In this document: positions 1-64,000 of the stretch, one piece after another | How positions within the stretch are numbered: position 1 is the stretch's first letter | How the letters are laid out: each line of letters begins with the position of its first letter | Origin: Candidatus Omnitrophus sp. | GTDB taxonomy: Bacteria; Omnitrophota; Gorgyraeia; Zapsychrales; Fredricksoniimonadaceae | Length of the DNA: 64,000 nt | Direction: 5' to 3' | Assembly: GCA_020719005.1 (NCBI GenBank) | Contig: DYQZ01000001.1 | Span: 5,779-69,778, forward strand | Notes under the pieces: generated by a model | What the model was told of the DNA's origin: nothing | Database searches by the model: none | Seen by the model: the letters and a program-made list of their open reading frames with translations, nothing else | Position numbers and translations under genes: made by a program

Positions 1-248
1 TCACGCTCGGCAACGGAGCTAAACTTGAAGCTCCGGAAACATCGATGAAATCTATTAATGCGTTCGTGCGCCTAAAGCAGGGTGAGACGGTTGTGCTCGG
101 GGGGCTTATCACGCGCAATAACGCTAAGCGGACAAGCAGTGTTCCGGTATTAAGCCGGCTCCCCCTTGTTGGAAAATTGTTCTCGTATGAAAGCGTTGAT
201 CGTAGGCGGACAGAATTGGTGGTGCTCATCACGCCGAGGAAAGGATAG
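1..248 (+). CDS. Secretin (GspD/PilQ family) C-terminal fragment; 5' end lies outside the window
   Basis: The frame is open from the window start (codons from position 3) to the stop at 246-248. The translation ...LKQGETVVLGGLITRNNAKRTSSVPVLSRLPLVGKLFSYESVDRRRTELVVLITPRKG* matches the conserved secretin C-terminal motif (ETVVLGGL ... VP.L..IP..G.LF ... E...LLV.ITP). Confidence 0.7.
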   Translation, partial: TLGNGAKLEAPETSMKSINAFVRLKQGETVVLGGLITRNNAKRTSSVPVLSRLPLVGKLFSYESVDRRRTELVVLITPRKG

Positions 249-250
249 TT

Positions 251-1432
251 GTGGGTAAATATCTGATCGCGAGTGACCGCGTATGGTTTGTTCATGAAAA
301 AGAAGAAGGGTGTGTTTCGTGGGAGGCTTTTGCATCAGCCGATTTTATGAAAGAAGCACCGGCATCAGTATTGTTGACGGAAATAGAATTCAAAAAGAAC
401 GGACCTGTTGTTAATGGTGATGTGCAAAAGAGCATGGGTCCCGCGGTTCTTTTTCCGGCGAACATGACAGTGCAGGAAGAGATTTTAAAGAATGGAATAC
501 GTCAGTGCGCCGGTGTGCGCAGTGAGCGTCTTCATGAAGTGCTCGGTGTATTTCCCAGGGGCAGCGTCAGGACGTGTGTTCCGTATGCATTATCGATACG
601 CGCATTTTTGATCGCGAACGGATTGTTTGAAGAAAAAGCGATCAGGGTTGTGGTCGAAGCGGCGGGAGAGATGGTTTTCTTGACCATCTTTGACGGGATG
701 GAAGTCATTGCCGTGCGCTCCCTGTCAGGGCTTTCTGTAGTTGAGGTTTCCGATGAGGTTTCACGCAGTTTGAAAAGAAGTGATGTTGTTTTGGATGAAC
801 GGACGAACTTCATTGTAAACAACAAAGAGATCGCGGAAATGCTGGTGACAGAAGATGTGTGTACCGGTGCGCAGGCGATCGTTACGGAAACAACACGCAT
901 GGCCTTCGGCGCGCTGGACCGTACAACGTTCAAAATGAATTTCTTACTTCCCGACGAGATTGCACGGCAGAAGCGGAAAGAATGGCGGCGGCGGTCTGTA
1001 GTGGTGTGGGCAGTGGCGGCGTTCGTTGTTGTTCTTGCTTTGTTGTATGTGATCGGGGGAGCTCATATTAAAAAAGAAGCATTAATGAAAGAGCAACGGG
1101 CCTTAGTGGAAATGGGCGAAGCAGAACGTTCGTTGAAAGAAAAAAGCGCCAACGTCTTTCGGGCGGTATTAAGAGAAAGGCCGGTATTGGAATATGAAAA
1201 GATATTCCAGGCGCTTTCAATAAACACACCCCGTGGATGGAGACTTGAGGCGGTTGATATACGCGAACAGGGATCGCTTAAAACGGTCATAGCTGTAACT
1301 TTTTCAGGAACACAGGATGGTGCATTTGTGTGTGAAGGGATGTTCCGTGTTTGTCATGTCCGGTCGTTCTTTGTATCAGGAAAATTGTGGTCTGTTGTTA
1401 ATGCTGAGGTTTATCAATGGGGAGAAAAATAA
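251..1432 (+). CDS. GspL/PilM-PilN-like inner-membrane assembly protein (cytoplasmic domain + single TM + periplasmic domain)
   Basis: 393-aa ORF with a GTG start 3 nt after the secretin stop. It has a ~250-aa N-terminal soluble domain and a basic stretch (RQKRKEWRRR) followed by the TM helix SVVVWAVAAFVVVLALLYVIGG. A coiled-coil and ~110-aa C-terminal domain follow. This topology is typical of GspL (a PilM+PilN fusion). The assignment is by architecture and context only. Confidence 0.4.
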   Translation: MGKYLIASDRVWFVHEKEEGCVSWEAFASADFMKEAPASVLLTEIEFKKNGPVVNGDVQKSMGPAVLFPANMTVQEEILKNGIRQCAGVRSERLHEVLGVFPRGSVRTCVPYALSIRAFLIANGLFEEKAIRVVVEAAGEMVFLTIFDGMEVIAVRSLSGLSVVEVSDEVSRSLKRSDVVLDERTNFIVNNKEIAEMLVTEDVCTGAQAIVTETTRMAFGALDRTTFKMNFLLPDEIARQKRKEWRRRSVVVWAVAAFVVVLALLYVIGGAHIKKEALMKEQRALVEMGEAERSLKEKSANVFRAVLRERPVLEYEKIFQALSINTPRGWRLEAVDIREQGSLKTVIAVTFSGTQDGAFVCEGMFRVCHVRSFFVSGKLWSVVNAEVYQWGEK

Positions 1433-1932
1433 TGCGTATGGTGTTTTTGTTGGGCATTACGGCGGGGATCGTGTTGTGTTTTGTCGGGACAACGGCGTTC
1501 AAAGAAGCACGCGCGATACAAGAAAGAACAGCTGTTTTCAGAGAAAAAATACAGCAGTTAAATAAAGAAAAAGAAGCGTTGTTGTGTTTTGATGAAAGTG
1601 CCCCGGTTCCGCTTGAAACGGTATATGTCCAGTGGATCAAGGATGTGTCGTTGCTGGCAGGCATGAGAAAGGTTTCTTTAGGAGTGGAAATGAAAGAGGC
1701 AAATTCCCTATCGGAAGAAGCACTATTGCTGGGAATAAAAAGATCACGGCTGGGGTTGGTTTTTTCCGGCTTACAGCGTTGGTCGGATCTCACGGGGGTG
1801 TTGGCGGGGATCGATGATCTGGTGCGCATCCCGGAACATTTTCCAGTGGTTGTTGATGCAGTGCGGCAGGAAAAGAATGTTTTATTTGTTGATGTGAGTT
1901 TGTTCGGAACAGCGTCAGGAGAAGAAATATGA
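1417..1932 (+). CDS. GspM/PilO-like bitopic inner-membrane protein
   Basis: 171 aa with an N-terminal TM helix (MVFLLGITAGIVLCFVGTT) followed by a coiled-coil (KEARAIQERTAVFREKIQQLNKEKEALL) and a small C-terminal domain. It overlaps the upstream stop (1430-1432), so an alternative start at ATG 1432 is preceded by GGGGAGA. Assignment by topology and operon context. Confidence 0.35.
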   Translation: MGRKIMRMVFLLGITAGIVLCFVGTTAFKEARAIQERTAVFREKIQQLNKEKEALLCFDESAPVPLETVYVQWIKDVSLLAGMRKVSLGVEMKEANSLSEEALLLGIKRSRLGLVFSGLQRWSDLTGVLAGIDDLVRIPEHFPVVVDAVRQEKNVLFVDVSLFGTASGEEI

Positions 1933-2381
1933 AAAAGAAGATAAAGATCATTAGTGTCGCATTGTTATTTTTAATAGGTATTTCTTCCGGCGTATACGCG
2001 CTCGAAAATGAAATGGAGCGGCTTCGTGAACAGTCACGGATCGAGCGGGTAAAGGAGGAAGAGATCCGGTTGCTGGCGCTTGATCTTGACCGGGTCAAGC
2101 TGGAGGCGGAGAAGAAGAAGGTGTTGGCGGAGGCTGGTGGCATTCTTCAACAGCAAGGCGTCTCTTCCGTAGCGCCTGGGGGCGTTGTGCCGCCGGAGAT
2201 CACGCTTAAGAATATTTTTATCGCAGTGTCACGCAAAGAGGCCGTGTTGGATGTGAATGGTGTGAGGGTGCGTTTGCTGGAAGGAGAGAAAAGAGGGCTC
2301 TTGTTTTTGAAAGAGGTTAACGCAAGAGGGGTGGTGTTGGTGTATGACGGTAAAGAAAATGTGTTGGGTCTGCGGTTATGA
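1929..2381 (+). CDS. Small periplasmic protein with signal/TM anchor, coiled-coil and C-terminal beta domain (PilP/GspC-like?)
   Basis: 150 aa: MKKKIKIISVALLFLIGISSGVYA signal-like N-terminus, a charged coiled-coil (ERLREQSRIERVKEEEIRLLALDLDRVKLEAEKKK), then a beta-rich C-terminus. Start and stop overlap the neighbours by 4 nt, suggesting translational coupling. Function inferred only from position. Confidence 0.3.
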   Translation: MKKKIKIISVALLFLIGISSGVYALENEMERLREQSRIERVKEEEIRLLALDLDRVKLEAEKKKVLAEAGGILQQQGVSSVAPGGVVPPEITLKNIFIAVSRKEAVLDVNGVRVRLLEGEKRGLLFLKEVNARGVVLVYDGKENVLGLRL

Positions 2382-3982
2382 AGAATGAACGGCTCGGCGC
2401 TATCTTATATCAACAGGATGAGACTTGCGGCCGACCCGTGGAAACGGGGTTGTCGTTGCAGCGGGCGTTGTCTTTTCCACAGCGCTTAGGGCGGTTGCTT
2501 GTTGAATATCGCCTGGTCGATGAAGAACGTATCACAAAAGCATTGGCATTACAGGCGGGGTGGCCCGTATTCGACGGAGAATGGATCGTTGATGAAAAGG
2601 GGCTTGATGATACGGGCGCGGCGTTCTTTCTGGAAAAAGAAGTCTTCCCGTTATTGGCCCCTGGCGGGAAAGCTTTTGTCATGGCTGACGGGGATCATCG
2701 GGAGGTGGTCGATCTTTTAAGAGCGCGTTATGGCGCAGATGTAAGATTTTTTATTGCTTCAGAGGCGGCGTTGGTTCAAGCCCTGGCATTGTTAACAAAG
2801 CCGGATCCATCAATATTGTTGGCAGAAAAAGCGTTGTTGAAAGATGTGGCAGAGCGTTTGTTGCAGGAAGCTGTTTCGAGTCAGGCCACAGATATTCATA
2901 TTGAACCATCAGAGAAAGCCGTCGAGGTGCGCTTGCGCGTAGATGGGGTATTGCATTTCTGGTATGCCTTCCCGCGTTCGGAGCTGGGGCGTCTGGTCAA
3001 TGTGTTCTTTCATCGAGCCGAGATCAGCGCAGGGGATTTCTTGAAATTTCACGACGCGCGTTTTGAATACAGGAATGGTTCTTCGGTCGTTGATGTGAGG
3101 CTTTCCCATATTCCTTCTGTCAATGGTCCGTCTTTGGTATTGCGTCTGCTCGATCGCGCAAGATCGCGGGTGGCATTAAAAGATCTTGGATATGCCGCGT
3201 GTCATCAAGAGGCGCTTACGGTTGCACGCGACGTTCCGCACGGACTTATGTTATTGACAGGTCCGACGGGCTGTGGAAAGACAACAACGCTTTACGCCAT
3301 GCTCGAGGAAATGCGTGGGGTCAGCACCAAGGTTGTTACCGTCGAAGATCCCGTTGAAGTGCGCATGCCACTCGTAACTCAGGTGCAGGTCGATATTCAA
3401 AAAGGGCATGATTTCTCGAATGTGACGCGGGCTTTGTTAAGGCATGATCCGGACGTGATCCTGATAGGAGAGGTGCGTGATGAAAAGACCGCGCGCGAGG
3501 CGTTGCGTGCTGCGATGACCGGGCATCGGGTGCTTGCGACCCTGCATACCAATGATGCGCCGGGTGCGATCTTAAGGTTGAAAGATTTGGGGCTCGAGTA
3601 TGGGCAGATCGCGAATGTGCTTGTGTGTGTCGGCGCCCAGCGGCTTGTGCGAAAACTTTGTCCGCATTGCAAAAAAGAGGTGACCGTTTATCGGAATAAA
3701 GTCAGTGCGCCGATGAAGAAATATTTGAAACAGGAAATAGTTCAGGTTTGGACGCCTGTTGGGTGTGAACGCTGCCGGGGAGGTTTTAAAGGGCGAACGG
3801 TTGTTGCCGAGATCTTTGTGATGGATGATGCGTCCCGATTCCTTATTGAACAGGGGCTTATTCATGAGCTTGTTTTGAAATTGAAAGAGAATAAAAATGT
3901 GATGAACATGAAGGGCGATGCCGGACGGTTGATCGAGGAGGGCATTATTTCTTTGTGCGAGGCGGTGAGGGTATGCGGATGA
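2378..3982 (+). CDS. gspE: Type II secretion / type IV pilus assembly ATPase (GspE/PilB family)
   Basis: 534 aa. Walker A LLTGPTGCGKTTTLYAML, Asp box TVEDPVEV, Walker B DPDVILIGEVRD, His box GHRVLATLHTNDAPGAILRL, and the C-terminal tetracysteine CPHCKK...CERCRG all fit the secretion-ATPase family. An N-terminal GspE_N-like domain is present. Confidence 0.9.
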   Translation: MKNERLGAILYQQDETCGRPVETGLSLQRALSFPQRLGRLLVEYRLVDEERITKALALQAGWPVFDGEWIVDEKGLDDTGAAFFLEKEVFPLLAPGGKAFVMADGDHREVVDLLRARYGADVRFFIASEAALVQALALLTKPDPSILLAEKALLKDVAERLLQEAVSSQATDIHIEPSEKAVEVRLRVDGVLHFWYAFPRSELGRLVNVFFHRAEISAGDFLKFHDARFEYRNGSSVVDVRLSHIPSVNGPSLVLRLLDRARSRVALKDLGYAACHQEALTVARDVPHGLMLLTGPTGCGKTTTLYAMLEEMRGVSTKVVTVEDPVEVRMPLVTQVQVDIQKGHDFSNVTRALLRHDPDVILIGEVRDEKTAREALRAAMTGHRVLATLHTNDAPGAILRLKDLGLEYGQIANVLVCVGAQRLVRKLCPHCKKEVTVYRNKVSAPMKKYLKQEIVQVWTPVGCERCRGGFKGRTVVAEIFVMDDASRFLIEQGLIHELVLKLKENKNVMNMKGDAGRLIEEGIISLCEAVRVCG

Positions 3983-5196
3983 TGTGCTGGAAATATGTAG
4001 CTATTGATCGTTCGGGGCGGGAAGAAAGCGGTTCTATCGACGGGAGCCGTGCTTTTGCACGTCAATTGTTGAGTGAAAAAGGCTTGGCGATCGTTATTTT
4101 ATATCCCTCTTTCAAGAGGTTCGGGCATAACGTTGTGTGCGCTAGGATCCGGCCGTTGTCATCAAAACAGCTGGTTTTATTTTTCAGGGATCTGGCGAAT
4201 ATGTTCGAGGCCGGGCTTGCCATTAATCAGGCACTGCTTGTTTTTAAGGAAAGCCTTGCTGACGGGAATACCGCCTTTTTTTGTCGAAGCATTCAAGAGA
4301 AATTGGCGCAGGGAGCGTCGCTGGCGGAGGCGGTCGATACAGGTGGCGTTATTCCAAAGGTCGCTGTCCAAGCGCTTCGTTCGGCTGAGCGTGCGGGTAG
4401 ATTGCCTGAAGTCTTGCGGATGCTGGCAGATTATTATGAAAAGATCCTGCAGGTGCGTCAAAAAACAGCAGGTGCTGTTATTTATCCAGTGATCGTGATG
4501 GGGCTTTTAGCAACAGTGCTGGTGTATATGTCGGTAGTTGTTGTTCCGCAAGTAGAGATGTTTTTGCCATCGTCGACGATGAAAGGGCCGCTCACCATGG
4601 CATTAATAAATATCAGTAAAGCGCTTCGCGTGGGTTGGCCATGGTTTTTGTTGGGAGGGGGCGTTCTTGGTGCGGGAGGGGTTGTGTGTTGGAAAAGGCG
4701 TCCTCTATGGTTTGAAGAGACTCTCGATCAGATGGCTGAACGTTTGCCGTGGATCAAGGGAGTAAAGAAGGATCTTTCGTTGAGCATGGCATTTTTTACG
4801 TTAGCGGTGTTGCAAAAAAGCGGTATTCCGATGGATGCGGCGTTGCGGGAAGTTTCTTTTGGTTCTCGGGGACAGACGGCGCGTGCTTTTGAAGAATGTT
4901 TAGCATGTTTATTGGGGGGCATGACGTTATCAGAAGCCGCCCGACGGGATAAATATTTCCCGCGATTCGTGCATGACACGTTGCATTTGGGCGAACAGAT
5001 GGGCAAATACGGTGAATACACCGAGCGGGTCCAGCAGGTTTTTTATAGATCATTTGTTTCGCGGATGGATTTGCTGGCGGAACTTGTTCAGCCGGTGATG
5101 TTGTGTTGTTGTGCGGGGAGTATTGCGCTGGTTGCCCTGGGGATCCTGGGGCCGATCTATGGGAATTTAGCCAATATCGGCGGGATGGTGAGGTGA
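3955..5196 (+). CDS. gspF: Type II secretion / type IV pilus platform protein (GspF/PilC family)
   Basis: 413 aa immediately after, and overlapping, the ATPase gene. The N-terminus YVAIDRSGREESGSIDGSRAFARQLLSEKGLAIVIL resembles GspF N-termini. It carries two repeated cytoplasmic helical domains separated by TM helices (AVIYPVIVMGLLATVLVYMSVVVVP; WPWFLLGGGVLGAGGVVCW; CCAGSIALVALGILGPIYGNL). Alternative starts at 3973 or 3979. Confidence 0.8.
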   Translation: MRGGEGMRMMCWKYVAIDRSGREESGSIDGSRAFARQLLSEKGLAIVILYPSFKRFGHNVVCARIRPLSSKQLVLFFRDLANMFEAGLAINQALLVFKESLADGNTAFFCRSIQEKLAQGASLAEAVDTGGVIPKVAVQALRSAERAGRLPEVLRMLADYYEKILQVRQKTAGAVIYPVIVMGLLATVLVYMSVVVVPQVEMFLPSSTMKGPLTMALINISKALRVGWPWFLLGGGVLGAGGVVCWKRRPLWFEETLDQMAERLPWIKGVKKDLSLSMAFFTLAVLQKSGIPMDAALREVSFGSRGQTARAFEECLACLLGGMTLSEAARRDKYFPRFVHDTLHLGEQMGKYGEYTERVQQVFYRSFVSRMDLLAELVQPVMLCCCAGSIALVALGILGPIYGNLANIGGMVR

Positions 5197-5199
5197 GAT

Positions 5200-6252
5200 A
5201 TGTCTGAAATAGTTGAACAGGCTTTTAATGAAGTGATCGGCCTTATTCATACGGCCCGCCGAAAAGCATTCCAGGCGGCGAATACGGTGTTGATCGAGTT
5301 GTATTGGCAGGTGGGGGAATATATTAGTCGCAAGATGAAAACGGCTGAATGGGGGGAAGGAGTTATTGAGAATTTGGCTCAATATATTGCAAAAGAGCAT
5401 CCGGATCTGAAAGGGTTTACGCGGCGTAATTTCTTTAGAATGAGGCAGTTGTATGAAGTTTATTGTGATGATCCAATTGTCGCGCCACTGGCGCGACAAT
5501 TACCCTGGGCGCACAATGTAGTTGTTTTAAATAAATGTAAGTTGCCGGAAGAACGAGAATTTTATACACGTTTAGCGATCAAAGAGCGCTTGTCCAAAAG
5601 AGCATTGGAACGGCAGATCGATGGGTGTGTTTTTGAAAGAAAAATGCTTGTTTCAACAAAAGTGCTCCCACTGGGAGCACTTTTATATCCCAATATACAA
5701 GAAGAGTTTAAAGATATTTACCTTTTAGACTTTCTGGATCTCCCCGCACATCATTCCGAACAGGATTTGCGCAGTGGTTTGGTCGCTAATTTGAAGAAAT
5801 TCCTCATGGAATTAGGGCGTGATTTTTGTTTTGTTGGTGAAGAATATCCATTGCAGGTCGGGAGCAAGGATTTTTCGGTGGACCTGGTGTTTTTTCATCG
5901 CGGCCTTTCTTGTTTGATCGCCTTTGAACTAAAGATCGATGATTTTAAACCAGCATACATGGGACAGCTTTCTTTTTATCTGGAGGCGTTGGATCGGGAT
6001 GTGCGTAAGCCCCATGAGAAGCCAAGCATCGGGATCTTGCTTTGTAAATCCAAAGATGCAGAAGTGGTCGAATATGTCCTGAGCCGCACGCTTTCGACCG
6101 CACTGGTCGCAGAATATAAAACACGTCTTCCCGAAAAAACAGTGCTTCAACAGAAGTTGCGGGAGTTCTACGAATTGGAGGCACAAAGAGATAGTGAGTG
6201 GAGACAAAACAAAAAAACAAAAGGAGCAGAAAATGAGAAAGAAAAACAATAA
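5200..6252 (+). CDS. YhcG-like PDDEXK-superfamily nuclease (DUF1016 family)
   Basis: 350 aa, with AGGTGA 7 nt upstream of the ATG. The C-terminal motif block DFSVDLVFFHRGLSCLIAFELKIDDFKPAYMGQLSFYLEALD matches the DUF1016/YhcG restriction-endonuclease-like core (D...ELK with a FYL..LD helix). The N-terminal helical domain (LIELYWQVGEYI) is typical of YhcG_N. Confidence 0.7.
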   Translation: MSEIVEQAFNEVIGLIHTARRKAFQAANTVLIELYWQVGEYISRKMKTAEWGEGVIENLAQYIAKEHPDLKGFTRRNFFRMRQLYEVYCDDPIVAPLARQLPWAHNVVVLNKCKLPEEREFYTRLAIKERLSKRALERQIDGCVFERKMLVSTKVLPLGALLYPNIQEEFKDIYLLDFLDLPAHHSEQDLRSGLVANLKKFLMELGRDFCFVGEEYPLQVGSKDFSVDLVFFHRGLSCLIAFELKIDDFKPAYMGQLSFYLEALDRDVRKPHEKPSIGILLCKSKDAEVVEYVLSRTLSTALVAEYKTRLPEKTVLQQKLREFYELEAQRDSEWRQNKKTKGAENEKEKQ

Positions 6253-6673
6253 AGGTTTTTCATTGGTGGAGCTGGCCATGGCCATGGGGCTTATGGCAGT
6301 GTTGGTTGGCGTCGTCGCGGCGGGTGGCGGGATGATGACGAAGTCGCGTGTTCAGCGGGAAGTTGATTCTATTGAGGGATTAAGACTGGCGGCACAAAAT
6401 TATCTATCGTCGAGCAGTTTGACTTTTACAGGGGTAAGCGTTACCGAACTTAAGAACAAAGGCCTTGTGCCGGCGACATTTGACCCGCTAAAAGCGAACA
6501 GTTTTGGTGGCGATTATAGCGTGAGTGCAAATACGGCGGACAGCACGCGTGTGGATATCGCGCTTGCTTTGATCCCGGAAGATGTTGGGACATCGCTTAG
6601 CGGCGCTTTTAAGGGCCGAGCCGAAGCTCTAACGTATGACAAAACAACCAAGATCTGGAAAGCCACATTTTAA
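6233..6673 (+). CDS. Prepilin-type (type IV pilin/pseudopilin) protein
   Basis: Start chosen at ATG 6233, with AAGGAG at 6221-6226. The ORF-track start 6194 is an upstream in-frame extension inside yhcG. The N-terminus MRKKNNKGFSLVELAMAMGLMAVLVGVVAAGG is a class III signal peptide: a G|FSLVEL cleavage/N-methylation motif with Glu at +5, followed by a hydrophobic helix. Confidence 0.75.
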   Translation: MRKKNNKGFSLVELAMAMGLMAVLVGVVAAGGGMMTKSRVQREVDSIEGLRLAAQNYLSSSSLTFTGVSVTELKNKGLVPATFDPLKANSFGGDYSVSANTADSTRVDIALALIPEDVGTSLSGAFKGRAEALTYDKTTKIWKATF

Positions 6674-6677
6674 TACC

Positions 6678-7094
6678 ATGATATTTTATCGACGGGCATT
6701 CAGTATGATCGAAATAACGCTGGCGTTGTTGGTTATGACACTTTTTATCGGAGGGGTCGTATCAACAGGGCGCGCGGTGATCGAGGATGCGCGCCAGGAA
6801 AAAGTATGGCGGACGCTCAGCGCATTTCTTGAGATCAGCGCGCAGTTTGATGCTGTGAAAGGGAAATATCCTGTCTCGATCGAGGAGGTCGTTTCATTCG
6901 ACACACGCGTACCCTTTTTTAATCCGTGGGGCAATGCGTATGTCGTTGTGCCGTCAGCTGCGTCGTGGTGTATCGAAACACGCGTTCCGTCGGTCCGAGG
7001 GGATATCCACCAAAGCAGTATTTTCGCGAGCGTTCTTTCACAAAAGGACGGGGATGTTCTTCGCGTGTGCAGGCCCGTTGTCACAACACCATAA
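6678..7094 (+). CDS. Prepilin-type pseudopilin (minor pilin-like)
   Basis: Start chosen at ATG 6678. The ORF-track start 6636 overlaps the previous gene. The N-terminus MIFYRRAFSMIEITLALLVMTLFIGGVVS has an A|FSMIEI prepilin-like motif (Glu at +5) and a hydrophobic helix, on a small (~138 aa) beta-rich body. Confidence 0.6.
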   Translation: MIFYRRAFSMIEITLALLVMTLFIGGVVSTGRAVIEDARQEKVWRTLSAFLEISAQFDAVKGKYPVSIEEVVSFDTRVPFFNPWGNAYVVVPSAASWCIETRVPSVRGDIHQSSIFASVLSQKDGDVLRVCRPVVTTP

Positions 7095-7106
7095 AAGAAA
7101 GAGCGT

Positions 7107-8027
7107 ATGGAACAAAAAGTCTTTTTACGTCGTGGTTTTACATTGATCGAACTGGCGATCGTGTTGTGTGTGAGCGCGATGCTCGCCGGGGCGCTGGTGC
7201 CGTCATTCGTTAAGAGTGCGCATATTGAGGCGGCACGTAAGACAGCGGCTGAAATGACGCTCCTTAAAGAAGCGGCACAACATTATTTCTTGAAGAATGC
7301 CGCATGGCCCGAGGATCTTGAAGCGCTGCGCGCATCGGGGGATATTGACGAGCGTTGGCCTGGAAGAAATCCTTTTGGAGATCTTTATGTTGTAACGCCG
7401 GACGTGGGGGGCCTTGTTCTATCAACAAAAGTTCCGTCGGCAATGGGGGATGTGGTGACGGGGGCTCTTGCGATGTCGGTCCAACAAGACGGAGAGGTGT
7501 CTTTACGCGTGACGTCTTCTCTCGATGGAGCGGGTGTGCCGGTGGGCGCGCTTTTGACTTGGCCTTCGGAGGATATTCCCGAGGGATGGGTTTTGTGTGA
7601 CGGCCGGGCGTTAGAACGCGCGGCATATTCGGCACTGTTTGCGCTGCTCGGCGTAAGTTATGGCGTTGGAGACGGAGTCACAACATTCAATGTGCCCGAC
7701 CTGCGCGGGCGTATTCCCGTCGGCTTGGATAATATGGGTGGCAGTGCGGCAAATGTGGTAAGCGGTCCATTGGCACGGACCCTCGGTGGAAAATATGGAG
7801 AAGAATCCCATGCGCTTACAGTGACAGAGATGCCGTCCCATAATCATTATGGATTCGGTGAAAATATTCCCCGCTGGCCGTATGGGACCTCCGGGCCGAA
7901 TAATAATCAAGGCCCTCCTCACGCTGATTATGACAATTATTTGCTCGGCACAACATTCTCCGGCGGAAACGCGTCGCACAATAATCTTCAACCTTCGATC
8001 GCCTTGTATTGGATGATCAAGACATGA
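7107..8027 (+). CDS. Prepilin-type pilin fused to a C-terminal phage tail-collar (Collar/MdpB-like) domain
   Basis: The N-terminus MEQKVFLRRGFTLIELAIVLCVSAMLAGALV is a G|FTLIEL class III signal peptide. The C-terminal half reads LTWPSEDIPEGWVLCDGRALERAAYSALFALLGVSYGVGDGVTTFNVPDLRGRIPVG...GEESHALTVTEMPSHNH. This matches the phage tail collar domain consensus (GW..CDG..L....Y..LF..LG..YG.GDG.TTF.LPDLRGR ... H.LT..E.P.H.H). A purine-rich SD-like stretch (AAAGAAAGAG) precedes the ATG. Confidence 0.7.
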   Translation: MEQKVFLRRGFTLIELAIVLCVSAMLAGALVPSFVKSAHIEAARKTAAEMTLLKEAAQHYFLKNAAWPEDLEALRASGDIDERWPGRNPFGDLYVVTPDVGGLVLSTKVPSAMGDVVTGALAMSVQQDGEVSLRVTSSLDGAGVPVGALLTWPSEDIPEGWVLCDGRALERAAYSALFALLGVSYGVGDGVTTFNVPDLRGRIPVGLDNMGGSAANVVSGPLARTLGGKYGEESHALTVTEMPSHNHYGFGENIPRWPYGTSGPNNNQGPPHADYDNYLLGTTFSGGNASHNNLQPSIALYWMIKT

Positions 8028-8908
8028 AATATATCCGATATCTTAGCTTGGTAGCATTGATCGTTTTTCATTGTTCTGCGTGGGCGATCGCAGCAAGGGC
8101 CGCGTCCATGATGACGCTCGCCGCCAAGGCAGATTGGTCGTGTGTGGAGTTCAAGACGCTTGGGCCGTGTTATCGAAAAACACTTCCCTACGTTGGGGTC
8201 AAGATCCGATATCGTCAGCCCGTATTATTGGTTGAGACGGTAAAGATCCCCGGAGATACGGTGATCAATGAAATGCGCGTGTTTCTGGGCGCACGATTAA
8301 AACAAAACGCGCGGGCGGCTATGAAACAGAGGACTGGGGTTGATGGCGATCCGTCCTCCGGCGGTGTCTTTAATGGCGACGGGACCGCCTTGTCGATGAA
8401 TGAAGCGCACGTATTCTCGTTCCCGTTGACAGATGTTTTCTCCACCGTTGTCGTAGCCCCTTGCGAAGGCGCGCCGGATTTAGCCGGGCCTATTGGTTAT
8501 ATCAGTGAGCTCGACGCAAAAGAGTGGCGCACGGGTGAAACGGAACAGCGGTTTTGCGGGGATCAGAATGGTGTATGGCCTTTGCCCGGGACATGGCTTG
8601 GCACATGGGGCCCGATCTATCCACGCACGGGCTGGTCGGTGGGAACGACGTCTCCTGTTGCCTCGGCCTTAAGCGCGTATCGGGCGGTCGATATTTCGTC
8701 CATCAAGCCGCAATTGCCGCGTGTTGTATTATCGAAAGTTTTATTCGTGCCGGATCTTTTCTGGGACCGGATGCAGATGGTTTATCCGTCGGCAGGAAAG
8801 TGTATCCGTATCGGTGAGGACCCGCGTTTATGGGAAAACGGAAAGAATTCTTTTGACGGGAAATTTGCATGGATATTCTGGCGAAAAAAAGAGTGTTGTC
8901 TTTTCTGA
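8009..8908 (+). CDS. Hypothetical secreted protein (Cys-containing, Trp/Gly-rich)
   Basis: 299 aa overlapping the previous stop. It has a signal-peptide-like segment MKYIRYLSLVALIVFHCSAWAIAARAAS, so an alternative start is ATG 8024. No recognisable catalytic motifs. Codon usage is consistent with its neighbours. Confidence 0.45.
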   Translation: MDDQDMKYIRYLSLVALIVFHCSAWAIAARAASMMTLAAKADWSCVEFKTLGPCYRKTLPYVGVKIRYRQPVLLVETVKIPGDTVINEMRVFLGARLKQNARAAMKQRTGVDGDPSSGGVFNGDGTALSMNEAHVFSFPLTDVFSTVVVAPCEGAPDLAGPIGYISELDAKEWRTGETEQRFCGDQNGVWPLPGTWLGTWGPIYPRTGWSVGTTSPVASALSAYRAVDISSIKPQLPRVVLSKVLFVPDLFWDRMQMVYPSAGKCIRIGEDPRLWENGKNSFDGKFAWIFWRKKECCLF

Positions 8909-9258
8909 TATCGACGGTAATAGCGTGTCACTTTGCATCATTAGCATGGTCGGGTGTATATGAATTAAGCCGTGTGGATTATTTTAATATATACGAAATT
9001 CGACGAGAGAAAAACGACACGGCTTCGCGGCAGGCATTCTCATCCGATGATCTGTGGGCGGTGGAAATGACCGATAGCGCCGGCCGTTCGTTTTTACAGC
9101 GTCCGCCGGAAGTTGTGATGGAACTGTTGAACGATCCCAATACTTTGAATGGATCGAAATATCTCGCATGGAACGAGGCGCGCATCAAACATTTGGAGCA
9201 GGCGGCGGCGTTGTTGGACGAAATATCAAAAGATCCGTCGAGGAGAACACAAAGGTGA
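8869..9258 (+). CDS. Hypothetical small secreted protein
   Basis: 129 aa with an N-terminal signal-like helix MDILAKKRVLSFLISTVIACHFASLAWSG. It overlaps the previous gene by 40 nt. No known motifs recognised. Confidence 0.4.
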   Translation: MDILAKKRVLSFLISTVIACHFASLAWSGVYELSRVDYFNIYEIRREKNDTASRQAFSSDDLWAVEMTDSAGRSFLQRPPEVVMELLNDPNTLNGSKYLAWNEARIKHLEQAAALLDEISKDPSRRTQR

Positions 9259-9262
9259 TGTG

Positions 9263-10480
9263 ATGACGTGGAAAGCAAAAGCATTGTTCATCGGCGCGGT
9301 GTTGTGGATCATCACCACAGGGGATGCGCCCGCTGATATTTTTGAGCGATACAGCGATCCGTCAATGTTGCGACAAGAGGCGTTGCGACTGGATCGCACA
9401 GGTTATGACGCCACACTCGTCGGCGGCTATATCGGCATTCCTGCGGGTGATGTCCTTTCGCCTTCATCCCGCCGGAACTGGTCGGCGAAAAGCGTTTCTG
9501 ATATTGATCCAGAGGAGGTCTTTGACAAAGATCTCCGGCGAATGATCGAACGCGACCGCAAAAGCACGGTGTCGTATTCGTCGGTGTTGTCTAACAACGC
9601 TCTTTTGTTGATGTCTTATGCCAGTCCCGCCATGGCGGATATTTTAAAACATTACAGAGCATCTTTGTTTGCCCGTATGAACATTGAATACGAGCGTTCA
9701 GCACAAAAAGACAATCCTTCGTCGGCGACGCTCGAGCTTTTCTATCGCGCCTCGCTTGATGCGTGCCTTTATCAGGAAAGGACGCGTGGATTTCTCGGCG
9801 GGCTTGAGGTGTGCAGGAAAGAGCCGCCGCTCGGGCACATCAAAGATCCGACCGGGCAATTTGTCACAACACACAGGCCGTGGGCGATCGTGATGGATGC
9901 GCTGACCCGCGTGGGTTTGAACAATCGCGCGGCGCGTCTGGCTGTTGCCATTGCGGGTGATGTGGTCATTGATCCGCAAGGCATCAACGAAACGGCCCAT
10001 ACACGTACATTTTTTACAGAGACCGAAGCCCGCGCTAAAGAGCAGATGACCGATTGGATCAAAATGCTAAGAAATTTTTCCGAAACAAAGCGCGTCAGTG
10101 ATGTTGAACTCGACATGTTAAGTTGGCCTGGTTTTTCTATAACACGAAATGCGCTGAACGATCTTTTGACCCTCAACGAAACAAAACGGGCTTTGTTCAT
10201 TTCCAGGATGGCGCAGTTGTCCGCGAGCGAGGATGTCAAAAACGACCTTCAGGGAGCGTTAAGGGCTTTAGACAGGGGGATGGCTCGTTCTGGAGCGGAT
10301 GATGTCTTTAAGAGCATCCTAAAGGCAAAGAAAGCGGTATTGATAGGGGTATTGGCAGACAAGAAAGACAAGGATGCTGGTTTTAGGGCATCGGAAGAAC
10401 TTTTTGAGGTTTTGTTAGTGGATGCGGATATTGCCAGAAAGCAAATTCTAACAAGCATGGGTGGCGTTAAAACCGAATGA
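9263..10480 (+). CDS. Hypothetical secreted protein
   Basis: Start chosen at ATG 9263 (AAGGTGA at 9251-9257). The ORF-track start 9149 overlaps the previous gene. The N-terminus MTWKAKALFIGAVLWIITTGDAPA is signal-peptide-like. The ~405-aa mostly helical body has no recognised motifs. This is the last gene before the intergenic region. Confidence 0.5.
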   Translation: MTWKAKALFIGAVLWIITTGDAPADIFERYSDPSMLRQEALRLDRTGYDATLVGGYIGIPAGDVLSPSSRRNWSAKSVSDIDPEEVFDKDLRRMIERDRKSTVSYSSVLSNNALLLMSYASPAMADILKHYRASLFARMNIEYERSAQKDNPSSATLELFYRASLDACLYQERTRGFLGGLEVCRKEPPLGHIKDPTGQFVTTHRPWAIVMDALTRVGLNNRAARLAVAIAGDVVIDPQGINETAHTRTFFTETEARAKEQMTDWIKMLRNFSETKRVSDVELDMLSWPGFSITRNALNDLLTLNETKRALFISRMAQLSASEDVKNDLQGALRALDRGMARSGADDVFKSILKAKKAVLIGVLADKKDKDAGFRASEELFEVLLVDADIARKQILTSMGGVKTE

Positions 10481-10974
10481 AACACGAAAGAAGTTTGTTT
10501 TGACGTAACATATTGATGGTATCTAACTTATGGAACATGTAAGAATGTCCAAAGTAACAGAATGGACAATCTTTTCCGACGGGAATGTGGGTTTATTCCA
10601 GGATGCAAGAATGATGAGGGTGTGAGCAATCGAAGGCGCCCCCTCACCCTTCTGGTTCGGGATGACGTGACGGAGGTGTGAGATGACGCGGCACGTCATT
10701 CCGCGGCCGACTTGTGGTGAGCCAGGTCGAACCAAGCCCGAGGAATCGCCGAACGTTGTTACGATCCGTCATATCGAGCCCGCAGGCAAACCGAGACATT
10801 GCTTACGCTATCAATAAATAATTTTTTATACTAATTAATATATAAACAACTAAAATTTATAGTAAAAATAAACAAAAAAGCGGAAATAAAAAATAAATCC
10901 AAAGAAAGTTTTCTCCAAAGCCGTAAGTTGTTATAATTTAAAGGATTACGATAATAAAAAGATTTCTCAAAAAC

Positions 10975-11002
10975 TTGCCACGCCTTGATAATATGCTATA
11001 CT
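10975..11002 (+). promoter_or_regulatory. Sigma70-like promoter for the giant gene: -35 TTGCCA (10975-10980), 16-nt spacer, -10 TATACT (10997-11002)
   Basis: Near-consensus hexamers with 16-bp spacing sit directly downstream of a very AT-rich stretch (10800-10970, UP-element-like). The predicted TSS is about 11009, giving a ~60-nt leader to ATG 11069. Confidence 0.4.
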
Positions 11003-11068
11003 CTTCATGTCGTCCTTGGTGGGACGATAGATATGTTTCATGAATAAACCCGTATCAAATGGGAAAAC

Positions 11069-14000
11069 ATGGACGAAAACCGCAAAGACCTCAACAAGAA
11101 CGACATTAGTCCCCTTTTTGGGGATGAGTCTTTGCGCGCGGTGTCTGAAACAAGTAATATTCCAGCAAAAACCCCCTCCACAACGCCCCTGACCCCGAAA
11201 AATGGGCATGCGGCTTTGGTCAATGAATTCAAAAATATGGTTCCCGACGGTGTTACGTCGAAGGATTCAGCTGAGACCTCAGTGCCTCCGGCAGGCGTTT
11301 TTGATGATGTGGACCCCGCTCTCGTAGGTGTGGGCATGGGTTCAGATGGTTTTGTGTTGGGTGCTGAGGATGCTATTGTCACACCCGAAGGTCCGTATTC
11401 CAGCCGTTTTAGCACGTGGATGCGCGTTGTTGCTTTTGCGATCGTTGCTATTTTTCTACCAGATCAGATCAGCTGGGCGTTTAATTATAATCCTGCCGTT
11501 CTTTACGGGAATCAGGTTTCAACGGTCATGGCCCCCATGCCCGGGATGGATCTTCTAACACCAAAACAACTTTCTTCCATGCAGGTTTCGGCCAGCGTTA
11601 CCGACCTCTTAAAACAAGTTTCTGAAAAGAGCGCGGATAAAGTAAGCATCAAACTTGATGATAATCAAGGACTTATGGGCCTGAATGGAAAAGAGCCCGC
11701 TATCCTTGAGATCAACAACGAAGCCAAAATGACCGCGCCCCAGATCGAACAGGTGCGTGCGTGGTTGAGCGATCCGAAGATCAATGCCCTCAATTGCGGT
11801 GTGTTCGCGCTGAAAGAAATATTGTCTGGTAATGGTATAGATAAAACCGTTACAGAACTTGCTGTTACGACGATCAGCACCGATTTGATGGCTAATATCA
11901 TCAAGCCTGGCGATAAAAAACTTAAAGTTACGCTTTATTCCATGACCGAAGTTGCTAAAGCCCTTGGTCTGAACGTCAAGGCCTTAAAAGTGGCACCGGC
12001 TGAAATGCTCGCCCTTCCCAAGCCGTTCGTGGCGCATCTTTCCGACGAGCACTTTATTACAGTTTTAAAGACAGATGGCAATGATGTTGTAGTGAGCGAT
12101 ATGGGCGAAACGCTCCATATGGCGCGCGACGATCTGGCCGCGAAAGCCAGTGGTTTTGTCCTTTCCCGCGTTGATGCCAACATCCTTCCTTCCTATAAAG
12201 AGGTTTCTTCATCCGCCCAGGCTTTCGTGTGGGGCGACCGTTGGAAGCGTCAAAAGCTTCCGGGGCTTGAATCTGCAGGGTCACAGCTGAGAAAATATGC
12301 GATCGACATGACGATCAAACTCGTCACGGCGATCATCGCTTTCTTTTGTGGTCCGGCGGGTTGGATCTCCTGGATCGTTGCTCAGATCGCCGATGCGCTT
12401 ACTAGGATATGTGTTGTGGCGGGTGCTTGTACGGCAAAACAGGCGTTTATCATTAATACAGCAATAGCTGTGGCGACGATCATCTGTACGCTTGGGGCAA
12501 GTTCTTTAAATACAGCAGGACAACAAACCGCAGCACAAGCTGGCGCACAAGCTTTCAAGGGGGCTCTTACAACCGCGTTAGGAACTGTTGTAGGGACTGT
12601 TGTATATGCGGCAATCGGCCTTGCTATTGGTGTAGGCGCGGCGCATTTATTATGGAAAGTCAATCAAAAGATAGACGCAAAATATGGTTCTAGTTCACCG
12701 ATCGCAATGACGTTGAAGGCGGTTGCGTCCGCGGTTGTGACGGGTGCATGTACAACCGGTCTGTTTAGCTGGGGGAACGCTATTAAAGATGGTCTGAAGA
12801 GCATGGCCAGCGGAGTGGGTACAGAAGCGGCAAAACAAGGCGCACAACAAACGGCTGCGGATTTTGCTGTAGCGATGTTTGTTAAGCTTCCGAAGTCGGT
12901 ATTAGATGGTATTGGTATAACCTCAAGTAGTGATGCCTTTAGGAGATTTTTATATACACAAGGCGGTTCTTTGGCTGTACGCATGGCATTTAAAAATAGC
13001 AAGGATACGGCATTGGTTGATGCGTTGGCCACTCTTGGTGGAGCGGCAGCTGGACTGGCGGGGTCTTATATTGAACATGGAGCTACGACTGGAGACTGGG
13101 CGGGTGTTCCAACGTCTCTTGGAGAAGAAATAGAGCCCGTTGATCCTACAACTGTTAATACGATGGCGGAAGCCACTACATCCGACGCGCCCAGGTCAGC
13201 TGTAGGTCAGTGGATCGACACAAAGATCCATAATACGGGTTGGACAGGGGCGATCGTTAGAACGATGGGCAGAGCAACTCTCGAGGCGAGCGTTTCATTT
13301 ACTATGGGCAGGATGGAAAAGAGCGTTGTTGGCGAAGATGATGGTTCGGCCGCTTATCAACAAAAACTTTTGGGGTATCGTTCGTTGAGTTTTGGTATTG
13401 CTGGAATGATCACAGGGGTTTATATAGGAGTACGTTCGGCGTTGGATTCCAATGGAACCGGCATGGTATCTTCTTTCTTTAAGGGTTTTGGGGGTGGCAT
13501 GGTAACTGGCGCTATGGATAGTCTTACCAAAGCGTATGGTAAGCAGGATTTTGATACGATCATGAGTAATGCTCCTAAGCAGGGCGGGATAGGCGGGGAT
13601 GTCGAATATAACATGGCTTTGGTAAATGCGGCTCAAGGCATGTCTAATAATACAGGTATGACCTATGAATATTTCAGCAGTTGGGATGCGCAATGGAAGA
13701 CGATGAAAGAAGAGAACGCCAAGTCTGACAATCCGGTGAGTCAAAAAGAATTGCGCAAGGAATATCAAAAAGCTTTTGGTCGAGATATTCAAAGCACCCC
13801 CGGCATCACAGGGATGAACGGTATTTTAAAGACAGCTAATATTGATATGCGTGTCAAAGCTGTTGAGAGCGGTGTGAGTTGGGCTATGACCCGCGGGCTT
13901 ACTTCAGGCTCTCTTGAGCATCAGCAAGCCAAACGTGCGGTGGTCAAGCTTGGATTGACCTATCGTGGAAAAGAATTATTTGCTGGATCTGATCGACAGT

Positions 14001-17000
14001 TCGCAGAAAAGAACGGTCGTGCGTTGAGTTATTATGTAGAACAGGCTGAATTATATTCTGAAAAAGCCTCCACGTTATGGGGTGAGGGTGCATATACAGC
14101 TACGGTATTTGCTTCCGGTAAAAGAGAATTCAATAGTAATGTCGACAGTGAATATATGCCCGATCGCGATATCGTGTCAAAGGACGGCACGTATACAGCT
14201 AATTTAAAGACGGGCGAGATCAAATATTCAGATGGGCGCGTAGTGGTCGACGCGGCTACTGTTGGAACAATGCTCAACGAGGGTCAGCTGAAGGATCCTT
14301 TCAAAGTTGATATGAACCAGCCGTGGGCCCAGAACACGACTAAAGTCAACGCACGATATATTGATACAAGCTCGATGGGGATCGCACGCTTTGGAGATCG
14401 GTATGCGCTGAATAATGTGCCGAATGTTATTACTATAATGACGCCAGATGGCCAGAAGAGGGTCGTTAATAATCCTCTGGTTCTTTCCAGCTCTGTTTAT
14501 AATTTTGATGCCAAGCGCGCGGAAATGAGTGGTAATCAAGCGGCTTATATTCAAAATTTTCAGCAGGGTCGTTTAGCACAACAAGCGGCGTTTGAAAAAA
14601 CGTTGCCGCCGGAAATGGTTGCAACAGCGCAAGCGTTAGCAAAGAATGATCTGACCAATCCGCAGGTGCAGGCATTGATGAAGGCCAATGGCGGCGATTT
14701 TAATGGCGCCGTTCAGGCTTTTAAGAAAGAAGTGTTGAGGGTTTCCCCGATGCTTTCTTCTCCGAGCACACCGAAAGCATTCAATCATGATGCCCGTTCC
14801 CAAGAGATCGATAATTATTTGCAGCCCGTCGACTCCACTACACTTTGGAGTGTTTCAAGAAGGAACGAATTCGGAAAAGATAATCAGGCGGGGGTTTCGT
14901 TCGGGGTAATTAAAAATCAGGATGGTTCTTCGACACCATCAATGACACCGTCGATGACTTTATATCAGAAGACGCCTTCCGGAGAGCTTCTTGGTGTGGC
15001 CGCTTTTGTTTCAAGGGCTATGACCGCTGATAACACGAACGGGAAGATCCTTTCTGGTCAGGGTAGTTTAATGGCTTTTAATAGAGAAGGAAGTCTTGCG
15101 TCGCTTCGCCAGATGAACAATGAACAAACACCGTCAGAAGCTGTGCTGTCCGGCGGAATATGGGAAAAGACGGCGTTTGGGAATAATGGCGCCTCGTCGG
15201 CAAATATGCTTGATGCAACGTTCAAACAGATGAAGAGCGAAAACATCGACGCAAATATTGGCACCAAGCATTTGGTTTATGCCGGCATGGGCGATGGGAA
15301 CGAAAAGGCCGCGGCCTCTGTTGCGAACGATTTTATTTCTACTGATATGGGGTCTGGGGAAAGAGCATTAACAACAGTGACGACGCGTGATGTTATAGGC
15401 GCACGAAATATTATTTACTCGACGGATTCACAGGTTATTTCAAATCAAAATATTGAAAAGAACACGGGAAGATTTGTTACTGGGGTCGCGGTTGATAAGA
15501 GGGTTAATTTGCCCATGTTCTTGATGCCTGATAATGGCGTCTCCGGTTTAGGTGTGCGGCAGCTTTTGTTGAATGGTTCTTCGGAAATAGTAGATGAAGG
15601 CACGAGCCGTTTTCTTGGTGATGCTAAATACGCCACAGATGAAAATGGTTTGGCGGAGGCAAAAGGTTTTAGTTTTGATGGAAGATTGAAAGGAATAACA
15701 GTTGATGGCAAGACACAAGGCCGTGTGCTTTATCAATTCTCTGCCGGCGAGTCATCTAAAGATCCGTTTCAAAAGAACGGAAGTCAAGGAGAGATGAGTC
15801 AAGTTCGTGGGGAAAAAGACGCGTATCCTTTCATGCGTGCAGTTAATTTAACTCAGGCTGGGGACAATCTTGTTGTAAAGAATAATGGGAGCAATGGTTT
15901 TCAGATCGAAGGGCCACAGACTTTTCGTTCGACTGCACAGGGCGGCACACATCCGACCATGATGCCTGTTTTGATGAACGACACATACACGTCGACACAT
16001 TTTGCAGCGGCTCTTGTGAATGGAGGAAAGACGGTTACGAAGGATGATAAAGGCAATAATGTATATGAAAACGGAACCATGCTGGATGTTAGCGCGTTTG
16101 AGTCAAAAGATAAGGTTAATGGAAAAGATATTACTAACAAGACGATCGTGAACGGCAGCCTTGTTTATGATGCTCAAAATGGTCAGTGGCTTGCTGAGAA
16201 GGGCAATACAGCGTTGACAGGTAGTGCGGAAAGAACAGTGGACGGAACAAATAAAATAATGGTTTCCAAAGATGCTCCGATCGTGTTGGCAGATCGCAGG
16301 GTTCAATTTACTTTGACTGGTGAGACACAAGAGAATGTTCCAGGGTTCAATAAACAAACACAGCAAGGCTGGGCGCAAGAAGTAAAACAGGGAGAGCTTT
16401 TAAAGCAGGATGAAGCAATTGTGCCGCAAGTCGGCGGCACTGTTGGAATACCTGGTTTTAATGACAATAAAGCACAGATGAAGATGCTGAATGATGTTGA
16501 GAAAGCAAATCAAACAGATGCGAAAATTAGTGGTATTCAAGGGACCAATGGGGAAGCTCTTCCGGCAGTAAATGTTGAAGGTTCTGTTTCTTATCGGTTG
16601 GGCAATGAAAATAGCGCGCTTAATACTGCTTTGTGGGACGGTGGTTCAAAGTTAACACTAAAGGATAGTTCCTTTATTAGAGCTGGAAACAATTTATATT
16701 TTGCAACACCCCAAAAAGGAAAAGAAAAAGAAGTTTCGACTGTTCAGCTCAACTATGACCAAAACGGTAGTATTTATGCTGAACAAAGCGGCGCGCCGAT
16801 CAAACTTGGCCTCTGGTCACACGCATCAAGTTCTGATACACACTTTACAGAATTTACGGTTATGGGTGATCAGTTGGCGCTTACAGGCGCTTTGCCTACG
16901 ACCAAGGGAGATTTGAAATTATTAACTGCAGAGGGTATTAGCGCCCTGGATGCCAATCCAAATTTCTTTAGCGGTAAGACATTAAAAGGTTTGGGTATTG

Positions 17001-20000
17001 ATGGTGAGGCTGTGCATGCCACGGTGGCAACGCATCAAGATGGCACATCTTCTATCTTAGAAGCGCCCCTTGATTATGCGCGTCGTCAAGGAAAAGATAA
17101 TGGAATTGTTCTTGGCACAGATCCCAACATTCAAGTCAGGCAACAAAAACCACAAACTGTTTTTCAAGGCGATAGTTTTGTCAATAAGAATGTCGAGGCA
17201 AAAGTAGAAACCTTGGCTGATTTTGCATTTGCGCGAAACATGGAAGATAAGGATACTTTAGGTGGTTTCATTGAAAATCGTAATCCTTTGACAGTTAAAC
17301 AAAAGGAATTTGTTTTTCAGCCAGCCGGTATTTCAACTAAAGAATCTGAAGTCCCTGTTGAGGTAGTTGCAAAGAAAGAAGATGTTCTTAATAGCAATAT
17401 TATTGTTGTTACGGCTTCTCGTAATCCAGAGGCATCATCTGCAGGCCAACTCACAAGCGCATTAGCTGGAGGAGATTTTATTCTTTCGGCTGAAGGGGAA
17501 GAAGACACCCTTGAGTTTAACGCTTCTCAAAGCGGGCTTTCATTAGGATTGGGTGAAGGAACAAATATCCGCGTTACCAAAAGTGTTCTGAATGCCGGAA
17601 CGTTCCAGTTTGGATCAAGAAATCAAGACGGTACGTTTCAGGATGTTCACACACTCAGCGCTCAAGATAAAGGCGCAACATTATCCACCGATAATCTTAC
17701 TATTAGTGTTGATAAGCAGGGTCTTGCGTTTAAGAATGCTGCTGATGGTGTGTTGTTGGATTCAGTTGTCTCTAAAGCCGGGTCTGTGGAGGCGAATAAA
17801 GGCATTTCGATGGTCTTTAACAATGATGAACAAGGGAAAAAAGTTAAGGGCTGGATCCAGGCTGATATGGCGGGCAACCGAGTATTAAATGATCAGGGCG
17901 CATGGATCATACCGATGGATATGATGGATGGAAGTGTTGATGGAACAGGAAGCGGTCTTATTGTGACCCATGTTAATGGTCAAGGTTTTCGTTATGCTGA
18001 TATTGTTGGCATGAATGCGGTTTATGATAAAGATGTCGAGGCTGATGACCGGACAAATGATGATACCTGGGCCTTTAAATTACAAGGAAAGAATTTTGAG
18101 CCCGCTTCTGCAGAAGGGGCAGCGCAACAAGGGCCGACCGTTGAGCCAAAAGCCAGAAGTCTGCAACAAGCCCAGCTTCATGCGACTGAAGAAGTGGGGC
18201 GTGGGATTGTTGAACAAGATAGTTCTGCCAATGTTGCTAATGATGTGGCAATCGTTAAAGGACATAAAGGGCTTATTAATACGCCCATAGCCCAACGTTT
18301 ATTAAACACAGATAACATTAGTTACAATTTAACGTATGGTGGTGTGAGCAAAGATGGCGAGATCGTCGTTGGCTCTACCGCTGGTTTAGGCAACAGTGCA
18401 TCGATCGAGCATGTGAATACGAAGATCAACAAAAATGACAATAGGACAATCGAAACAAGAGCTGTTTCATTGATTGGGGCTACAAAGTCCGAAGAATCTA
18501 TCGTAGGACAGGCTATGGGGAAAGTTGACGGTATTTGGAAACGGGGCGGAACATATAAAGAAACACCTAGTGATACAACGACTTATTTCTTTGGCGAGAA
18601 TGAGCTTAAAGATGCTAAGGGTAAAGACAAAGCCAAGATCGCAGGTATTCAGCCGTCAGTAAAAGATACAAATCGCTATTTACATCGGGCTGTTGAAATT
18701 AATGGTTTGTTTGTGATGTCAAAAGTGACAGGAGATCAAGGGGCAGATGTTGTTTGGAATGATGAGTTTGAAAAAGTGATCGCAGGCACTTCAAAAGATG
18801 GAAGATTTTATACAACGGTTGATGAAAAAACGAAAGAAAGAAAAGTTTTTGATGTTGAATCAGGGCTTTTGGTAACGCTTCAGATCGGACAAGATGATAA
18901 AAAGACTATAACAAAGAAACAAGAAATAATAAATCCAATAACGAAGAAGCTTGAAAAGGTTGACGTAGTTGAAACGATCGAGTTTGAGAATAAACACGAA
19001 GTATTACGTACAGGGACGTATGGTTTAGTAAATTATGACACATATGAAACAAAAAAGAGCGCGACCCCTGAAGTTAGCAAAGTGATTGTTTGGGACGGTG
19101 TTGAATATAATATGATCACATATCTTGCTGGAGACCGGCAGATTGTGAAGCTTGTGAATACTAAGATGGAATATGATGTTTTTGATTCGTTAGCAAGAAC
19201 AGATGTTGGTGCTTCTATTGCTGGATATTTTGTTCCTAATGCAAATATGCAAGATGTGCAACGCGTTGCAACAAGTAATCAAAAAGCAAAACAGGAGCAA
19301 AATGTTTTTGTTTTTGAAGTAAATAAAGAAGGTACGTGGGCGCCGTTAAAGATAGACCTTGGTGGCGAATATAGCGCCCCATTATCCAAAGATACGCAAC
19401 TTTGGATCGATCAGAAAACGGGCGTGGTTTCGTTTGGCCCAGTAAAGAATGCTGATGGCAATGTAGGTAAAAATGATTATTTGGTGGTATCTCATCATGA
19501 CGTGGTTACAAAGAAGTATTCTGGCTGGTCGAAGTGGATGGCTAGAAGAAATGTGGGTGGGTTTCTTGATGGTTCGGATTTTTCAACCACATTGAGCACA
19601 TCATTGGCCGCAAAAGGTCATACGGCTTGGTCAGAAGTGTTGGCTCCGAGTAATACGAGTGGGCTTAATGGAGTGGCCACGGTTGCGACTATTCCTCTTA
19701 TTGCTGCAGGCACAGCATTAAGAGTGGCTCAGGCTGGCGGTATTGTGTTGAAGACAAGCCAGACTATTGGAGCTGCGAGTAAGATTTTGAATGTTGCGAA
19801 AGCTACAGGGGATGCGTTCTGGATTGGGAATGCTGTTGTAACGAGCACGGGAATTCTTCGCGGACAGTCTTTCAGTGATGCGACAGCGACTGGTTTTTCT
19901 TCTGGTTTGTCTGCTGCGAAATTGAATTTAGGCATTACGGCTCTTGGGTCTGTGGCTAATGGGCTAAATTCGGCATTGTTAGCTAGTAAGACCGTGAAAA

Positions 20001-23000
20001 ATTTTCAGAATTCTTTTAATACGGTGAAGGCCGCTAAGACAGCGAAGGATGTGTTTGCGGCAGTGAAAACGGTAAATGGCGGTAAAATGATGTCAACGGC
20101 CCTTTATACAGCCAGAGCCGCTACTTCGGTTGTTGGCCGTATGGCGATCAATGCTGCTGCTGGCGGCACCGTGAACATGGGAGTTCGGGCATTTGATTAT
20201 GCGATGACCAATCCTGATAAGGGTTTTTCGGGTTATTTTTCAAATGGGACTGTGTTACGTGATATTGGTATAGGCGCCTTGACAGCAGGGGTGCTAAGCG
20301 GCGCGAAGATGGGTGTGGGTAGTCTTTTTACTAAAACAGCAATGCCTTCTTTAGGTATTATCAGTTTCGGAACAGTAGGCGCGACAGGTTATGCCGCAGA
20401 TAGATATTTGAGTGGTAAAGAAATGACCTGGCAGGGAGCTGTGGGAAGTTTTGTTGGCGGTATGGCACTTGGCCGTTTTGCGATGTCAGCAGATAAATAT
20501 ACAAAGCGTGTTTTATTAGGGGAAGAAGGAGCCGCGCAAAACGCAACAAGTGCCATGCGGGTAAAAGTGGCAGAAGGAAAAGGAAATTGGCGCGAACGCA
20601 TGGTTGCTAAGACCAGTGATGCGTATAAGAATACTTTTAATACTGGTCTAAAACAATTTGCTGTTAAGTCTACTGTTGGTGCGGGGTTAGGTCTTGGTGT
20701 CTCTTATATGGATAGTAGCAGGAAATATACAGCCTGGGAGAGAGCTGAATTTGCATTGATGGGTGCTACTGCTTTCGCCATGACGGGCCTTTCGATGAGA
20801 GGGAGTGTTTCTGCTTGGTCGCGTCAGGGGCTTAATGGCCGTGCGGTAGGATTGGTCGATTTTGGAAAGAATCCGTTCTTATTTTCAAGATTAAGTGCTG
20901 CGGGCGCTCTGGATTTTGCAATAACGATGCCCCTTTTTGGTGTTATTGAAACGCCGATCCGTGCGGCTATGTATTATGCATTGAGTGAACGTAGTTGGGA
21001 GAAGTCTAAACAAGATGCTTTTGATCGTTTTAAAGGAGAAGCAAATAATCCGTTGGGTATTTTAACGCAAGGCATGGTAAATGGTGCTGAGATGGGTCTT
21101 AAATTAGGCCCAACGTTGGCGGTCTTTCAGGTTACAACAAAATCATTGGCGCTTTCTCGGGCGAAAGTTGGAAGAGGTTCCATAGCGACAAGTATGTTGA
21201 AATTTGATAGAGCCGTTATTAATGGGCTTTCTCATAAAGTAACACACATGATGCCCTCTACGATCGCATGGCTTACGGGCGTAGAGCTTGGAACAGAGTC
21301 GCTCGTGGCTTCGATGAATAAAGAAGGTTCCATAGTCTATAATGCAGGTTTTAGGAATGGCATTGATATTAAAGCCGCCGAAGCTGTGCGTGTGGCTAAA
21401 GCCAATGGGCAAGATCTTTCTTTGGAAGAGGCTCGCGCCCAACAAATTCAGACGATTGCTGGTGAAGTGGCTTTTGTCAGTTTGATCTTTAAGCCATCAC
21501 CTACACATGCCTCTGACCTTGATATTGCCAAAGAAGCTGTTAATAAAGCGCAAAGAAAACATGGTCCCACTTCTCCACAGTATAAAGACGCGGTCGCAAA
21601 ACGTGATCTTTTATTGGCACAGGTTAATCAAAACAAGAAGTTAACGGCAACAGAGCTGTATGAAGAACAAAGTAAACTTACTGAAGCCGCTGAGGCCGCC
21701 GCTAAGGAAAAAGGTGCTCAGCCGTCTAATGCGCCGTCAACGTCCAAGGGTGGTTTTATTAGCACTTCAAGCGTCACGTTTAGGGAAGCCGGCAAGAATA
21801 TTAGCGAGGCTTTTCGCAATTCTCGCCTTGCTCGTGCGGGTGATAATATTTATATAGTGCGCACGATCAAAGATCGTCTTTCACCTAACAGATTAGACAC
21901 CTCCATTGCCGCACTAGAAGCGCGTGAATATGCGGCGTATAGGGCGATGGGCAAGCAGGTGCTTTCAGCTAAACAGCCCGGTCAGACTTTTTCCGGAGCG
22001 CGTTACATTCTTGAAGGCGCTCGAGCGGCAGTCGAAACGCGTCAAAAGAATCAAAAACCGGGAATAGAGGCAGATCAGGCTCGAGTGAAGGATCTTCAAT
22101 TATTGAGCAAGATTGCGAGTGATCTGGCAGGTAGAATGGCTGAAAGTAAAGGTCTTGTTGATGCGGCAGGCAAAAAAACGTTTGAGGCAGATAAGAAGGC
22201 TATTGAAAGCCAGAGCATAGCTTTTGAAAGAGAGTTAAAAGCAGTTGAGGGTCAGCTTTTTGAAAGAAGATCTCTGGAGGCGAGGTTAGAGGCGCTTACA
22301 CAAAAACAGCAGAAGAATCCCACAGATGCTACGACGCAGATTGAAATCGCCAAGGTTCAAAACAAGATCGATCAACTTAATTTAATAACCATTAAAGATG
22401 TCAATTTACAGGCGCGTAAGGCGCAGATGTATGATGCTCTTGAAGCTAAGATCGTGAAGGCGAAGACTGCGGCTCAGGAAAAGATAGACGGAGGAAAGAC
22501 TGTTAATCCTCAGGATGCAGCTCAGATCGCTAGGTTGGAAAAAAGGCAAGAAAAATATCTTGAGGCAAAGAGCCGCGATCTAATGGGGGATTTGGCATCG
22601 GGAGAGCTCTTCAGAAGCTTGGATGTTTCGGGATTAAAGAATGCCGAACTGTCAAAACTGCTTGCCGCACAACGGCAATATGATCAAGTAGTGACTTTTC
22701 TGAAAGAAAACGCGATCAATTTTGGTTCTAAACAGGCATTGGCTTATGCAAAACAGATGCGTGAAACTGTTGTTGATGTTTATGGCGAAACATCTTCGGC
22801 TAAACAAATTGGTGCGATGGGTCAGAATCTCAATAAATTAACGACTATCTTGAAGGTTGCGGGTGTATCTGACACAGGGGTGAAGAAATTTGCTGTTGAA
22901 AACAGCATTATCCTAAGAAGCGAAGTTGTGAAGCATCAGCTTTCATCGATTGAAGGTTTTCAGCAGGGTGACAAAGCCCTTTCTAGTAGTCAAAAAAGAT

Positions 23001-26000
23001 TAGCAAAGATTAACAATGACCCAGTCGCCAGGACCGCCGAGTTATTATTCCAAGCCCAAGTGAATCAGCGGATGCATGATCTAGCTAAAAGGAAGGGAAA
23101 TAACGATAGTGCTACTGGATATAAGCAGGCGGCTGAGAAGCTGTTGCGGTCTCCTGAGTTAAGGGATCTGTCACAAGCCAAGAAGATAAAGATGGAAATG
23201 TCGAACTTGCACGGTAAGGGCATTCTTCAAATAACATTTGAGGCGTTGCAAAGAAAAACAAACAATGAACTGAAGAATAATCCAGATTATACAGCGAAGC
23301 AAAAGTCAGAGATTCAAGCGAAATTGATAGAGGGCATGGCTAAGGTTCTTTCAGAGTATAAAGGAAAATCTATTAAAGAGGTAAAATCTGATAAAGGTAT
23401 AAAAAATATTGGTAAAGCGCTTGAGGCTCTTGCCAAGCAGGAAAGAGCTACTGATCCTGTAGAGAGAATGAAATACGCACAAGAGGCTGTTAAAGCACTT
23501 GATAAAGTAAAAAATGGTCCTGCAAGCCGTAAGACAGGTATCGATGTTCACCAGATGAGTGAACAGTTGAAAGTAGATATTAAATATGGAGAGATGAGGG
23601 GGAATCAAAATAGCCGGCTTCAATATAGCAGGATGACGTCTAGCAATCCAAAACTCGTACAACTCCTTGTTGAAAAGCTGATTGCAGTGCAAAAGCTCGA
23701 GACAGAAGTTGAGGCGTGGGAGAAGGCAGGCAAAAAAGGTCCTGAACCAGCGCTTGATTATAAAGGTCGATTAACTGAAAAAATAGAATTAATGATTTTT
23801 GATGCTTTGGTGAAAAAAAATCGTGTTGTTGCTAAAGGGGTTCCGCTTGTGTCGGATCTTTTCAAGATGAATGTTAGCAATTATCAGCAAGAAATGTCAT
23901 TTTTAAAAGAAGTTGATACGCAGAAGAAAGAGGCAAAGAAAATTACGGAGTACCAATTCTCGAAGGATGAAAGAACAATTTTAAACAATGAACAAACAAG
24001 AATAGAAGGTGAATTAAGAAAAGTATTTGAAAAGGCTTATAACGATAAGATGCAATCTCGGCCCGTAAATCAAACAGAGGCAGAGTTTAAAGCAAAAAAT
24101 CCTGAACCAACGCTAACAGACGGAAACAAGAAATTTATTGAGTTTGTTCTTAAAGCAGGTTTTGTGGCGGCAAAGGAAATCCGTATCGCAGGACGTGTTA
24201 AGAATCTTCCTGTTATTGCATTAGGCCTTGGTGGTGGAAAAACCACCATGGAGACGGCGCTATTAGGCGCGGTAAATGGATTCTTTAAAGGTGCATCTGG
24301 TCAAAAAGGGATTCTTCTTATTCTTGCCAAGCCTGATGTGGCGCAGGCAAACAAGACATTGGATAAAAAAGGTATCTTTAAGGGGTCGAGCAATCGTGAG
24401 AAGATCACCGTAGAAGAATTTCAACAGATGAAGAAGGAGGCGCTTGCTAAAGGAGAAGTGCTTGTTTTAACTAATACACAGATCAGCCAATTAGCCCTTG
24501 ATTTTAAGAATAGCCGTGGCCATGCTAAAGGTGATCCGATGTTGGATGCAAGAAATCCGTTCAAGGATTCTATGATCGTTGCGGATGAGGTCCACAGTCT
24601 TTTGCTGGCGCCCGCCATGATACAAAGCACAGGGCGCTCTGGCATGAGCTTTTTGTTATCTCAAGGCGTTGCATATCAACAGCGCCGTCAATTGGAAGCG
24701 CAATATGTTCAGGATCTTGTTAAGACAGCTAAAGGTATCGTTGGAAATAAGAATGTGAAAGATGTTCTTGGAGATCATACATTTGAAAGATCAGTCAAGG
24801 GCGACATCATCAAGCAGTTTGAAAGGAACTCTCCAGACGCTTACAATGCCATGAAAAAAGCAGGTGTTCTTGATATTTTTGTTGATGCTATTGGGCGAGG
24901 ATTGAATGAGTATTCAAAGAATGGTTATCTGATGGTTGAGCGTAATGGCAGGATGGAGATGGTGATCCTTGATAATATGCATGGCAATGGCGTTGCACAG
25001 TATGGCCGTAGCCTGACTTCGCGCACAGGTCTTAATGAAGATATGTTAGCGAGGATCTTCATAGCAACAGAGTTTCATGGCATGAAGAAACCTACTTTGG
25101 CGCGTCTTGTTGAAATGGCTACATCGCATCAGACGGTTCAGGTCACTTCGGGCGATCTTTTTGGTTTGGTTCCAGGCATCATGGGTTATACCGGAACGCT
25201 GCCCGCGATCGAAATGCCAGCAGGGTTTTTGGGAGCGCAAGCGTTGGAAGCAGGAAAATCTGCAAGTGCCCATATGCATACGAGAATGCAAGTGCGTATT
25301 CGTAGTGATGGCCGCTCTACTATAGAGGGAATGGTCGCTGACGGTATGGCCGTCTTAAACGGCAAATTGCACTCGGGTAGGGATATTGTTGTTTTAAACA
25401 GCAAGTATGCTCATGAAAGATCTGGCTCTTATGATGGTTTGCGTCATTTGCATGGTAAGACCGTCAATGGTAAGAAGGTTCTGGTTTTTGAAGTTCATCC
25501 CAATGAATTGGCGGCAGTTGAGGCGAGTTTGAATAGAAATAAAATAATAAACGGCATATCTGTTGAAGGTAAGAGGGTTGTTCTTATTACAGGAGTTGAG
25601 AGCGGCGCTTCATTTGAAACAGTGACCGGTGCAATGCGGGATTATTCTGCGCGCCCTAATTATGGTATAGATCAGGCATCACAGAGATTTAATACGATCA
25701 AATTTAAGAATCGTGCGAAGACTGGAAGTGAAGCAAGTGATACGCTGTTCTTATCAACGCGCGCAAATGGTAATTATGTTGCGATCTATAATGTAAGTAA
25801 AGAGCATGCTGATCCTTCTTTTAACCGCGCTGAAGCACAGATATTGCGTCATTTGAACGAGAAATTGCAAAGTGCTACAACCTTAAAAGAGAAAGCCATT
25901 ATTTATAAAGAAATCCGTAGTGCCGTTATTCAGTTTTCACAACGCATGGAGTTTGATGCCGCGCGTCAAGCTGCGACAACGGTGACGTCTAATGTTAATA

Positions 26001-29000
26001 CACAAAAGGGCCCTGTTAATCAAAAGGCTGTAAATGAAAAGATTGATACTGTACGTCATCAATATGCGCTTAAGATGGCGACAGCTGATCTGAGCATACG
26101 AGGCATGTTTGATCAAAAGGAGTTTGCAGAAGCAAAAGATGAATCTGCAAGGGTCCAGCTTTTGAATAATTTACAGGCCCATGTTTACGCCAATGTGAAT
26201 GGTCTTGGTTATTATACGATGCAGATCGCGTCAGCTGCCAAGCATCAATATATGCAATTGAATTTAGTTGCCATGTCATCAAATGCTTCGGATGCCGGAG
26301 TTAGGCTTGATGAGGATGGTCCTGTTTTGATCAAGGCTGGCCAGGTGATGGATCTAAGCCAGACCACAGCGGATAGCAATCGAAATATTTATGGCAGTTT
26401 AGATGACTGGAATACCATTAAAACAGGCACCGTCGCAACTCCCGTGAGTTTTGTGGCACATACGGATGTTCAAAACACCTCTTTTTGGCAAACCAATCCG
26501 ACCGAGAAGAAATGGGTTGCGGGGGATATTCTAAAACAGGGCGATAAATTAGTTTATTCGCAACAGGTTGCCATGCCTGTGATCTCTGGCGGCAGGACCC
26601 TTACGACGATCAATACCACAAGATCTTATGAATATGATCAGGGCAAAGGTATAAGCGATCCGGATGCGTTTATTGATATAAAGGGTATTGCGGATGCGGT
26701 GGGTGCGAATGCTCAAGATATAAAGATATCAAAACCAAGAGAAATGGATCTTGGCAAGTTTCAAATGATAACTGATAGCAACGGGATCTTGCGCGGGGTG
26801 ATCTTTGCGGGTGCTTTATATAAGGATTTCTTAAGTATAAAGAATAACGGAGATCAGGTTGAATTTGATGTGTATACCAAGAGCGACTTGGCGCATAGTG
26901 ATGGCCGTCGGGATGAAATGCTCGTGCGTTCGCGTGTGGTGTTGGAGCGTAGCGCTGAACAGTTGAAAGTTCTTGAAAGCATCATTGATAATGAAGCCAC
27001 GATCTCGATCCCCCGTAGAGATATCCATCGTGGCGATCTGGTGGACTTCTCTTATAGTGCCGGTGCTGAGCGTCAGACTGTTATCAAGGATCAATTTGGC
27101 GAAAAAGCCAAAGTTGTGATGTTTGGTGAGGATTTTGTCACTCCTGATAAGAAAAACATTGTGATACGTCCTAATGATGATGTGAAGTTTGGTTTGCCGG
27201 ATGGAAAGATCGTTCGTATTCAGACCCTAGATAGTTTTAAATTAGCCAAAGATGGATCGTTAAAACATTTACGCACCGAGCTTGCCGATGATGTTGAATC
27301 GTTCAAGAAAGGCGATGTTCTTGATCGGAGAAATGGCCGGATCATGCGCAATGGAGAAAAGACCGGCGTGATGTTCCACGATCGCGCGCTGATGAAGAAA
27401 GACGGTCAATATCAGATCAGCGCTAAGGATGATGAATTAGTTGAGTTCCTGACTCGTGAAGATATCGGTCAGCTTATTGGTGAGAATTATGTTGTAAACG
27501 CCCAGGATCTTGAGAAAGCTCTTGCAGGACACACAAAAGCGAATGTGTTTGTTCGTTCCATGCTTCAAGATGCGGCCAAAAATAATTCTGATAAAGAAAA
27601 AATAAAGCAAGTCCTTAAGTATGCTCAGGATAACCTTGATCGGCAAAAGGCGGGAATTACTTTAGGACTTCAGGCATTTTCTGCGGATAAGCTTGAAGTG
27701 ATTGATGAGAAGAAATATCAGGGGCCGATGGTATATAGCATCGTTGTTGGGAAAGTATCCGATAAGGCCGCGGAATATTATGCTGATATATTGAGTTTCC
27801 TTGCAGAGTTGTCAGGAGGCAAGACGTTGACGATCACACCTGCGATGGATATCCGCAATTCTGCGGCGCAGTCAACAACAGATCATTTTCATATGGGTAC
27901 AACATTATCCCTCTGGTTTTTGACCGGTGAATTAAACTTCAATGAAGCTGGTGTTTTTGTTCATGAATTATTGCACGAGTGGAACAAGAAACAGGTTAGA
28001 GACGGGAAGCCGGATAGCTTCACACAGGCTCGTATTGAGAATAATACCGCTTTACAGCAGATCGCCCGGGCCATATCAGGTATTTATGACAAGGAATTCT
28101 CAGCGGAAGAGATCTTGACCCTTTTCATTGAGGTTTTTGGTGTGAACAGGTTGATGACCGGCGCACTTCCTGATGCTGTTTTGGAAGCGCTTAAGCCGAT
28201 CCAGCCGTTCATTAAGATGCTTCAGAATAAGGGGAAGAACTTGCCCAAGTCTATCTTAAAGGGTAAGCAGGAAATGATGATCGAAGCCTATAAGGCTGGC
28301 GATATAAAGGAAGCTAAGAATCATGCGACATCGTTGAACACGATGTTCCTAAGAGGCCGCGGGCTTTCACTCAAGGCGCTGTTCACATTCCGTGGGGCAA
28401 AAACCGTGCTCAATGCCATGACCAATGAGCAGTTGGCCGCGAGCGTTTATCAAGACAAGAATACGAAGAATGATGTGGCCGCGATCAGGATCAAAAGCGG
28501 CGGCCAGGACGTGACGCTGACTCAGCCGGTGCAGAATGGTTTAACGGCTGTAGAGTTGCGGGAAACGTTGAGCAAAATGTTTGAAGAATCGGCCAAGGTT
28601 GCTGAAGGCATGGTTCAGATGTATCAGGTGTTTCTGAAGACTAATGGTGATGAAAAACTTGCTTTTGATGAGAAGGCTTGGGACGCGGCGATGCTGGCGG
28701 CGACAACACTGGAAAATGCTAAAGGATATATTAAATCTTCGGTAGATGTTAACGGGCTTGACATGATGCTGGCTGGTGTTAATGAAATGGTTCAAAAGGC
28801 TATTCTTGATGCTAAGGCGAACGAGGAAATGTTAAAGGCTAAACAGGCAGGGGTTGCAACTCCGCAGTCTACGGCCCCGCCAGAGGGATCAAGTGGTCTT
28901 CTTAATCCTTCTGCCCCCAAGATCGACATCGCTTCCGATGTCAACCCCAATGAAATTGTTAACAAGATCGAATCACTTCTTAAGGATAATCTACAAGTTA

Positions 29001-32000
29001 TCCTTACAGGAGATGTGTTCAGATTAGCTCAGAATGAGAAGATCCGCGGATGGGTTGTGGATGAATATGTAGTCATTCAGGGAAATGAAGTAGGATCATT
29101 GGAAGAAAGTCAGGCTAAGGCGCTTGAGACGGAAGTGAAAGAAATTTCAGGGTTGACTGTTGGAGATGCGAGCAGGGCTCTTCAGGGCAAGACCAAGGAA
29201 GATATATATAATCTTCGCTATCTCATGTTAATGAATAACGATGAGATCGATCGCTTAATGAATGCAGCACCGGCTCTGTTCCAGGACGAAGTCGGTTCCT
29301 GTGTCCGCACCTCCGCTTCTTCTCAGCAGAAACTTGAGAAGGTTTGGATCGATTATGCTCAGGGTAAATATAAGGAACCTGCCGCGTTCTGGGCATGGGT
29401 CTTCAAGACAGCGAATGGTGCTGAGCTTGATGAAGAGGTTAAGACGATCTTGAAGAAGATCGCGCTTGATGCTCCGATCGCGATCGCGGCTATTGCTCTC
29501 GTGCCTGACTTTAAGGATGCCATGAACGCTGCGGCTCGTGCTGAAGGTATCAAGGCGATCCTCGAGCTCAAGTTCGGCAAGAAGATCCCGAACGATGTTC
29601 TGATCGCCTTCCAGGGCATGACCGGAAATGTTGATACCTCGATCGTTGCTAATGGCGGCACGGGCAGCCTGAAGCCAGCGAAGATGAATGCTTCTTTGAC
29701 CACGGCTGTTAATCGTTATAACAAGGGTGTCTGGAGCAAGACTCAGATGGATGAGTTCCTTGCGGCGTGGACTGGTCGTGGTTATGTGGCTGAATATTAT
29801 GTGAGTGAAAAGACCCAGAAGCAGAGCGTGCGCGTGATGACGGTTGTTCCGCAGTATGCCAAAGGCTATAAGCCGAAGGGCAGAACGGCTGATGTTGAAG
29901 AAGAAAATCCTGCGCTCGCTAAATACAAGAAAAATTTGACCCGTATGCAGGATCGTCTTGCCAGGGGTGAGATCACCAAGGTGCAATTCAATAATTGGAT
30001 GGCGCTCCAGGGCAAGCTCACGGGTCAGGATGAAGTGAATGCCGCTGATATGGCGCGTGAAGCCAAGAATTATCCGTGGAACACGCCGGGTTATGACGCG
30101 CTTCAGAAGGCCGCGGTTACCAAGACCGAGGTTGTGGCAAGCGCGCCGGCTGTCGCGGCTCCTGCTAAAGCAAAGCCTGCGAAGTTTGAAGATACTGGTT
30201 TGACGATGACGGATGATGGTTATCAGAAGCCGGTGACAGAAGTTCCGGCACCGGTAATCGTGCCGGCTGTTATGCCTGCGCCGGTATCGAGTGCGATCCC
30301 TCACTTCGTTCGGGATGACGGCAAGATAGACGCTTCGATGTCTACCGAGCAATATAAGGCGTATCAGGAACTTTGGAACAAGCATGGTCACTGGCAAGCG
30401 GGTTCGCTTGATGAAAAGATCTTTGCGCGTAGCATTTTGGCATTTATTAATAAGTATGAGCTTTCTGCTGATCTGAAAGATGATGTTGGAAGATTGAACA
30501 GGGTGTTGGCTGGCGATGCGCTTATGTCGAGATATCCTGCTGGTCTTTTGATGAGCATTAAGACCGCGGCAAAGAATCACCCATCCCGTCCGGCGGCTGT
30601 TGCTCCCGCTGTTGCTAGAAAGACAACACCTCAACAAGAAGCTGAATCCTATGAGGCCTACCTTGTTGTGAAGGGCAGAACATTGTCTGCGAATGTTATT
30701 GCGGGGATCAGGGGTTTGATCAAGTCGTTGAATAGCATGCCCGGTGAAGCCCTTAAAGCCATGGCGCCAAAAGAAAAATGGGCGCATGTTGAAGCGATCG
30801 GTCAAGAGGCTGGTGTTCCGGCGAATGAATTCAAGCCTGCGGTCCAGACTGCCAGGGATTGGGTTCAGACGCACATGCCATATTCGACCCTGTCTCTTGA
30901 GACCAAGAGTAAGAAAGACGAAGCGCAGATCACTCCTGAACAGCCTCAGACATTGGATGAGATCATCGCAGGCGCGATGATCAAGGTTGATGCCATTGCC
31001 AAGAATGTTCCGGCATGGGATAAGAATAAGGAAGAGATCAAGGCTGCTGTCACCAAGGTCTTTACAACCACTATTAGTGAAGCCAAGAAGCCGTTCACGC
31101 CTAATGTGTATCAGATCACGCACACTATTTTAAGAGTGTTGAATAATATGGATACATCTTCCACGCGTACGCCGTGGGCGATCGTTGAGAAACTTGGTTC
31201 TGGTAAAACACTCGCAGAGGTGTTGGCTGTTGAAGCGACCTTCTCGTTGTGGGAGGCTCAGAACAGAGAAGCCGGAGATTATGAAGTGTGGGTCTTGCGT
31301 GATGCGCTGGTCGACGGCATCAAAGCCGATGATCCTTTTGCCTGGTCCGCCCTTGAACGCATTGCCGGGGTTTCGAATGTTACGCGTTTGATGGCTGATC
31401 CTAACGATCATCGCAAGACCATGGACGTTCCGCTTATCCCGACCACAGCCGCGAATCCGAAATACACACTGCGTTATGCGGTCAAAGACGCCATTTTAAA
31501 TCGCGCGAATGAATTTAAGTATCATGACGGTATTCTGCCGAACATTGTTCTGGCCGTGATGGATGAAAAGCAGGGCTTTGATGAGACGGGTGAACAGATC
31601 GTTTCAAGCGGCATGCCGTATTTTGAAGCTCAAGAAAAGGGCGGCAATGCACTTCAAGAGGGTTTGGCGCATGCCCGTTTTGTGCGCGACGTTATTGGGG
31701 AAGTTGATGCGCTCGAAGCAAAATATAAAGAAGGCGTTTGGGATAATCCCGTCGTTGCCTTAGGTGATGAGAAGAAAACACAGGGCATTGGCGTGAAAGA
31801 CCGTTTCAGCGCGGTGCTTAAAGCTGAATATAGACCAGAGGTCGAGGAGTTGTTTGCGAAACTTCAAGCCGATAAGAAATTACCACGCGATGTAAAGGAT
31901 ATTGAGACCTTCCTGCTTTATGTGAACGCTGTCGGTGAATATCAGCGCATGGCTGAACTTAAGAATTATGATACTGTGCCGCTTGCCATGCTTAAGCCGC

Positions 32001-35000
32001 TCTTGGATTTCTTAAAAGAACAGGGCAAGGTATCTGCCGCAACAACGCCCGAAGAACAGGCCAAGGCGATCAGCCGGTTGCAGGAATTACAGGGAGCGAT
32101 CAAACAGACACAGTTATATCATCTTCGCGGTGAAGACAATGTCGTCCGCGAGAATACGATCTTCGGGAATAATATCCTTGCGGCTGTTGTGACAGCGCGT
32201 GTGGCCCGTCAGCATATGGGCAAGGATGGTTTTGATGAGAAGACTGCCGACTTCTTTATTATGAATGCGGTCATGGCAGAACGTAAAGAACACATCACGA
32301 TCGCTGAAGCTGTCCATCAGATCGGGAATAAGAATAAAAAGGAAGAAGTTTCCAAAAAGAAGTCGAATGGCAATTTGAAGATGGGTTACACGACGGGAAC
32401 CCTGGCCAAAGAAGAGCCATTAAGAGCGCTCGGCGCTGATGTTGTTATTGTGAGCAAAGAAGATCCTATTGAAGCGGAGCGTATCCGTCTTTTTGATACG
32501 CGTAAGGAGCAGTTGACGTCGGTGATCGAGAGTGTGAAGGCGGATTTGAGCAAGGCTAAAGATGTTGGCGTGGCTATTTATGGTTCCGAAGATGTGCTTT
32601 CTGAAGCACGGGCTGCACTTGAAGCAAAGGGCATTAGGCCGCTTTTTGTCAGTGGTAAAGATCGCCCTGAAAATGAAACAGAAACAGCTAAGATCCATAA
32701 AGCGATACAGAATGGCGGCAAGGTTGTTGCCCTTATTGTTGGTGATCCGACGGGTGGAAATCCGTTCGCGACGACCAGGGGGCCTGCCGGACGTTTGGGT
32801 TCGACCTACCTTCTTTCTCTTAAAGGCTTGATGCCAGCTACCCAGGCGCTGAAACGCGCGGGCAGTGAGAACCGTGTGAATATCGGGACCGATAAGGATT
32901 CATGGCATTATTATCTTAGCCGTGAAGACAACATGTTCACTTTTGAAGAACGTGAAGTTATTCCAGCGATCACTCAGGAAGAAACACGTCAGCGTCTGGT
33001 GCGCCGCGCTTCTGATGAGATCGATGAATTGGTCGCACATCGCAATATGCTTCATGTGGCGCGTGTTGTTAATAATAAGGAAGCGATCTCAGAGAATCTC
33101 ATGGGTGTTATTGCGCGTCTGCAGAAACAGTCACGGTTCTTGCGGCAAGAGGATGGCAAGTCCTCACTCCTTGTGGCTTCTCGTGGTGAAATGGACCTTA
33201 AACAGGGCGAGATCCTGGATGAACAAACAGGACTGATCTTCAATAAGAGTAAGAACGCGCGCGTTGATGAAAAAGGCGTGGTTGTTCCTGTTGAGCTGAC
33301 CACACCGATCGCCTATGGTGCTATCCGTGATGGTAAGGTTGAACGGGTTGATATTGATACTAATACAGGCATCGGCAGGAAAGAAGTTGCTCCGCTGACG
33401 ATCAATGGAGTAAAGATCCCCGTTGCTCTTGAAGTTGAGGTTAAGAATGGCGAATTCAAGAGAGCTCCTGAACTTCGCGTGACAGAAGATGTAGAGAAGA
33501 ATGGTATTAAGGTCAGGAAGGATCAAACGATCTTTGAAACAACAACCGTTCTTGGTTCTATCGCAGCTTTCTTTGAGAGCGACAAAGACCTTGTTCTGAG
33601 CCAGGCATTGGTAAAAGATCAAGAAAATGGCACGTATAAGGCTCTGACGATCACGGATAACAAGATCGAAATGCCTGTAACAGATATTGAGGATGCAAAA
33701 TTGGTAGTGCTTGTATCCATTGAACGTGAAAATGGCAGGCTTACTCTTGTTCAAGGGCTGCGTCTTAATGGACTCACAACCGCATTAACAAATGAAGAAC
33801 TGGTCAAGCTGGCCGCCACGTTCTTAAGCAAATATAACGAAGAATCCTTGTTCTTCTATGGTCGGAACGATCCGTATCTCAGGCTTATTGCAGAACTGTC
33901 TTTAAAAGAAGGGGCCTTGGTCGAGAATCGTGTGGCTATATTGGCGGCGATCAAGTTCATCCGTCAACAGGCTGGCCTAACAACACAGGTCACCGGCCAA
34001 TCCTTGGTTGATCAGGTTATAGCAAAGAATGTCCAGACTGGACAAGTTGCTGATACCCAAGTCGCCACAACGCAAAAGACACAGAAAACACAGAAGAAAC
34101 GCGGGTTCTTTGGTCGCTTCTTTAATAAGGGTGCGGCTACCGCGATCGCGTTGACTGGCGCCAGCCTCCTGAGCCCCTCTGCCAAGGCCGATGTTATGCC
34201 AATGGGGAATGCTGATCAGACTCCGGTCACTATGTCTAGCACAACACCGGGCTCTCTCTTTAGCCCCATGGTCATGAGCGAGAGAGACGAAGGGACGCTT
34301 GGGACTACTCTTTATCGTCCGACCACCCAGGCCGCTGATGAGACCAAGGCTTTGCCGATCACAGGCAACACCATGGCGCCGTTTTATCCTGTGGGCCCCG
34401 TTGTGCCGCCTACTCCAACAACACCTGATCTACCGACAGCACCGAGTACGCCAGGTCTTCCGGTCATACCTTTAGTGCCCTCGGTCACACCTCCTATCTT
34501 TACAGGTGGCGGTGGTATGGGCACCGGCCCGGGCCTAAGCCCGATGGTCAATATATCGATGATGCCCAAGCTATCTATGCTTGAAGGATCACGCTTCTTT
34601 GATGGACGGTTGAATGGGCCGTCTGATTCGGAACTCGCTTCACGTTCCGGCGACGGCGGTCGTATTGAGTATGGCCGCTTCTCCTCTGAAGCGCGTCCAT
34701 ATGGCATTACCAGTGAGGAAAATGGGAGCATTATTGTTGATCGTATCACGAGAGAAAGGGCGAAGTTAGCAACTGTTGACGCTAATAACGGCCTCCAAGC
34801 GCAAGCTCTGTCCGCGCGTGGAGTGAACGAAGACCAAAGGCAGGCACAGAAGAAGTACGAAGCTGAAGAAGATCAAAACACATCCGCGGTTCGTCCGACA
34901 CTCGCGGGGGTTGTTAAAGACGGTTGGGCACAGGTAGTGAAGAGTAAGAAGCATGATCAAGGCATCAAGTTGGCTAATGTCCAAGCTGCCGGCTCGAATG

Positions 35001-38000
35001 CTAACAAACTCGCTCAGGACAATGAGAGCATCGCAGTTAATGAAGTACCGTATCAAGTAGCAAAGAACACCGTAGTACAGAGTAATGTGGTTGTGAATAA
35101 TGCCAGAACATTAGCGCTTGGCAATACTGTCGATCGTATCAACTGTTCTGTGTTCCGTGGGGACCTTTCTACGGATCTGAAGGTGAATGAAGCTCCGATG
35201 ACGACTGGTCGCAAGGCTGGCCATCATCAAACAGCCGAAGCTGTGGTTCTGGACGTGTGCCCGATCAACGGCACAATGAACGGTAGCCGCAACCTGAGCG
35301 CTGGCGATCTGAAGACAGGGTTCGTGTGGACTGTGTCTGACGAGGAGAAAGCGCGGAAGGAACAGGTCAAGCTCGCCCTCAGTGTGAATACGGGGGTGCG
35401 TAAGATCAGCTCTGACAGGGGTGTGCACGGGAGAAGTGTGCAGACTGCCGCAGGTAGTAATGCTGTAAATGCGTCCACGGGCGAAGAGCCTGCGGGTGAC
35501 ATCTGGGGTGTGGAAGGTGTGTCTGGCCAAACTGAAGTAACACAAGCCAGCACAGGATCTAACATCGTCGCGTTGGAAGGTGTAAGTGAGAGAGCTCTGA
35601 CCCTGGGAACTGGATCTGCCAATGCCGCCGCGAACGGCAAAACTGAAGGTGCTAGGACTGTGACCTCGAATAAAGAGGAAAGCAGGATTGGTGCTGGAAG
35701 TGACGTTCGTGAAGCTTCTAGTAGTGTGGCTGCGGGAACACAAGAGATACCGACTGCCTCGACTTCTGATGTCAAGAAAGAAGAGGGAACAGCCGGGATG
35801 GGTGTTTTCCCGAGCACACAATATAATCCCAATATAGATAAAAAAGATTTTGGTTCGTCACGGTGGAATGGCTTCGTCAGTGGAGTGATACTGATGCTTG
35901 CCGCAATTGGCACCCTGTGTGTCAAATTCCCCAGAGGCCAAGCGAATGGAGCCCACTCCGCTTCGCGTGCAGATGTTCTGCATCGTCTGGCCTCTTCTTT
36001 CTTTAAAGCTACAAGCCTGCTGGTTGCGGGGCTTGCTTCCTTCTTTATGGGTACGGCTGAAGCGCAGATGGTGCCGATGACGGGTGTATCGAATGTGCCG
36101 GTGATGGTGAAACAGGTGGTTGCGCCGCTTCAGATCGTTACAACGAATGTGGGCGGGTATAAGGCGCGTATCGTGAATTTTGAGCCGTCGCAGTATACGA
36201 TCCATGTTGAGACGAATGCTGATCCTAAGGCGTCGGCGGTCATTAATGGCGGGTATTTTGATAAGGACCGCAAGTCGGTTGGTTTGGTGAAGTGTGATGG
36301 CACGATCATTTCTGATTTTAATAAGAATGGTGAAGAATTCAATGCATCGGCTGGTGCGATATTATTTGCCGGGAAACAGGATGCCAGGATCGTGCCGGCT
36401 TCTGGTGCCGTGGCGCAGATGATCCTTACGAAGACAAATATTTTGAATGTATTGCAGGCTGGGCCGCTTGTGATGAGCAATGGTCAGCTTAAGATCACGC
36501 CTGAGAAACATCAAATTGATAATGGTGCGCGGAATTTCCTGGCGCGTCATCAGAACGGGTCGTGGAGCCTGGTTTATGTTAAGGGCGCTTTTTATGGTCA
36601 GAAGGGGCCGACGCTCGCAGAGATGGCCAAGTTCTTTAAGGATGGCGGGTATCAGGATGTGATGACGCTTGATGGCGGGATGCGCGGGTTCTTGGCGGTG
36701 AAGGATAGTGGAAATGAGAAGACGCGTCGCTGGACAGGGTTATCGAAGCCGGTGACGGTGTTGAGCGTTGTGCCTGTGGAAGGGGCCAGCGGCAATGATC
36801 CGATCTCAGTGGAGGTTAATGGGAAGACGAAGGTCGCGGGTTGGCTGGCTCTGATGGGCGCTGGTTTGGTGATGGGCTTCTTTGCGATGAGGAAGTTCTT
36901 CGGGATGATGTTCTTCGGTACGTTGGCTGGTTCGCGGAAGATCTTTAAGGGAACAAAGCGGTATGCCGGGAAGTTGGGGATGGGGATCGCGTTGGCGGCG
37001 GTGCTTTTTGGTGGAGTGAAGACGGCGAGGGCGGATGAGGATACGGGGCATGTGAATTCGATCAGCTATGTGCAGGCTGTTAATGCACAGCATTTGGATC
37101 TGCAGGATGAGGACACAAAGACGCCCGACTTAGTTGGGCCGGATCCTGAAGATCAGGCGGATGAAGAGACCCCTGCGGTTCAGCCTGTGAAAAAGACCCT
37201 TGAAGAAAAGAACAAGCATCTTGTTTCTGAGATCAAGAGGACCAATTTGGCAGAGACACGGTCGCAATATTATGGCCCGTGGGGCGTGGGTGTTGGGGTT
37301 GCATTGGATTATCAATATCCTTTCTTCTCAAAGGCAATGGGGGATCTGACCGAGGGAGTTTCCGGGGTTGCGATGATCAATTATCCCGGCAAGACCTGGC
37401 ATGAGATCTATCTTGGAGCGCAGGGCGTGGCTCAATGGGGTTCTCAAACCGTGGTTGGTAAAACGGTCGGGACAGGCTTCTTTGTTGATAATGTTTTGCA
37501 GAAGGGGAATACGGTTGAGCTTTATAACAATCGCGGGTTGGGTAAGGTATTTCGTTGCGACAAGTCTTGGTTCAAGAAGATCTTTAATACATTTGTATAT
37601 AACTGGACCAAGGTGGAGACATACGATCAGAATAATCAAAAAGATATAGATACGGTCCGTGATATTGGTTTGGTCAAGGTGGCGCGTTCTGTGCCGACGT
37701 ACGGTAATAAGGCGACATTTAATACTATTCCGTGGTTCTTTAAATTCTTCGGTCCGATCAATGTGCTTATTCCTCTTGATGAAGATGGGCAGCAGGTTGA
37801 ATACGGGATCTATCAGCAGGCGATGGAGTATCGCGCGAACATCAACACAAATAATAATGATATCTATTATGAGACATTCAAGGTTGAGGATCCGAATGCG
37901 TTTTATGTGCAGTTGAAGAATAAAGGTTTTGAACAGGTCAAGAACCCGGCGGAGTATCGCGCTAAGGGCAAGATGATCTTTTATAAGGGTGAGCAAAAAG

Positions 38001-41000
38001 GTTATCAGGTCAAGAATCAGGGCGCTGATGCGAAGGGGAATTTGAGTGCATTATCGATCGAATGGTTCGCGGGCACTGGATTTATTCCGGAAGAGGCGCT
38101 CAATACAGATAAGAACGGGAACCCTGACCCAACGACGACGGTTGTTAAGACGCTCCTTTCGAAGAAGGCGCTTGTTGATGAAGTGTCGCTTGCTAATGGT
38201 GCGCTGGTCAAGGTGGATAAAAATGGTTGGCCGGTGATCGGTAAGGATGGCAAACCTGAATTGACCGAAATGGTTGTTTATGTGGCACGCCGTCATCAGT
38301 TCTCGGGGGTGATCACCAAGCTTGTGACCAATCCTGCGGAATTGCTCGAGCATGAAAAGATCAAGATCAATGGCCGTGAAGTATTGGTCCGTCAATTATC
38401 TCCTGAAGAAGTTGTCCAGCCGGTGGTGACGTTCAATCCTGAGGGCATGACCGAGGCGAAGAGCGATACGAATCTAATTCTTGAGATGTTAAAAGATGAG
38501 TTGAAGCCTATGACCGAAAGTGTCAGGGCGCTGGTGGGCAAGCCTACGACGATCGCGAGCGAAAGCCGCCGTGTGAATGAAATGAACCGTCCGCACAGGG
38601 TATCGGATGAGGTTAAGGGTAAGTTTGGTGCGGCAACGTATGAGATCGTTGAGGCGTCGAGCGCGCTTGAAGCGATCACGAAAGCGGCCAATAAAGACAA
38701 GGGTATTGGTGTTGTGTATAGCCGGCAGGCGCCGAGGGTTCTTGAGGATATTGATGAAACTTATGCCGTTCAGTATTTGGGCGCGAATAATGGCGTGACG
38801 AAAAATGAGGAGAAGGCCGAGGGTATTGTTGTTAAGACAACATATACGATCAATGGATTTGGAAAAGGATTTGATCCGCGGGCGCTGGTTGTTCTTGATG
38901 AGAAGGGTGTCGTGAGTGGAGTCGTCGAGCTTAGCGAGAACGGGAAAGCTATTGCCCGCCAATTTGATAACAAGTTCTCGGTGAGAGAAGGCAAGATCGT
39001 TACGCGTTATACGGCGGATGAGATCAAGGCGATGTTCAGGACAGGAGAGGCGAAGTTTGTTGATGTTGTTGGAGATCATAAAAAACATCTTCAGATCCGT
39101 GGGCAGGAAGCCGGCCTTCCGAATAATGATACAGAGGCTAAGCAGATGTTCGCTGAGCTTAAAACCAAGCTCATTGTGCCGAACGAGTTGGGCGGGGTGG
39201 AGTTTAAGACAGAAGCTGAGATCGTGGCGGATTTTAAGGCGGGTAAGTTGATCTATGTGCATTTGGCCCATGGCAATAATGGTTTTCCGTATGGCGATCC
39301 GTTGAAGCCGACGTATGATCTCAAGCAGGTTTCTCTTTTAGAGCGGGGCGGACAGCGGTTGGATCCGGTGAGGGCGATGGTGGTGGCGCAACAGCAGGCG
39401 TATGACACGCAATATATAGAGATGAATGTTACCAGTCTTTCTGAGATTATTAATCAGCATGTTACTGTTATTTATTGTGATGGCACAACATTTCCGATGA
39501 GTATTAATGCGTTTGTAGCTCGAGGGTCTGAAATGATCAATGAAATCGATCAGGTCTTTAGAGTAAATGACCAAGGCAAAGCGGTTGAATGGTTTTTGCC
39601 ATCGAAGATCCCCGGTTGGGGTTATGTTGGTTCGGTTGGTATAGAGAATCTTTATCATTATGATTTTACAAAACAGCATATAACGCGTATTCCATGGACG
39701 GTTGGAAACGAAATTAGCGGGTTTGATAAAGAGCGTGGCATTCGTGCAGTAGTTAAGATTAATAGTCTTTTGACGGGGCAGACATGGATTGAAACACGCG
39801 GTTTGAAGGATGAAGTGTTGAATAAGAAAGAAATGTCGGGTGCGAGGGTGTTGACGGAAAGCATTAGCACATTTGGTAATTTTGGCCCCAGGGTTGCGTT
39901 AGAATCAGATATTAAAGCAGATACAAAGTTTGGCACGGTTCAGATACGCGTGGGTAGGACCATCGCGGCGTATGCGAGTATGAAGAACGTCTTTGATTTG
40001 ATGGCGAATGATAAAGATAAAGCGGTGATGATCCGCCTTGCGCTTGATTCGCGGGTGCGTGGTCATCTTGAGAAGATGATGGCATATGATACGCGTAATG
40101 GTTTGATCATTGCTGAGCCGAAGGATGTTCGTTTAGGGGCGCTGAGTCAGGAAATCCAAGATTATACGGGCCGCGTGTTGGCGAAGCTTGAGGGGGTGAC
40201 CGTCAACGGTGTGTTCACACCGGATACGATCACGCTCAATGAGTTCGATGGCGTGCCCGGGTTGATCAAGGTGGCAAGCGGTGCTAAAGCATATGCGGTG
40301 AACGACGAGGTGATCGGGGACCTTAAGGACCACAGCTGGCTCGTGAATGAGGACGGGGTCAAGCTGGATATTAATCATATCACGCCTGAGCAGGTGTATG
40401 CCCGCGGCGGACGTGCTGTTATTTATGCAGGTATCCGTTATTACGAGAATAATAAGACGGTGCCTTATATGCAGGTGCGTGATGTGCGCGGCAATGGTAT
40501 TGAAGAGACGGTGTTCAATGCGGACGCTCCGGTGCGTAAGACCTATTCATTTTATATCGGCGGGGATACGGTGGCAGATAAGACGGTGGCTGTGTCGCTC
40601 GAGAATGGCGTTGAGGAGATCGGCGCGTTCTCTAATAACACTCACATTGATGTGAAGACGGGCCGTGTTATTTTCAAGACCAAGGAAGGCATTGTCTCCA
40701 AGGAGATGAATAGCGCGCTGAACGCCGTGGCGAAGAAGGATCGTTATGACCATTTCGTCCGGTTCCTGTATGGTCCTAATAATCACGCGGATGTTTCGAT
40801 GGTCTGGATGATGAATTCGATAGAACAGCAGAGGGATGCGCGGGGACGGATCGTGGGTAATCTGACGGGTGCAGTCGCTTATGATGATCGCGGGTTTCCG
40901 GCTAAGGATGCGTCCAAGGAAATCACATTCCCGCGCTATGATAATGCTGATCCACGTATTCCGGTGATGGCAAAAACATTTGAGCGCCTGTCGGGCAAAG

Positions 41001-44000
41001 AATTGATCAGTGATTATCAGACGCAGTCGGTATTGATGCACACGATGAATCGCCGTTTGTTGACTGCGGTGGATGTAAATGGCCGTAATGTTGATGTGTT
41101 GGTGTTCGATATCAATGATGTGCGTGAATCTAAAAAGAGCATTGCGGGGCGTGCATTTCGTTTGTCGGATGGGATGCTGTTCGCGGAATTCCATCAGGAA
41201 AGAAAATGGCTCAAAGCGCGTTCTACGGTCGTTTTCTTCAATGACTTTGGTCTGCCGAGAAGTGAATATCGTACGAAGGTTGCTTTTGATCAGACGCTGA
41301 CACAGCCGTCTTCTCGTTATGAAGATAAGAAGATCTATACTGCGCTTGTTGATCCGGCAACATCAAAGAATAATGCTATTCTCGCTGAGATCACCCCTGC
41401 TCAAGGGTTTGGCGGGGCATCGGTTTCCTGGACTCGTTTAGTGGGCTCTGTGAAGTTGAATGATTTTATTCTCGGAAAGTCGGTCGATGCTGAAGAGTTC
41501 AAGGGTGCTGGTACGGTTGTAACTAGCCAAGTTAGTCTGATGAGTGACCATGAGGCGTTGAGCCTCGCGCAGCGTAACGGAGTGTTCTATTATCATGATC
41601 GCGCTATCTTCAAGGTGGACAGTCGTTCCATTCCTATGGGGTGGATGGATTTCCGCAGTACAAGTTTCTTGGGTAGTGCTGAAGAATATTTTGCCGTTCA
41701 GTTCAAGCATAGCGTTGAGCAGAACAGTCTTTGGGCGAATATCAAGGATTTTGCGGTCCGTGGTAATGTGGCCCCGACTTTTGCGATCCTGCTTTTGGGG
41801 ATAGGCGCGCTGACACTTTTATTGCCGATCTTCCTCTTGACCGTGACGAAACTGATCGCGATCGTATTAAATACGTTGATCGGTCTTGGCCGTACTTATA
41901 AAACGGTCGGCGGTTTGAACGAAGCATTGAAAGTCCTTCCTGATGAGATGGAGCTCCGGGTTCGTCTGGCGTTCATTAATCGTCATTTGTATATTGTTGA
42001 TTCATACAACAGATACCTGCTCGGTCTTTATAGAAAAGATCCGCAGGTGCTGGTAGATACGTATTACCCGGCAGGTCATGAACAGCGCGCACAAGTTCTT
42101 AACGATATGGCGAAGACAGACCTGAACGACCGTAAACAGCGCATGATGTTCATTGAACGTAATGTGATCCGTCCGATCGTGAATTTGATCCTGATCATGA
42201 TGATCGATCAGGCGGAGAAATGGGATGCGGACATGAAGGGCAAGCGTCCGGGATATTTGGTGCCGTTCTTCAAGTCTGAAAAACAGTCTTGTGGTTACTT
42301 CGTGTTCACGGACCGTGAATTACGCCGTGCATTCGAATATTATTTCAAGGATCTGCAGTCTCCTCGTGGTAATGAGATCGCTGACCCGATCATCCGTCAC
42401 GGGTTGAATAAATATCTGACACCGGAAGCGTTTAAGTCATTTTTGACAGATATGAAAGCTGACAAGAAAGTAAAGGAAGTGGTCAGTAAGAAGATCGAAA
42501 AAGATCTGTTCATGTCGCAGGGAGAACAAAAGGGCCTCAAGCAGTGGATATCCGATCGTTACAAGACGGAAGGGTATAAGCTTCCTGTTTTCCCGATCAC
42601 CTCACCGCTGGTAAAGACGATCCGTGCGTTGGGTTGGATGATCGGTGTTGGTGGTGTGATATTGGCGGTTGGTTTAGCTATTGTCGGGACGATCATCCCG
42701 GCCCAGGGGCTTGTGTTCTTGGCCCTCTTGGGGATCATCTTTGGATATCAGATACATGCGATGGCACAGCATTTGAAGTTCCATATGAATGATTGGGCCA
42801 TGGCGATCTTGAGGATCATTCGGACAGCGAAGAATTATAAATATAAGAACGATCCTGCGATGCAGGAGCGGTTGAAGACTAAGAAACGGTTCTTCTATAT
42901 TTATGGCGCGACCTGGTTTAGTTTCAATGCAGTGTTGATCGGGGCTGCGACCTATTTCACGGTCGGCCTGCCTGCGATCGGATGGGTCTTTGCTGGATTT
43001 ATTATGGCCTTTACGCTGCGCGAGTCGATCCGAAGTTTCTGGTATCTTTTCGTTGAAGGTGCGGCGACGGCGGCAGAATCAAGGATGCAGGTTCGTACGA
43101 TCAAGTCGGTACAGGATATCAAGAAAGCGCATATGGTCATGCTGAAGGCACCGGAGACGGGGCGTTTCTGGCAGATCTCTTTCCGTAAGGTGCTTGTTGA
43201 GGATACGCTGGTGAAGTTCGATCTGGCCGACGAACAGACGGCTGCGGCGCTTCTGACGATCATTCGTGAGAATGTTACGGTTGAGGAAGCTGTTGAGATC
43301 CTGCGCGGCGTTCAGTTGACCCGTCAGGCAGAAGATGAGATCAAGAGCTTCTTTAATAAGATGGTCTTGGAGATCTCGCTTCAGAACGGGTCAAAGGGTT
43401 TTGATGAGTATGTAAGGAATATTGATATCGATCAGCTTCTACCGGTCATTTTCAAGGGTACAGGTAAGAAGCGCGTTCTTCCGACCATTGAGTTCCTGGA
43501 TGGAGAAGATATTGAAGATGAAACAGGCCTGACACGTCAGACGCTGTGCTCTGGATTTGAGATGTTCAAGGGTGAGTTCGCCGGACCTTGGGCGATCTAT
43601 TTGAGCGGGCGTTTGCGCAAGGAATGGCTGAAGGATGTAAGCAAGGGAACGGCGGATGAGCTCGTGGAGATGTTGAAAGATCCTTCGTTAACGCTCAGGC
43701 AGACCATTGTGATGATCATGGCGCGCAATATGACCAAGGACAAGCGTGAGGAGCTCGTGAAAGCCATGATGACGCCGACAATGAAGTTTCGCGCGGATTT
43801 TGCACAGATCAGCAAGGATCCGGCACTTCTTAAGATGCATCGTGACGGCGCGATCCAAAAGGACATTGATGGTGAAGCCAAGAAGATCTTTGGTGCTGTC
43901 AAGAAAGACCGGGCAACGGCAGAAGCGAAGATCATCATGACTGCCCTTGGTATTGAGGATAAAAAGGCGTTTGATAAGCAATGGAAGGCTGTTTCAGGCG

Positions 44001-47000
44001 CACTTATCAAGGGTTGGATCATGTTTCGCGCGGATGGGTATTTGAAGACGCTTGAAGAAGCGGAGATCGCCGGTGAGTCAACGATGAGCGCGTTCCTTGA
44101 GTTTCGCGGAAAGACCAAGGAAGAGATCAAGGCGTTGTTGCCGAAACTTGTGATGTTCGTCCATGTGCATGAAGATATTGATCCTGATCTGGCAGAAAAG
44201 AAATTGAAAGCTGATATCGAGAAAGCAGAAGCGGCTTTAGCGGAAGCGACGGAAGCGGATAAGCCGAAGAAGCAGGCAGAGATTGATGCATTAAAGGCCA
44301 AAAAGGCGTGGGGCGGGACTGAAGCTAAAGAGATCATCGACATGCTCTGTAGCGACGAGCGCGGGTATGTTCTTAATACGTATGGCGATAAGATCATTGT
44401 TTCGACCAAAGATCTTAAAAAAGGAAATAAGATCGAGAATGATGGCCTGGAATTTGATTTCCCGAAAGATCAGGGGGCGCGCTGGACGGTGAAGACAGAC
44501 AAGTGGAGTATTTGCGGCCGGTTCATTGAAGAATATCTCAAGCGCAATGGCAAGTCTGACGCCATGATCTTTAATCTGGACCGAGATCATTTTTATTTTC
44601 CGACGGATTTTCTGGCTGTTCCGCTGGTGGCCGACAAGTTCACACATGATCCGCGCCTGGGGCTTATGACTATTGCGATGGAGATGAAGACGGGTTATGT
44701 CAGCCCGGCGGCAGAAGATCATCGTGTGGCGGAAGATGTCTGGAACTTGCGTACACTTTTTGCTGAGTCTGAGATCGGGACACACGCATTTTATGGTCCT
44801 GGTATTGTGCGTTGGAATGCGATGCGCCGCATGGGGGCGTTCATGTCGAACATTGAGGATACCGGGGGAGCACAGGAGGCGATCATGGTCGGGTATCGTG
44901 CGGAAAATTCACCGCGCATGAGCATTGGCCGCCCGCGTGAGATGATCCCCGGGTCGCTGTTGGCATTCCAGAATCGTTTCGGTGGGCTTGTTATCGACGA
45001 GTTCCTTTCGGTCCACTTCCAGATGACGATGAGCACGGATGAACTTCACTGGACGGAAAAAGCAACGCTTCTGCAGAATTTTGATTTCTATATCAATAAG
45101 CCGCTGGTGCCGCGTTATAACCTGATGATCTTCATCTTTGCGTTCTTCCTGAACTTCACTCCGTTCAGTTCATTGGCGTGGCCGCTGTTGTTCATCGGGA
45201 TCCAGTATATCCTTGCTGAGGCGATCACGGCGGGCGGCGTCAGGATTTATACGTCCAAGTATGGTTTCTGGAGGGGGTATGCGATGTATATGAAGCGGAT
45301 GTGGAGCTTGGTGTTCACATTCGGTTCGCTGGTCCCGCTTCATGATGAGAAGGTGCGCAATGCCCATAAGGGAACTGCGGGTATTTTCTCAAGCGGTGTT
45401 AAGGATATCGTTTATCCGCGCCTGTCTTTCAGTGAACTTTATGATCAGTATCGTACGTCGATCTATTGGGGTCTTCTTCTGGGTGCGATCGCCTTGATGG
45501 CGCCGTTCCATCCGGTGGCGGTGTTGAGCCAGATCTTCTTCTATGTATTCCCGGTCGTGTTCATTTTCGCGCCGTTCATGAAAAATGGTAGATCGAAGCC
45601 GATGGTCTCTGGGTCGATTTTTGGAGCGATCGCGGTAGCGGTGGTTGTTTATTCGCTGGGATATATCACAGCGCCGGTGTTCCTGGCGGCTATGACGGCG
45701 GGGCTGGCGGCCATTATTGTTGCCGGTGTCAAGGCGCAGGAGAAATATACCACCGGCATCACGATGGGGCTTTTGGCCATACCGTATGCCGTATTGGATT
45801 TTATGACGCTGTTCATCCTTAGCAATAGCGACATGCATAAGGATAAGATCAAAGTAGATATCTTTAAGAATGGTTTGGCATTTGTATGGAAGAAGCACGC
45901 TAAGGATTCAAAGCCGATGGCGTGGTATCAGAAGATCGTTAAGAGCAAGAAGCAGACACAGCCTCAAGCGGCTGCCGTGAAGGTGGAGCAGGCCACGGGT
46001 GCTGTGGGCGCTGGTAATGCTCCGGCATTGGATCATGGCAAGGATGGCGTGAAGAAGCAGGAATCTTCCAAAGATAGCAATCCTCCCCGTGCAGGCCCTG
46101 ACGTAAAGTCTTCTAATAAAGTATCAGAAGATCCGAAGAAGTCTCAAGCCCCACCGTCGTTGGCCGCTATTATTGGTCTTGAGATCGCCCGTCGTATTCA
46201 TGCGCGTGAAGTTAAAGAAGCGGAAAAAGTCGCGAAGCAGTCGCAGGCGGTTCAGGCGAGCGGTAAAAAGATCGAAAAGTTCTATCTTCCGACACCTCAA
46301 AAAGAATTTATCAAGCGCATTGAAGAAGCGGCCTTACAAGTGAGCCGTCGGCATGAATATAAGGCGGCATTGGTTAATACGTGGGCGAATAGCGAAGAAG
46401 AATACAAGGCTACGATCGAGAAACTCACCGAAGAATTTTCACTGACTATTTTCCAGAGCATTGCGACAGCTGTTGGTATCGTTTATAGCGACAAGACAAC
46501 CGCCAAAGAATTAGCTGATCAGATCCGAAAGATAGATCTCTCCAAATACAATACTATCGGCAAGCTTGCGATCTACAGCGGCCCGCCTGGCGGAGGCAAG
46601 GGCGCGGTGTGGGAGCGTTTTGAAGCGCTGTATGGCGATATGATACAGAAGTTCACCCTTTTTCATACGCGTAATATCCGTGACGGCGAGACGATGGGGA
46701 AAGAATATCATTACCGCAATCCTGAAGCGTTGAAGAAACTGGAAGCTGAAGGAAAGATCATTACAGCATCTGTCAACGGGCAGTTACAAGGATTGGCGAC
46801 GATTTCTTTCAAGGATGATTATGATTATACGGACCCTCAAAGCGGCAAGAGACATGAAGGATCTTCTGAGGTGGTTGGCCTGGATGCTGTTTTTAATGGC
46901 GTAAAGATCGTTGTTCTTGAATGCGGGTTGGCATGGTTTGAGGCGTTGCATGATAAGTATGGGGACGCGTTGACGAGTATCTTTATATCACCGTTTAGCG

Positions 47001-50000
47001 ATGCAAGCATTGATACGGCTGTAAGTGATATGAAGGTTGTGTTTAAGGCCGCTGTTGGTCTTGAGATCGCCAAGCGTATTCATGCGCGTGAAGGCAAGGA
47101 AGCCAAGGTGGTGTTTGATGAGTCTGATGCGAAGCAGAAAAAAGGCGAGCCGGTAACAAAGTTTTATATTCCAACTCCGCAGAAAGAATTTAATAACCGC
47201 ATTAATGAAGCGGCCCTTCAGGTGAGCCGTCGTCATGAATATCAAAAAGCTCTGGTTAATACGTGGGCCAGCAGTGAAGCTGAATATAAAGCAATGATCG
47301 ATCAGTTGACCGAAGGGTTTGCGCTGACGATCTTCAGGAACATTGCTGATGCTGTAGGTATTGTGTATCAAGAGACAACGACAGCAAAAGAACTGGCTGA
47401 TCAGTTGGGTAATATTGATCTTTCTCAATATGATACGATCGCGAAGTTTGCGATCTTTAGCGGTCCACCCGGCGGCGGTAAAGGTGCTGTGTGGGATCGT
47501 TTTGAAGAGTTGTATGGGAAGATGACAACAAAGTTCGTTTTTTTTCATACACGTAATATCCGCAAGGGCGAGGTGATGGGAAAGAATTATCATTATCGCA
47601 ATCCTGATGCATTAAAGAAGCTGGAAAGTGAAGGCAAGATCATCACCGCTTCTATTAATGGTCAAGCGCAGGGATTGGCGGTAACGAGTTTTGAAGATGA
47701 TTATTCCTATGTTGATCCGCAGTCGAATGAAAAACATGAGGGAAGGGCAAGTGTTGCTTGTTTGGATCAGGTATTTAAGGGCAATAAGATCGTTATCCTT
47801 GAATGTGGTTTAGCCTGGTTCGAGGCGCTCCACAAGAAATATGGAGATGAGCTAACAAGTATTTTCATATCACCCTTCAGTGATCAGGAATTGGCGTGGA
47901 CAGAGATGTCGGTTGAAGATCGCAGGAAGTATGAAGCTTATGATCATAGAATTCTTGAGCGTGCGGCAGCGTTAAATAATAGAAGCGCTGCAATATTAGA
48001 TAGAATTGCGCACCACAAGAAATTTTCACACGATGGTAACGCGTTGCCTTTCTTTGGAACGACGGTGGTTTCTTTTGTTTCAAAGAATTCGGAAGCTTTC
48101 TTACGTTTGGTCGCTTTTCGTGATCGTCTTAAACAGGCTTTAGAGCGGGCTGGTTTGTCTAAATTTATGGCTTGGACGGAAATTGATTCTTTGCATATGA
48201 CGGTATGTGATATTGATAAAGAGCTTTCTGCTGAAGGGTTTGATGAGCATGTGATAAGGCGTAAAGAAGAAGCGCGCGAAGTGTTCAGTAAGATAAAGAA
48301 TATCACACCTGTTTCTGCGCAGATGAAGGGGCTTGGTTATAAGCTGGCCTTAACGGCACATGTTTTATTTAATGACCCCAAAGAGTTGGATAAGATATTT
48401 GAGGTCGAGGATTCTATAAAAAAGGGCACGAGTGAGCCTAAACAACAACGTGATTTCACAGGTCATATTACATTGGGTTATCCTGTTGGTGTGATGACGA
48501 TGGATGAACTGAATAAATTATTTGATATCTTCAAGCAGTTCTCGAACGATGATCTTAGAGATATTGTGTTTGATAATGTCACCTTTACACGATTCAGTAA
48601 TATGAATACATATGGAAGAGAGTTGTCCCTTGACCTTAATTCTGGTGAGATCCTTTCTTATGGTAAAGATCATGAAGTGTTGCTTGATATTTTTAATGGA
48701 GATCACGGCAAGCTTATTCATGCTCTCGGAGTTTGGAAAAAAGAGTTTAAAGATGTTTTAGGTGTCGAGAAGTCTTTTGAACAGTTGACGACTTTTAAAG
48801 ATGATGATCATCCACAAGGAACAGAATATTTACGTATCATTGATGGGCAAGATCAATATACCGGTGAAGTTCGTCCCAGAGATCTTTGTCATGCGCAGGG
48901 CACAGAGCATCGTGCCGTTGCGGTTATTCTTTATGATCGTGAGGGGCGTATTCTGGTGCAGGTGCGCTCGAGAAAGAAGAAGTTCTTTCCTGGCATGAGA
49001 GATGTGTCTGCGGCGGGTCATCTTGCTTTGGAGAAAGAATATTTGGATGGGGCCATTAATGAAACAGAGGAAGATGTCTTTGATAGCCGACATAAGCTTG
49101 ATCCTGATCGTTTTCAATACGTGGGAACATTTCCTGCGCATCATCGAAATGAGAAGATGGGCTTAAACGATAAAGAGATGGTTGTTTTGTATATGTATCA
49201 GGTGAGGGATGAAGAGAAGGCTCGCGTTGCAATTCAGGCATCTGAAGTAGAGGCTGTCGAATGGGTTTCTTTTGAGAAAGAGCTTTCGGATTGGCAGATG
49301 TGGTATACAGCGGTTGGTAATGGACATGAGCAAGGGAAGTTTGCCAATATTCAAGGGATGGCGGTTGGGTATGCCATTCTTGGAATTGATATTCTTGCCA
49401 ATGAACGTATCGTTGAAAAGATGGTGGATGTTGTAAAAAGGGGTCTTTCTATTAATTCCATGGCGTTTGCTGGAGAAAATAAGTTGGTGTCAACGGATAA
49501 ACAGGGTGCTGTTGAGACGCGGGCAGGTCCTGAAGAGATAAAAACACCTGCCAAGACTGCGGCTGAGTCAAGCCGTACGGCGCCACCCGTGGAGAAGGAA
49601 TTGCCTATTGTTCCTGCCTCATGCGTTAATTATTCCGCACGTTATGTTGATCTGCAAAAGATGTTTGAGACGCTTCGTGAATTGTTATCCTTCAAGAGTC
49701 CGACCGGCCAGGAAGGCCAGGTGCGTTCTTATATTGAAGCCTGGTTCCAGGCACAGCATATTCCGGTTACGGTTTTATATAAAGGGGACGCTCCCAAGAA
49801 CCTTGTCGTTGAGCTTGCGGCGACGTCGGGTCAGGAAAGCGTTGGGGTCATTGCGTTCGATGCGCATATGGATATTTCCGATAATAATGCTGCCGACCTG
49901 GTGTTGGATCGGAATGCTCAGAGAGTGATCGCCACAGGTAGGGATAACGGGGCCAATGGTCTTGATGACAAGATCGGTATTGCGGTGATCCTTGAGATGA

Positions 50001-53000
50001 TGCGGGCACTGCAGGAGAAGAATATTCCGCATGGCCGTATCCGATTGTTCTTTACCGCAGAAGAAGAAACTTTTGAACATCGGGGTGCACTTGATATTAA
50101 GACCCAGCACCCAGATCTTTTAAGAGATATTGCTTTGATGATACCTGTCGACGGGCATCGTTTGCAGAAGAATGGCCGATATGAAGATATTTTAAGCGGG
50201 GATGCTGGTTCTTTGGCGGTCATGTTCATTAATCTTGTAGATGGGGCTTTGGAGCGGTTGGTCGTGCTTGACGCCGGGCGCGCGCTTGGTATTGAGCCGG
50301 CAGTCTTTAAACTTAAGGCGAATGCCAGCGGTAATGAAACTATTTGGGGAGCGGCTGGAATGGCTGTGGCACATGTTCGTGCTAATTATGCGACGACAAA
50401 TGACAGGGCTAGTGTTGATCATGCGGATTATGCGGATATTTTGAGTTTAGGTGATTGGCTGGTTGAGATCGCTCGTCGAGGAGTAGAAATGTCAGAAGCC
50501 CAGTTTCTTAACGTCCCCGTCGTTACCCTCAAAGAAGAAACCCGCGTTGCGTTAGATGAGATGCGTGCGGATCATTTGAATAAGACCAAGAACACAACGC
50601 CTGCCCGGTATCGTGCGCTTTCTTCCATTGTTACGACGAGCATTGCCCGTGAACTTAGGAAGCACGCAGATCCTGCCAAGACCGTGATCGTTTTCCCGTG
50701 GCGTTCGGCCATGGCCATGAGCGAAGCGTTTGAGCGTGAAGGGTATCGTTACTTTTGGCACATCGGTGTCAAGCGCGATGAGAAGACGCTTGAGCCGTCG
50801 ATGTATTATAAGGGCAACTGGCGTATGCCGGAGGGTGTTGATGTGGCGGACCTTGAGGTTGTGATCGCGGACCCGATGTTTGCCATCGGCGGAAGTGTTG
50901 CCCTCACGATCGATATCTTGATGAAAGAAGAAGGCATCAAGCCTTCGCAGATCACGGGCGTGCATGTCGTCTCTGTCCCGGAAGGTATCAAGAACATCAC
51001 CGCGAAATATGCGATCAAGCGGATCATCACCGGGTCGCTGGATGAGAAGTTAAATGAGATCGGTTATATCGTTCCTGGCCTCGGTGATTATGGCGACCGT
51101 TATTTTGAAGGCATCAGCTGTGAAGAGGTCCGTCATTGGAGGAATCTGGACATTCTTGACGGGAATGATCTGAAGGCGCTTGAAGGGAAGATATTTGGGG
51201 CTGAGGCAGGGGACGATGTTGTGAAGGCATATAACGGCATTCTCACCCCTGATGAGATCGCGGCTCTTGCGGCGTATAAATCTAATACTGTAAAAGTAGA
51301 ACAGAAGGTGCTCGCCCCGGCGCTGGCCATGATCGACGGTCTGGTTTTTGAATTACCAGAGGCGCGGTGCCTGGATCTTGGTGTGCTCACGCGCAATCTT
51401 GAGGTTTGTTTAATTTCAATGCAGGGAAGGGCTCCTCCGAGTGCCACTATTGAGGACGGCATTCTTTATCTATTTTCATATGAGGATAATAAAATAACGC
51501 CAACGCTTCTGGCGCGCATGATGGTTCATGAAGTTGTTGAGGATCAAGCCCATCGCAGTATTTCAGGAATTTCTAACGAGAGCGCCCATTCTTTGGCCAT
51601 CGATGCCGAGAGATCCTTTTCCGATCTTTTTAATTCCCACGAGGTCTTTGTTGCGGATTATGACGGGACATTGCATAACTTTCAGCAAGGGGTCCCGGGG
51701 AAGGTGCGTCAGGCGCTCATCCATAATGTGCTGAGTTCTGGCCGTCGGCTGGTTATCGCGACTGGGCAGGCCCCGGACACGTTTTATACAAATATTTTTC
51801 CTCAGCTTGATCTTGCCGGGGCTATGCGTTATGACGGTCAGGTCTATATTCTAGGTGAGGTCGGCGGTTGTGCTCGGCTTTTACGTTCTGATAGAACGCT
51901 TGTTGATGATCCGGATCTTTCTTATGCGCCGATGAGTGAGGATTTTCGCTCCGAGGTCGCTCGTCAACTTGCGGGTATTCGCGCTGATCCGGCGATCGGT
52001 CTTTCTGATTGGGAGGTGGGGGTTGTTCAGCGCCATTCCATGATCTCGTTGCAGATACATTCTGAAGCGGCACACCGTAAAGCGCAGATGATCACGGAGC
52101 GTCTGCAGGCGGCTCTTGCAAGCTCGGGTTTTTATGTGACTAATGTGGTGGGTTGGTTCATCGATATTTCTTCAGCCAGCAAGGGCATTGGTGTTAAGCG
52201 ATACCTTACGAAATTCGGGCTTTCCCTTGAGGATACGCTCGTGGCTGGCGATAGCGGTAATGATATTTCCATGCTTGCCTTGGCAAAGGAAGGGGCCCAG
52301 GCGGTTTTTGTCGGATACGACGGGGCGATCTTGCCGTTGGATATCCGTGATAAGCTTGCGTATGTTCCGACGCCTGAAGCATTGGCTGATGTTATTTCTT
52401 CCAGATTTGTTCAAAAAGAGAGTGCCCCCGCTTTGTCGTTGTCTGGTTTTTGTGGCAACTGTACCGAGGCGATCAAGAAGGCATTGCCAGGGCTGGTCAT
52501 GGCCGGTAAGGTTGAGGTTCGGCGCTGTGCAGCGCTCGGCCTGCTTGATCTTGATGGGGACAAGGTTGATTTTCTTGAATTTGATTACAATGAGATCCCT
52601 GAAGCCATCCGTTTCAATGAACTCAGCAATATGCAGGAAGTTGCGATCTTTGCGGCTGAATATTCCAAGCCAGGGCATTTTTCGATCCATGTTTCTTCTG
52701 AAGCCCGCCGTCGATTTGATGCGCTTTTTCCCGTGGAAGATCCTGAGGCACGTAAGACCGCTCTTAAAGTGATCGCGCTTCATGAAAAAGTTGAGCTCGA
52801 CGGGATGAGCCATGCCAATGCCGTAGAATTCCAGAAGACGGTTGAGGGCTATAAGGTAGTTGCCGAACGCCTGGAGCGTTTGCAGTCGCTGGAGCGTGTG
52901 ATCATCCCGCTTGCGCATAACAGTGTTGATGTCTCTAATATCAAAGCCAGGATCGTGTTCGCGGAACGTCACAGTTTGACAGAAGAACAGCGTCAGATCC

Positions 53001-56000
53001 TTTTTGGTCTGCGTAATCTTGAGCTTATTGCCGCTGCGGTCCGTAAGATCGACAGTCATGTCAAGCGCGGGCGTTTTTCCTGGTTTTTTTCGGCAAAGCC
53101 TGTGTGTGCGGCTGAGGTGATCGAGGCTGTTGTGGAACGCCTCATCGCCGAGCGTTCCCGTTTGTCTGCTACCGTAGGGATCCTTGAATTGTTCGATGCG
53201 GTCATTACGGATGAGGAAAAGGCTATTCTTCAGGAGTGGGGCATTAATCCCGCCGGAGAAGTTGTCAAGGTTCCTCAAGGGCAGGGCACGATTTATGATC
53301 TCATCAATAAACATTTGGATGATAATGACCTGCTCTCGTATGCACCGATGATCGGTGATATGTCCGATATGATCGAGAAGAAGAAAGAACGTTTTAAAGG
53401 TGTTCCAGGACGCGCCGGCGCTTTTTATAGGGTTTTGACACCATTCTTGCGCAATATGGCCAAGCATGACCCAAGCCGTGTCGATCAGTACAAAATGTTG
53501 AGCGAGGGATTTTTGGAGAAGGTTATTAGTGAAGATGCCTTGCCGATGGTCAAGTGGTGTGAGGCGGGTGTCTTGGATGTCATTGCCACGTTCCGTACCA
53601 AGATCCAGACGGGAGAGGCGCGGATCGCTGATATGCGCACCAAGCTTTTGGAGCCTGATGCGGACCGTATACAATTGGAAAGAAGTATTTTGATGGTCCA
53701 GCAGAATACCGTCGGTCTTTTCATGGAACTTACGCAGATCTATGAGGATATCCTTTGGGAACTTGTTCTGGATTATCCCTATCAATTGGATTCTACACGC
53801 CGGATGTTGCGCGAGAATATCGTTCTGGCGCAAGTTTCCAGGATGGCGGATACACTTGCCGCTTTAAGCGCGCGCCAGGTTGAGGCGGATGAAGAGCCGC
53901 TGATCGCTCTTGAAGTAGAGCAGGCCCGTATTTTTACGTGCATTGCCATAGAGGCTATTGAACAGTTGAAAAAAGACGGCAGTCAGGATCTAAGCTACCG
54001 CAGAATGTTGGAACAGTCGGTGGATGCGGCGATGGAAGAGTTCAGGGCGCGTCTTCTGACACGTTTTGTTCCTTTGTATCGCGCACAAGATGCAGGGATG
54101 ACCATTGAACAGGCTGAAGAGAAAGTGTTGCGCGAGGCCCGTAATTATTACGATCATTTGACTGATTATATCATCGAAGAATCTGAAAAAGGGCTGGGGA
54201 CCACGGACCCTCACGGACTTCAGGCGGCACTTTTATATCATGATGTTCCTACTCCCATCAAATTCATGCGGACTGTAAGCGGTGCGCTTAAGGGGCGTCT
54301 TAAAGTGGTGCTGAATACACGCGGCTCGACGAACAATCATTATGCGCTGGCGGCCAAGGCTAACAAGATCCCTGTTCTGATCCTGGACCCTTCACGCCCC
54401 GATGACTTGAAAGATCTTCGGCGGTATCAGGAAGTGTTGATCCAGGACCACAGGGTTTATATTAATCCAAGCGCAAAGACACGCGATCGGGCAGATGGTG
54501 AGGAGCGTCGTCGTGCGGTTTATCAGGAATATTGCCGGTTTTGGGCAGCGCGTTCTTCGGTCGGCGCTGCGGCTAACGCGGATGATGCACAAGCGATCAC
54601 GGATGCTTTCAAGGAATTCATGGCGCGCAATATCGGCCTGGTGCGCAGTGAGAATTTGTTCCATGGTATTTTACCGGTCTCGATCACTGAGGCGATGATC
54701 GCGGAAGGAATACCGCAAGGCACGAAGATCTTTGATATCGGGGCGATGATCGAGACGCCGGGTGCCGTGGTAGATCTGGATAATATTCTTTCGCTGGCCG
54801 CATTCGTTAGTATTGGTTCGAATGATCTTACGGCAAAGACCTACCGTATCGATCGTGCGAGCGTTGAGCAGGGGGCGCGTGTTTATGGGCGTGTGATGCC
54901 TTTGGTGTTAAGGAAGATCCGGACGGTCATTGAAAAAGCGAATGCCGCTGGCGTTGACGTTTCGATCTGCGGCGACCTTGCGGCCATGAGGCGTTTTTGG
55001 ATCGTGTGGGCGTATTTGCGTCATCAAGGCGTGCGTGTGCATTTAAGCATGCCGGCGCACGAGATCCCCGAGTTCAAGGCGAGGATCAAGGCGTTGGAAA
55101 TATACCAGGGTTCTCATGCTGTCGTTGGGGCATGGGATATGATCGATAAGATATTTGCTCTTCCCGAGGATGAAGTTGCCGCGGATGACGAAGCGTTAGC
55201 CGTTCTTTTGGATAAAAAGCTTTTGCGGCTCGATCAGATCATCAGGAAGCGTCTTCGGATCGGGTCACTTCAGGATACAAAAGGTCCTTGCACCGCGGCC
55301 GATAGTCATAATGGAAAACTTTATTCCTCATTTCTTCCTTTGATCGTCCTGACGATAACGCTTCAGGCCGGTATTATGTGGCTTGCTGTTGGTTTAGGTG
55401 CATTTGTGTTCTGGAAGGTCTATAAGAATTTTCTGCGTTCCCGGGCCGGGCTTGGACAGCCTGCGGCTCTTCGGCCTTGGCTTATGGGCATGCTCAAGGT
55501 GGCGGCGCGTTTATCGGAAAGGATCTTTTGGCCTTATAGTTCAGCTTTCAAGCGGGCAACTTCTTTTGATCTTTGGACAGTTGCAGGAACGATCAGGCGC
55601 AAAGAGGTGCGAACACTGTTGTTCCAGGTCGCGGGCATGATACGCCGTGATCGTGAAGTTTATCTGGCTTCAAAAGCTGCGGCTGTTCATTTGCCGTCTT
55701 GTTTTGGCGTTTATTTGGCACGTATTTTTGCAGGTGTTATCCCTATTGCGGTTTATCGTAAGGTTGATTCTTCCAGTCCCTCTAATGGTGCTGATATAAC
55801 CTGGCTTAGCAAAAAAGGGTTATTGGATAAGAATGGTTTTATGGAGGAGTTTGTTGATCCGCGCGGAAAGTTATCCTGGGGTATGGCCGGCTTTTATGCG
55901 GATATCATCGAGATCTATTTGTTGAATACGCATGATCATACCCGGATGGTGGCAGAGATGGTGCGTTCTTATCTGGATCATCAAAAGTCTGTTTCTCATA

Positions 56001-59000
56001 AAGAATTCTGGCAGTTGATCGGCCGCTCCTCGTCACAGCAGATGGCACAATACCGCCAGGATGTTGAAGCCATGATCCACAACAGTCGCTTGAATAAGGT
56101 TGGGCCTGTTGCTTTTCACCAGAAGATAAAGCAGTTTCTTCTTATCCGCTTTGAAACAAAGGGTTTTGTCATTGAGAATGAGCTTATCGGATGGCTCTAC
56201 CGGACGTCGCAGGATAAAGGCTTCGAGTCTTTGGCTGATGAACTGGTGCGTTTGCTCGACGTTGCGCGCAATGTGGGTTATGCGATGGAACATCATGTTC
56301 GCGCGGGGTTGAAAATGTCAGGATTGAACGAATTGATGCCGCGTCATATTGTGTTTGCTTATGAGCCTCGTCAGGGAAAGGGTGCGGCTGTTTTAAACAG
56401 CACCTACAGGCTTAATTATTTCAGGTATTCCCTTCACGGGTTGGAGCAGGCAGAGCTTTTGGAAATGCTTTTGTATGATATTTATTTTCATATCATTTAC
56501 GCGGATCAGATGTTGGTCGGATCCTGTGCTTATCAGGCGTCCCGCCCTGGTGCCAGTAACATGCTCGAGGATGAACATTTTTGCACGGCGGCGTATCCGG
56601 TGGAAACTCTTGAGGGAGTGGATCTGGTCCGTCTTCAGGACCGTTTGGCCAAAGTGATGGCTGAACATATAGCGGCCCGGCTGGCGTTTGGCAAGGATGT
56701 TCAGATCGCGGGTGCACGTAGCAGGATATTCATGACGATCAGTAAGCTCAAGAACGGCGCTTTGCTTAAGGATCTGGCACTTGAAATGGCATCTCGTTAC
56801 GCTGTGGTGCAGACGGAAGGATATAACACTATTTTGGCGTCGGAGATCGCACAACTTAACGTATTTCTGACAACAAAGGCTGTGTATAGTGATGACGCCT
56901 TGGATGTTGAGGCTTATATTGCATTGCATGTGCAGAAGATGGCGGAATTCTTTCAGAAGGTGGAGTTCAAGAAAGATGTTCGTGTGAAGCTCGTGCATAA
57001 AAAGTTCTTTCTGGCCAGAGGCGGGCATGATGAGCGGTCGCTGGGAGAAATGAACATGGAAGGCCAGATCACGATCCCGGTGAAGTATTTCATGACCACG
57101 CGCGGCTATAAAGAGGTTCTGGCCCGTACTGCGGCCATGCTCAGCATGTATCGTTTCCGTCATAAAGTGAATGATCAGCAGACCGTTATTCATGATATGG
57201 CCAGGCAGATGATGCTGTCTTCCGATATCAGGGAACTTTTAACATTGATGTTCACGCTTAATGGCAGCCGCATGCCAGAGGCTCGTGCTCAGGCTCTTTT
57301 GGATGGATTTGATGAGGTAGAGGCGCGGGGGGCTTATGATATTGTGACGTTGGAGGATGAGCTGTCCCGTCATCTTAACGAGCTTGGGTATCAATATATT
57401 GCGATAGGTAAGGATGAAAAAGGTTTCCGGATGTCTTTTCTTTCTCCAGCGGCTATCGGAAAGATGATCCAGCAAGCGTGGGAAGCGTCCCGGAAAAATC
57501 CTCATGCGGAAGTTTTTCCTTCCACGGGTTTTGCCATTCGTCCTACTGTTGGCGGGCGGGCGATATTCCGAACATTCGATCCCGTATCTCCCGAGAACTT
57601 TGTGCACTATCATTTGCGCGGATTTATTCAGGCTGGAGAAGGCGCGGATCAGCATACGATCGTGATGCAGGGGTATGAACCGCGCAATCCCGATCTTTTC
57701 ATGAAATATCACGGATGGTTCGGGATCTACACGACGTCGGATCTGATGGGATTTCTGCGCAATGATATGATCCTGACAGCCCGTCGCTTTATGCTGTGCG
57801 GTGTGTTTTCCGGGCACACCAGGGTTGTGATCCAATATATTGATCAGCACGGCAACAAACAGCAGGAGATCGTCAGCCTCGTCACGCTCGCGCGCGAGGT
57901 TATTTACCGCCGGCATGATGTGCCCAGGCGCAATCATCCTGATTATGTGCCACAGTCGCACATCCTCGCTACCGGCGAAACACTTTCCTGGTATAACTAT
58001 TTTCTGATGAAGAAAAGATTGGGGCGGCGTCTTTCAAAGAAGGAACAAAGGTATGTTCAGCTTTTTGAACGCATGACCCCTGATGATAAAAGGGATTCTT
58101 TGCTCACGAAGATCTGCCATGATTTTCAGGTCATTGACGAAAAGACCTTGCTGGCTATACCGGTCATGGGGAGAAAAGATCTTCGGCTAGGGGATATTAA
58201 TATCCGTTGGAGAGTTATTTTCCGCCAGTTCATTAAGAAATGGGCACACCGTCATGTTTTTGTTTTATTTACGGTTGAACGCCCTTCTTCTTTGTTAAGC
58301 AGTATACAGGCATTCTCCGGCCTGCCAGGATCAGATGCAACAATGCCCGAACTGCCTCCGTCGATCCGGCCTCGTGATGAAAAAGAACATTCCAGATTTA
58401 ACGAGTCTTTCAAGTCTTTGGCACGCATCCTTTCTCCTACAAAGGTCATGTGGATCATGCCCATGTATAACGAGACATGCCGTCTTTTACCAAGAACAAA
58501 GACCAATCATCCTGGTGAAGATGCTTTGCGTGTTAAGGTGCAGGAGATGTTGGTGGCGCAGAAGATCAATCCTTTATTACAACAGCGCCTCTTGGCCGTT
58601 GATGACGGCACACCGGAATTGACATCGGCAGCGACGGTAAAAGATCTTTGGGAGAAGATCCGCGAGGAATATTGCAAGGAAGGTATAGAGCTTGACCCTG
58701 ACATGGTCCAGGTCATCGATGTTTCCCCCGAAGAAAAGAAAGAGATGGGAAGTAAGAAAGGCTGGGCAGTCCTTAAAGCCATGGCTTTTGCCGCGAAGGA
58801 CGGCTGGGCGGATATGATCGGTTTTACGGATACGGATATTTCAACGAATTTGATCCAGGCTCCGCTTCTTGTCGAGAAGCTCCAGCAGGGCGCGGGCGCC
58901 GCGATCGGGTCGCGTTGGATGCGCGGGGGAGAAGTTCGGGATATTTCGATCAAGCGGATGCTTTCGAGCAAAGGCTTCCTTTATTTGGTCACCTTGATCC

Positions 59001-62000
59001 TGCTTCCGCTCTTTGGCATTCATGATACGCAGCGCGGCTTTAAATTGTGGCGCAAAGAGATGATCCCGCTTTTTATCAAGTATGCCACCGAACACGGACT
59101 TGCGTTTGATACGGAACTCTTGTTACTTACACGGATGACGGGGAAGAAGATCATAGAAGTGCCGATCGCTTGGTTTGATTCTGCGGAAGCTAGCACGGTC
59201 GCGCTCGGCGTGGAATGGAAGGTCATGTTGCTTGCGGTCATCAAACAGGCGCGTCATTGGCTTAATCCTTTGATGTGGATGAAAGTTCGCTCTGCGATGA
59301 AGGACTCGGCGCGGTCGGTGCCGGATGAGAAGAAGGCATCAGCTTGGGCAGTGGGTCTTGAGATATTGCGTGTGGTCGGGATCTTCGGCTGGAAAATAAA
59401 GAGATTGAGGGTTGAGCACAATGTTACGCTCGCCGTGAATTTCCTGCGGTCGATCGGAGAAGAGGCGCGTGCGAAGGTGATCGAAGAAATGGCGCGTACC
59501 GGGCGTGTGCGGGCAGGTCCGTTCAAAGGGTTTTTGGCAACAACGTATCGCTGTTTGAATGGTAGTGAATATATCCTTCTTTCTGATCTTCCTTTATATG
59601 CCAAGCGTGGCTGGTTAAGTGCATGTGAAATGAATGCGAGTGTTGTGCACGAGAGCGGTGCGCTTTCAGCGTTCAGGCTTTCCCATGAAGATAATGTTAT
59701 TTTTGAGTCATGGTTCCGTCGGGCTTTTAATGTTGCCGCGTTGAAGCCTGTTGAGATCATAGATAATTTTACCGAGACACTGATCGAGCATCAGAGCGCT
59801 TTTGGGACAGGCGTTGTTGATCTGCGTCAGGTGCCGGAGAAAGTGGATGTTATTGTTGTCGGCGATCTGCATGGCCGCATTGATACGCTCGAGTCTATTT
59901 TAGGTCATCGGATCAAACGCGTGGTTGCTTTTCAGAAAGAATTGGAAGAGTCTGTTCTTGAGAGGGTCAGCTATGGACAGGCAGTTCTGCTCTTTTTAGG
60001 GGACGCGGTCCATGCAAGCCCACAGCGTGAGCAGGTGAGCAGGGCCGTTGAACAGGCCGCTTTTCAAAAAGGCAGAACGCTTACGGCATCTGAAAAAGAA
60101 GCCATCATCGCACCGTATTTCATCAATGCCGAAGCTTCTTTCAAGACGATGCAAAGGATCATGACACTTAAGATCATGTATCCGCGGCATGTGTATTATC
60201 TCTTGGGGAATCACGATCTCCTGGATTATCCCTGGGAAAAATTCACCGATGGTGTTGAAATTGATCAGACGAAGAATTATGTAGAGTATTTGCGAAGCGT
60301 TATCGGGGACGCGGGGGTTGAGAAATATAAAGAAGCCATGCGTTTGAGCCCGGTCCTTTTCTTGGGCAGGAATATCGTGGCGGCTCATGCCGGTCCAGTG
60401 AAAGGCCCTTGTTCGCTCGATGAGATCGGTCGGATCAATACGGCCTCGCTCGTCGATACCCGCATGCGGGACCTGTTGTTCAGCCGTTATTACAGGTTGT
60501 CATTAGTTGAGAGCAAAGATTACATGTATGACGAGTCTGATGTTGACGGCTTCTTGCGTGCTATTGGTTATGATCCGAAGATGACATCGTTCATTGTTGG
60601 CGATGCCCCGTTCGCAGGGAGCGCGTTCTATCATCAGGTTTTCTTGAATCATTATGTTGTTGCCGCAGCCAAGCGTGAGGCCGGGTATGCACTTTCCCGT
60701 GGGGGGCGTCTGGAGTTTGTGGTAGTTGAAGAATCTTCTTCTTTCAGGGTGTCCTCCTTTTTGCCCGTGTCTGTTGCAGCAGTGGCGGCATTCTCTCCTC
60801 GGGATATTCATGTACATGATCTGGTGGGTTGGGGTGGGATGCTTGTTGGTACCATGCTCGCGCTATTCTTATTGCGTAGAACAGATCGCCGGGAAGCTGC
60901 GAAAGAGGATCTGCCGAGAGATGGTTTTCGTACTGTTGATGAAGCGGCGTGGTATGCCATGGAGAGCATTAGCGGATCAACCCTTCCAGGATCCAAGGAC
61001 AGCGTTGAATGGGCGGGATGGATATACAAGAACGATGAGGGGACATATGCTTATACGTCCGCCCAGAAAGCAGGTAGAACGGGAGGCATTCTTGAGGGCA
61101 AGCCTAAGAACACAATGGCAGTGTATCATTCGCATTGTGCTTCCGGTCTTTACAGCGAATTCTTTTCTGATATGCAGACAGACCCTGTTACAGGAGAGCG
61201 CTTAGGGGATAAAGATAGCGCGCGTGCGCATCGCATTGATTGTTATGTTGTTACTCCGTCGGGAACAAAAAGGAAATACGAACATTTAGGGGAAGATGTT
61301 TTCGTTCTTTCCAATAAAGGCAAGAGCCAAACAAAAGACATGTTCGCCCGTCTGGATGAGTGGGGTATTGCTGATCCATGGATCGGTTTCTTGATGTCAC
61401 CTCAGGTGTGGATGAGGATGTTCGTCCGCCGGTGGTTGATCATACAGCCGGTCACAGGGGATCAGCATGGCGCTGCGACATCCATACCCCGGCAGATGCT
61501 GTTGGACAAGACAATACAATATAACGAGCGTGACCTGGAGATCTCTTGGAAGGCCAGAGAAGCGTTGATAGGGAAGACCGATCTGCATTGGAAAGATCCG
61601 GTCGTCTTAAGCAAGTCTGCCGCGACGGACGCGCTGATCGATCAGCTTGTTGAGAAGATAAGAGGGCATGAATTTGATGAAGGGGTCCCGTTGGCAGAGA
61701 TCGTTAAGACAAAGGGCAGGATCTTGTGTGAGTCGTTTGAATTCGTGCTGAGGGAGATATTAAAGAACGCTTTTGATGCGTATGCCATGACTGATCTGAA
61801 GTCTGAGACCGTGAAGGGGCCGGTGAGGGTGCGGATCTTTAGGCAGGGAGCTGACCTTGTCGTTGAAGTATCAGATAACGGCGTCGGGTTCGTTGAGGGC
61901 GTGGTCAAGGCAAAGATCTCAGGCAAGATCATTTTTGGCGGTAGAGGCATAGGCCTTTTGCGTTCGAGGATCCTTTGCCAGGTGCGCGGCGGGGATGTAA

Positions 62001-64000: not shown

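Follow-up and report, generated by a model that had tools for sequence, protein, structure and literature searches.

Gene content of the locus

The window analysed here, a stretch of 64,000 nt from Candidatus Omnitrophus sp. (contig DYQZ01000001.1), carries thirteen tightly packed genes at positions 1–10480, all on the plus strand according to the ORF list, followed by a 588-nt spacer and a giant open reading frame. The ORF coordinates show overlaps or gaps of a few nucleotides between neighbours, in agreement with the co-directional packing described in the initial annotation. The features are as follows, with the supporting evidence in brackets.

1–248, +: C-terminal 81 codons of a PilN/GspD-type secretin (PF00263 Secretin, 7e-21)
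251–1432, +: bitopic assembly protein, 393 aa, in the PilO position (position and topology)
1417–1932, +: 171-aa protein with an N-terminal TM helix (PilO/GspM-like by position only)
1929–2381, +: 150-aa protein with an N-terminal signal/TM segment and a coiled coil (PilP-like size and position)
2378–3982, +: assembly ATPase, GspE/PilB/PilQ-type (PF00437 T2SSE, 1.8e-97)
3955–5196, +: inner-membrane platform protein, GspF/PilC/PilR-type (PF00482 T2SSF, 7.6e-41, two stretches)
5200–6252, +: YhcG/DUF1016 PDDEXK nuclease (PF06250, 9.4e-54; PF17761, 3e-42)
6233–6673, +: prepilin (G|FSLVE), probable major pilin in a PilS-like position (PF07963 N_methyl, 2.3e-6; TIGR02532)
6636–7094, +: minor pilin-like protein, A|FSMIE (sequence motif)
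7107–8027, +: prepilin (G|FTLIE) with a phage-tail-collar domain (PF07484 Collar, 3.6e-23; Gp10_C, 4.9e-5; N_methyl, 4.5e-4)
8024–8908, +: TraU-family periplasmic protein with a signal peptide (PF06834 TraU, 1.5e-27)
8869–9258, +: TraF-N-terminal-like exported protein, 129 aa (tblastn homologues matching PF13728 TraF)
9263–10480, +: divergent TraH-like periplasmic protein, 405 aa, with a signal peptide (family alignment against PF06122)
10481–11068: intergenic spacer (repeats, AT-rich stretch, promoter-like site, hairpin)
11069–64000, +: 5' part of the giant gene, 17,644 codons (open frame to the window end)

A type IVb pilus module

The secretin, GspE, GspF and pseudopilins named in the initial annotation are borne out by the family matches and by three prepilin-type N-termini (6233–6673, 6636–7094 and 7107–8027). 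The secretin gene is cut by the left edge of the window, and its remaining end is 98.8% identical to that of a 505-aa secretin in locus L001. Across the loci carrying the cluster, the ATPase shows 42–52% identity. The platform protein is likely to start at the ATG at 3979 or 3982.

The three proteins between secretin and ATPase had been called GspL/M-like, a label that reflects size and membrane topology and found no family match. The first of them (251–1432) consists of a cytoplasmic N-domain, a TM helix at approximately aa 250–275 and a periplasmic C-domain, and its gene adjoins the secretin in ten loci (alignment A3). It occupies the PilO position of the IncI thin-pilus operon, and a GspL/PilM-N-like reading could also apply; Pfam, NCBIfam and a PDB profile search returned nothing, comparison of the family with R64-type PilO by hhalign was not significant, and a single-sequence AF2 model (pLDDT 40) was too low for use. 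The second protein (1417–1932) has homologues restricted to L001/L002 and L027. The third (1929–2381) is kept in both variants of the cluster (alignment A4) and has no match among the Pfam and NCBIfam profiles; against PilP, hhalign aligned only the C-terminal 39 columns with 3.6% probability, which does not establish homology.

Among the pilins, 6233–6673 is the most conserved, with 55–63% identity in distant loci and a weak PilS match in the V. archaeovorus homologue, and is the probable major pilin. The minor pilin-like protein, which probably starts at the ATG at 6678, is paralogous to the N-terminal part of the Collar pilin and has no match in the Pfam and NCBIfam profiles. The Collar-domain prepilin, in a PilV-like position, is a candidate tip adhesin. 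Of 29 genome loci, 24 have its gene directly 5' of TraU. In the remaining five, the sequence breaks off at TraU or shortly before it, or the module is absent (L020). A prepilin peptidase, one of the components listed as missing in the initial annotation, was not seen in the inspected flanks.

A role of 5200–6252 as a secretion component was rejected on account of its YhcG/DUF1016 nuclease matches. This gene is present only in the window and in L001/L002 and absent from this place in all other cluster loci; it is a lineage-specific insertion and no pilus component.

The gene order had been regarded as non-canonical for both T2SS and T4P. It matches, in fact, that of the IncI type IVb thin-pilus operon (pilN-O-P-Q-R-S-V). 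In the R64-type system annotated on pS124 (LC567093.1; pilM-N-O-P-Q-R-S-V), as in the module, a small protein is followed by the secretin, a ~400-aa and a ~150-aa protein, ATPase, platform protein, prepilin and adhesin prepilin, and both operons are linked to a conjugative T4SS. The two systems differ in that the PilO-like and PilP-like proteins of the module show no detectable sequence homology to their IncI counterparts, the operon has no prepilin peptidase or PilT-like gene, and a phage-tail-collar domain is attached to the adhesin pilin, for which no multiple C-terminal segments as in PilVA/PilVB of pS124 were seen. Furthermore, the partner T4SS is F-type and not MPF_I, and the cluster lies on the chromosome, interspersed with tra genes.

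Genes of an F-type T4SS

The three genes initially labelled as secreted hypothetical proteins encode a TraU, a truncated TraF-like and a divergent TraH protein, which belong to the pilus-assembly proteins of F-type T4SS. The TraU match (PF06834) reaches 97 bits against a cut-off of 26.5. Its reading frame opens at a TTG at 8009, and the ATG at 8024 overlaps the stop of the preceding gene; among 42 homologues, all those with an organism name belong to Omnitrophota. The TraF-like protein corresponds to the N-terminal half of its family and lacks the thioredoxin-like C-domain. It has no direct match in Pfam or NCBIfam; its tblastn relatives in L020, L022, L030 and L033 are proteins of 238–256 aa that match PF13728 TraF (1.5e-8 to 5e-5) and Thioredoxin_2. 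The TraH-like frame opens at 9149, its 405 aa being counted from the ATG at 9263. On its own, this copy has no direct Pfam or NCBIfam match, but 10 of 21 members of its family alignment (A2) match PF06122 TraH (best 1.5e-14), and hhalign of the family with F-like TraH gave 41% probability (E 2.8e-4).

In relatives, further tra genes lie just 5' of the secretin, most completely in the closest one and partly in V. archaeovorus. In the 85%-identical relative L043, thrS-infC-rpmI-rplT and three other genes precede the tra genes, which follow the order TraL, TraE, a 218-aa gene, TrbI/TraB, a 137-aa gene, TraC, a 147-aa gene and the secretin (NCBIfam: TraA-like 0.0019, TraL 5e-5, TraE 2e-10, TraB 6e-30, TraC-F-type 1.9e-123). 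V. archaeovorus shows the same order with TraE, TrbI, a weak TraV and TraC, plus TraG_N and a coupling protein, and TraC-like ATPases also lie directly 5' of the secretin in L006, L008 and L011. As the window begins within the secretin, we infer from these relatives that the traA–traC half would lie upstream in the source genome.

The resulting order in relatives (traA-like, traL, traE, (traK), traB, (traV), traC, then traU, traF-like, traH-like) follows the F-type (MPF_F) system annotated on pSARA13 (NZ_CP017729.1; A-L-E-K-B-V-C-(W)-U-...-F-...-H), with an unassigned 137-aa gene in the traV position and a weak TraV match only in V. archaeovorus. Compared with MPF_F, the cluster is very divergent: all T4SS matches apart from TraU are distant, and the NCBIfam scores lie below the curated cut-offs. 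No TraW, TrbC, TraN, TrbB or relaxase turned up in the inspected flanks, the TraF-like protein of the window's clade has no thioredoxin domain, the pilus module occupies the trbI–traW place of F, and the flanks gave no evidence of mobility. The MPF_G elements (annotated pUM505, NC_016138.1) offer a second comparison: there, a ~460-aa periplasmic protein comes after a TraU-like TIGR03756 protein, in the vicinity of a TraC-like ATPase and TraG_N. The window TraU scores higher against TIGR03756 (1e-14) than against F TraU (PRK13737, 1.8e-8), whereas TraB, TraE, TraL and TraC of relatives score best on F-type models, and hhalign of the TraH-like family with the ~460-aa protein was not significant (3.7% probability). 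The "T2SS/T4P-like operon" of the initial annotation is therefore a real pilus/secretion cluster, but not a plain T2SS: it is a type IVb module within an F-like T4SS.

The giant gene and its upstream spacer

The giant gene indeed lies immediately downstream of this cluster. Its frame opens at 11048, and from the first ATG at 11069 it runs on for 52.9 kb to base 64000 without a stop. The protein starts with a TM + C39 peptidase + TM module (Peptidase_C39 at aa 287–365), which is found with 30–45% identity in 12 database proteins and 56 metagenome loci. It further contains ~20 hydrophobic segments, and enzyme-like domains are dispersed over it (NAGPA, guanylate kinase, 2H phosphodiesterase, NUDIX, M28, UPRTase, HAD, PEP-utilizers_C, HATPase_c and Bac_transf).

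The spacer harbours GC-rich direct and inverted repeats (10654–10703), an AT-rich stretch, a sigma-70-like promoter site at 10975–11002 (TTGCCA–16 nt, TG, TATACT) and a hairpin at 11008–11029. The motif TGCTATAMT occurs eight times in 55 windows of 700 nt 5' of homologous giant genes and once in ~693 kb elsewhere. Consistent with the promoter originally proposed, the giant gene appears to carry its own promoter-like element, which recurs 5' of homologous giants and, judged by its motif, may be active as a promoter. No intrinsic terminator was found in the spacer between traH and the giant gene, so that read-through transcription is possible. The last ~190 nt of the spacer are almost identical in L001, despite a diverged coding sequence for the TraH C-terminus. 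The junction is kept in a second species-level lineage with a strongly conserved intergenic region, and a selected arrangement would fit this as well.

Synteny of the cluster and the giant gene

Conservation of the cluster extends to 29 genome loci, nearly all of which carry an Omnitrophota label. In 20 distant species the sequence continues for 6.6 kb or more downstream; none of them has a giant gene at this place, and the longest open frame there comprises 1,981 codons. Five further loci, which end at most 0.9 kb past the cluster (four behind TraH, L014 behind GspF), give no information on this point. Downstream neighbours include a type I restriction-modification system in V. archaeovorus and tatA/tatC in L003. 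Conversely, none of the 56 metagenome loci with a homologous giant N-terminus has the cluster upstream: a Tad-like cassette precedes the giant in 46 of them and housekeeping genes in two. The TraH–spacer–giant junction is common to one related lineage only (85% TraU identity), where two assemblies made independently from a related organism show it (L001, L002; NCBI MAG GCA_964411515.1 and an independent JGI metagenome contig).

Giant genes of Omnitrophota adjoining type II/IV-like machinery have already been published (10.1101/2023.11.21.568195, section 11, Fig. 7A; 10.64898/2026.06.07.730766), and the published locus (West-Roberts et al. 2023, 10.1101/2023.11.21.568195) fits the Tad-like cassette, not the cluster of the window. 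Such Tad loci (West-Roberts et al. 2023, Fig. 7A; V. archaeovorus Tad complex, Seymour et al. 2023, PMC10066038) resemble the window in that a co-directional cluster of the type IV filament family lies 5' of a giant with a C39-peptidase N-terminus, separated by a spacer. The cassette comprises a T2SSE fragment, small class III signal peptide genes and a pair of ~270–297-aa T2SSF genes; none of these has a homologue in the window, and no gene of the window cluster occurs in the 56 giant loci.

Origin of the cluster–giant adjacency

Positions 1–10480 probably represent the distal end of an F-type conjugation-like T4SS, with a type IVb pilus module between traC and traU, and the giant gene a separate unit, their adjacency being a rearrangement confined to the lineage without a dedicated functional link. 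The pilus module would be complete, with secretin, three bitopic assembly proteins, ATPase, platform protein, major prepilin, minor pilin and Collar prepilin, and interrupted by the YhcG nuclease gene as a recent selfish insertion. By analogy with IncI plasmids, in which the thin-pilus operon is part of a conjugative plasmid, and with PAPI-1-type elements, a collar-tipped pilus may capture a partner or host cell; the TraC-powered T4SS with periplasmic TraU, TraF and TraH could then form a conduit through which DNA or protein is transferred. The giant gene would be its own transcription unit, whose promoter travels with homologous giants in other lineages; normally it is preceded by the Tad-like cassette, and the position behind traH would have arisen by rearrangement in the source lineage. 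Since the cluster is widespread in Omnitrophota without an adjoining giant, the adjacency seen here points to a lineage-specific arrangement and does not argue for both working together.

The alternative proposed in the initial annotation, in which cluster and giant protein belong to one functional unit, the giant being secreted, displayed or positioned on the surface by the machine for host attachment, is unlikely. The two are directly adjacent and co-directional, their junction and intergenic region are conserved in the second lineage, and the prevalence of Tad-like cassettes, a different type IV filament system, agrees with the same theme in the literature (10.1101/2023.11.21.568195, section 11; 10.64898/2026.06.07.730766, section 10), so that replacement of Tad by another filament machine could be a non-orthologous substitution. 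However, synteny does not support functional coupling in either direction, in two giant loci nothing but housekeeping genes precedes the giant, and the giant gene of the window has its own conserved promoter-like element behind a 588-nt spacer. The ~20 hydrophobic segments of the giant protein also speak against this reading, being hard to reconcile with a folded substrate that is exported through a secretin.

It is still less probable that the cluster is an integrated conjugative element, with the giant gene as its border or cargo and the adjacency marking an insertion site. The F-type gene set and order, the coupling protein and TraG_N of V. archaeovorus, selfish insertions (the YhcG nuclease here, a GNAT/TacA1 pair in V. 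archaeovorus) and the split or rearranged clusters in L003, L004, L010, L014, L015 and L019 would agree with this. On the other hand, TraC homologues (52–96% identity, >100 database clusters) all belong to Omnitrophota where an organism is named, in keeping with a long residence in the phylum; the flanks consist of housekeeping genes that vary by lineage, and neither integrase nor relaxase was seen in the roughly 6–10 kb available on each side.

An assembly chimera of a pilus contig and a giant-gene contig is very improbable: giant genes often break assemblies, and the L001 and L002 contigs both stop ~1.4 kb into the giant gene, but the junction in independent assemblies rules out mis-assembly and the giant frame is uninterrupted in the window. 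The juxtaposition is nearly unique, being limited to one narrow lineage, and genuine; the initial observation is partly confirmed and its interpretation partly supported. As homologous giants usually lie behind Tad, another type IV filament machine, they may require such a machine in cis.

Gene content of the cluster and its pilus module

All substantial open reading frames within positions 1–10480 lie on the + strand, with neighbours overlapping or separated by a few nucleotides. The initial annotation had described a co-directional, tightly packed pilus and secretion cluster upstream of a giant gene, and this observation is largely correct. Its secretin, GspE, GspF and pilins were recovered. 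The annotation is partly wrong, in that a nuclease and the identities of the TraU, TraF-like and TraH-like proteins had been missed.

Genes of the cluster upstream of the giant gene (position, strand, product)
1–248, +, secretin, last 81 codons (PF00263, 7e-21)
251–1432, +, bitopic protein, 393 aa, one TM helix or signal-anchor, without Pfam or NCBIfam match
1417–1932, +, bitopic protein, 171 aa, one TM helix or signal-anchor, without Pfam or NCBIfam match
1929–2381, +, bitopic protein, 150 aa, one TM helix or signal-anchor, without Pfam or NCBIfam match
2378–3982, +, GspE/PilB-type ATPase (PF00437, 1.8e-97)
3955–5196, +, GspF/PilC-type platform protein (PF00482, 7.6e-41)
5200–6252, +, YhcG/DUF1016 PDDEXK nuclease, between the platform gene and the major pilin
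6233–6673, +, prepilin-type N-terminus, cleavage motif G/FSLVE (sequence motif, family profiles)
6636–7094, +, prepilin-type N-terminus, cleavage motif A/FSMIE (sequence motif)
7107–8027, +, prepilin, cleavage motif G/FTLIE, with phage-tail-collar domain (PF07484, 3.6e-23)
8009/8024–8908, +, TraU-family protein (PF06834, 1.5e-27, 97.2 bits against a cut-off of 26.5)
8869–9258, +, TraF-like protein, 129 aa, aligning with the N-terminal half of 238–256-aa homologues from distant loci
from 9263, +, TraH-like protein, 405 aa (family alignment A2)

The T2SS core trio of GspD, GspE and GspF is found in the cluster; these matches are non-discriminating, because they are common to every type IV filament system. 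For GspC, GspL and GspM, the proteins encoded at 251–2381 gave no Pfam or NCBIfam match. Their earlier label as GspL/M-like is a guess from topology, each having a single TM helix or signal-anchor. Among the window pilins, GspG and GspH profiles gave sub-threshold N-terminal matches only (35.6 bits against a cut-off of 88.85, and 22 bits against 80), and GspI, GspJ and GspK gave none. A Peptidase_A24 prepilin peptidase (GspO) was found neither in the window nor in the flanks of the closest relative (L001, L043), Ca. Velamenicoccus archaeovorus (L044) and two further genomes (L003, L004); its gene may lie elsewhere in the genome.

The gene order, previously regarded as non-canonical for a type IV pilus, is that of an annotated type IVb system, the thin-pilus operon of the IncI plasmid pS124, which served as reference. 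In pS124, pilM (145 aa) is followed by the pilN secretin gene, pilO (431 aa), pilP (150 aa), the pilQ ATPase gene, and pilR, pilS and pilV, annotated as membrane protein, prepilin and adhesin prepilin, respectively. Here, a 147-aa gene is followed by secretin, 393-aa, 171-aa and 150-aa proteins, ATPase, platform, prepilin, pilin and collar-domain prepilin, the 147-aa gene being taken from the relative's locus L043 and the remainder from the window. Positions 1–8027 match the pS124 order from the secretin through PilO, PilP, ATPase, platform and prepilin to the adhesin prepilin, and the 147-aa gene before the secretin matches the position of pilM. The linkage of IncI thin pili to a conjugative T4SS is matched as well, with TraU, TraF-like and TraH-like genes directly downstream of the module and, in relatives, further T4SS genes upstream of it (TraL/E/B/C in L043; TraE, TrbI, weakly matched TraV and TraC in L044). 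In hhalign comparisons, neither the 393-aa family against IncI PilO (0.4% probability) nor the 150-aa family against IncI PilP (3.6%) was significant, and a PilS-type pilin was matched weakly, on the V. archaeovorus pilin only. As these comparisons did not demonstrate homology for the accessory proteins, the module is called type IVb-like for its architecture, a resemblance short of proven membership. A PDB profile search with the 393-aa family returned nothing meaningful, and an AlphaFold2 single-sequence model of this protein was discarded (pLDDT 40).

An F-like T4SS gene order around the pilus module

TraU, TraF and TraH are periplasmic pilus-assembly proteins characteristic of F-type T4SSs. 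The three genes behind the pilins had been listed as secreted hypothetical proteins; signal-peptide-like N-termini are indeed present on all three, of which one is a TraU-family protein and the other two are probably TraF-like and TraH-like. The TraU match spans positions 3–305 of the 306 of the PF06834 profile. The window copies of the other two are without a direct family match. For the TraF-like protein, which is truncated in the window, four distant 238–256-aa homologues match Pfam TraF and thioredoxin-like domains, and 10/21 members of the TraH-like alignment A2 match Pfam TraH (best 1.5e-14). Comparison of the latter family by hhalign gave 41% probability with an F-like TraH and no significant result with a 460-aa ICE protein; a PDB profile search returned nothing meaningful.

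The core T4SS genes (TraL, TraE, TraK, TraB, TraV, TraC) were read in the relatives L043 and L044, the window starting after them; their NCBIfam scores lie below the curated cut-offs, and TraK and TraV were assigned by position (TraV with a weak match). In the closest relative, GCA_964411515.1, TraU is 85% identical and the gene order is as in the window, nuclease included. Upstream of its secretin lie, in this order, the 147-aa gene, an 820-aa TraC, a 137-aa gene, a TrbI/TraB-type protein, a 218-aa gene, TraE, TraL (weak) and a 97-aa TraA-like gene; thrS-infC-rpmI-rplT are found three genes upstream of this run. The complete V. archaeovorus genome carries TraE, TrbI, TraV (weak) and TraC in the same order, with TraG_N and a coupling protein farther upstream, seen in its flank only. 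A TraC-like ATPase directly upstream of the secretin also occurs in three further loci (L006, L008, L011). With the annotated F-like plasmid pSARA13 as reference, the cluster and its relatives together match the F tra order A-L-E-(K)-B-(V)-C ... U ... F ... H, with the pilus genes filling the traC–traU interval. Neither the window nor the flanks that were inspected yielded TraW, TrbC, TraN or a relaxase. The names TraC and TraU already stand on individual genes in database annotations.

The giant gene and its promoter-like element

A frame is open from 11048 to the window end, with its first ATG at 11069, 588 nt after the last upstream gene. Its 17,644 stop-free codons from this ATG confirm that the giant gene is real. 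The protein shows the features of Omnitrophota giant genes with a C39-peptidase N-terminus, namely an N-terminal TM–Peptidase_C39–TM module (C39 at aa 287–365), a length of at least 17,644 codons and multiple TM segments, with about 20 hydrophobic segments in the part within the window. Between positions 36200 and 64000 (aa ~8,390–17,100), we detected NAGPA, guanylate kinase, 2H phosphodiesterase, NUDIX, M28 peptidase, UPRTase, HAD, PEP-utilizers_C, HATPase_c and Bac_transf domains, a scattered set that one would rather expect in the cytoplasmic metabolism of nucleotides and sugars. The portion inside the window showed neither a SecA-like nor an adhesin domain.

A promoter of its own, as proposed initially for the giant gene, is supported by three observations. 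First, a motif scan identified a promoter-like site at 10975–11002 (TTGCCA, 16 nt with TG, TATACT). Second, the last ~190 nt before the ATG are nearly identical in the closest relative (L001), while the TraH-like gene has diverged at the end next to them. Third, TGCTATAMT was counted eight times in the 55 upstream windows (700 nt each) of homologous giant genes, in a flanking context resembling that of the window, and once in the ~693 kb of remaining same-strand sequence, an upstream enrichment of about 140-fold. The promoter-like motif TTGCC/TTGTT ... TATAAT-TGCTATACT recurs upstream of homologous giant genes whatever the neighbouring gene (L055, 9413; L056, 6097; L072, 3406; L078, 9565; L084, 9528; L090, 9411; L094, 9367). 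The comparison shows this candidate promoter to belong to the giant gene irrespective of its upstream neighbour, and the conserved motif provides a concrete handle for transcript studies. A hairpin with a 9-bp stem (11008–11029) between the -10-like element and the start codon, 100% identical in L001, could represent a 5'-UTR structure or an attenuator. As no terminator was found after the TraH-like gene in the spacer, read-through transcription into the giant gene is possible.

Synteny of the cluster and of the giant gene

Next, synteny was analyzed from both sides of the junction. A scan of one genome per species with the TraU alignment returned 29 loci, nearly all labelled Omnitrophota. According to tblastn, most of them contain the block of GspE, GspF, pilins, Collar pilin, TraU, TraF-like and TraH-like genes, and in ten loci the secretin and the 393-aa protein stand in front of it. 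A rearranged, reduced variant in L004, L010, L014, L015 and L019 has the order pilins, Collar pilin, TraU, TraF-like, (150-aa gene,) GspE, GspF, the 150-aa gene being found by tblastn in 4/5; none of the five has an adjacent TraH, secretin or TraC. In L004/L005 this variant adjoins spoVG and translation genes.

Downstream of the cluster, a giant ORF was present in 0/20 distant loci, each with 6.6–8.8 kb of downstream sequence; their longest open frame there had 1,981 codons. Genes in this position include tatA/tatC, a type I restriction-modification system (V. archaeovorus) and P-II/ammonium transporter genes. Five further loci are uninformative, the sequence ending less than 0.9 kb past the cluster (four after TraH, one after GspF). 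The 1,980-aa ORF of one distant species (L006, 13558–19500), 1.5 kb downstream of the TraH-like gene, was considered as a small homologue of the giant and rejected: it is a PKD/InlB-repeat/papain-like surface protein without similarity to the giant. A homologue of the giant N-terminus (88.6% identity) follows the cluster only in L001 and L002, two samples of one and the same relative.

From the other side, the N-terminal 700 aa of the giant protein as query matched only partial proteins with a C39 domain, whose contigs carry a pair of ~270–296-aa T2SSF genes directly upstream and not the window's cluster. Metagenomes were then scanned with aligned sequences of the N-terminal module, which yielded 56 loci with 30–45% identity to the giant N-terminus; in 53/56, no stop codon interrupts the ORF before the contig or the fetched stretch ends, for up to 3,923 codons. 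Homologues of a Tad-like cassette lie upstream of the giant gene in 46/56. As seen in L037, this cassette comprises small genes, a 546-aa, a ~1,300-aa and a 147-aa gene, followed by TadB-like and TadC-like genes; in L099, it also contains, farther upstream, a T2SSE fragment together with a gene that encodes a class III signal peptide. The window's GspE, GspF, pilins, TraU and TraH had no match in any of the 56 loci, and two loci with a full 10 kb of upstream sequence carry housekeeping genes only (pheT, mgsA, rny, ymdB, two PilZ genes, gltX). Conversely, a TadB/TadC-type T2SSF pair with its associated genes is absent directly upstream of the window's giant gene, and a tblastn search of the window for cassette remnants with eight L037 proteins gave nothing better than E = 0.27.

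The Tad-like cassette agrees with the giant-gene locus published by West-Roberts et al. (2023; bioRxiv 10.1101/2023.11.21.568195, Fig. 7A) and with the Tad complex that Seymour et al. described (PMC10066038). Judging from the synteny of the giant loci, the machine in the published giant-gene association thus appears not to be the window's cluster.

A two-unit reading of the locus

The most economical reading is that the window holds two units. The first would be the distal end of a conserved, conjugation-like T4SS of the F type that is encoded on the chromosome and has a type IVb pilus embedded in it; by analogy with IncI two-pilus systems, the pilus might capture a partner by means of its collar-domain pilin, acting as adhesin, and the T4SS could serve for transfer. 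The second would be the giant gene with its own promoter, relocated in this lineage from its usual Tad-linked position to behind traH.

The functional coupling of cluster and giant protein suggested by the initial annotation is not supported by the synteny counts (0/20 and 0/56). Such a link is possible, given that two species-level lineages retain the junction and that both neighbours of the giant gene, the cluster and the Tad-like cassette, are type IV filament machines; it is these counts that argue against it. In a bolder version, which we consider improbable, a widespread, chromosomally domesticated F-type conjugation apparatus, fused with a type IVb pilus whose tip pilin has a phage-tail-collar receptor-binding domain, would serve Omnitrophota as host or prey contact organelle, and the giant gene would have swapped its Tad partner. 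If true, this hybrid organelle would capture host or prey cells and move DNA or protein across the contact, the giant would in the window's lineage have exchanged its ancestral Tad partner for the hybrid machine, and giant proteins would depend on having a type IV filament system of some kind encoded in cis. A mis-assembly of the TraH/giant junction was rejected based on the same junction in L001/L002 and the spacer alignment with L001.

At present, giant genes of Omnitrophota are taken to be partners of the "type II secretion-like" genes beside them, a general theme that is already published. On the two-unit reading, this label groups two machines: the Tad-like cassette, the genuine conserved neighbour of this family of giant genes, and the F-type T4SS/type IVb pilus cluster, which is widespread in Omnitrophota independently of giant genes. 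No description of an Omnitrophota T4SS/type IVb hybrid was found in the searchable literature; the new element is the recognition of this hybrid cluster, set apart from the Tad-like giant-gene locus. Separating the two machines guards against over-reading adjacency. It also draws attention to a conjugation-like apparatus conserved in bacteria that are ultra-small and depend on hosts; this apparatus could bear on host attachment and on lateral gene transfer, which is reported to be extensive in Omnitrophota.

Lineage-specific insertions and further sequence features

The gene at 5200–6252, overlooked among the claimed secretion genes, matches the YhcG/DUF1016 family and is no secretion component; its insertion is confined to the window and L001/L002. 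V. archaeovorus has a GNAT + TacA1 pair on the opposite strand between Collar pilin and TraU (L044, 21646–22516), and a HipA toxin-antitoxin pair lies between the T2SSF gene and the giant gene in a further giant locus (L038, 1624–3106). These are selfish insertions in or beside the clusters that differ by lineage.

The GspF homologue is split into two ORFs with differing break points in L001 (5965–7190) and L002 (4763–5966), which could reflect a pseudogene, a programmed frameshift or a sequencing error; the window copy is intact. The thioredoxin-like C-terminal half of the TraF-like protein has been lost in the window's clade (103–158 aa versus 238–256 aa; for example, window 8869–9258 versus L022 11421–12152). 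In the V. archaeovorus clade, an extra 201-aa protein lies between TraU and TraF (L022, 10819–11424), with faint, sub-threshold thioredoxin-like matches (E 0.04–0.2).

The spacer before the giant gene contains GC-rich repeats of GGTTCGGGATGACGT-type units (window 10654–10703; L001 12585–12660) in differing copy number, with three tandem 20-mers in L001. They form an inverted repeat (CGGGATGACGTGACG / CGGCACGTCATTCCG) without Rfam match; because an Rfam scan of 1–12000 gave one chance-level match only, the spacer holds no known RNA element. All genes of the window (1–64000) are located on the + strand. GC skew is positive in every 2-kb bin (0.08–0.30), and the cumulative skew rises monotonically.

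Follow-up and report, generated by a model that had tools for sequence, protein, structure and literature searches.

At positions 7107..8027 of the window, i.e., the whole 64-kb stretch of DNA that was analysed, lies the gene of a 306-aa protein, referred to here as Collar-pilin and annotated as a candidate modular minor pilin on the basis of its open reading frame, its Pfam and NCBIfam matches, and an alignment of 20 family members; all features described below are on the forward strand as well. A secretin is encoded just upstream of the window on the source contig, and between it and the assembly ATPase there are three accessory genes (251..2381), whose products of 393, 166, and 150 aa match no family; the secretin gene is followed by the same three at L001, L007, and the P0012 locus. 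They are followed by the genes of the T2SSE filament assembly ATPase (2378..3982; PF00437, 326.7 bits) and the T2SSF platform protein (3973..5196; PF00482, 139.4 bits). Against the NCBIfam models the ATPase scores 332 bits for GspE and 316 bits for PilB, both below the respective cutoffs, and the platform protein reaches 183 bits for GspF, below the cutoff of 424. With every equivalog model below its cutoff, the machinery could not be assigned to either type II secretion or type IV pili. A retraction ATPase is absent from the locus, and no prepilin peptidase (Peptidase_A24) is listed within approximately 10 kb at any of eight Collar-pilin loci.

Two further pilin genes precede that of Collar-pilin. 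The first (6233..6673; KG/FSLVE, the slash standing here and below for the cleavage site) encodes the probable major pilin of 146 aa (N_methyl, 27.4 bits), which is 36% identical (E 1e-31) to the pilin of L026, itself matched by PilS_N (29.4 bits, cutoff 22) and, slightly below the cutoff of 22.3, by Bundlin (20.3 bits). PilS_N and Bundlin are type IVb pilin families, and by these matches the major pilin is related to type IVb pilins of the PilS/bundlin type. The product of the second gene (6678..7094; RRA/FSMIE), 138 aa long and with no HMM match, is a paralogue of the pilin module of Collar-pilin (33% identity over 135 aa, E 1e-17), and its gene occupies this place in all loci that could be read there. 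Downstream, a gene for a TraU-like protein of 294 aa (8024..8908; PF06834, 97.2 bits) adjoins the Collar-pilin gene in all loci with a readable downstream gene; in the window the ATG of the TraU-like gene and the stop codon of Collar-pilin share bases (ATGA), and the two genes are apparently translationally coupled. Next come two conserved genes, one for a small protein of 129 aa (8869..9258), recognised by its conserved position, which is occupied by a protein of 100–129 aa across eight loci, and one for a protein of about 405 aa (9263..10480), which has no family match and whose counterparts of 405–418 aa stand at the matching position in L001, L004, L007, L009, and the P0012 locus. The order pilin, pilin paralogue, Collar-pilin, TraU-like protein, small protein is common to the eight loci and is kept down to 29–31% identity. 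The T2SSE ATPase and the T2SSF platform accompany the pilin cluster in all eight, the secretin is found upstream in three, and TraC_F_IV together with TraV lies upstream at three Collar-pilin loci. Collar-pilin is co-encoded with assembly machinery, one of the marks by which a type IV filament component is recognised, and the filament system is similar to type IVb pili as regards its gene order and the kind of major pilin.

The start codon at 7107 is the earliest one after the upstream in-frame stop in the list of open reading frames, an identical 306-aa product has been called in three independent assemblies, and none of 20 homologues of 38–70% identity departs from F11 or E15, which occupy positions +1 and +5 after cleavage of the leader. 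Since the three assemblies agree and the invariance of F11 and E15 would not be expected of untranslated sequence, the start can be considered secure on these sequence grounds. The class III prepilin leader MEQKVFLRRG (7107..7136) is predicted to be cleaved after G10, as indicated by TIGR02532 and the residue at position −1 in the family, which is G, A, or S throughout the alignment. Prepilins are recognised by a brief, basic leader with Gly (or Ala/Ser) as its last residue, after which some 20 hydrophobic residues follow, with Glu at +5; the N-terminus of Collar-pilin reads MEQKVFLRRG/FTLIELAIVLCVSAMLAGALV, with the cleavage-site context MEQKVFLRRG/FTLIE and Glu at +5, and is of the type IV pilin leader kind. 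The NCBIfam prepilin N-terminal domain TIGR02532 is matched above its cutoff (22.4 vs. 16.3 bits), while Pfam N_methyl (PF07963, aa 8–30) at 20.1 bits falls slightly short of its cutoff of 21.2. The sequence-only reading had proposed a prepilin-type signal followed by a C-terminal Collar/MdpB-type domain, to be checked with the N_methyl and Collar profiles; of this profile check the Collar half was borne out, its match lying above the cutoff, and the Pfam N_methyl half fell slightly short, while the signal itself is supported by TIGR02532, by the invariant F11 and E15, and by the start site. A Collar HMM match and a prepilin-type N-terminus, the two points on which that reading was to stand or fall, are both present, with RRGFTLIELAIVL located at aa 8–20 and DGRALERAAYSALFALLGVSYGVGDGVTTFNVPDLRGRIPVG at aa 165–206 of the translation. 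The two-module architecture of Collar-pilin, a prepilin signal and a Collar domain, is confirmed.

The pilin module (aa 11–140; 7137..7526) is predicted by AF2 to consist of an α-1 helix extending to aa 64 and containing E15, and of a four-stranded sheet (helix 13–64; strands 95–99, 102–108, 124–127, and 130–136), with block-mean pLDDT of 91–98 across aa 11–130 and a mean of 85.3 for the whole monomer model. The structure prediction that had been suggested as a check yields a full pilin fold and a confident Collar core; the modelled N-terminal α-helix packed on an antiparallel β-sheet is the arrangement by which the pilin fold is defined. In Foldseek the model gives weak matches to type IV pilins (E about 0.03). 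The closest standalone relatives of the module are GspG-type pseudopilins. Orthology with GspG was rejected, as TIGR01710 scores 35.6 bits over aa 9–76 only, against an equivalog cutoff of 88.85, and the module is best described as GspG-like. The pilin module alone, used as a query, returned one fragment, and the profile search with it recovered fragments, homologues of the pilin paralogue, and GspG-type pseudopilins, with no other C-terminal modules and with the full-length Collar fusions missed too; because these known fusions escaped the same search, it is weak evidence for a lack of other C-terminal modules on this type of pilin. Between the pilin and Collar modules lies the linker GAGVPV (7527..7544), at which pLDDT falls to about 84–85.

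The phage tail Collar domain (PF07484; aa 147–204, 7545..7718) is supported by Pfam (81.7 bits, cutoff 24, E 3.6e-23), by PHROGs tail and tail-fibre families (best E 6e-32), and by PDB profile matches to the fibre of cyanophage A-1(L) (8kec, 9e-13) and to T4 gp12 (1e-7); T4 gp37 and gp10 are also among the structural and profile matches. The Collar core is modelled with pLDDT of 84–97. A region similar to Gp10_C (PF21939, aa 222–304) follows, scoring 24.7 bits, slightly below the cutoff of 27. Within it lies the HxH motif H245-N-H247 (7839..7847), a candidate for metal binding on a threefold axis, in which H245 is invariant and H247 at least 90% conserved in the family; it aligns with the HKH of T4 gp12 (chain 1pdi_A), where His445 and His447 from three chains hold Zn on the threefold axis (PMC3004832). 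By these alignments, Collar-pilin shares homology, the HxH motif included, with phage receptor-binding proteins. The Gp10_C-like region ends in a conserved C-terminal strand, GG..HNNxQPS..WIIK (7962..8024), identified from the family alignment and the AF2 model (pLDDT 80–95), in which N292, Q295, and P296 are invariant.

Between the HxH motif and this strand there is a variable tip cassette of 38 residues (aa 248–285; 7848..7961), modelled in the monomer with low confidence (pLDDT 47–69) and delimited by region-wise identity as well. In comparison with the window protein, the identities of the pilin, Collar, and tip parts are 81, 64, and 16% in P0003, and 40, 61, and 79% in P0005. The tip cassette is thus exchanged independently of the pilin module, in a mosaic manner, and for this reason the swapped cassette would fit the role of a specificity determinant. 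Local diversification of the shufflon or DGR type was rejected, as nowhere in the 64-kb window is any part of the gene duplicated or repeated in inverted orientation.

Similar fusions in other genomes, for which the sequence-only reading had recommended a search, do occur, and the protein does not stand alone: clustered at 90%, its full-length homologues in Omnitrophota number about 20, and at 50% they form at least 13 clusters. Judged by these sequences, they form a small family conserved in ultra-small Omnitrophota. In 20 members the Collar domain is matched in all, N_methyl in 17, and Gp10_C in 18; the most distant relatives, L034 and L052, score below the Collar cutoff.

The remainder of the window, from 11048 to beyond 64000, is one giant open reading frame, separated from the Collar-pilin gene by three further genes and a gap of about 570 nt (10480–11048) containing a promoter-like site. 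Among the eight loci examined, only those of the window's own lineage, L001 and probably L007, have a giant gene beside the cluster; it is missing near five of them (L004, L005, L006, L008, and the P0012 locus), and the contig of L009, which stops about 300 nt beyond the module, is uninformative in this respect. The claim that Collar-pilin belongs to the same operon as the giant protein finds no support as a general property in view of the promoter-like site in the gap and of the at least five of eight loci with no giant gene; the link between the two is local only. The constant partner is the TraU-like protein, on which the sequence-only reading was silent. Giant genes of Omnitrophota are preceded by a type II secretion-like locus (West-Roberts et al. 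2023, 10.1101/2023.11.21.568195), which is of the same type as the one described here, with gspD/E/F-like genes and 'small genes with class III signal peptides' before the giant gene. That paper contains no mention of Collar, a tail-fibre domain, or TraU, and, unlike the locus it describes, the pilin cluster also occurs without giant genes.

Fusions of a pilin with a Collar domain are not without precedent: they are known from the PilV-Collar of Pectobacterium, from InterPro architectures, and from proteins in which a pilin is combined with fn3 and three Collar units. IPR011083 is the tail-collar entry. The InterPro survey of Raynaud et al. 2021 (PMC8179133), devoted to modular type IV pilins such as PilB/PilC of Streptococcus sanguinis, contains two architectures with IPR011083; plain pilin-Collar is absent from its list. 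The concept is the same, and according to that paper modular pilins serve as tip adhesins, with a trimer of CofB at the tip. The effector differs, being a phage Collar/gp12-like head in Collar-pilin and a vWA or lectin domain in those modular pilins, and the module of Collar-pilin would, by analogy with gp12, be expected to be trimeric. The PilV-Collar protein of Pectobacterium brasiliense (UCP91044.1; Milman et al. 2023, PMC9881135) is likewise a minor pilin with PF07484 encoded among pilus genes, and has been proposed to act as a conjugation adhesin fixing target-cell specificity. It carries the shufflon N-terminal domain PF04917 and is varied by programmed inversion, whereas Collar-pilin has a GspG-like module and no invertible segments, and varies between genomes by cassette exchange. 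Membership of Collar-pilin in the PilV shufflon group was rejected, as it has no PF04917 match, the gene has no repeat in the window, and the overlap of its stop codon with the TraU-like gene leaves no room for a shufflon. Among the 25 of 84 records listed from the plasmid collection there are only free-standing 'tail fiber protein' genes and no PilV-type fusion.

CofB of ETEC CFA/III and TcpB of Vibrio cholerae TCP, as presented in Raynaud et al. 2021 (PMC8179133), resemble Collar-pilin in being single large minor pilins made up of a pilin domain, a linker, and a β-rich C-terminal region; there they form a homotrimer at the tip, prime assembly, and bind a partner, and by analogy they may serve as a model for a Collar-pilin cap. 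Their C-terminal domains are not Collar domains, neither protein is among the PDB matches of Collar-pilin at E ≤ 1 or the 50 Foldseek matches listed, and the resemblance is functional only. T4 gp12 has a homologous Collar and a distal region with HxH, the corresponding part of which is an LPS-binding, Zn-clamped trimeric head (PMC3004832); in Collar-pilin the fibre shaft and the baseplate attachment domain of gp12 are lacking, and a module of only about 160 aa is joined to a pilin. Pilin-[fn3]-Collar multi-unit proteins of 620–1023 aa from metagenomes (e.g., P0140, P0133, and P0154) also begin with a prepilin N-terminus, above the Pfam cutoff, which is followed by Collar/Gp10_C units, three per chain in five of the six proteins scanned and two in the sixth. 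They often have an fn3 spacer, their pilin module is unrelated to that of Collar-pilin, and they are probably an independent invention. If the head is trimeric, one subunit acting alone would have to supply all three Collars; the model predicted for the natural three-Collar protein P0140 from a 14-sequence alignment has a mean pLDDT of 39.8, too low to be informative.

The explanation considered best, which is moderately probable, takes Collar-pilin for a modular minor pilin that belongs to a divergent type IVb-like filament of Omnitrophota and probably acts there as a trimeric adhesin at the tip. A prepilin peptidase would cut off the 10-residue leader, the hydrophobic α-1 helix with Glu at +5 would dock the protein into the filament, and the six-residue linker would display the C-terminal module, Collar plus the Gp10_C-like region, homologous to the receptor-binding end of short and long phage tail fibres. 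Three copies might then form a homotrimer, which would cap the filament in the manner of CofB and TcpB, the minor pilins by which type IVb pili are capped and primed; such a cap is suggested because the gp12 module is a metal-clamped homotrimer and its HxH is conserved in Collar-pilin. The distal surface would be formed by the 38-residue cassette, which would bind a surface glycan or protein of a host, prey, or partner cell; exchanging it would retarget the pilus. Processing, tip incorporation, trimerisation, and the ligand are all presumed in this scheme. An adhesin at a pilus tip for host or prey attachment is plausible, agreeing with the concept of modular pilins, with a receptor-binding module like that of gp12, and with the exchangeable cassette. 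Counting against the scheme are the absence of a prepilin peptidase gene within about 10 kb at any of the eight loci and the poorly modelled cassette. The short linker may, moreover, hinder three staggered subunits from joining in one head, and the filament might instead be a short periplasmic pseudopilus, as there is no retraction ATPase in the locus and the machinery cannot be assigned to type IV pili over type II secretion.

Collar-pilin could alternatively cap a type II secretion-like pseudopilus, its Collar head binding a cargo protein (the giant protein, for instance, or some other exoprotein) that would be pushed or carried out via the secretin. The pilin module is indeed nearest to GspG pseudopilins, the ATPase and the platform score highest against GspE and GspF, the locus of the window lies upstream of a giant gene, an arrangement described for Omnitrophota (10.1101/2023.11.21.568195), and two papers describe cargo precedents, CofB with CofJ and TcpB with TcpF (PMC6048534, PMC10120004). 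With at least five of the eight loci devoid of a nearby giant gene, with Collar/gp12-type modules known to bind the cell surface (LPS) and not cargo, and with a swappable distal cassette better suited to variable external targets than to a conserved cargo, such a secretion adaptor is considered improbable. About equally improbable is a mating-pair function, in which the pilus would work with F-type T4SS parts (TraV, TraC, and the TraU-like protein) and the Collar head would select the recipient or target. It draws on the TraU-like gene, overlapped by ATGA here and adjoining in every locus read, and on TraC_F_IV and TraV upstream in three loci. The order of secretin, accessory genes, ATPase, platform, pilin, and adhesin pilin resembles that of the R64-type thin-pilus operons, and PilV is the protein that selects recipient cells for IncI plasmids. 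A hypothesis of this kind has been published for the PilV-Collar fusion of Pectobacterium (PMC9881135). In the regions read, however, there was no sign of a relaxase, a coupling protein, or an oriT; the loci lie amid housekeeping genes in several genomes and look chromosomal rather than mobile, and neither PilV (PF04917) homology nor a shufflon is present. Mating-pair adhesion would in any case be a special case of the adhesin explanation and not an alternative fold or mechanism.

Two further explanations deny that the protein is a filament subunit. Its N-terminus might be an uncleaved anchor holding the Collar domain at the surface or in the periplasm, like the MdpB-type 'tail fiber' proteins: bacterial Collar proteins that lack a pilin module number in the thousands (93,538 matches at E ≤ 1e-3), 75 of the best 80 genome loci with a Collar lack such modules, free-standing 'tail fiber protein' genes are borne by plasmids, and Pfam N_methyl stays slightly under its cutoff. 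A mere anchor is very unlikely in view of the complete globular pilin fold predicted beyond the helix, the invariant Glu at +5, the paralogy of the pilin module with the adjacent pilin, and the constant position of the gene within the pilin triplet beside the assembly ATPase and platform. A tail-fibre gene of a prophage or tailocin, as the NCBI product name 'tail fiber protein' and the PHROGs matches would imply, is scarcely credible. The flanking genes scanned include no tail, baseplate, or capsid gene, the two neighbours searched against PHROGs match no phage family, and the N-terminal half is a pilin, which is not known from any tail fibre; this reading was rejected, the context being filament machinery, the TraU-like gene, and the giant open reading frame.

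Returning to the tip adhesin, a bolder version of it, rather unlikely as it stands, would join the trimeric metal-clamped cap with the F-type parts (TraV, TraC, and TraU-like) in a hybrid attach-and-transfer machine whose cassette chooses the host or prey; if this were true, Omnitrophota would pick their victims with a phage host-range device. The earlier picture of a 'secretion locus upstream of giant genes' is corrected in that the pilin triplet with the TraU-like core is an independent module, occurring with or without a giant gene. Collar-pilin is also one more clear example of how a receptor-binding module of phages has been put to use on a cellular filament, with parallels in the PilV-Collar of Pectobacterium and the pilin-fn3-Collar proteins with three Collar units. 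As a candidate for study it is small and expressible, with an obvious specificity determinant in its swappable cassette. Omnitrophota are uncultured, ultra-small, and thought to be predators or parasites, and Collar-pilin is a candidate for the step at which the partner cell is recognised.

The open reading frame at 7107..8027 on the forward strand of the window encodes a protein of 306 aa, Collar-pilin, composed of a pilin module and a phage tail Collar module. Position 7107 is the earliest possible start past the upstream stop, and the purine-rich stretch AAAGAAAGAG lies immediately 5' of the ATG. The sequence-only reading had recognized here a prepilin signal and a Collar-type domain, and both peptides that it quoted are present. 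Among Pfam families, Collar (PF07484) matches aa 147-204 with 81.7 bits (cutoff 24, E 3.6e-23), a Gp10_C-like match spans aa 222-304 (24.7 bits, cutoff 27), and N_methyl matches aa 8-30 with 20.1 bits, slightly under its cutoff of 21.2. In NCBIfam the prepilin N-terminal domain TIGR02532 is above its cutoff (22.4 bits, cutoff 16.3) and the first 70 residues show GspG/ComGC likeness; tail and tail-fibre families of PHROGs match aa ~103-305, down to E 6e-32. The pilin-Collar architecture is confirmed as real, far beyond chance. By membership tests the protein belongs to the type IV pilins and to the Collar family, and it falls outside GspG, PilV and CofB/TcpB.

With 82 aligned sequences as input, AlphaFold2 gave a model of mean pLDDT 85.3. 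A single long helix (aa 13-64) is followed by a four-stranded sheet, and the pilin fold has block-mean pLDDT values of 91-98 across aa 11-130; after a short dip in the linker (aa ~137-146) the Collar core is again confident (84-97), aa 240-290 are ill-defined (47-69), and the final strand is once more confident. Searched as a family profile against solved structures, the C-terminal half matches the cyanophage A-1(L) fibre 8kec (9e-13) and T4 gp12 (1e-7 to 1e-6), and the N-terminal part matches geopilin, GspG and PilE (1e-5 to 1e-4); Foldseek with the model agrees, returning phage fibres and, weakly (E about 0.03), pilins. In the profile alignment the family motif 'MPSHxH' is paired with 'SYHKHA' of gp12. 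H245 of this HxH motif (H245-N-H247) is invariant in the family and H247 at least 90% conserved, also after the addition of 62 Collar-only relatives.

About 20 full-length homologues (295-317 aa, 38-100% identity) were found among 5.8 billion clustered proteins, along with hundreds of further matches to the Collar half only; those that are named in NCBI are called 'tail fiber protein [Candidatus Omnitrophica/Omnitrophota]'. Invariant in the alignment of 20 full-length members are F11 and E15 (mature pilin +1 and +5), W67-P68, the Collar motifs DGR and PDxRGR, H235, H245 and NxxQP, and position -1 of the prepilin site is G, A or S. Among 1.84 billion representatives, a profile search found 93,538 Collar matches at E<=1e-3, and the best 150 of these include 13 single-stretch full-length clusters of the family (284-344 aa), with the prepilin motif in all 12 retrieved. 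Among the 80 best Collar loci of species-representative genomes five have a prepilin motif upstream, all in Omnitrophota or in TPA bins labelled 'Planctomycetales'. Ala or Ser replaces Gly at -1 in several pilins, namely the one at 6678-7094 of the window and the homologues P0009, P0010, P0014, P0016, P0017 and P0019, the variants within the system being RRA|FSMIE, KKA|FTLIE and RRS|FTLIE. These residues are unusual there for PilD-type processing. A prepilin peptidase gene was found within about 10 kb of none of the loci read.

The stretch after HxH, aa 248-285, behaves as a cassette of its own. When the alignment was split into pilin module (aa 1-140), Collar core (147-247), tip (248-285) and C-terminal end, identities to the window protein in the first three segments were 81%, 64% and 16% for the homologue P0003 and 61%, 65% and 21% for P0004; the corresponding values were 40%, 61% and 79% for P0005, 33%, 69% and 68% for P0006, and 36%, 62% and 68% for P0007. 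Tip identity is thus uncoupled from pilin identity, which indicates that the cassette is exchanged independently of its carrier, as in phage receptor-binding proteins. At least four types were seen (the window type, the 'RYDGHSS' type, the 'GxLEGTY' type and that of P0003), and in this data set they are almost confined to pilin fusions; the sole exception is P0022, a protein of 219 aa with the RYDGHSS type and no detected prepilin motif. A second copy, inverted repeat or template of the gene is absent from the 64-kb window, which rules out a shufflon or DGR here.

Gene neighbourhoods were read in eight loci; ORF and Pfam inspection covered a further three, all distant. The common core consists of a major pilin (~145 aa), a pilin paralogue (~140-155 aa), Collar-pilin, a TraU-like protein, a small protein (100-129 aa) and a last gene of either ~405-418 aa or ~145 aa, with a T2SSE ATPase and a T2SSF platform directly before or after this core. 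The paralogue at 6678-7094, itself without an HMM match, shares 33% identity over 135 aa with the pilin module of Collar-pilin (E 1e-17), so the fusion adjoins its own unfused paralogue. The probable major pilin (6233-6673) shares 36% identity (E 1e-31) with the pilin of locus L026, which scores 29.4 bits with PilS_N (cutoff 22) and, slightly below cutoff, 20.3 with Bundlin (22.3); both are type IVb pilin families. The best equivalog scores, all under their cutoffs, are GspE/PilB for the ATPase, GspF for the platform, and MshL and type IVB PilN for the secretin. Judged by sequence, which decides neither for type II secretion nor for a pilus class, the locus is a divergent type IV filament machine. 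Between platform and major pilin a different small nuclease-like or DNA-binding gene is found per genome: a YhcG PD-(D/E)xK/DUF1016 gene in the window (5200-6252, forward strand) and in L001, the source-organism contig, and L007; an ORF6N-domain gene in L026 (6625 to ~7150); and a DUF559 endonuclease-like gene in L052 (7178-7546). The gap is empty in L004 and L009, and it seems to be a place inside the operon where selfish genes insert repeatedly.

In all loci compared the TraU-like gene lies immediately 3' of Collar-pilin. In the window (8024-8908, forward strand; PF06834, 97 bits, with weaker similarity to the ICE family TIGR03756) its ATG overlaps the Collar-pilin stop (ATGA), and elsewhere it occupies 10890-11795 in L004, 10938-11819 in L005, 10888-11796 in L006, 10930-11823 in L008, 10885-11913 in L009, 3459-4316 in L034 and 8864-9625 in L052. 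The L001 copy (10918-11394) is called as 158 aa, versus 294 aa in the window and L002, and L007 has its platform gene (6864-8089) in two pieces of 175 and 232 aa; both cases reflect frameshifts or assembly errors, the genes being conserved otherwise. TraU belongs to conjugative pilus systems of the F type; the pilin of these has no relation to type IV pilins. Upstream, the window's own contig, L007 and the P0012 locus carry the secretin, three unassigned accessory genes, TraC_F_IV (about 815 aa) and, weakly matched, TraV, the last two directly upstream of the secretin (L001 1-3142, L007 1-3133). Parts of F-type type IV secretion and of type II secretion/type IV pilus systems are therefore combined in this locus; West-Roberts et al. 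(10.1101/2023.11.21.568195) stated homology to both system types and did not name the TraC_F_IV and TraV families.

The giant open frame begins at 11048 on the same strand, runs beyond 64000 (>17,650 codons; called >13,758 aa on the source contig) and has a Peptidase_C39 match near its start, about aa 294-372. Three more genes and a ~570-nt gap separate it from Collar-pilin; the gap contains a promoter-like site at 10975-11002 (10/12, extended -10) and a hairpin at 11008-11029. Among the eight loci the giant gene stands beside the module only in the window's lineage (L001, probably L007): tatA/tatC follow instead in L004 and the P0012 locus, housekeeping genes follow in L005, L006 and L008, and the L009 contig, ending ~300 nt past the module, is uninformative. 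The earlier linkage of Collar-pilin to the giant gene is incidental. A type II secretion-like locus with 'small genes with class III signal peptides' was previously described 5' of giant genes of Omnitrophota (10.1101/2023.11.21.568195); that preprint, the 2023 Nature Microbiology study and a 2026 preprint mention neither a collar/tail-fibre domain nor TraU. GC skew is markedly and evenly positive throughout the window (1-64000), at 0.08-0.30 in each 2-kb bin, and all genes identified are on the forward strand; a few long minus-strand ORFs inside the giant frame (e.g. 52172-53833, 29255-31123) are probably spurious.

The best-supported reading is that Collar-pilin is a modular minor pilin: its pilin module would bring about insertion into the filament, and the displayed Collar/gp12-like module would bind a target carried by another cell. 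The phage head to which this module is homologous is an obligate, metal-clamped trimer (PMC3004832), and since HxH is conserved as well, the protein may cap the filament as a homotrimer; trimerisation, tip location, processing and ligand are what we infer. CofB and TcpB offer an analogue for such a cap: each is the one large minor pilin of a type IVb pilus, described as trimerising at the tip and priming assembly (PMC8179133). A homotrimer has indirect support in 14 long proteins (620-1023 aa) that form an unrelated set among the best 150 representatives (P0133, P0134, P0135, P0138, P0140, P0153, P0154, P0160, P0169, P0176, P0182, P0184, P0215 and P0266), all 14 with canonical prepilin N-termini. 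In the six scanned with Pfam, N_methyl is above cutoff in every one and fn3 in three, and tandem Collar/Gp10_C units number three in five proteins and two in the other. Such proteins may carry, on a pilin, a pseudo-trimeric head made from a single chain, three units per chain being what a lone subunit would need for a three-fold head; the predicted structure of the three-Collar P0140 has a mean pLDDT of 39.8, too low to bear on this.

A role as a cargo adaptor at a pseudopilus tip, on the model of CofB-CofJ and TcpB-TcpF, seems unlikely to us, and equally improbable is a PilV-like mating-pair adhesin of a conjugation-derived machine, to which TraU, TraC and TraV in the locus would point. Against a membrane-anchored, MdpB-like protein that does not polymerise and against a prophage fibre, both poorly supported, stand the pilin fold, the gene context and the module's paralogy to the pilin next to it. 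For the modular minor pilin the idea of an adhesin is reasonable.

The architecture has published and database precedents; the Omnitrophota family itself is undescribed. The tail-collar entry of InterPro is, we assume, IPR011083. Raynaud et al. 2021 (PMC8179133), who defined modular pilins, surveyed 1,219 proteins with 264 architectures in InterPro, two of them with this entry: IPR012902-IPR003961-IPR011083 x3 and IPR012902-IPR007001-IPR011083. In Pectobacterium brasiliense, Milman et al. 2023 (PMC9881135) reported a fusion of PilV (PF04917) to Collar that programmed inversion diversifies; they proposed repurposing of the phage domain for recipient specificity. The Omnitrophota protein differs from these in its GspG-like pilin module, single Collar unit, lack of a shufflon and fixed association with a TraU-like gene. 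Its main value is that it offers a candidate, open to testing, for how Omnitrophota recognise partner cells.

Follow-up and report, generated by a model that had tools for sequence, protein, structure and literature searches.

A 53-kb open reading frame beside pilus and secretion genes is probably the start of a gene for a very large, membrane-threaded Omnitrophota-type protein with many domains

A frame that stays open for some 53 kb and then runs off the available DNA raises the question of whether it can be a single genuine gene and, if so, what kind of protein it encodes. The window, i.e. the whole 64,000-nt stretch of DNA analysed here, originates from a biofilm in a sulfidic cave. The + strand frame following the TAA at 11045-11047 contains zero stops across 11048-64000 (52,953 nt, 17,651 codons), while the runner-up open stretch on this strand is 1,626 nt long. 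From base composition about 998 stops would be predicted in this frame (log10 P of zero = -446) and the remaining two + frames hold 849 and 1,621 stops. Reassignment of a stop codon is unnecessary to account for the open frame because the upstream genes terminate with TGA and TAA. A coding signature (GC1>GC2, purine-rich first position) is present in each 3-kb bin of the large ORF with a constant codon-position bias, and Pfam domains occur in frame from codon 294 to codon 17,200. The zero stops, uniform codon bias and in-frame domains bear out the original prediction of a single coding ORF no shorter than 17,644 codons. As had also been proposed, the gene ends beyond the window, the frame still being open at position 64000.

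11069..64000, + strand: large ORF, 17,644 codons from the first ATG to the window end, no stop, 3′ end past the window
10975..11002, + strand: candidate sigma-70-like promoter, TTGCCA-16-TATACT with an extended -10 TG (consensus match only)

The promoter candidate is located 67 nt 5′ of the ATG at 11069, inside a 588-nt intergenic gap. Long ORFs on the minus strand (29255-31123, 52172-53833 and others) had been interpreted as antisense shadows; they all lie in a single stop-poor antisense frame (363 stops versus 618 and 980) and yielded zero Pfam matches, in agreement with that interpretation. The large ORF is indeed missing from the ORF track, but it had not been masked as was suspected: the lister by design skips ORFs that run off the source. 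This is a general pitfall, as ORF listers that drop contig-overrunning ORFs or limit ORF length hide such genes.

In the family-defining head of the large protein, an acidic tail and a single membrane anchor precede a C39 cysteine peptidase domain with Cys, His and Asp.

11426..11482, + strand: membrane anchor helix, aa 127-145, in the conserved motif W-x-R-x-V-A...PDQISWAFNYNP (hydropathy; invariant alignment residues; modelled long helix)
11735..12169, + strand: C39 papain-like cysteine-peptidase domain (Pfam PF03412, E=1.1e-7)

The C39 catalytic residues, numbered from position 11048, are Cys250 (11795-11797), His335 (12050-12052) and then Asp351, and all three are invariant in an alignment of eight sequences. 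An AF2 model of the region (pLDDT 71) retrieved the peptidase domains of PCAT1, ComA and LahT with Foldseek, with E-values down to 8e-6 and a target-normalised TM-score of 0.70. The large-ORF domain shares with the C39 domains of these PCAT ABC transporters (PDB 4ry2, 3k8u, 6mpz) the papain-like fold and an equivalent placing of the catalytic Cys and His, whereas sequence identity is only 15-20% and it is not joined to an ABC transporter: no ABC transmembrane or nucleotide-binding domain was found after it in Pfam and NCBIfam searches. Because no ABC domains follow, we rejected a PCAT identity (an ABC-exporter N-terminal domain cleaving double-glycine leaders), and the domain is predicted to act as a C39 peptidase without being a PCAT. 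Given the single membrane anchor ahead of it, the domain should be separated by the membrane from the N-terminal tail.

In public data the head family comprises 842 cluster representatives at E<=1e-3 and at least 195 at E<=1e-30, and the match is nearly always N-terminal. Among metagenome relatives of the head, 61 of 66 carry the NCG motif. The ORF runs off the available DNA at 77 of 80 head-related metagenome loci, and 29 are open for at least 10.8 kb downstream. Anchor and C39 together (motifs SWAFNYNP and LNCG) make a compact N-terminal marker that retrieves hundreds of such genes from fragmented metagenomes.

The body of the protein is non-repetitive and nearly unique in sequence, with roughly 11,700 aa almost without recognisable domains followed by a string of enzyme modules. 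About 27 hydrophobic segments in several clusters (~1 per 650 aa) split it into large soluble blocks; these TM-like segments come from a crude hydropathy scan (Kyte-Doolittle 19-residue mean >1.6), so the topology is approximate.

12296..12643, + strand: first hydrophobic cluster, four TM-like segments, aa 417-532 (hydropathy)
12845..19657, + strand: ~2,270-aa block rich in N/G/T/S/D, no TM segment (composition)
20345..21547, + strand: G/A/S/T-rich amphipathic module, aa 3100-3500 (tblastn)
24185..25237, + strand: P-loop NTPase-like module (motifs read from sequence)
36227..36700, + strand: NAGPA phosphodiester glycosidase domain (Pfam PF09992, E=5e-14)
41783..42988, + strand: second hydrophobic cluster, aa 10246-10647 (hydropathy)
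44345..45847, + strand: conserved polytopic membrane module, ~7 TM segments (one homologue, 45% identical over 79% of the query)
55319..55747, + strand: third hydrophobic cluster, aa 14758-14900 (hydropathy)

The N/G/T/S/D-rich block had no Pfam, NCBIfam or PDB match and is presumed to be extracytoplasmic and adhesin-like. The amphipathic module, with tblastn matches in 6 of the 80 related loci (25-31% identity), is the sole non-head part common to other head-bearing ORFs. The P-loop module contains a Walker A motif GLGGGKTT (aa 4393-4400), a Walker B motif VADEVH (4511-4516) and GYTGTL (4714-4719), with a Walker A / DEVH / GYTGT spacing that we take to be roughly as in E. coli SecA. It had no match among PDB sequences and a weak, sub-threshold Pfam match to TraG-D_C (E=0.017), and SecA_DEAD gave no Pfam match in the visible ORF even at E<=5; going by its motifs, the module could be SecA-like or coupling-protein-like. 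Hydrophobic segments at aa 8276-8294 and 8596-8614 (hydropathy) flank the NAGPA domain. The polytopic module carries the motifs HAFYGPGIVRW, NIEDTG, RPREMI, FQNRFGGLV and PLHDEK, and its AF2 model (pLDDT 34.5) provided no usable fold.

The last ~6,000 visible residues form a chain of recognisable enzyme domains.

46166..47914, + strand: tandem duplication, aa 11707-11997 and 12001-12289, 70% identical (self-BLAST)
48020..48211, + strand: 2H phosphoesterase domain (Pfam PF08975, E=1.6e-7)
48905..49282, + strand: NUDIX / IPP-isomerase-like domain (Pfam PF00293; NCBIfam IPP isomerase, E=2e-12)
49643..50170, + strand: M20/M28-type metallopeptidase domain (Pfam PF04389; PDB tripeptidase / peptidase T; NCBIfam)
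50630..51109, + strand: uracil phosphoribosyltransferase (UPRTase) domain (Pfam PF14681, E=3e-28; PDB UPRTases, E=1e-21)
51641..52315, + strand: HAD-IIB (Cof-type) phosphatase domain (Pfam PF08282; NCBIfam TIGR00099)
54683..55114, + strand: PEP-binding domain of PEP-utilising enzymes, cf. PTS enzyme I, PEP synthase, PPDK (Pfam PF02896, E=3e-24; PDB)
58778..59176, + strand: GT2 glycosyltransferase-like segment, dolichol-phosphate-mannose synthase match (PDB 5mlz, E=3.8e-7)
59849..60487, + strand: calcineurin-like metallophosphoesterase domain, GNHD at aa 16387 (Pfam PF00149; motif)
60995..61282, + strand: DUF4329 domain (Pfam PF14220, E=8.5e-8)
61742..62056, + strand: HATPase_c (GHKL ATPase) domain (Pfam PF02518, E=4e-7)
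62159..62647, + strand: polyprenyl-phosphate phosphoglycosyl transferase (PGT; Bac_transf) with a re-entrant membrane helix (Pfam PF02397, E=5e-29; PDB WbaP, PglC)

Thirteen distinct Pfam families match the large ORF at or above the curated cut-offs, none of them a dominant repeat; sub-cut-off matches to Peptidase_M42, DUF1611 and Collagen_bind fall outside this number. Both copies of the duplication are guanylate-kinase-like P-loop domains with GPPGGGKG (Pfam PF00625; PDB guanylate-kinase matches), a P-loop without Ser/Thr that looks degenerate, and the Nudix box (NETEED) is likewise incomplete or degenerate. In the UPRTase domain the PRPP-binding motif IADPMFAIGGS is intact and GYIVPGLGDYGDRYF is present as the C-terminal motif, while the Asp-Glu dyad (LDEWPQ) and the GPRP motif of the PGT are intact. 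Judged by these residues, at least two modules, UPRTase and PGT, retain their catalytic motifs. A metagenome scan with the last 451 aa of the visible ORF returned no match.

Two well-known classes of very large bacterial proteins could be discarded. A repeat-built giant adhesin (titin/SwmB/RTX/Bap-like, TSP3/dockerin) was rejected given that TRF found 0 tandem arrays in the large ORF, self-BLAST of the 17,651 aa found only two internal paired segments, and dockerin and TSP3 matches were lacking. An NRPS/PKS megasynthase was rejected as no condensation, adenylation, carrier or ketosynthase modules are among the Pfam/NCBIfam matches.

Five of the six named homologues come from Omnitrophica/Omnitrophota MAGs, one head homologue being labelled Elusimicrobia, and the closest body homologues are all Omnitrophota proteins. 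There are no phylogenetic marker genes within the window; for this reason we infer the phylum solely from the labels on distant homologues (30-49% identity). The homologue of aa 12290-13700 belongs to another fragmented giant gene (L155), where it sits close to the 3′ end; two PilZ genes come after this giant gene. A further homologue forms the C-terminus of a huge gene whose neighbour, in an Omnitrophota MAG, encodes at least 17,736 aa.

The original prediction had described proteins of this size as extremely rare, which is outdated: thousands of Omnitrophota proteins of at least 10,000 aa are catalogued, the longest of 147,155 aa, with N-terminal C39 domains and secretion-gene neighbours (West-Roberts et al. 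2023; Nielsen & Lui 2026). The large ORF is therefore a new example of a kind known in this phylum since 2023. With 'large' defined as >10,000 aa and 'giant' as at least 30,000 aa (West-Roberts 2023, bioRxiv 10.1101/2023.11.21.568195), the visible part (17,644 codons) qualifies as 'large' and by itself stays below the 'giant' threshold, the ORF running on past the window.

The first group to compare is Archaeovorin, with the Velamenicoccus archaeovorus LiM giant protein as type sequence (West-Roberts et al. 2023, bioRxiv 10.1101/2023.11.21.568195). Features reported in the literature include a TM density of ~1 per 370-800 aa, domains of the NUDIX and PPDK-like types, and >10 secretion genes, gspD/E/F among them, clustered ahead of the large gene. 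Small PilZ genes and solute-binding or GH genes are expected downstream of genes of the Archaeovorin type or class 1. The large ORF resembles Archaeovorin in being a single ORF of tens of kb with C39 near the N-terminus, scattered TM helices and mostly unannotatable sequence, in its NUDIX/IDI-like, peptidase, glycosyltransferase and pyruvate-phosphate-dikinase-type domains, in the preceding >10-gene secretion/pilus cluster with secretin, GspE and GspF, and in having its closest homologues in Omnitrophota MAGs. These literature features and the Omnitrophota homologues agree with the likeness to many-TM giant genes of Omnitrophota-like uncultivated bacteria that had been pointed out beforehand. 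In contrast, HEAT, TPR, methyltransferase and glycoside-hydrolase domains, all typical of Archaeovorin, were not found in the visible ORF, nor was an HMM-detectable SecA_DEAD; a divergent SecA_DEAD / preprotein-binding domain is reported in most, not all, giant Omnitrophota proteins. UPRTase, two guanylate-kinase-like domains, 2H phosphoesterase and PGT are unmentioned in West-Roberts 2023.

The second group consists of the class 1 'multi-enzyme metabolic cluster' long proteins of Gorgyraeia, e.g. KR0015B_u4168876_114 of 147,155 aa (Nielsen & Lui 2026, bioRxiv 10.64898/2026.06.07.730766). Singletons make up 80% of the clusters in that catalogue, the architecture with PF03412 (C39) ranks among its two largest architecture clusters, and T2SS/T4P genes flank 13 of the 14 largest long proteins. 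As in class 1, many Pfam families tile the polypeptide with none dominant, there is HATPase_c, HAD, NUDIX and kinase/phosphotransferase content, the TM density is similar and the sequence mostly unique. However, class 1 proteins are from deep groundwater or the Baltic and not from a sulfidic cave biofilm, and the visible ORF has only one internal duplication and no sugar-metabolism modules (starch synthase, PGM, GT1).

Taken as a whole, 11069-64000 is likely the 5′ 53 kb of one genuine gene for a very large membrane-threaded multi-domain protein of the Omnitrophota kind (Archaeovorin / class 1). The polypeptide would be inserted co-translationally into the inner membrane, weaving across it, and blocks with enzymes needing cytoplasmic substrates would face the cytoplasm; the UPRTase would draw on PRPP, the kinase-like domains on ATP and the PGT on nucleotide-sugars and polyprenyl-phosphate, and PEP would be a further such substrate. 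The outward-facing parts would be the NAGPA glycosidase and the N/G/T/S-rich block (aa 600-2870), both of which might make contact with a partner cell or with its envelope. The C39 head could trim the large protein or a partner, or serve as a chaperone or dock, and the adjoining pilus/secretion machine would supply attachment or export. The large protein would thus be a membrane scaffold uniting nucleotide-salvage and glycan/envelope-building chemistry where a host-dependent bacterium touches another cell. We infer that it is not primarily a cell-wall-degrading enzyme.

The frame might also be real and yet not specify one mega-protein. West-Roberts et al. 2023 raise the possibility of a polyprotein, in which case the ORF would be the equivalent of an operon without stop codons and the mature products many separate enzymes and surface proteins, released by the N-terminal C39, the internal M20/M28 peptidase or host proteases. 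This would fit with a conserved C39 that appears catalytically competent from its residues and heads the entire family, and with discrete enzyme modules separated by long linkers. C39 peptidases of the PCAT family cut after double-glycine leaders, but no double-glycine leader substrate or repeated cleavage motif of this type was identified in the large ORF. Moreover, TM segments occur along the full length, which suggests that released pieces would remain membrane-bound anyway. We consider processing into separate products unlikely.

What distinguishes the locus from those described above is an unusual neighbouring cluster that joins F-type T4SS and type IV pilus genes, a mix not discussed in the West-Roberts 2023 or Nielsen & Lui 2026 surveys. 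It occupies 251..10480 on the + strand, co-oriented with the large ORF.

251-2381, + strand: three proteins without assigned function
2378-3982, + strand: GspE/PilB ATPase
3955-5196, + strand: GspF/PilC platform
5200-6252, + strand: YhcG nuclease
6194-6673 and 6636-7094, + strand: two prepilins
7107-8027, + strand: prepilin-phage-tail-collar domain fusion
8009-8908, + strand: TraU
8869-9258 and 9263-10480, + strand: two proteins without assigned function

On the sister contig CDCMTA010000093.1, genes for TrbI/VirB10, TraV, TraC/VirB4 (full length, 28% identical to plasmid/ICE TraC) and a secretin directly precede the window start. VirB4/TraC, VirB10/TrbI, TraV and TraU beside a secretin, a PilB-like ATPase, a PilC-like platform and prepilins, one of which has a variable adhesin-like C-terminal domain, resemble a conjugative T4SS with an accessory type IV pilus. 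Such a combination is the thin-pilus arrangement of IncI plasmids. The cluster differs in showing no relaxase, coupling protein or origin-of-transfer functions within the available DNA, in having <30% identity to plasmid proteins, and in being followed by a gene of more than 53 kb and not by transfer genes. It also differs from the Archaeovorin neighbourhood, where Tad/RcpC/rotamase genes are found in place of TraC, TraU, TraV, VirB10 and GspE/F-type genes.

The large gene could accordingly be suspected of being the cargo of a mobile element (conjugative plasmid/ICE) in a non-Omnitrophota host, with the F-type T4SS and a type IV 'mating' pilus as the transfer apparatus; the host could belong to another phylum of the cave biofilm, e.g. 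Elusimicrobiota or another PVC relative, and the single Elusimicrobia label among the head homologues would suit this idea. Besides the Tra and pilus genes directly upstream, it could explain the selfish-looking YhcG nuclease within the cluster, the nonsense polymorphism in TraU between assemblies, and the finding that 0 of the 80 head-related loci have the T2SS/Tra genes of the window, another conserved upstream set (Tad-like) being present at 36 of 38 loci. Mobile-DNA-rich flanks of giant genes have been noted by Nielsen & Lui 2026. On the other hand, the 16.8 kb upstream contain no relaxase, coupling protein, integrase or replication gene, base and codon composition are alike in the upstream genes and the large ORF, and all the closest body homologues are from Omnitrophota, where secretion clusters with T2SS and T4SS homology are the usual reported neighbours of giant genes. 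A mobile cargo in a foreign host thus seems distinctly unlikely.

A bolder idea, which we regard as a long shot, is that the large protein is the working partner of an undescribed hybrid apparatus with an F-type T4SS core (VirB4/TraC, VirB10, TraV, TraU) and a type IV pilus made of the secretin, PilB/PilC, prepilins and a tail-fibre-tipped pilin. Such an apparatus would have no separate coupling protein, a role that the P-loop module of the giant ORF (aa ~4390-4730) could fill given its faint TraG/TraD-like signature, and the entire locus might be mobile. If true, the machine would dock on or thread a membrane-anchored mega-protein toward a host cell, and its enzymes of nucleotide salvage (UPRTase, kinase-like, NUDIX, 2H) and of glycan chemistry (PGT, GT2, NAGPA) would sit at a cell-cell bridge drawing on host metabolites.

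Other assemblies bear on the integrity of the locus. On the NCBI contig CDCMTA010000093.1 a gene is called from the same ATG that is uninterrupted for 13,758 aa (41.3 kb) and runs off the contig; 3 of the 18,027 overlapping bases differ from the window, 0 of them within the 6,959 nt of the large gene compared. Logan SRR404114 shows 100% identity to window 5344-11952, and the SRR1559353 contigs are identical over window 5371-8550, with 2 of 4,669 bases differing in another comparison. That the 53-kb frame is an artefact, whether pieced together from several loci or mis-assembled at a repeat, is hardly credible: GC3 shifts along the ORF (0.34 to 0.57) could hint at joined pieces and the base-by-base check against the second assembly covers only its first 6,959 nt (to window 18,027), but random joins would not leave a frame of 17,651 codons free of the ~1,000 stops expected in it, mis-joins have neither tandem nor dispersed repeats to drive them, the gene in the independent NCBI assembly spans the main GC3 shifts, and the homologous ORFs at 77 of 80 loci are likewise open to the end of the available DNA.

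To our knowledge, no function of such giant genes has been demonstrated experimentally. Genes of this size probe the limits of transcription, translation, membrane insertion and gene calling, and the large ORF adds a sequence-unique member from a sulfidic cave biofilm. Its clean, non-repetitive domain map points to cytoplasm-facing nucleotide-salvage and glycan-building functions, in preference to the cell-wall degradation proposed for the class.

The + strand of the window is free of stop codons from 11048, directly after a TAA at 11045-11047, to the window end, which corresponds to 52,953 nt or 17,651 codons; the runner-up open stretch on this strand measures 1,626 nt. The first ATG of this frame (hereafter the large ORF, with residues counted from 11048) lies at 11069 and leaves exactly 17,644 codons, so that the original prediction of at least this many codons, without a stop up to 64000, holds in every detail. 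It had also been assumed that the ORF was masked or omitted from the ORF track. It is indeed missing there, but the lister simply leaves out ORFs that run off their source. The long minus-strand ORFs were rightly taken for antisense shadows, since all of them fall in a single stop-poor antisense frame (363 stops vs 618 and 980) and a Pfam search with them gave no match.

The large ORF contains no tandem repeats and only two internal duplicated pairs in 17,651 residues, and repeat-driven mis-assembly is therefore not an issue. Compared with the window over 18,027 overlapping bases, the sister contig from a second, independent assembly (CDCMTA010000093.1, 58,106 bp, GCA_974335155.1) shows 3 differences, all of them outside the 6,959 nt of the large gene that it overlaps. 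Its gene call of 13,758 aa starts at the same ATG and runs off the contig end. Across window positions 5344-11952 a contig from SRR404114 (Logan) matches at 100% identity; Logan contigs from SRR1559353 are identical across 5371-8550 and show 2 differences in 4,669 bases. GC3 along the large ORF is lowest at 17-20 kb (0.34) and highest at 41-47 kb (0.57). This drift suggests a gene pieced together from parts with different histories, a mosaic and not a chimera, since the 41-kb gene call of the second assembly spans the main shifts. The upstream genes terminate with TGA and TAA whereas the large ORF is without any of the three stops, and stop-codon reassignment is therefore not involved. An open frame arising by chance in non-coding DNA is ruled out by the stop statistics (about 998 stops expected from base composition, log10 P(none) of about -446, with 849 and 1,621 stops in the other two + frames), by a codon-position signature equal to that of the upstream genes in every 3-kb bin (GC1>GC2, first-position purine 58-73%) and by in-frame domains above Pfam's own cut-offs from residue 294 to residue 17,200, with which PDB and NCBIfam searches agree.

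We are dealing, very likely, with a real single gene of the family described as Archaeovorin (West-Roberts 2023, bioRxiv 10.1101/2023.11.21.568195) or as class 1, the 'multi-enzyme metabolic cluster' (Nielsen & Lui 2026, bioRxiv 10.64898/2026.06.07.730766). It exceeds 10,000 aa and combines an N-terminal C39 domain, many TM segments, mixed non-repetitive enzyme content and an upstream secretion cluster. Further hallmarks of the family are a length of at least 30,000 aa, PilZ genes downstream, a SecA_DEAD domain and an Omnitrophota host; no hallmark with a clear outcome spoke against membership. All credible genes of the window run in the + direction, and GC skew is strong and positive throughout, with values of 0.08-0.30 in the 2-kb bins. 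The 588-nt gap ahead of the large ORF contains a promoter-like site, 67 nt 5′ of the ATG. Rfam and tRNA scans of the 64-kb window returned no features.

Features of the large ORF (all on the + strand; nucleotide positions are those of the window)
aa 1-540, +: head, an acidic, probably disordered tail followed by anchor, C39 domain and four hydrophobic segments
aa 127-145, +: single membrane anchor within the conserved motif PDQISWAFNYNP
aa ~230-374, +: C39 cysteine-peptidase domain with Cys250, His335 and Asp351
aa 417-532, +: cluster of four hydrophobic segments, end of the head
aa 600-2870, +: N-, G-, T-, S- and D-rich block without TM segments or known domains
aa 2870-3500, +: G/A/S/T-rich amphipathic module, similar to head-bearing ORFs at 6 of 80 loci
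aa 3500-4500, +: helical, highly charged region, by composition
24185-25237 (aa ~4380-4730), +: P-loop module with GLGGGKTT, VADEVH and GYTGTL
aa 8394-8551, +: NAGPA phosphodiester glycosidase, flanked by two hydrophobic segments
aa 10246-10647, +: hydrophobic cluster
44345-45847 (aa 11100-11600), +: strongly conserved polytopic membrane module with HAFYGPGIVRW, NIEDTG, RPREMI, FQNRFGGLV, PLHDEK and FFYVFPV
aa 11359-11591, +: hydrophobic cluster in the conserved polytopic module
46166-47914, +: tandem duplication, a pair of neighbouring copies of ~290 aa (70% identity), each with a guanylate-kinase-like domain; the only sizeable internal duplication

Besides the anchor motif, FVWGD and LPGL are conserved in the head. 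An AF2 model of the head region (mean pLDDT 71) retrieved the peptidase domains of PCAT1, ComA and LahT150 in Foldseek, at E-values as low as 8e-6 and with 0.70 as target-normalised TM-score. The large ORF is nevertheless not a PCAT, being without an ABC transporter. The anchor is flanked by Arg residues on its N-side and by Asp on its C-side, which suggests, from sequence, an extracytoplasmic position for both the C39 domain and the N/G/T/S-rich block. The same location is usual for glycosidases of the NAGPA type.

The head marks out a large family whose ORFs are very long. Among 1.84 billion proteins its profile matched 842 cluster representatives at E<=1e-3, of which 195 reached E<=1e-30, nearly always at the protein N-terminus and in proteins of up to 7,820 aa, a length bounded by contig ends. 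A metagenome scan with the head yielded 80 loci (the head-bearing loci) at 30-43% identity. The ORF stays open to the end of the available sequence in 77 of these, 29 of which have at least 10.8 kb open downstream. Of the 66 loci chosen via another, independent motif, 61 carry the catalytic motif NCG. Beyond about residue 500 the head-bearing ORFs show no detectable similarity to the large ORF, the amphipathic module being the sole exception; such divergence agrees with the finding that 80% of long-protein clusters are singletons (Nielsen & Lui 2026). Where long upstream sequence was available (38 loci), the 10 kb 5′ of the head contain a conserved set of genes co-oriented with the big ORF: two TadB/C-like T2SSF-domain proteins (36/38), a ~1,040-aa protein together with several ~100-aa proteins (35/38) and a ~410-aa protein (28/38). 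This set is wholly different from the genes upstream of the large ORF, homologues of which were found at none of the 80 loci.

The large ORF is preceded on the + strand by genes for three unknown proteins, a GspE/PilB ATPase, a GspF/PilC platform protein, a YhcG PDDEXK nuclease, three prepilins, TraU and two further unknown proteins. On the sister contig, TrbI/VirB10, TraV, TraC/VirB4, a small unknown protein (147 aa) and a secretin are encoded immediately 5′ of the window, so that the upstream cluster extends from 5.8 kb 5′ of window position 1 (L001 1-6012) through window 1-10480. TraU is intact in the window (8009-8908, 299 aa), where TAT at 8498-8500 corresponds to TAA in CDCMTA010000093.1, a nonsense polymorphism between otherwise near-identical assemblies that shortens the protein to 158 aa. 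One prepilin with an N-terminal methylation motif (7107-8027, +) is fused to phage tail-collar and Gp10_C (T4 Gp10 C-terminal-like) domains, and this tail-fibre-like tip may possibly represent the receptor-binding end of the pilus. The YhcG/DUF1016 gene (5200-6252) is placed within the pilus operon, after the gene for the platform protein and before those for the prepilins, and looks like a selfish or defence-type insertion; one of the three differences between the assemblies, Phe to Ser at 5708, falls in this gene. As a whole, the cluster agrees with published descriptions of a secretion system that has more than 10 subunits, gspD/E/F among them, and shows homology to types II and IV; it represents a variant different from that of the other head-bearing loci. 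F-type Tra proteins find no mention in the two surveys (West-Roberts 2023; Nielsen & Lui 2026), and the neighbourhood of an F-type T4SS and a type IV pilus constitutes a noteworthy hybrid.

On the first ~9,700 aa of the large ORF, PDB, Pfam and NCBIfam searches recovered the C39 and NAGPA domains only. The motifs of the P-loop module are spaced by ~115 and ~200 residues, roughly like Walker A, DEVD and GMTGTA in E. coli SecA. Its sole HMM match is a sub-threshold one to Pfam TraG-D_C (E=0.017); neither a SecA HMM match nor a match in a PDB sequence search was obtained, and a search for SecA-like domain motifs across all retrieved loci found nothing. The polytopic module has a single homologue, 45% identical, among 5.8 billion proteins and belongs to no known family. 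AF2 modelling of aa 11050-11650 from the resulting 2-sequence alignment gave no usable fold (pLDDT 34.5), and the guess of a processive glycan-synthase-like fold was dropped.

A chain of enzyme modules, assigned by Pfam, PDB and NCBIfam matches and by self-BLAST, occupies aa 11700-17200. The guanylate-kinase-like tandem is followed by a 2H phosphoesterase, a NUDIX/IPP-isomerase-like domain, an M20/M28 peptidase, a UPRTase, an HAD-IIB phosphatase, a PEP-utilising domain, a third TM cluster, a GT2-like domain, a metallophosphoesterase, DUF4329, HATPase_c and a polyprenyl-phosphate phosphoglycosyl transferase (PGT). The guanylate-kinase-like P-loop (GPPGGGKG, without the usual Ser/Thr) and the Nudix box (NETEED) are atypical. 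In the UPRTase, the PRPP loop (IADPMFAIGGS) is retained together with the motif GYIVPGLGDYGDRYF, and in the PGT the re-entrant helix, the Asp-Glu dyad and the motif GPRP are preserved. Judged by these residues, at least two enzyme domains, the UPRTase and the PGT, have intact catalytic motifs.

With aa 12290-13700 as query, five proteins of 41-49% identity were found, and all three that are named come from Candidatus Omnitrophica/Omnitrophota. One of the relatives, P0017, is encoded close to the 3′ end of a giant gene fragmented by frameshifts, after which come two PilZ genes; downstream PilZ genes are a signature reported for Omnitrophota giant genes. Another (P0019) is the C-terminus (1,292 aa) of a huge gene opening contig JBAZIF010000002.1. 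On this contig (1-13875) of the Omnitrophota MAG GCA_041651975.1, another gene, encoding at least 17,736 aa, begins 240 nt after that C-terminus, and two very large genes are thus arranged in tandem. Among the named head homologues, two of three are from Omnitrophica and one from Elusimicrobia. The window holds no phylogenetic marker gene. Searching GTDB genomes with the GspE ATPase encoded upstream gave 69 loci from many phyla (27-43% identity), none of them syntenic or with a long ORF, a result uninformative for taxonomy. Among metagenomes, the final 451 aa encoded in the window found no relatives. SRR1559353 is a metagenome from the Frasassi sulfidic cave, one of the cave systems with sulfur-oxidizing biofilms, and is listed in a Thiovulum genome paper. 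Thiovulum genomes are far more A+T-rich than the window, whose G+C content is 48%, and as the named body homologues are all from Omnitrophota this host was set aside. An assignment of the source to Omnitrophota is likely.

How might such a protein work? UPRTase requires PRPP, the kinase-like and GHKL domains require ATP and the PEP domain PEP, while monotopic PGTs act on the cytoplasmic face with nucleotide-sugars and polyprenyl phosphate. Since these substrates are cytoplasmic, the blocks at aa ~11,600-14,750 and ~16,600-17,650 would face the cytoplasm. The polypeptide would be inserted co-translationally, weaving across the inner membrane, with its adhesin-like and glycosidase parts directed outward and the enzymes of nucleotide salvage and glycan priming held at the inner face. 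The protein could operate where a host-dependent cell makes contact, beside the pilus/secretion machine. Taken together, these steps, from topology to working at a contact site, form a tentative proposal of low confidence.

For the large ORF we favour the reading as a membrane-anchored multi-enzyme scaffold (Nielsen & Lui 2026) over the published hypothesis for the class, prey adhesion with cell-wall digestion, because its sequence is compatible with adhesion but almost no lytic domains were found. The possibility that the C39 head cuts the giant protein into pieces has been raised by West-Roberts 2023. It seems highly improbable that the large ORF is a functional partner or substrate of the hybrid machine made of F-type T4SS and type IV pilus parts, perhaps within a mobile element. 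The TraC of the upstream cluster is homologous to plasmid/ICE TraC over its full length, at 28% identity. No relaxase or coupling protein was seen in the upstream cluster (5.8 kb 5′ of the window plus window 1-10480). Readings as a repeat-scaffold adhesin or as an NRPS/PKS were rejected, there being no repeats and no such modules.

Since 2023, and chiefly since a catalogue of 2026 listed 5,761 proteins with at least 10,000 aa (Nielsen & Lui 2026), a C39-headed ORF of at least 17.6 kaa beside pilus genes should not surprise the specialist. Worth noting are the P-loop module, the intact UPRTase and PGT modules and the compact head motif, which offers a handle for searches.

Follow-up and report, generated by a model that had tools for sequence, protein, structure and literature searches.

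A giant Omnitrophota-type gene with at least 17,644 codons in one frame and enzyme blocks probably tethered at the cytoplasmic face

The window (the whole 64,000-nt stretch of DNA analyzed) covers 53 kb, counted from the 5' end, of a giant gene that is real, with at least 17,644 codons in one intact frame. The gene probably belongs to the Omnitrophota 'Archaeovorin'-like or 'multi-enzyme metabolic cluster' class, and its enzyme blocks are probably tethered at the cytoplasmic face as a scaffold.

Giant reading frame

11069..64000, + strand: giant open reading frame, 17,644 codons counted from the ATG, 3' end beyond the window

In frame 2, zero stops were encountered over 17,651 codons (nt 11048-64000), and the frame exits the window end. 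The +1 and +2 frames over the same stretch contained 849 and 1,621 stops, equivalent to one per 11-21 codons. The GC content at the three codon positions of the giant frame was 55/39/49%. The ATG at 11069 is the first in frame, and the start was called identically on an independent assembly that is 99.98% identical to the window across 18 kb; there the giant-gene product runs to 13,758 aa and ends only at the contig end. Three independent assemblies were concordant with the window where overlapping (99.98-100%). No nucleotide repeats able to mislead an assembler, tandem or dispersed, were found in the window, and the overlapping and antisense ORFs gave no family matches. The giant frame is under purifying selection where measurable (dN/dS 0.12 between the tandem GK-like paralogues). 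The preliminary description had proposed one continuous polypeptide, and this was confirmed by the single open frame at 11048-64000 and by the independent assemblies; the domains are co-linear in that frame.

Upstream secretion-pilus locus

2378..3982, + strand: GspE/PilB-type secretion ATPase (Pfam T2SSE, E 2e-97)
3955..5196, + strand: GspF/PilC-type platform protein (Pfam T2SSF, E 8e-41)
6194..6673, + strand: pseudopilin or pilin with an N-terminal methylation motif (Pfam N_methyl, E 2e-6)
7107..8027, + strand: pseudopilin-like protein with a phage tail-collar domain (Pfam N_methyl, Collar at E 4e-23, Gp10_C)
8009..8908, + strand: TraU-like protein of F-type type IV secretion or pilus assembly (Pfam TraU, E 1.5e-27)
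10975..11002, + strand: candidate sigma-70-like promoter for the giant gene (TTGCCA, 16 nt, TG-TATACT; consensus match only)

The locus lies directly 5' of the giant gene on the same strand and combines type II/type IV-pilus components with F-type type IV ones. In NCBIfam the TraU-like protein gave matches to TIGR03756 and TraU under their cut-offs. On a sister contig (NCBI CDCMTA010000093.1) the gene order was identical to that of the window's upstream locus, with TrbI, TraV, TraC and a secretin farther upstream. The promoter candidate showed 10/12 consensus matches and was located 67 nt 5' of the ATG, within an AT-rich tract. A PDDEXK nuclease gene was also observed inside the locus.

N-terminal region

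11426..11482 (aa 127-145), + strand: first hydrophobic helix, candidate signal-anchor (Kyte-Doolittle 19-residue mean 1.85)
11792..12163, + strand: C39-type papain-fold peptidase domain (Pfam Peptidase_C39 at 11927-12163, E 1e-8, 35 bits, cut-off 22)
12320..12643 (aa 425-532), + strand: cluster of 3-4 TM helices behind the C39 domain (hydropathy scans)
12752..29299 (aa 569-6084), + strand: Ser/Thr/Asn/Gln-rich, Cys-free portion of the N-terminal region that lacks recognizable domains
24212..25702, + strand: P-loop/DEVH-box ATPase module, SF2-like, SecA-like at motif level only
27812..28684, + strand: conserved module with the sole HExxH (HELLHE at 27962)

The catalytic residues of the C39 domain were in place: Cys (NCGVFAL, nt 11795), His (EHFITV) and Asp (VVSDMG). 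Recognizable families are missing from approximately 8,000 residues after the C39/TM cluster. Pfam and PDB-sequence searches from nt 12163 (the C39 end) to 36227 (the NAGPA start) returned nothing at E<=0.01; the one marginal entry listed was RNA polymerase alpha, at E 0.039 near nt 28361-28678. Cys was counted 0 times in the 5,516 residues of aa 569-6084 versus 39 times in the last 6,051 residues. Since the Cys-free region includes the ATPase module, a simple rule that Cys-free means outside does not fit.

The motifs of the ATPase module are GLGGGKT (24224), DEVH (24584) and GYTGT (25184). Only three relatives, all distant, were recovered among 1.84e9 representative proteins; all three motifs were kept in 3/3, and the relatives sit within long chains of same-strand ORFs. 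Co-linear tblastn matches were located on L075, L076 and L077. The module gave no match in Pfam, NCBIfam or PDB; with hhalign only the GMTGTA region of E. coli SecA was aligned (probability 1.3%), and the AF2 model was without usable fold support. The SecA/SF2-like ATPase assigned earlier by eye stands as a set of motifs kept in three distant relatives, and was not borne out by HMM or fold comparison.

The HExxH motif occurs once, against approximately 0.3 occurrences expected by chance. Its module was 29% identical (E 1e-29) to a homologous module on L075, with 'GVF.HE..HE..KK.VR.GK' kept. No Pfam or PDB match was obtained for the module, and the AF2 pLDDT was 50. As first noted the motif is present, and it is kept as HExxHE on L075; it did not lead to any known family.

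NAGPA domain and transmembrane helices

35870..36889, + strand: NAGPA (phosphodiester glycosidase) with bracketing TM helices (Pfam NAGPA E 2e-15, 58 bits, cut-off 25; hydropathy)
41768..43018 (aa 10241-10267, 10527-10552, 10628-10657), + strand: three strong TM helices (Kyte-Doolittle means 1.9-2.7)
45122..45796, + strand: polytopic bundle of about 6-7 TM helices, immediately 5' of the nucleotide block (hydropathy)
55340..55753 (aa 14765-14902), + strand: TM helix pair, candidate hairpin (hydropathy)
60749..60874 (aa 16568-16609), + strand: one or two TM helices (hydropathy; six K/R on the C-terminal side)

Topology was judged only tentatively, from hydropathy scans in which several weak TM candidates flip in/out parity. 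About 25 TM-like helices in 8-9 clusters were found over the whole visible protein, in agreement with the earlier picture of domains interleaved with TM bundles. NAGPA proper occupies 36227-36700 and its flanking helices 35870-35923, 36008-36058 and 36833-36889; this TM-bracketed domain is the best candidate for an outward-facing loop. The polytopic bundle gave no significant Pfam match. By hydropathy there was no strong TM candidate in aa 11,590-14,760, nor in aa 14,900-16,560 except a short hydrophobic segment in GT2 (aa 15976-15991). The TM helices between these TM-poor stretches occur in pairs, and the nucleotide block lies entirely within a single TM-free stretch.

Enzyme domains

The nucleotide-metabolism block comprised the following features:

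46166..47038, + strand: GK-like module, copy 1 (P-loop SGPPGGGKG; HTRNIR..GE..G..YHY motif)
47048..47914, + strand: GK-like module, copy 2 (Pfam Guanylate_kin at 47444-47650, E 8e-10, 39 bits, cut-off 25)
48020..48478, + strand: 2H phosphoesterase (Pfam 2H-phosphodiest at 48020-48211, E 3e-8)
48905..49282, + strand: Nudix domain, YfcD/IDI-like subgroup (Pfam NUDIX E 3e-9; PDB 2fkb YfcD E 1e-8)
49802..50170, + strand: M28/M20/M42-type metallopeptidase domain (Pfam M42 E 3e-5, M28 E 4e-5; PDB tripeptidase/peptidase T E 1e-6)
50630..51109, + strand: uracil phosphoribosyltransferase domain (Pfam UPRTase E 2e-28 to 3e-28; PDB UPRTases down to E 1e-23)

The GK-like copies are tandem paralogues with 70% identity, copy 1 being sub-threshold for Pfam Guanylate_kin (E 0.005) and matching PDB guanylate kinases at E 0.004. 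Copy 2 shared 47-57% identity with incomplete proteins of Omnitrophota MAGs. For the GK-Nudix cassette, the closest homologues were contig-limited partial proteins, named Candidatus Omnitrophica/Omnitrophota by NCBI (47-57% identity), and one homologue was labeled Deltaproteobacteria. The window carries no taxonomic marker, and its probable Omnitrophota origin is read from these homologue names and from the type of upstream locus. The cassette of GK-like and Nudix domains is kept in P0014, P0015 and P0022. Both HxT motifs of the 2H phosphoesterase (LHMTV, GHITLG) were in place, and the Nudix box was partly degenerate. The M42-like peptidase of the preliminary description was recovered with Pfam and PDB; it precedes the UPRTase, after which it had been placed. 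In the UPRTase the PRPP loop (DPMFAIGGS) and the uracil loop (YIVPGLGDYGDRY) were both intact, and a second UPRTase, 45% identical, was found within a 2,632-aa fragment (P0021).

Further enzyme domains followed between 51 and 63 kb:

51650..52294, + strand: HAD-IIB (Cof-type) phosphatase (Pfam Hydrolase_3 at 52067-52294, E 1e-11; PDB 3r4c)
54638..55096, + strand: PEP-binding TIM-barrel, PEP-utilizers_C (Pfam E 2e-25 to 3e-24; PDB PTS enzyme I C-domain, PEP synthase)
58601..59176, + strand: GT2 glycosyltransferase, dolichol/polyprenol-phosphate-sugar synthase type (motifs DDGTPE, TDTD)
59303..59707, + strand: 135-aa module, function unassigned by family, copy 1, behind GT2
59849..60487, + strand: calcineurin-like metallophosphoesterase with GDLHG and GNHD (Pfam Metallophos E 1e-6, 29.5 bits, cut-off 21.5)
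60995..61282, + strand: DUF4329 domain (Pfam E 9e-8, 32.5 bits, cut-off 28.6)
61742..62056, + strand: GHKL (HATPase_c) ATP-binding domain (Pfam E 2e-7; N, G1 and G2 boxes)
62159..62647, + strand: small monotopic phosphoglycosyl transferase (PGT), PglC/WbaP type (Pfam Bac_transf E 1e-29 to 5e-29; PDB WbaP E 1e-17, PglC E 5e-12)
62897..63277, + strand: 135-aa module, copy 2, behind the sugar transferase

Motifs were identified in the HAD domain (motif I DYDGT at 51653, motif IV GDSGND), in the PEP barrel (LVRSENL, GSNDL, ICGDLA) and in the PGT, where the re-entrant helix (62171-62236), the Asp-Glu dyad (SLDEWPQ) and GPRP were present and PGxTGxxQV was degenerate. GT2 matched PDB 5mlz (dolichol-phosphate-mannose synthase) at E 4e-7 over nt 58778-59176, and Pfam Glycos_transf_2 at E 0.1 only. 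The two 135-aa modules were 41% identical to each other (E 8e-20) and gave no Pfam match. No phospho-histidine swivel domain was detected beside the PEP barrel, and no HisKA domain with HATPase_c. Enzyme domains pack the last ~6,000 visible residues and, judged from their motifs, are largely intact at the catalytic sites; given the missing partners (HisKA, swivel His) and the degenerate PGxTGxxQV and Nudix box, some modules may not be catalytic.

Using Pfam and PDB-sequence searches, 14 of the 16 domains earlier named by eye were recovered in place (C39, NAGPA, two GK-like, 2H, Nudix, M28/M20, UPRTase, HAD, PEP-utilizers_C, GT2, Metallophos, HATPase_c and PglC/WbaP-type), the SecA/SF2 ATPase and HExxH being the two that were not. 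Twelve domains reached the Pfam curated cut-off; GK-like copy 1 and GT2 were recovered otherwise, and DUF4329, missing from the by-eye list, was extra.

Topology and possible function

UPRTase, guanylate kinase, GHKL ATPases, PEP-utilizing enzymes, GT2 polyprenol-phosphate-sugar synthases and monotopic PGTs have cytoplasmic substrates. Since most domains need ATP, PRPP, PEP or NDP-sugars, tethering at the cytoplasmic face with a few outward loops is favored. With such substrates for the UPRTase, GK-like, HATPase_c, PEP-barrel, GT2 and PGT domains, and with a TM-free nucleotide block, the location at the cell surface first suggested is doubtful. TM-only giants were likewise read as cytoplasmic-face by Nielsen & Lui (10.64898/2026.06.07.730766).

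The enzyme blocks would be placed where ATP, PRPP, PEP, NDP-sugars and polyprenol phosphate are on hand, and the membrane-bound scaffold would bring the first steps of polyprenol-linked glycan synthesis together with the turnover of nucleotides and phosphate. On the glycan side the PGT would release UMP and GT2 would make polyprenol-P-sugar, while turnover would fall to the UPRTase, the NMP-kinase-like modules, Nudix, HAD and the phosphoesterases. Facing outward there would be no more than short loops between TM helices, NAGPA being one, and perhaps the Cys-free stretch near the N-terminus. The product may be a surface glycan or coat, or its handling, for contact with host or prey cells.

Export of most of the chain, enzyme blocks included, to the outer face or coat, where it would process host or prey nucleotides, phospho-sugars and glycans, is the prevailing reading in West-Roberts et al. 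(10.1101/2023.11.21.568195) and is unlikely for the present protein. It is in keeping with the secretion-pilus locus immediately 5' of the giant gene and with the ~5,500 residues past the TM cluster, Cys-free and S/T/N/Q-rich as in exported proteins. NAGPA and DUF4329 are, moreover, typically extracytoplasmic families. Published predictors put most giant-protein domains outside the cell (39% of long proteins being SP+TM), which counts against the cytoplasmic-face reading, but West-Roberts et al. call some predicted outside locations 'highly unlikely' (10.1101/2023.11.21.568195). The UPRTase, GK-like, GHKL ATPase, PEP-barrel, GT2 and PGT domains need PRPP, ATP, PEP, NDP-sugars and polyprenol phosphate at the cytoplasmic leaflet; the PGT, with its re-entrant helix and Asp-Glu dyad intact, belongs to an enzyme class that acts on the cytoplasmic face, and Cys content is normal in the C-terminal third.

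A precursor cut by the N-terminal C39 peptidase or other proteases into separate enzymes and structural pieces was also proposed by West-Roberts et al. (10.1101/2023.11.21.568195). All three C39 residues, Cys, His and Asp, are in place near the N-terminus, and an M28-type peptidase domain and the HExxHE module occur in the same chain. Such processing is nevertheless improbable here: double-glycine leader-like sites numbered 0 versus ~1 expected in shuffles, GG dipeptides were depleted (67 versus 106 expected), and the literature holds no experimental evidence for cleavage of such giant proteins (10.1101/2023.11.21.568195). It would fit either topology and so is not exclusive of the cytoplasmic-face scaffold.

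Carriage of the giant gene on an integrative conjugative element that includes the upstream F-type genes is highly improbable. TraU lies within the window and TrbI, TraV and TraC on the sister contig, the locus contains the PDDEXK nuclease gene, and integrative-element passenger genes are a surviving hypothesis in Nielsen & Lui (10.64898/2026.06.07.730766). However, no relaxase, coupling protein, integrase or transposase was seen in 16.8 kb upstream of the giant gene, the NCBIfam match to an ICE protein family was weak (55 bits versus a cut-off of 188), and the type II and type IV mix is the conserved locus published upstream of Omnitrophota giant genes.

Mis-assembly, a collapsed or chimeric contig, or fusion of separate genes by sequencing errors is scarcely credible: the sequence does come from a metagenome assembly, and related long-read contigs show an error of the opposite sort, with a giant gene split into many ORFs, but the stop-free frame, the lack of repeats, the three concordant assemblies (one with 13,758 codons of the same ORF), the co-linear domains and the paralogue dN/dS all stand against it.

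Comparison with known systems

Eukaryotic CAD and fatty-acid synthase and the bacterial NRPS/PKS megasynthases also carry several catalytic domains of one pathway area on one chain, and provide precedent for co-localization or channeling. They are soluble, with fixed modular logic and carrier domains, whereas the window protein is membrane-anchored, lacks carrier domains and repeated modules, and mixes unrelated enzyme families. The repetitive surface adhesins of the RTX/LapA/SiiE type, secreted by type I systems, are likewise huge, have an N-terminal region poor in Cys and involve a C39-type domain, which in the adhesins is in the ABC transporter and here in the giant protein itself. The window protein differs from them in its many internal TM helices and cytoplasm-type enzymes, and no tandem repeats, RTX or Ig-like repeats or C-terminal secretion signal were found in its visible part.

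The 'multi-enzyme metabolic clusters' are a class of long Omnitrophota proteins defined within a set of 916 proteins, each 10 kAA or longer (Nielsen & Lui 2026, 10.64898/2026.06.07.730766). As in that class, many Pfam families tile one chain and no family prevails in copy number; domains of the HATPase_c, HAD, NUDIX and kinase/phosphotransferase kinds are shared, TM helices make up ~2% of residues, type II/type IV-pilus genes flank the gene, and the protein is sequence-unique, with few or no relatives at 30% identity. UPRTase, Guanylate_kin, PEP-utilizers_C and Bac_transf, present here, do not appear in that paper's main text. The paper's own topology runs put its flagship example outside the membrane, whereas the enzyme block here is argued to be cytoplasmic-face.

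The giant Omnitrophota proteins of West-Roberts et al. 2023 (bioRxiv 10.1101/2023.11.21.568195), or Archaeovorins (type: the 39,678-aa protein of Velamenicoccus archaeovorus LiM), have an N-terminal C39, a divergent SecA-like domain and many TM helices. They also bear glycosyltransferase, peptidase, NUDIX, HAD, HATPase, PPDK-type and glycolytic enzyme domains, and a type II/IV secretion locus precedes their genes. Overall architecture matched in the giant single ORF and in the C39 near the N-terminus beside hydrophobic segments, as well as in the long domain-less N-terminal region and the abundance of TM helices. Glycosyltransferases, peptidases and PPDK/PEP-type domains occur in both, as do NUDIX, HAD and HATPase, and in both a secretion locus that counts more than 10 genes and combines type II with type IV components lies directly upstream. 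The architecture did not match in SecA_DEAD or GT5/GT1. With Pfam over the visible 17.6 kAA, neither SecA_DEAD, present in most published giants, nor PPXD was found; only the motif-level SF2/SecA-like module is seen. GT5/GT1, methyltransferases and HEAT repeats, frequent in Archaeovorins, were absent or sub-threshold over the same length, as were clear TPR repeats. One Omnitrophota fragment with direct homology to the window protein (P0018; 50% identity over 214 aa) also bears GT5, GT1 and NUDIX, a combination typical of Archaeovorins. The Archaeovorin paper's main text does not name the UPRTase, the GK-like modules, 2H, NAGPA or the PglC-type transferase that the window protein has.

The N-terminal C39, TM helices, domain repertoire and upstream locus all match published Omnitrophota giants, so the preliminary view that this architecture had not been described must be withdrawn; its guess of an epibiont or predator fits, in that locus and repertoire resemble those of Omnitrophota giant genes. 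Comparable giant genes are already on record from the Omnitrophota, tiny bacteria that live as predators or epibionts, and the present gene is therefore a new example rather than a new architecture.

Open reading frame

Frame 2 of the forward strand ran for 17,651 codons without a stop, from nt 11048 to nt 64000, and was still open where the window ends. From its first ATG (11069) the giant gene comprised 17,644 codons, corresponding to at least 52.9 kb and 17.6 kAA. The other two forward frames contained 849 and 1,621 stops across the same stretch. Since none of the three stop codons occurs in the frame, it is open under any genetic code; the eleven upstream genes terminate normally with TAA or TGA. 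GC content by codon position was 55/39/49 %, in line with coding sequence. The same ATG was called on contig CDCMTA010000093.1 of an independent assembly of the same population (GCA_974335155.1; the sister contig), where the 13,758-aa product reaches the contig end. This contig matched the window at 99.98-100 % identity where the two overlapped, as did three Logan contigs derived from two runs, with just 3 differences in 18 kb between the assemblies. Nucleotide tandem repeats were not found by a tandem-repeat scan, and no family match was obtained for any ORF, up to 622 aa long, that overlaps the frame or lies antisense to it. Given the open frame, the stop density in the other frames, the agreeing assemblies, the lack of repeats and the lack of rival ORF families, the frame is very unlikely to be an artefact of assembly or annotation, and the single continuous coding frame proposed in the preliminary description was borne out.

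Because the differences between assemblies were too few for the purpose, dN/dS was taken from the two internal guanylate kinase-like (GK-like) paralogues. These differed at 31 % of nucleotides with a dN/dS of 0.12, so both copies have been maintained as protein in this frame. Reads of the population were present in run SRR1559353, which PMC4288042 lists with the Frasassi/Acquasanta sulfidic cave biofilm metagenomes. Across window positions 1-64000 every credible gene lay on the + strand, GC skew was above 0 in all 2-kb bins (0.08-0.30), and cumulative skew climbed monotonically.

Upstream locus and spacer

Eleven ORFs of at least 150 aa were identified in nt 1-10,480, all on the strand of the giant gene save one short antisense ORF. 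They encode T2SSE, T2SSF, a YhcG-type nuclease, two N-methyl pilin-like proteins, TraU and several products without a family match. Further upstream, the sister contig carries TrbI, TraV, TraC and secretin, and the secretion-locus genes are all on the same strand. When the T2SSE protein was compared with genome contigs, 69 loci from many phyla were retrieved at no more than 43 % identity, with no close relative among them.

Individual genes of the locus included:

5200-6252, +, YhcG/DUF1016 PDDEXK nuclease, between the T2SSF and pilin-like genes
7107-8027, +, pilin-like protein with N-terminal methylation motif, phage tail-collar domain (E 4e-23) and T4 Gp10 C-terminal-like domain
8009-8908, +, TraU-like protein, intact, 299 aa

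The nuclease, which thus sits within the secretion-pilus locus, had no exact sequence on record; a variant one nucleotide apart was found. A collar-bearing pseudopilin tip is unusual, and judging from its domains this protein might form the adhesive end of a pilus encoded beside the giant gene. The sister assembly (GCA_974335155.1) has a T-to-A change at window position 8500 and a G-to-A change at 8551, and its TraU call is only 158 aa long; TraU may be polymorphic or truncated within the population.

The spacer before the giant gene is 588 nt long (10481-11068). Its first half is GC-rich with several short inverted repeats recognized by eye, and its second half is very AT-rich. The latter contained six promoter-like sites against 1.6 expected, including a good sigma-70-like candidate at 10975-11002. 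Searches for Rfam families and tRNA genes in the window returned none.

Domain inventory

The whole translation was scanned against Pfam at curated cut-offs, as four overlapping 5,000-aa pieces and then as 1,000-aa pieces, and was also searched against all PDB chain sequences. Thirteen distinct Pfam families exceeded the cut-offs, with the overlapping M28/M42 and Hydrolase_3/S6PP matches counted once each.

Domains of the giant protein at or above Pfam curated cut-offs (window nucleotides, strand, family)

11927-12163, +, Peptidase_C39 (domain aa 249-372)
36227-36700, +, NAGPA
47444-47650, +, Guanylate_kin (GK-like copy 2)
48020-48211, +, 2H-phosphodiest
48905-49282, +, NUDIX
49802-50170, +, Peptidase_M28/M42
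50630-51109, +, UPRTase
52067-52294, +, Hydrolase_3 (HAD)
54719-55096, +, PEP-utilizers_C
59849-60487, +, Metallophos
60995-61282, +, DUF4329
61742-62056, +, HATPase_c
62159-62647, +, Bac_transf

In the nucleotide block, PDB matches were obtained to UPRTases (E 1e-21), YfcD-type Nudix proteins, peptidase T/tripeptidase and, for both GK-like copies, guanylate kinases; elsewhere they were to Cof-type HAD, the PTS enzyme I C-domain and PEP synthase, and WbaP/PglC. A match to dolichol-phosphate-mannose synthase 5mlz (E 4e-7, nt 58778-59176) backs a GT2 domain that Pfam sees at E 0.1 only, and adds GT2 to the thirteen families. GK-like copy 1 is a tandem copy of copy 2 (aa 11707-11997 versus 12001-12289; 70 % identical). 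Internal repeats were limited to this pair and one 135-aa pair. The 135-aa module occurs just after GT2 (59303-59707, +) and just after the PglC-type transferase (62897-63277, +), the two copies being 41 % identical; its placement suggests an accessory domain that the two lipid-linked sugar transferases may share.

The preliminary description had placed 16 domains by eye on one membrane polypeptide, and 14 of them were recovered at those positions by the Pfam and PDB-sequence searches. Its domain order was mostly right; M28/M42, placed there after UPRTase, in fact precedes it. DUF4329 was absent from that list.

Catalytic motifs

Motifs were judged by reading the sequence against family signatures and HMMER alignments. 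The C39 domain has its Cys (NCGVFAL), His (EHFITV) and Asp. Each GK-like copy carries SGPPGGGKG and HTRNIR..GE..G..YHY, the 2H phosphoesterase keeps both of its HxT motifs, and the metal-ligand motifs HxD, DD and EE were all found in M28. The Upp signature consists of the PRPP-binding loop DPMLATGGS and the uracil-binding YIxPGLGDxGDR. In the UPRTase domain here, the PRPP loop DPMFAIGGS and the uracil loop YIVPGLGDYGDRY align with PDB UPRTases at E 1e-23; the initial ~50 Pfam profile positions are unmatched. Also in place were DYDGT and GDSGND of the HAD domain, LVRSENL, GSNDL and ICGDLA of the PEP barrel, DDG and TDTD of GT2, GDLHG and GNHD of the metallophosphoesterase, and the N, G1 and G2 boxes of the GHKL domain. 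The phosphoglycosyl transferase (PGT) covers Bac_transf positions 2-175 of 179 (E 1e-29) and keeps the re-entrant helix (aa 17042-17063), the Asp-Glu dyad in SLDEWPQ, which aligns with SLDELPQ of WbaP, and GPRP; one of its loops has been shortened, and PGxTGxxQV is present in degenerate form.

Neither a HisKA partner of HATPase_c nor a phospho-histidine domain of the PEP barrel was detected. The Nudix box is partly degenerate. An active IDI was rejected as the identity of the Nudix domain: the stretch that we take to be the IDI active-site region, located by eye and not by alignment, reads VSAAGH, without a Cys.

P-loop/DEVH ATPase module

The motifs GLGGGKT (24224), DEVH (24584) and GYTGT (25184) occur at roughly SecA-like spacing. 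Among 1.84 billion representative proteins, a full HMMER scan retrieved only 3 relatives of this module, all with the same three motifs. A word-index search returned nothing at E<=0.001, and metagenome contigs scanned with the module alignment and with the N-terminal 560 aa yielded no relatives. On their own contigs the relatives sit in runs of consecutive same-strand ORFs, and tblastn with these contigs showed co-linear similarity over up to 1,088 aa. The ENA long-read contigs concerned, L075 (ERZ25039501 contig_45139), L076 and L077 (ERZ25039529), hold the sole distant relatives of the N-terminal half. In them the region of homology is broken up into consecutive ORFs 130-1,570 aa long. From this arrangement, the ORF chains are probably giant genes broken by long-read indel errors, and protein databases would consequently under-represent the family.

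SecA proper has an NBD1 with an inserted PPXD, an NBD2, and helical scaffold and wing domains. None of the SecA models (SecA_DEAD, SecA_PP_bind, SecA_SW) matched the module at E<=10. Pfam and NCBIfam gave no match for the module or its relatives, and phmmer and profile searches of PDB sequences gave none either. With hhalign, alignment to an unverified E. coli SecA sequence was confined to 24 columns at the GMTGTA motif, at a probability of 1.3 %. An AlphaFold2 model from the 4-sequence alignment was of low confidence (pLDDT 39), and Foldseek on it returned weak RecA-like/SF2 matches (E>=0.014) and no SecA; the model is given no weight here. The module is not classed as SecA, there being no match to a SecA model and an alignment confined to the GMTGTA-like stretch. 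The SecA/SF2-like ATPase of the preliminary description stands in its motifs, conserved in the three relatives, and lacks HMM or PDB support. We call the 24.2-kb module, at motif level, a conserved P-loop/DExH ATPase module and treat its SecA likeness as a lead.

HExxHE module

The giant protein has a single HExxH, at 27.96 kb, a count close to the 0.3 expected by chance. It lies inside a ~290-aa module (27812-28684, +) shared with the next ORF of L075 (nt 16078-16950) at 29 % identity (E 1e-29), and the motif is kept as HExxHE in both (window GVFVHELLHEWNKK, L075 GVFLHEMVHEYFKK). The module is found ~1,100 aa past the ATPase module in window and L075 alike. A purely chance origin of the motif was given up because of this conservation. 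In zincin metallopeptidases HExxH belongs to a recognisable fold or family that supplies a third metal ligand; for this module Pfam and PDB-sequence searches found no family or fold, and single-sequence AlphaFold2 gave a pLDDT of 50, too low for use. Of the early HExxH call, the motif was confirmed and an HMM family was not recovered.

Membrane segments and composition

A hydropathy scan gave ~25 TM-like helices in 8-9 clusters.

TM-like segments of the giant protein (hydropathy; amino acids)

127
425-532, with aa 127 flanking C39
8275/8321 and 8596, bracketing NAGPA
10241
10527-10657
11359-11583
14765/14884
16568/16592
17042, PGT re-entrant helix

By the same scan no strong TM candidate was present in ~aa 800-8275, aa 11,590-14,760 (the entire nucleotide block and the PEP barrel) or aa 14,900-16,560 (GT2 and the metallophosphoesterase), and weak hydrophobic segments occur within these stretches, for example at aa 2875-2891 and aa 15976-15991. 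The ~8,000 aa after C39 had no family match in Pfam or PDB sequences.

Cysteine is absent from aa 569-6084 (5,516 residues; nt 12752-29299, +), occurs 11 times in aa 6085-11,600, and 39 times in aa 11,601-17,651 (6,051 residues). The Ser/Thr/Asn/Gln fraction drops along the chain from 0.22-0.29 to ~0.16, the Cys-free part being the richer in these residues. Because that part encloses the conserved ATPase module, the composition break does not simply separate outside from inside.

Proposed topology and function

UPRTase requires PRPP, the GK-like kinases and GHKL domain require ATP, and the PEP barrel requires PEP. At the inner leaflet, monotopic PGTs and polyprenol-phosphate-sugar synthases of the GT2 type work on polyprenol phosphate and NDP-sugars. 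From these substrate needs we infer that the enzyme-rich last third lies at the cytoplasmic face. Since the PGT helix is re-entrant, the preceding DUF4329-HATPase segment would be on the same side, and since the TM helices of the last third are paired, the chain would return to that side. The literature on such giants takes the contrary view, relying on topology predictors, that the bulk of the chain lies outside the cell (West-Roberts 2023, 10.1101/2023.11.21.568195; Nielsen & Lui 2026, 10.64898/2026.06.07.730766), and this may hold here too; the substrate needs, the re-entrant helix and the helix pairing favour the cytoplasmic face for the last third.

With the last third at the cytoplasmic face, the protein would be a membrane-tethered scaffold that places the beginning of lipid-linked glycan synthesis beside the turnover of nucleotides and phosphate. 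The NAGPA domain would face outward, as perhaps would the Cys-free N-terminal part, to handle an exported polymer or contact a partner cell.

It is possible that the C39 domain cuts the giant product into pieces. Such processing is without sequence support: despite the C39-type peptidase at the start of the chain, the protein contains no double-glycine leader-like motif of the kind cleaved by C39, and it has fewer GG dipeptides than its composition predicts (67 found, 106 expected).

A bolder extension of the scaffold model, to which we give little credence, makes the C-terminal third a "UMP-cycle" line on one chain, self-sufficient and tethered to the membrane, and joins it to an N-terminal self-export or processing device. 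The PglC-type transferase and GT2 would load sugars onto polyprenol phosphate. The UMP/UDP set free, together with host-scavenged uracil, would be recycled locally by UPRTase, both NMP-kinase-like modules, Nudix, HAD and the phosphoesterases, all fused on the chain. From its outward loop, NAGPA would trim the sugar-phosphate polymer after export, and the P-loop/DEVH ATPase and HExxHE modules of the Cys-free N-terminal half would be a new self-export or processing device of these giants. If true, this would be a new pathway organisation, a metabolon as one membrane protein in a reduced-genome organism.

Comparison with Omnitrophota giant genes

Omnitrophota giant genes rank among the longest coding sequences known. 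The example described here offers a well-resolved domain list with catalytic motifs largely in place. Three modules are common to otherwise unrelated giants (the GK-Nudix cassette, the P-loop/DEVH ATPase and HExxHE) and are short, defined targets for expression and assay. The substrate logic of the domains provides a testable argument in the debate on whether the enzyme content of giants is inside or outside.

Eight contig-limited fragments matched the GK-like module, in some cases together with the Nudix domain behind it, at 47-57 % identity. Four of them bear NCBI names, three being labelled Candidatus Omnitrophica/Omnitrophota and one Deltaproteobacteria. One fragment with the Omnitrophota label (P0018) also bears GT5, GT1 and NUDIX domains, and a relative of 6,609 aa (P0022) has GK-GK-Nudix in the order of the giant protein. 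A 45 %-identical UPRTase occurs in a further 2,632-aa fragment, beside a ribulose-phosphate epimerase domain. The features of the giant gene match those of Omnitrophota giant genes. The window contains no taxonomic marker gene, and we infer the Omnitrophota link itself from homologue names and the type of locus.

The preliminary description considered the fusion of such enzymes not to be a described architecture. That view does not hold, as such giants have been described since 2022-2023 and were catalogued at scale in 2026. ORFs above 20 kb occur in most classes of Omnitrophota (Seymour et al. 2023, PMC10066038). In the giants of West-Roberts 2023 (10.1101/2023.11.21.568195), an N-terminal C39 (or S8) near a signal peptide or hydrophobic segment is followed by a domain-poor N-terminus, "most" have a divergent SecA_DEAD helicase and preprotein-binding domain, and TM helices are numerous. 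Their Archaeovorin set comprises glycosyltransferases, methyltransferases, glycosyl hydrolases, peptidases, NUDIX, HAD, HATPase, PPDK-type and even glycolytic domains. Upstream lies a conserved secretion system whose genes include homologues of type II and type IV components (GspD/E/F, class III signal peptides), and PilZ genes and solute-binding or transport genes lie downstream of Archaeovorin-type giants (10.1101/2023.11.21.568195). Nielsen & Lui 2026 (10.64898/2026.06.07.730766) catalogued 916 proteins of at least 10 kAA and defined a "multi-enzyme metabolic cluster" class; 94 % of long proteins had TM helices or signal peptides, type II/IV-pilus genes adjoined 13 of the 14 largest, and 80 % of sequence clusters were singletons.

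The giant gene resembles the Archaeovorin type in being a giant single ORF with an N-terminal C39 between hydrophobic helices, a domain-poor ~8,000 aa and many TM-like helices, and in its upstream T2SSE, T2SSF, two N_methyl pilin-like genes and TraU, with secretin/TraC/TraV/TrbI on the sister contig. The West-Roberts 2023 set was limited to genes above 90 kb, and the window shows at least 52.9 kb, the 3' end lying outside it. From the Archaeovorin domain set, GT2, PGT, NAGPA glycosidase, C39, M28 and NUDIX are present. Within the visible 17.6 kAA, neither GT5/GT1 nor a significant methyltransferase (best E 0.11) was found, and what recalls SecA_DEAD is a motif-level GxGKT/DEVH/GYTGT module with no Pfam/NCBIfam/PDB match. 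UPRTase, the GK-like pair, 2H, NAGPA and the PglC-type PGT are families unnamed in the main texts of West-Roberts 2023 and Nielsen & Lui 2026. With 17.6 kAA and many distinct Pfam families, none dominant by copy number, the protein also resembles the multi-enzyme metabolic cluster class. The giant ORF is a sequence-unique addition to the Omnitrophota giants already described and would not surprise a specialist; it leaves unchanged the existing picture, in which multi-enzyme giants exist and are tied to secretion-pilus loci.

Follow-up and report, generated by a model that had tools for sequence, protein, structure and literature searches.

Giant genes of Omnitrophota in which an N-terminal C39 domain lies beside a signal peptide have already been reported, and cleavage of either the giant protein itself or other substrates has been proposed for the C39 domain (West-Roberts et al. 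2023, bioRxiv 10.1101/2023.11.21.568195). The giant Omnitrophota proteins have been implicated in predation and prey-wall degradation (West-Roberts et al. 2023). Of the architecture clusters formed by long Omnitrophota proteins, that of PF03412, the Pfam family of C39 peptidases, is one of the two largest (bioRxiv 10.64898/2026.06.07.730766). Related toxin domains, Tox-PL-C39, have been described in polymorphic toxins (Zhang et al. 2012). For giant bacterial genes, which may comprise tens of thousands of codons, a central question is whether the product functions as one chain or is cut into pieces.

Here we analyse the head of a giant protein encoded in a stretch of Omnitrophota DNA of 64,000 nt (the window). 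The C39-headed protein is a further example of the known Omnitrophota arrangement, not a new discovery.

Giant open reading frame and its genomic context

The giant open reading frame (ORF) starts with the ATG at 11069, following an in-frame stop at 11045, and a frame scan of the 64,000-nt window found it free of stops up to the window end, that is, over at least 17,644 codons. The resulting N-terminus, MDENRKDLNK, is also present in the relative P0002 (common MDE(N/K)RKDLN), supporting the start at 11069. The preliminary description of this DNA had placed the start of the feature at 11418, which is corrected here on the grounds of the upstream stop and the shared N-terminus. The ORF and the elements upstream of it are as follows.

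2378–8908, + strand: type II secretion/type IV pilus-type cluster, upstream of the giant ORF and on the same strand
2378–3982, + strand: T2SSE ATPase of this cluster
3955–5196, + strand: T2SSF of this cluster
6194–6673, + strand: pseudopilin of this cluster
6636–7094, + strand: pseudopilin of this cluster
7107–8027, + strand: pseudopilin with phage tail-collar domain, same cluster
8009–8908, + strand: TraU-like protein, same cluster
10975–11002, + strand: promoter-like site (TTGCCA, 16 nt, TG-TATACT; 10 of 12 consensus positions, a consensus match only)
11069–64000, + strand: giant ORF

The promoter-like site is located ∼67 nt 5' of the start codon, inside a 590-nt intergenic gap; six such sites were counted in that region versus 1.6 expected. 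The pseudopilins carry classical prepilin sites, G|F(S/T)L(V/I)E. No homologues of the secretion/pilus genes were found in the upstream DNA (up to 10 kb) of 41 related loci, and the cluster was for this reason rejected as a part of the C39 head module.

A hydropathy scan revealed 35 peaks along the giant protein, and in its length and number of helices it qualifies as an Omnitrophota giant protein, for which many membrane helices and an ORF of some 7,000 residues or more are expected. Further Pfam domains downstream include NAGPA, guanylate kinase, NUDIX, 2H-phosphodiesterase and M28/M42, as well as UPRTase, HAD, PEP-utilizers_C, HATPase_c and Bac_transf. PF07517 (SecA DEAD-like) had no match in the 17,644 residues within the window, the ORF running past 64000. 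When a second C39 copy was sought along the giant protein none was detected, the domain being present in a single copy only. Pfam scans of the 17,644 residues likewise returned no match to ABC_membrane or ABC_tran, so the fusion typical of PCAT/AMS is absent and the earlier statement that this C39 domain is not fused to an ABC transporter holds; NCBIfam ABC-exporter models gave sub-threshold scores only (13–14 bits against cut-offs above 700). There were no matches to the PADLOC defence models, nor to Rfam in positions 1–12500.

The N-terminal C39 domain

The head of the giant protein can be divided into six consecutive segments.

11069–11395, + strand: acidic N-terminal tail of variable length, predicted to be cytoplasmic (residues 1–109)
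11396–11479, + strand: putative export signal or signal anchor (n/h/c pattern, positive-inside and -3/-1 rules)
11480–11734, + strand: linker and N-terminal extension of the peptidase domain (F-N-Y-N-P motif, disordered linker, helix, beta-hairpin)
11735–12169, + strand: C39 peptidase core (residues 223–367), from PF03412, the LahT/PCAT1/ComA profile alignment, AlphaFold2 and Foldseek
12209–12238, + strand: conserved post-domain segment S-S-A-Q-A-F-V-W-G-D (residues 381–390)
12296–12643, + strand: cluster of 3–5 hydrophobic helices (residues 410–525, hydropathy), closing the conserved head module

PF03412, the LahT profile and Foldseek agree on a C39-like papain-fold peptidase that follows a hydrophobic helix and heads the giant ORF, as had been suggested from the sequence initially. 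The 500-residue N-terminus matched Peptidase_C39 (PF03412) with an E-value of 3.6e-9 and 37.0 bits, versus a gathering score of 22, the isolated domain scored 41.3 bits, and 33 of 34 family members lie above the gathering score. The Pfam alignment spans profile positions 44–126 only, with His and Asp inside and Cys outside, and the N-terminal third of the domain is too divergent to be aligned by the Pfam model. When a family profile was compared with PDB sequences, the best match was to LahT150 (6mpz; E 4.9e-10), followed by PCAT1 and ComA, and Cys, His and Asp stand in register in these alignments; the family profile was needed for this, as a single-sequence phmmer search of the PDB sequences produced no match.

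The AlphaFold2 model of the domain has a pLDDT of 93.2, and its best structural matches in the PDB are all C39 domains. All 31 Foldseek matches at E ≤ 1e-3 were to C39 domains, C39-like domains or papain-like toxins, and those to ComA and LahT had a probability of 1.00 and TM-scores of 0.72–0.74 (normalised to ComA and LahT). The N-terminal extension consists of a linker (about residues 140–160, pLDDT 48–60), a helix (165–184, pLDDT 86–92) and a beta-hairpin (191–216). The feature had been delimited as 11418–12130; the C39 domain is indeed found there, although its core reaches to about 12169 (residue 367) and the ORF begins at 11069. It is almost certain, judging from profile and model, that the domain has the C39 fold with a conserved and probably catalytic Cys/His/Asp triad, and peptidase activity is predicted for it.

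Predicted catalytic residues and family-specific positions

Both segments singled out initially for the catalytic pair, NALNCGVFALKEIL and EHFITVLKTDGNDVVVSD, occur in the frame assigned to them, with TGC at 11795–11797 and CAC at 12050–12052. The residues discussed below are the following.

11762–11764, + strand: Trp232, nearly invariant (127 of 131) and family-specific
11795–11797, + strand: Cys243, sole Cys of the domain and predicted nucleophile, aligned to the catalytic Cys of LahT (QMEALECG)
11882–11884, + strand: Asp272, invariant in the family and outside the canonical triad (conservation columns)
12050–12052, + strand: His328, predicted catalytic base (eHfVlV aligned to NHFVVL of LahT)
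12098–12100, + strand: Asp344, predicted third residue of the triad, 16 residues after the His (the spacing of ComA and PCAT1) and aligned to the D of YINDP in LahT

The presence of an intact Cys/His pair at catalytic positions, as first proposed, was confirmed by alignment with LahT, PCAT1 and ComA, and Asp344 could be added as the third residue. Cys occupies the Cys243 column in 124 of 131 relatives (95%) and Ser in five; His328 is kept in 126 of the same 131 (96%); and in the Asp344 column 97 sequences have D, 19 have E and six have N, so that 116 (89%) carry an acidic residue. In the AlphaFold2 model Cys243 is located at the start of a helix (243–254). Its predicted catalytic position is based on the profile-to-LahT alignment (locally weak, 6.9 bits), the match to the C39 fold and the 95% conservation.

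The outcome was different for the oxyanion Gln/Asn, which the preliminary description had proposed to verify by alignment. The canonical position, Cys-6, is K237 here and P, E, D, G or K across the family, the canonical Gln being absent throughout it; Asn at Cys-1 is kept in 84 of the 97 sequences with a residue there. Since the canonical oxyanion Gln is missing, activity or specificity may differ from that of PCAT-type enzymes. Trp232 stands at Cys-11 in the window's protein and, as an invariant Trp, at Cys-6 in a short-loop subfamily (WLKGKPCG). Asp272 is the only invariant column of family alignment A1 and is invariant in alignment A3 too. Gly389, in the FVWG block behind the domain (pLDDT 97 in the AlphaFold2 model), is also invariant (column G289 of alignment A3).

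Putative export signal and probable topology

With the ORF starting at ATG 11069, the hydrophobic helix comprises residues 120–138. It precedes the C39 domain, as described initially, but is situated behind an acidic stretch of about 109–117 residues, not at the extreme N-terminus. The segment has a basic n-region, Y-S-S-R-F-S-T-W-M-R (residues 110–119), an 11-residue hydrophobic core, VVAFAIVAIFL (120–130), and a c-region, P-D-Q-I-S-W-A (131–137); AlphaFold2 places a helix at residues 116–137. The family signal motif is P-D/E-Q-x-S/A-W-A|F, followed by the conserved F-N-Y-N-P and preceded by an R-rich stretch ahead of the hydrophobic core. Among the ∼101 sequences with a residue at these positions, 96 retain P131, 95 retain Q133 and 98 retain A137. 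Relative to the putative cleavage site, P stands at -7; of 101 sequences, 96 have S or A at -3 and 98 have A at -1. From these features the helix looks like a long-tailed Sec signal or a signal anchor, and the peptidase domain (residues 223–367) is found near the N-terminus of the protein beside this signal-like segment (110–137). A Tat signal was rejected, SRFKxW not being twin arginine, as was a prepilin signal, G|F-x-x-x-E being absent; the resemblance to a mirror-image PEP-CTERM-like sorting tag is superficial only, and that candidate was also dropped.

Both the signal and the topology were assigned by rule, using the positive-inside and -3/-1 rules. K+R residues average 2.9 upstream of the helix versus 1.3 downstream in the family sequences, with more upstream in 76 sequences and more downstream in three, so that the N-in orientation is favoured. 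The single Cys of the C39 domain was counted as further topology support, as were the signal peptides reported beside such domains (West-Roberts et al. 2023), whereas a K/R-rich loop before the next helix (seven in about 25 residues), taken alone, points to the opposite topology. On balance, the sequence rules make it probable that the C39 domain is extracytoplasmic.

Distribution of C39-headed giant proteins

An exhaustive HMMER scan identified 312 representatives at E ≤ 1e-3, as opposed to only two matches in a word-indexed homologue search. Searches based on an alignment of eight close sequences retrieved 41 genomic loci sharing this layout, nearly all of which carry the label Candidatus Omnitrophota. 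A standalone C39 domain leading a giant ORF, considered unusual at the outset, is thus both already published and recurrent across Omnitrophota. Among the 150 best representatives, 125 domain matches place the module within the first 200 residues; in the relatives its starting point ranges from residue 1 to residue 200. At 36 of 43 loci the fetched DNA ends before the ORF does. The head (about residues 100–500) is the only part common to all 21 relatives of at least 3,000 residues, and the body is not conserved. A conserved head ahead of a variable body fits a shared biogenesis or maturation device preceding variable cargo.

Possible roles of the C39 head

In the scheme that we consider the best overall explanation, an acidic cytoplasmic tail would be followed by a Sec-type export signal or signal anchor, a short linker, the C39 peptidase (Cys243, His328, Asp344), the FVWG segment and a small bundle of membrane helices, together forming the head of an archaeovorin-like giant membrane protein. 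The peptidase would be translocated to the periplasmic face and held there against the membrane, with the giant polypeptide behind it as its most likely target. Exported loops or modules might be clipped, by analogy with other C39 enzymes after small residues of the Gly-Gly type, and pieces of a membrane-stitched polyprotein thereby matured or released, perhaps for onward export. The chances of this picture as a whole, in which an exported, membrane-held C39 head acts on its own polypeptide by analogy with known enzymes, appear to us evenly balanced, and self-processing as the main role is a tentative reading that falls somewhat short of that.

The amino acid composition of the giant protein provides a hint in this respect. 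Gly-Gly occurs 67 times in the window's giant protein where 106 are expected (z = -3.8; ratio 0.63), the strongest depletion among the 400 dipeptides, versus a ratio of 1.09 in the upstream genes of the window; in 36 long relatives the ratio is 0.89 (range 0.51–1.37), versus 1.19 in 103 neighbouring ORFs. The depletion, which is modest and variable among relatives, suggests a cleavage specificity as a weak hint, and it could also result from secondary-structure content rather than from selection against cleavage sites. Double-glycine (GG/GA) leader-type sites had been proposed as something to look for: leader-like motifs (h..h.G[GAS] and longer) occur in the giant protein at chance frequency, no cleavage site was identified there, and a double-glycine leader is absent from the neighbouring small ORFs. 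The literature consulted contains no proteomic evidence of giant-protein fragments. Moreover, the UPRTase, guanylate kinase, NUDIX and PEP-utilising domains use cytoplasmic substrates, and a periplasmic protease could therefore not reach those segments.

A bolder version, unlikely in our estimate, would have the head be a self-contained release device universal to the otherwise hypervariable giant proteins of Omnitrophota, namely a periplasmic, membrane-tethered Gly-Gly endopeptidase that cuts its own chain co-translocationally. Its parts would be an extended signal with P-E/D-Q-x-S/A-W-A|F-N-Y-N-P, the C39 domain, the docked FVWG389 segment and the helix bundle. The canonical oxyanion Gln would have been swapped for the family-specific, invariant W232 and D272, and the avoidance of Gly-Gly along the body (0.63 versus 1.1–1.2 in ordinary genes) would be the evolutionary footprint of its specificity. 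The near-invariant signal motif might also act as a sorting tag of its own, distinct from a generic Sec signal.

Alternatively, the head might process other proteins, either secreted cargo or pilus/secretion partners with double-glycine-type leaders, in the manner of PCAT and LahT. The closest solved relatives are indeed leader-peptide peptidases, LahT-type domains are promiscuous towards GG leaders, and a secretion/pilus gene cluster lies directly upstream in the window; this option was also listed by West-Roberts et al. (2023). However, the GG/GA leader is absent from all neighbouring ORFs, the prepilin sites of the pseudopilins are cut by a different enzyme, the upstream cluster is not conserved beside the module in the 41 related loci, and the strict cis linkage of the C39 domain to giant ORFs would be left unexplained. 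We regard partner processing as doubtful. An offensive function is rather improbable: the exported domain would be a papain-like protease, displayed on the predator surface or set free from it, that attacks envelope proteins or peptide cross-links of the prey. This would suit the predicted extracytoplasmic location, the predatory role proposed for giant Omnitrophota proteins, the existence of Tox-PL-C39 toxin domains (Zhang et al. 2012) and the Foldseek matches to 9l5u and CdiA-CT 8ssk (TM-scores of 0.55–0.57 query-normalised and 0.33–0.66 target-normalised). Nevertheless, polymorphic-toxin domains are C-terminal and variable, whereas the domain considered here lies at the N-terminus, close to the membrane and flanked by hydrophobic segments, and no other part of the protein is as well conserved; an arms-race effector would show the reverse. 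Its sequence profile is nearer to exporter peptidases than to toxins.

Two further possibilities would dispense with peptide hydrolysis. As in HlyB, a non-catalytic C39-like module could bind or chaperone the giant protein's unfolded segments while it is being exported; the structural matches include the HlyB domain (3zua, 7sgr), the family lacks the canonical oxyanion Gln, and Cys or His is lost in about 5% of its members. Yet HlyB-type domains are without the Cys, and conservation of Cys (95%), His (96%) and Asp/Glu (89%) across 131 relatives is not expected without catalysis, so that this role seems quite improbable. Papain-fold chemistry of another kind, i.e. transglutaminase-like cross-linking or the acyl/amide transfer seen in BtrH and CtaG, might for instance couple the giant protein to the envelope. 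The replaced oxyanion Gln, the unexplained family-specific W232, D272 and G389, and weak matches to BtrH-N/CtaG (profile E 0.56; Foldseek TM-score 0.48) would be in line with it, but the peptidase matches are much stronger and PF03412 takes in 33 of the 34 members, which leaves it hardly credible.

Being the only part conserved across these proteins, the C39 head is the natural point of entry for experiments: its domain measures 170 residues, has a defined Cys/His/Asp triad and is amenable to expression, mutation and peptide assays.

Comparison with known systems

The window's protein differs in nothing essential from the 'archaeovorins' of Omnitrophota (West-Roberts et al. 2023). It shares with them the phylum, the location of the C39 domain close to the N-terminus and next to a signal-peptide-like helix, a giant ORF with many membrane helices in which NUDIX, glycosyl-transferase, peptidase and hydrolase domains are scattered, the proximity of a type II secretion-like cluster, and the proposed role. 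To the published account the present analysis adds the conservation statistics of the triad, the lack of the canonical oxyanion residue, the conserved signal motif, the invariant W232, D272 and G389, the Gly-Gly depletion, the recognition of the head, not the body, as the conserved unit, and a probable extracytoplasmic site of the C39 domain that limits which segments could be cut. These details do not change the category, the arrangement having been described before (West-Roberts et al. 2023).

PCAT1, ComA and LahT150 (MEROPS C39) share with the Omnitrophota domain the fold, the Cys/His/Asp triad, the 16-residue spacing from His to Asp and membership in PF03412. In contrast to them, the Omnitrophota domain is not fused to an ABC transporter, is preceded by a putative export signal and is probably periplasmic rather than cytoplasmic; it lacks Gln at Cys-6, its N-terminal third has diverged from the Pfam model, and it possesses an extra N-terminal helix and hairpin as well as the C-terminal FVWG segment. 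A double-glycine leader, moreover, was found neither in the giant protein above chance nor in the neighbouring ORFs. Given its predicted export, the domain probably differs in topology from the cytoplasmic C39 domains of ABC exporters, and the analogy to them would not hold in this respect.

The C39-like domain of HlyB lacks the catalytic Cys and serves as a substrate-binding module. It resembles the Omnitrophota domain in fold (3zua, TM-score 0.67, target-normalised) and in its N-terminal position in a membrane protein handling very large substrates, but differs in that the triad is conserved in the Omnitrophota family. Finally, Tox-PL-C39 and other papain-like toxins (9l5u, 8ssk) likewise present a C39-related papain fold inside a very large exported protein; their domains, however, are variable, lie at the C-terminus and are accompanied by immunity proteins, whereas that of the Omnitrophota giant proteins is N-terminal, conserved and membrane-proximal.

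Reading frame of the giant ORF

The giant ORF lies on the + strand. A frame scan of the window placed an in-frame stop at 11045 and the first ATG at 11069, from which the frame is stop-free to 64000 and still open at the window end (at least 17,644 codons). ATG 11069 is the likely start codon, because an independent metagenomic protein (P0002), 88% identical to the window protein over the shared part, has the same N-terminus (MDEKRKDLNN... versus MDENRKDLNK...); residues are counted from this ATG. A promoter-like site occupies positions 10975–11002 within the 590-nt gap upstream. GC skew is +0.1 to +0.3 throughout, and an antisense ORF of 622 codons inside it (29255–31123, − strand) is probably a by-product of this strong composition skew. 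The G+C content is 0.43–0.44 at 16001–28000 inside the ORF versus 0.47–0.50 elsewhere, and no Pfam domains were found in that interval.

Identity of the C39 domain

The domain at the front of the giant ORF is a C39 peptidase, as the preliminary description had proposed for positions 11418–12130. Both motifs quoted there are present exactly as given, with the Cys encoded at nt 11795–11797 (residue 243) and the His at nt 12050–12052 (residue 328). In Pfam, PF03412 (Peptidase_C39) scored 37 bits against a cut-off of 22 (E = 3.6e-9), and 41 bits with the isolated domain. The alignment spans only profile positions 44–126, with the His inside and the Cys outside; therefore, the position of the Cys was checked separately. 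Searched exhaustively with HMMER, 1.84 billion representative proteins yielded 312 relatives at E ≤ 1e-3, including 59 at E ≤ 1e-30. When a profile built from 34 domain sequences was compared with the sequences of solved structures, the best match was the solved double-glycine peptidase LahT150 (6mpz; E = 4.9e-10), followed by PCAT1 and ComA. The family segments lnCGvyaL, eHfVlV and yftDi fall in register with LECGAASL, NHFVVL and YINDP of LahT, respectively. An AlphaFold2 model based on the same alignment (pLDDT 93.2, pTM 0.88) agrees with this assignment: all 31 Foldseek matches in the PDB at E ≤ 1e-3 were to PCAT1, ComA, LahT, HlyB-type C39-like or papain-like toxin domains (TM-scores 0.72–0.74, normalised to the small ComA and LahT domains), and no non-peptidase fold competed among them.

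Residue conservation was counted in a 131-sequence family alignment.

Catalytic positions of the C39 domain
Cys243: C in 124/131, S in 5/131
His328: H in 126/131
Asp344 (His+16, as in ComA): D in 97, E in 19 and N in 6 of 131

This is the pattern of an active enzyme, unlike that of the Cys-less HlyB-type C39-like domain. The sole canonical feature to fail was the oxyanion Gln at Cys-6, which is replaced by K237 in the window, by P, E, D, G or K in the family, and by a near-invariant Trp in a short-loop subfamily (WLKGKPCG). Asn stands at Cys-1 in 84 of the 97 family sequences with a residue at that position. W232, D272 and G389 are invariant in the family and have no counterpart in the classical C39 description.

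Head architecture and topology

A second model, covering residues 101–420 (pLDDT 84.5), shows that the conserved head exceeds the Pfam domain in size.

Features of the head (+ strand; residues of the giant protein)
116–137: helix
about 140–160: disordered stretch
165–184: confident helix, N-terminal to the core
191–216: confident hairpin, N-terminal to the core
223–367: C39 core
381–390: segment SSAQAFVWGD with the invariant G389 (pLDDT 97)
410–525: hydrophobic cluster, its first helix within the model

The N-terminal transmembrane helix described previously exists as a hydrophobic helix, but at residues 120–138 rather than at the extreme N-terminus. It belongs to a signal/anchor element (window 11396–11494) with the family pattern F-x-S-R-F-K-x-W-I-R, 11 hydrophobic residues, P-(E/D)-Q-x-(S/A)-W-A and F-N-Y-N-P, where P, Q, A and Y are near-invariant. 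It is built like a Sec signal, with n-, h- and c-regions, a helix-breaking Pro at −7, S or A at −3 (96/101 sequences) and A at −1 (98/101). No resemblance to a named signal type was observed: it is neither a Tat nor a prepilin signal, and the likeness to PEP-CTERM is a mirror image only. Its conservation greatly exceeds that of a generic Sec signal, and it might serve as a dedicated tag for sorting or recognition. Within 15 residues of the hydrophobic stretch, K+R averages 2.9 upstream versus 1.3 downstream, with the excess upstream in 76 sequences and downstream in 3. By rule, this predicts an N-in orientation, whether the signal is cleaved or retained as an anchor, although a K/R-rich loop precedes the next helix; the peptidase would therefore lie outside the cytoplasm.

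Distribution and gene context

With each GTDB species represented by one genome, a scan found the head module at 41 loci, nearly all labelled Candidatus Omnitrophota; the others have submitter labels of related or generic bins. The C39-bearing ORF runs past the retrieved DNA in 36 of 43 loci, that is, for at least 3,600 residues where the full 10-kb flank exists. Among the 150 best HMMER representatives, the module lies inside the first 200 residues in 125 domain matches. In BLASTP comparisons of the window protein with 21 relatives of at least 3,000 residues, only residues about 100–500 were common to all, with almost no detectable similarity beyond; the conserved part is therefore the head, with a variable body behind it. 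The domain is not always single or N-terminal, since seven relatives (P0056, P0068, P0075, P0077, P0079, P0091 and P0100) contain between two and four internally placed C39 copies (in P0056, at about 627–750, 1649–1792 and 1787–2000). Another relative, P0001 (43–45% identical), carries a TAA stop in frame within the domain, between EEHFGTVTGITDTEVA and SDLGQPARMARGEF; it lies downstream of the catalytic His and upstream of the Asp. It occurs at 1105–1107 in contigs L001 and L002 of two samples (ENA ERZ27313599 and ERZ18667937), and the frame beyond is open to the contig end; this could reflect a pseudogene with a nonsense mutation, a split gene or stop-codon read-through.

The body of the window protein shows about 35 hydropathy peaks and scattered enzyme domains (NAGPA, guanylate kinase, NUDIX, 2H-phosphodiesterase, M28/M42 peptidase, UPRTase, HAD, PEP-utilising, HATPase_c and sugar transferase). 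It also contains a tandem duplication of a ~290-residue unit (46172–47914; residues 11702–11990 and 11996–12282, 70% identical) and a dispersed repeat of ~125 residues (59303–59698 and 62897–63268; residues 16079–16210 and 17277–17400, about 40% identical).

Upstream of the giant ORF are genes for a T2SSE ATPase, T2SSF, three pseudopilins and a TraU-like protein (8009–8908; PF06834, E = 1.5e-27), the last directly after the pseudopilins. TraU is normally part of F-type conjugative pilus assembly. A YhcG/DUF1016 PD-(D/E)xK nuclease gene (5200–6252) interrupts the cluster between the T2SSF and pseudopilin genes. One pseudopilin (7107–8027) combines a prepilin motif of the classical type (G|FTLIE) with a fused phage tail-collar domain (PF07484, E = 3.6e-23) and a weak Gp10 C-terminal baseplate domain; it could be a pilus-tip adhesin made from phage tail-fibre parts. 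In relatives, the 10 kb upstream of the module yielded no homologues of the secretion/pilus genes.

Possible function

The results show a conserved, apparently competent cysteine peptidase in permanent cis linkage with the beginning of giant ORFs. We tentatively favour self-processing, in which the exported domain would cleave its own giant polypeptide at the periplasmic face, because the cis linkage is strict, because a conserved head precedes variable bodies and because of the rationale already published. One difficulty is that several domains of the body act on cytoplasmic substrates and would escape an exported protease. The window protein has a single C39 copy, with no additional ones found, and its GG/GA/GS leader-like motifs occur at chance frequency only. 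In an exploratory count, Gly-Gly was the most depleted of the 400 dipeptides.

Gly-Gly observed/expected
Window giant protein: 0.63 (67 observed, 105.7 expected, z = −3.8)
10 upstream genes in the window: 1.09
36 long relatives: 0.89
103 ORFs next to relatives: 1.19

Such depletion is how avoidance of the protease's own recognition dipeptide would be expected to look, and it points in the opposite direction to the negative motif tests; the effect is modest and variable (0.51–1.37 per protein), the ratios being without structural-class control. Gly-Gly is absent from the first 631 residues, and Asn-Gly is the most enriched dipeptide (113 observed versus 60 expected).

Alternatively, the head might process other leader-bearing proteins, but none of the neighbouring ORFs carries a double-glycine leader. 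The other rivals are an anti-prey effector, a non-catalytic chaperone and non-peptidase papain chemistry. Papain-like toxin domains among the structural matches speak for the effector, and the conserved Cys/His/Asp speaks against the chaperone. The replaced oxyanion Gln speaks for non-peptidase chemistry, and the much stronger matches to peptidases speak against it. The preliminary observation holds once its start and boundaries are corrected; its interpretation was right on identity and is unproven on function, self-processing included. The domain offers a practical way to ask if the giant proteins of bacteria are cleaved into fragments.

Comparison with known systems

The C39 head is not novel. 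N-terminal C39 domains of Omnitrophota giant genes, beside signal peptides and with type II secretion genes nearby, were noted by West-Roberts et al. (10.1101/2023.11.21.568195), who suggest the giant protein itself or other proteins as substrates. Among architecture groups of long Omnitrophota proteins, a 24-protein PF03412 cluster is one of the top two in size (10.64898/2026.06.07.730766). The arrangement, called unusual in the preliminary description, is therefore not so within this phylum, and both the observation and the hypothesis coincide with earlier ones. In ABC exporters the C39 domain is cytoplasmic, whereas that of the window is predicted to be extracytoplasmic, on the opposite side of the membrane.
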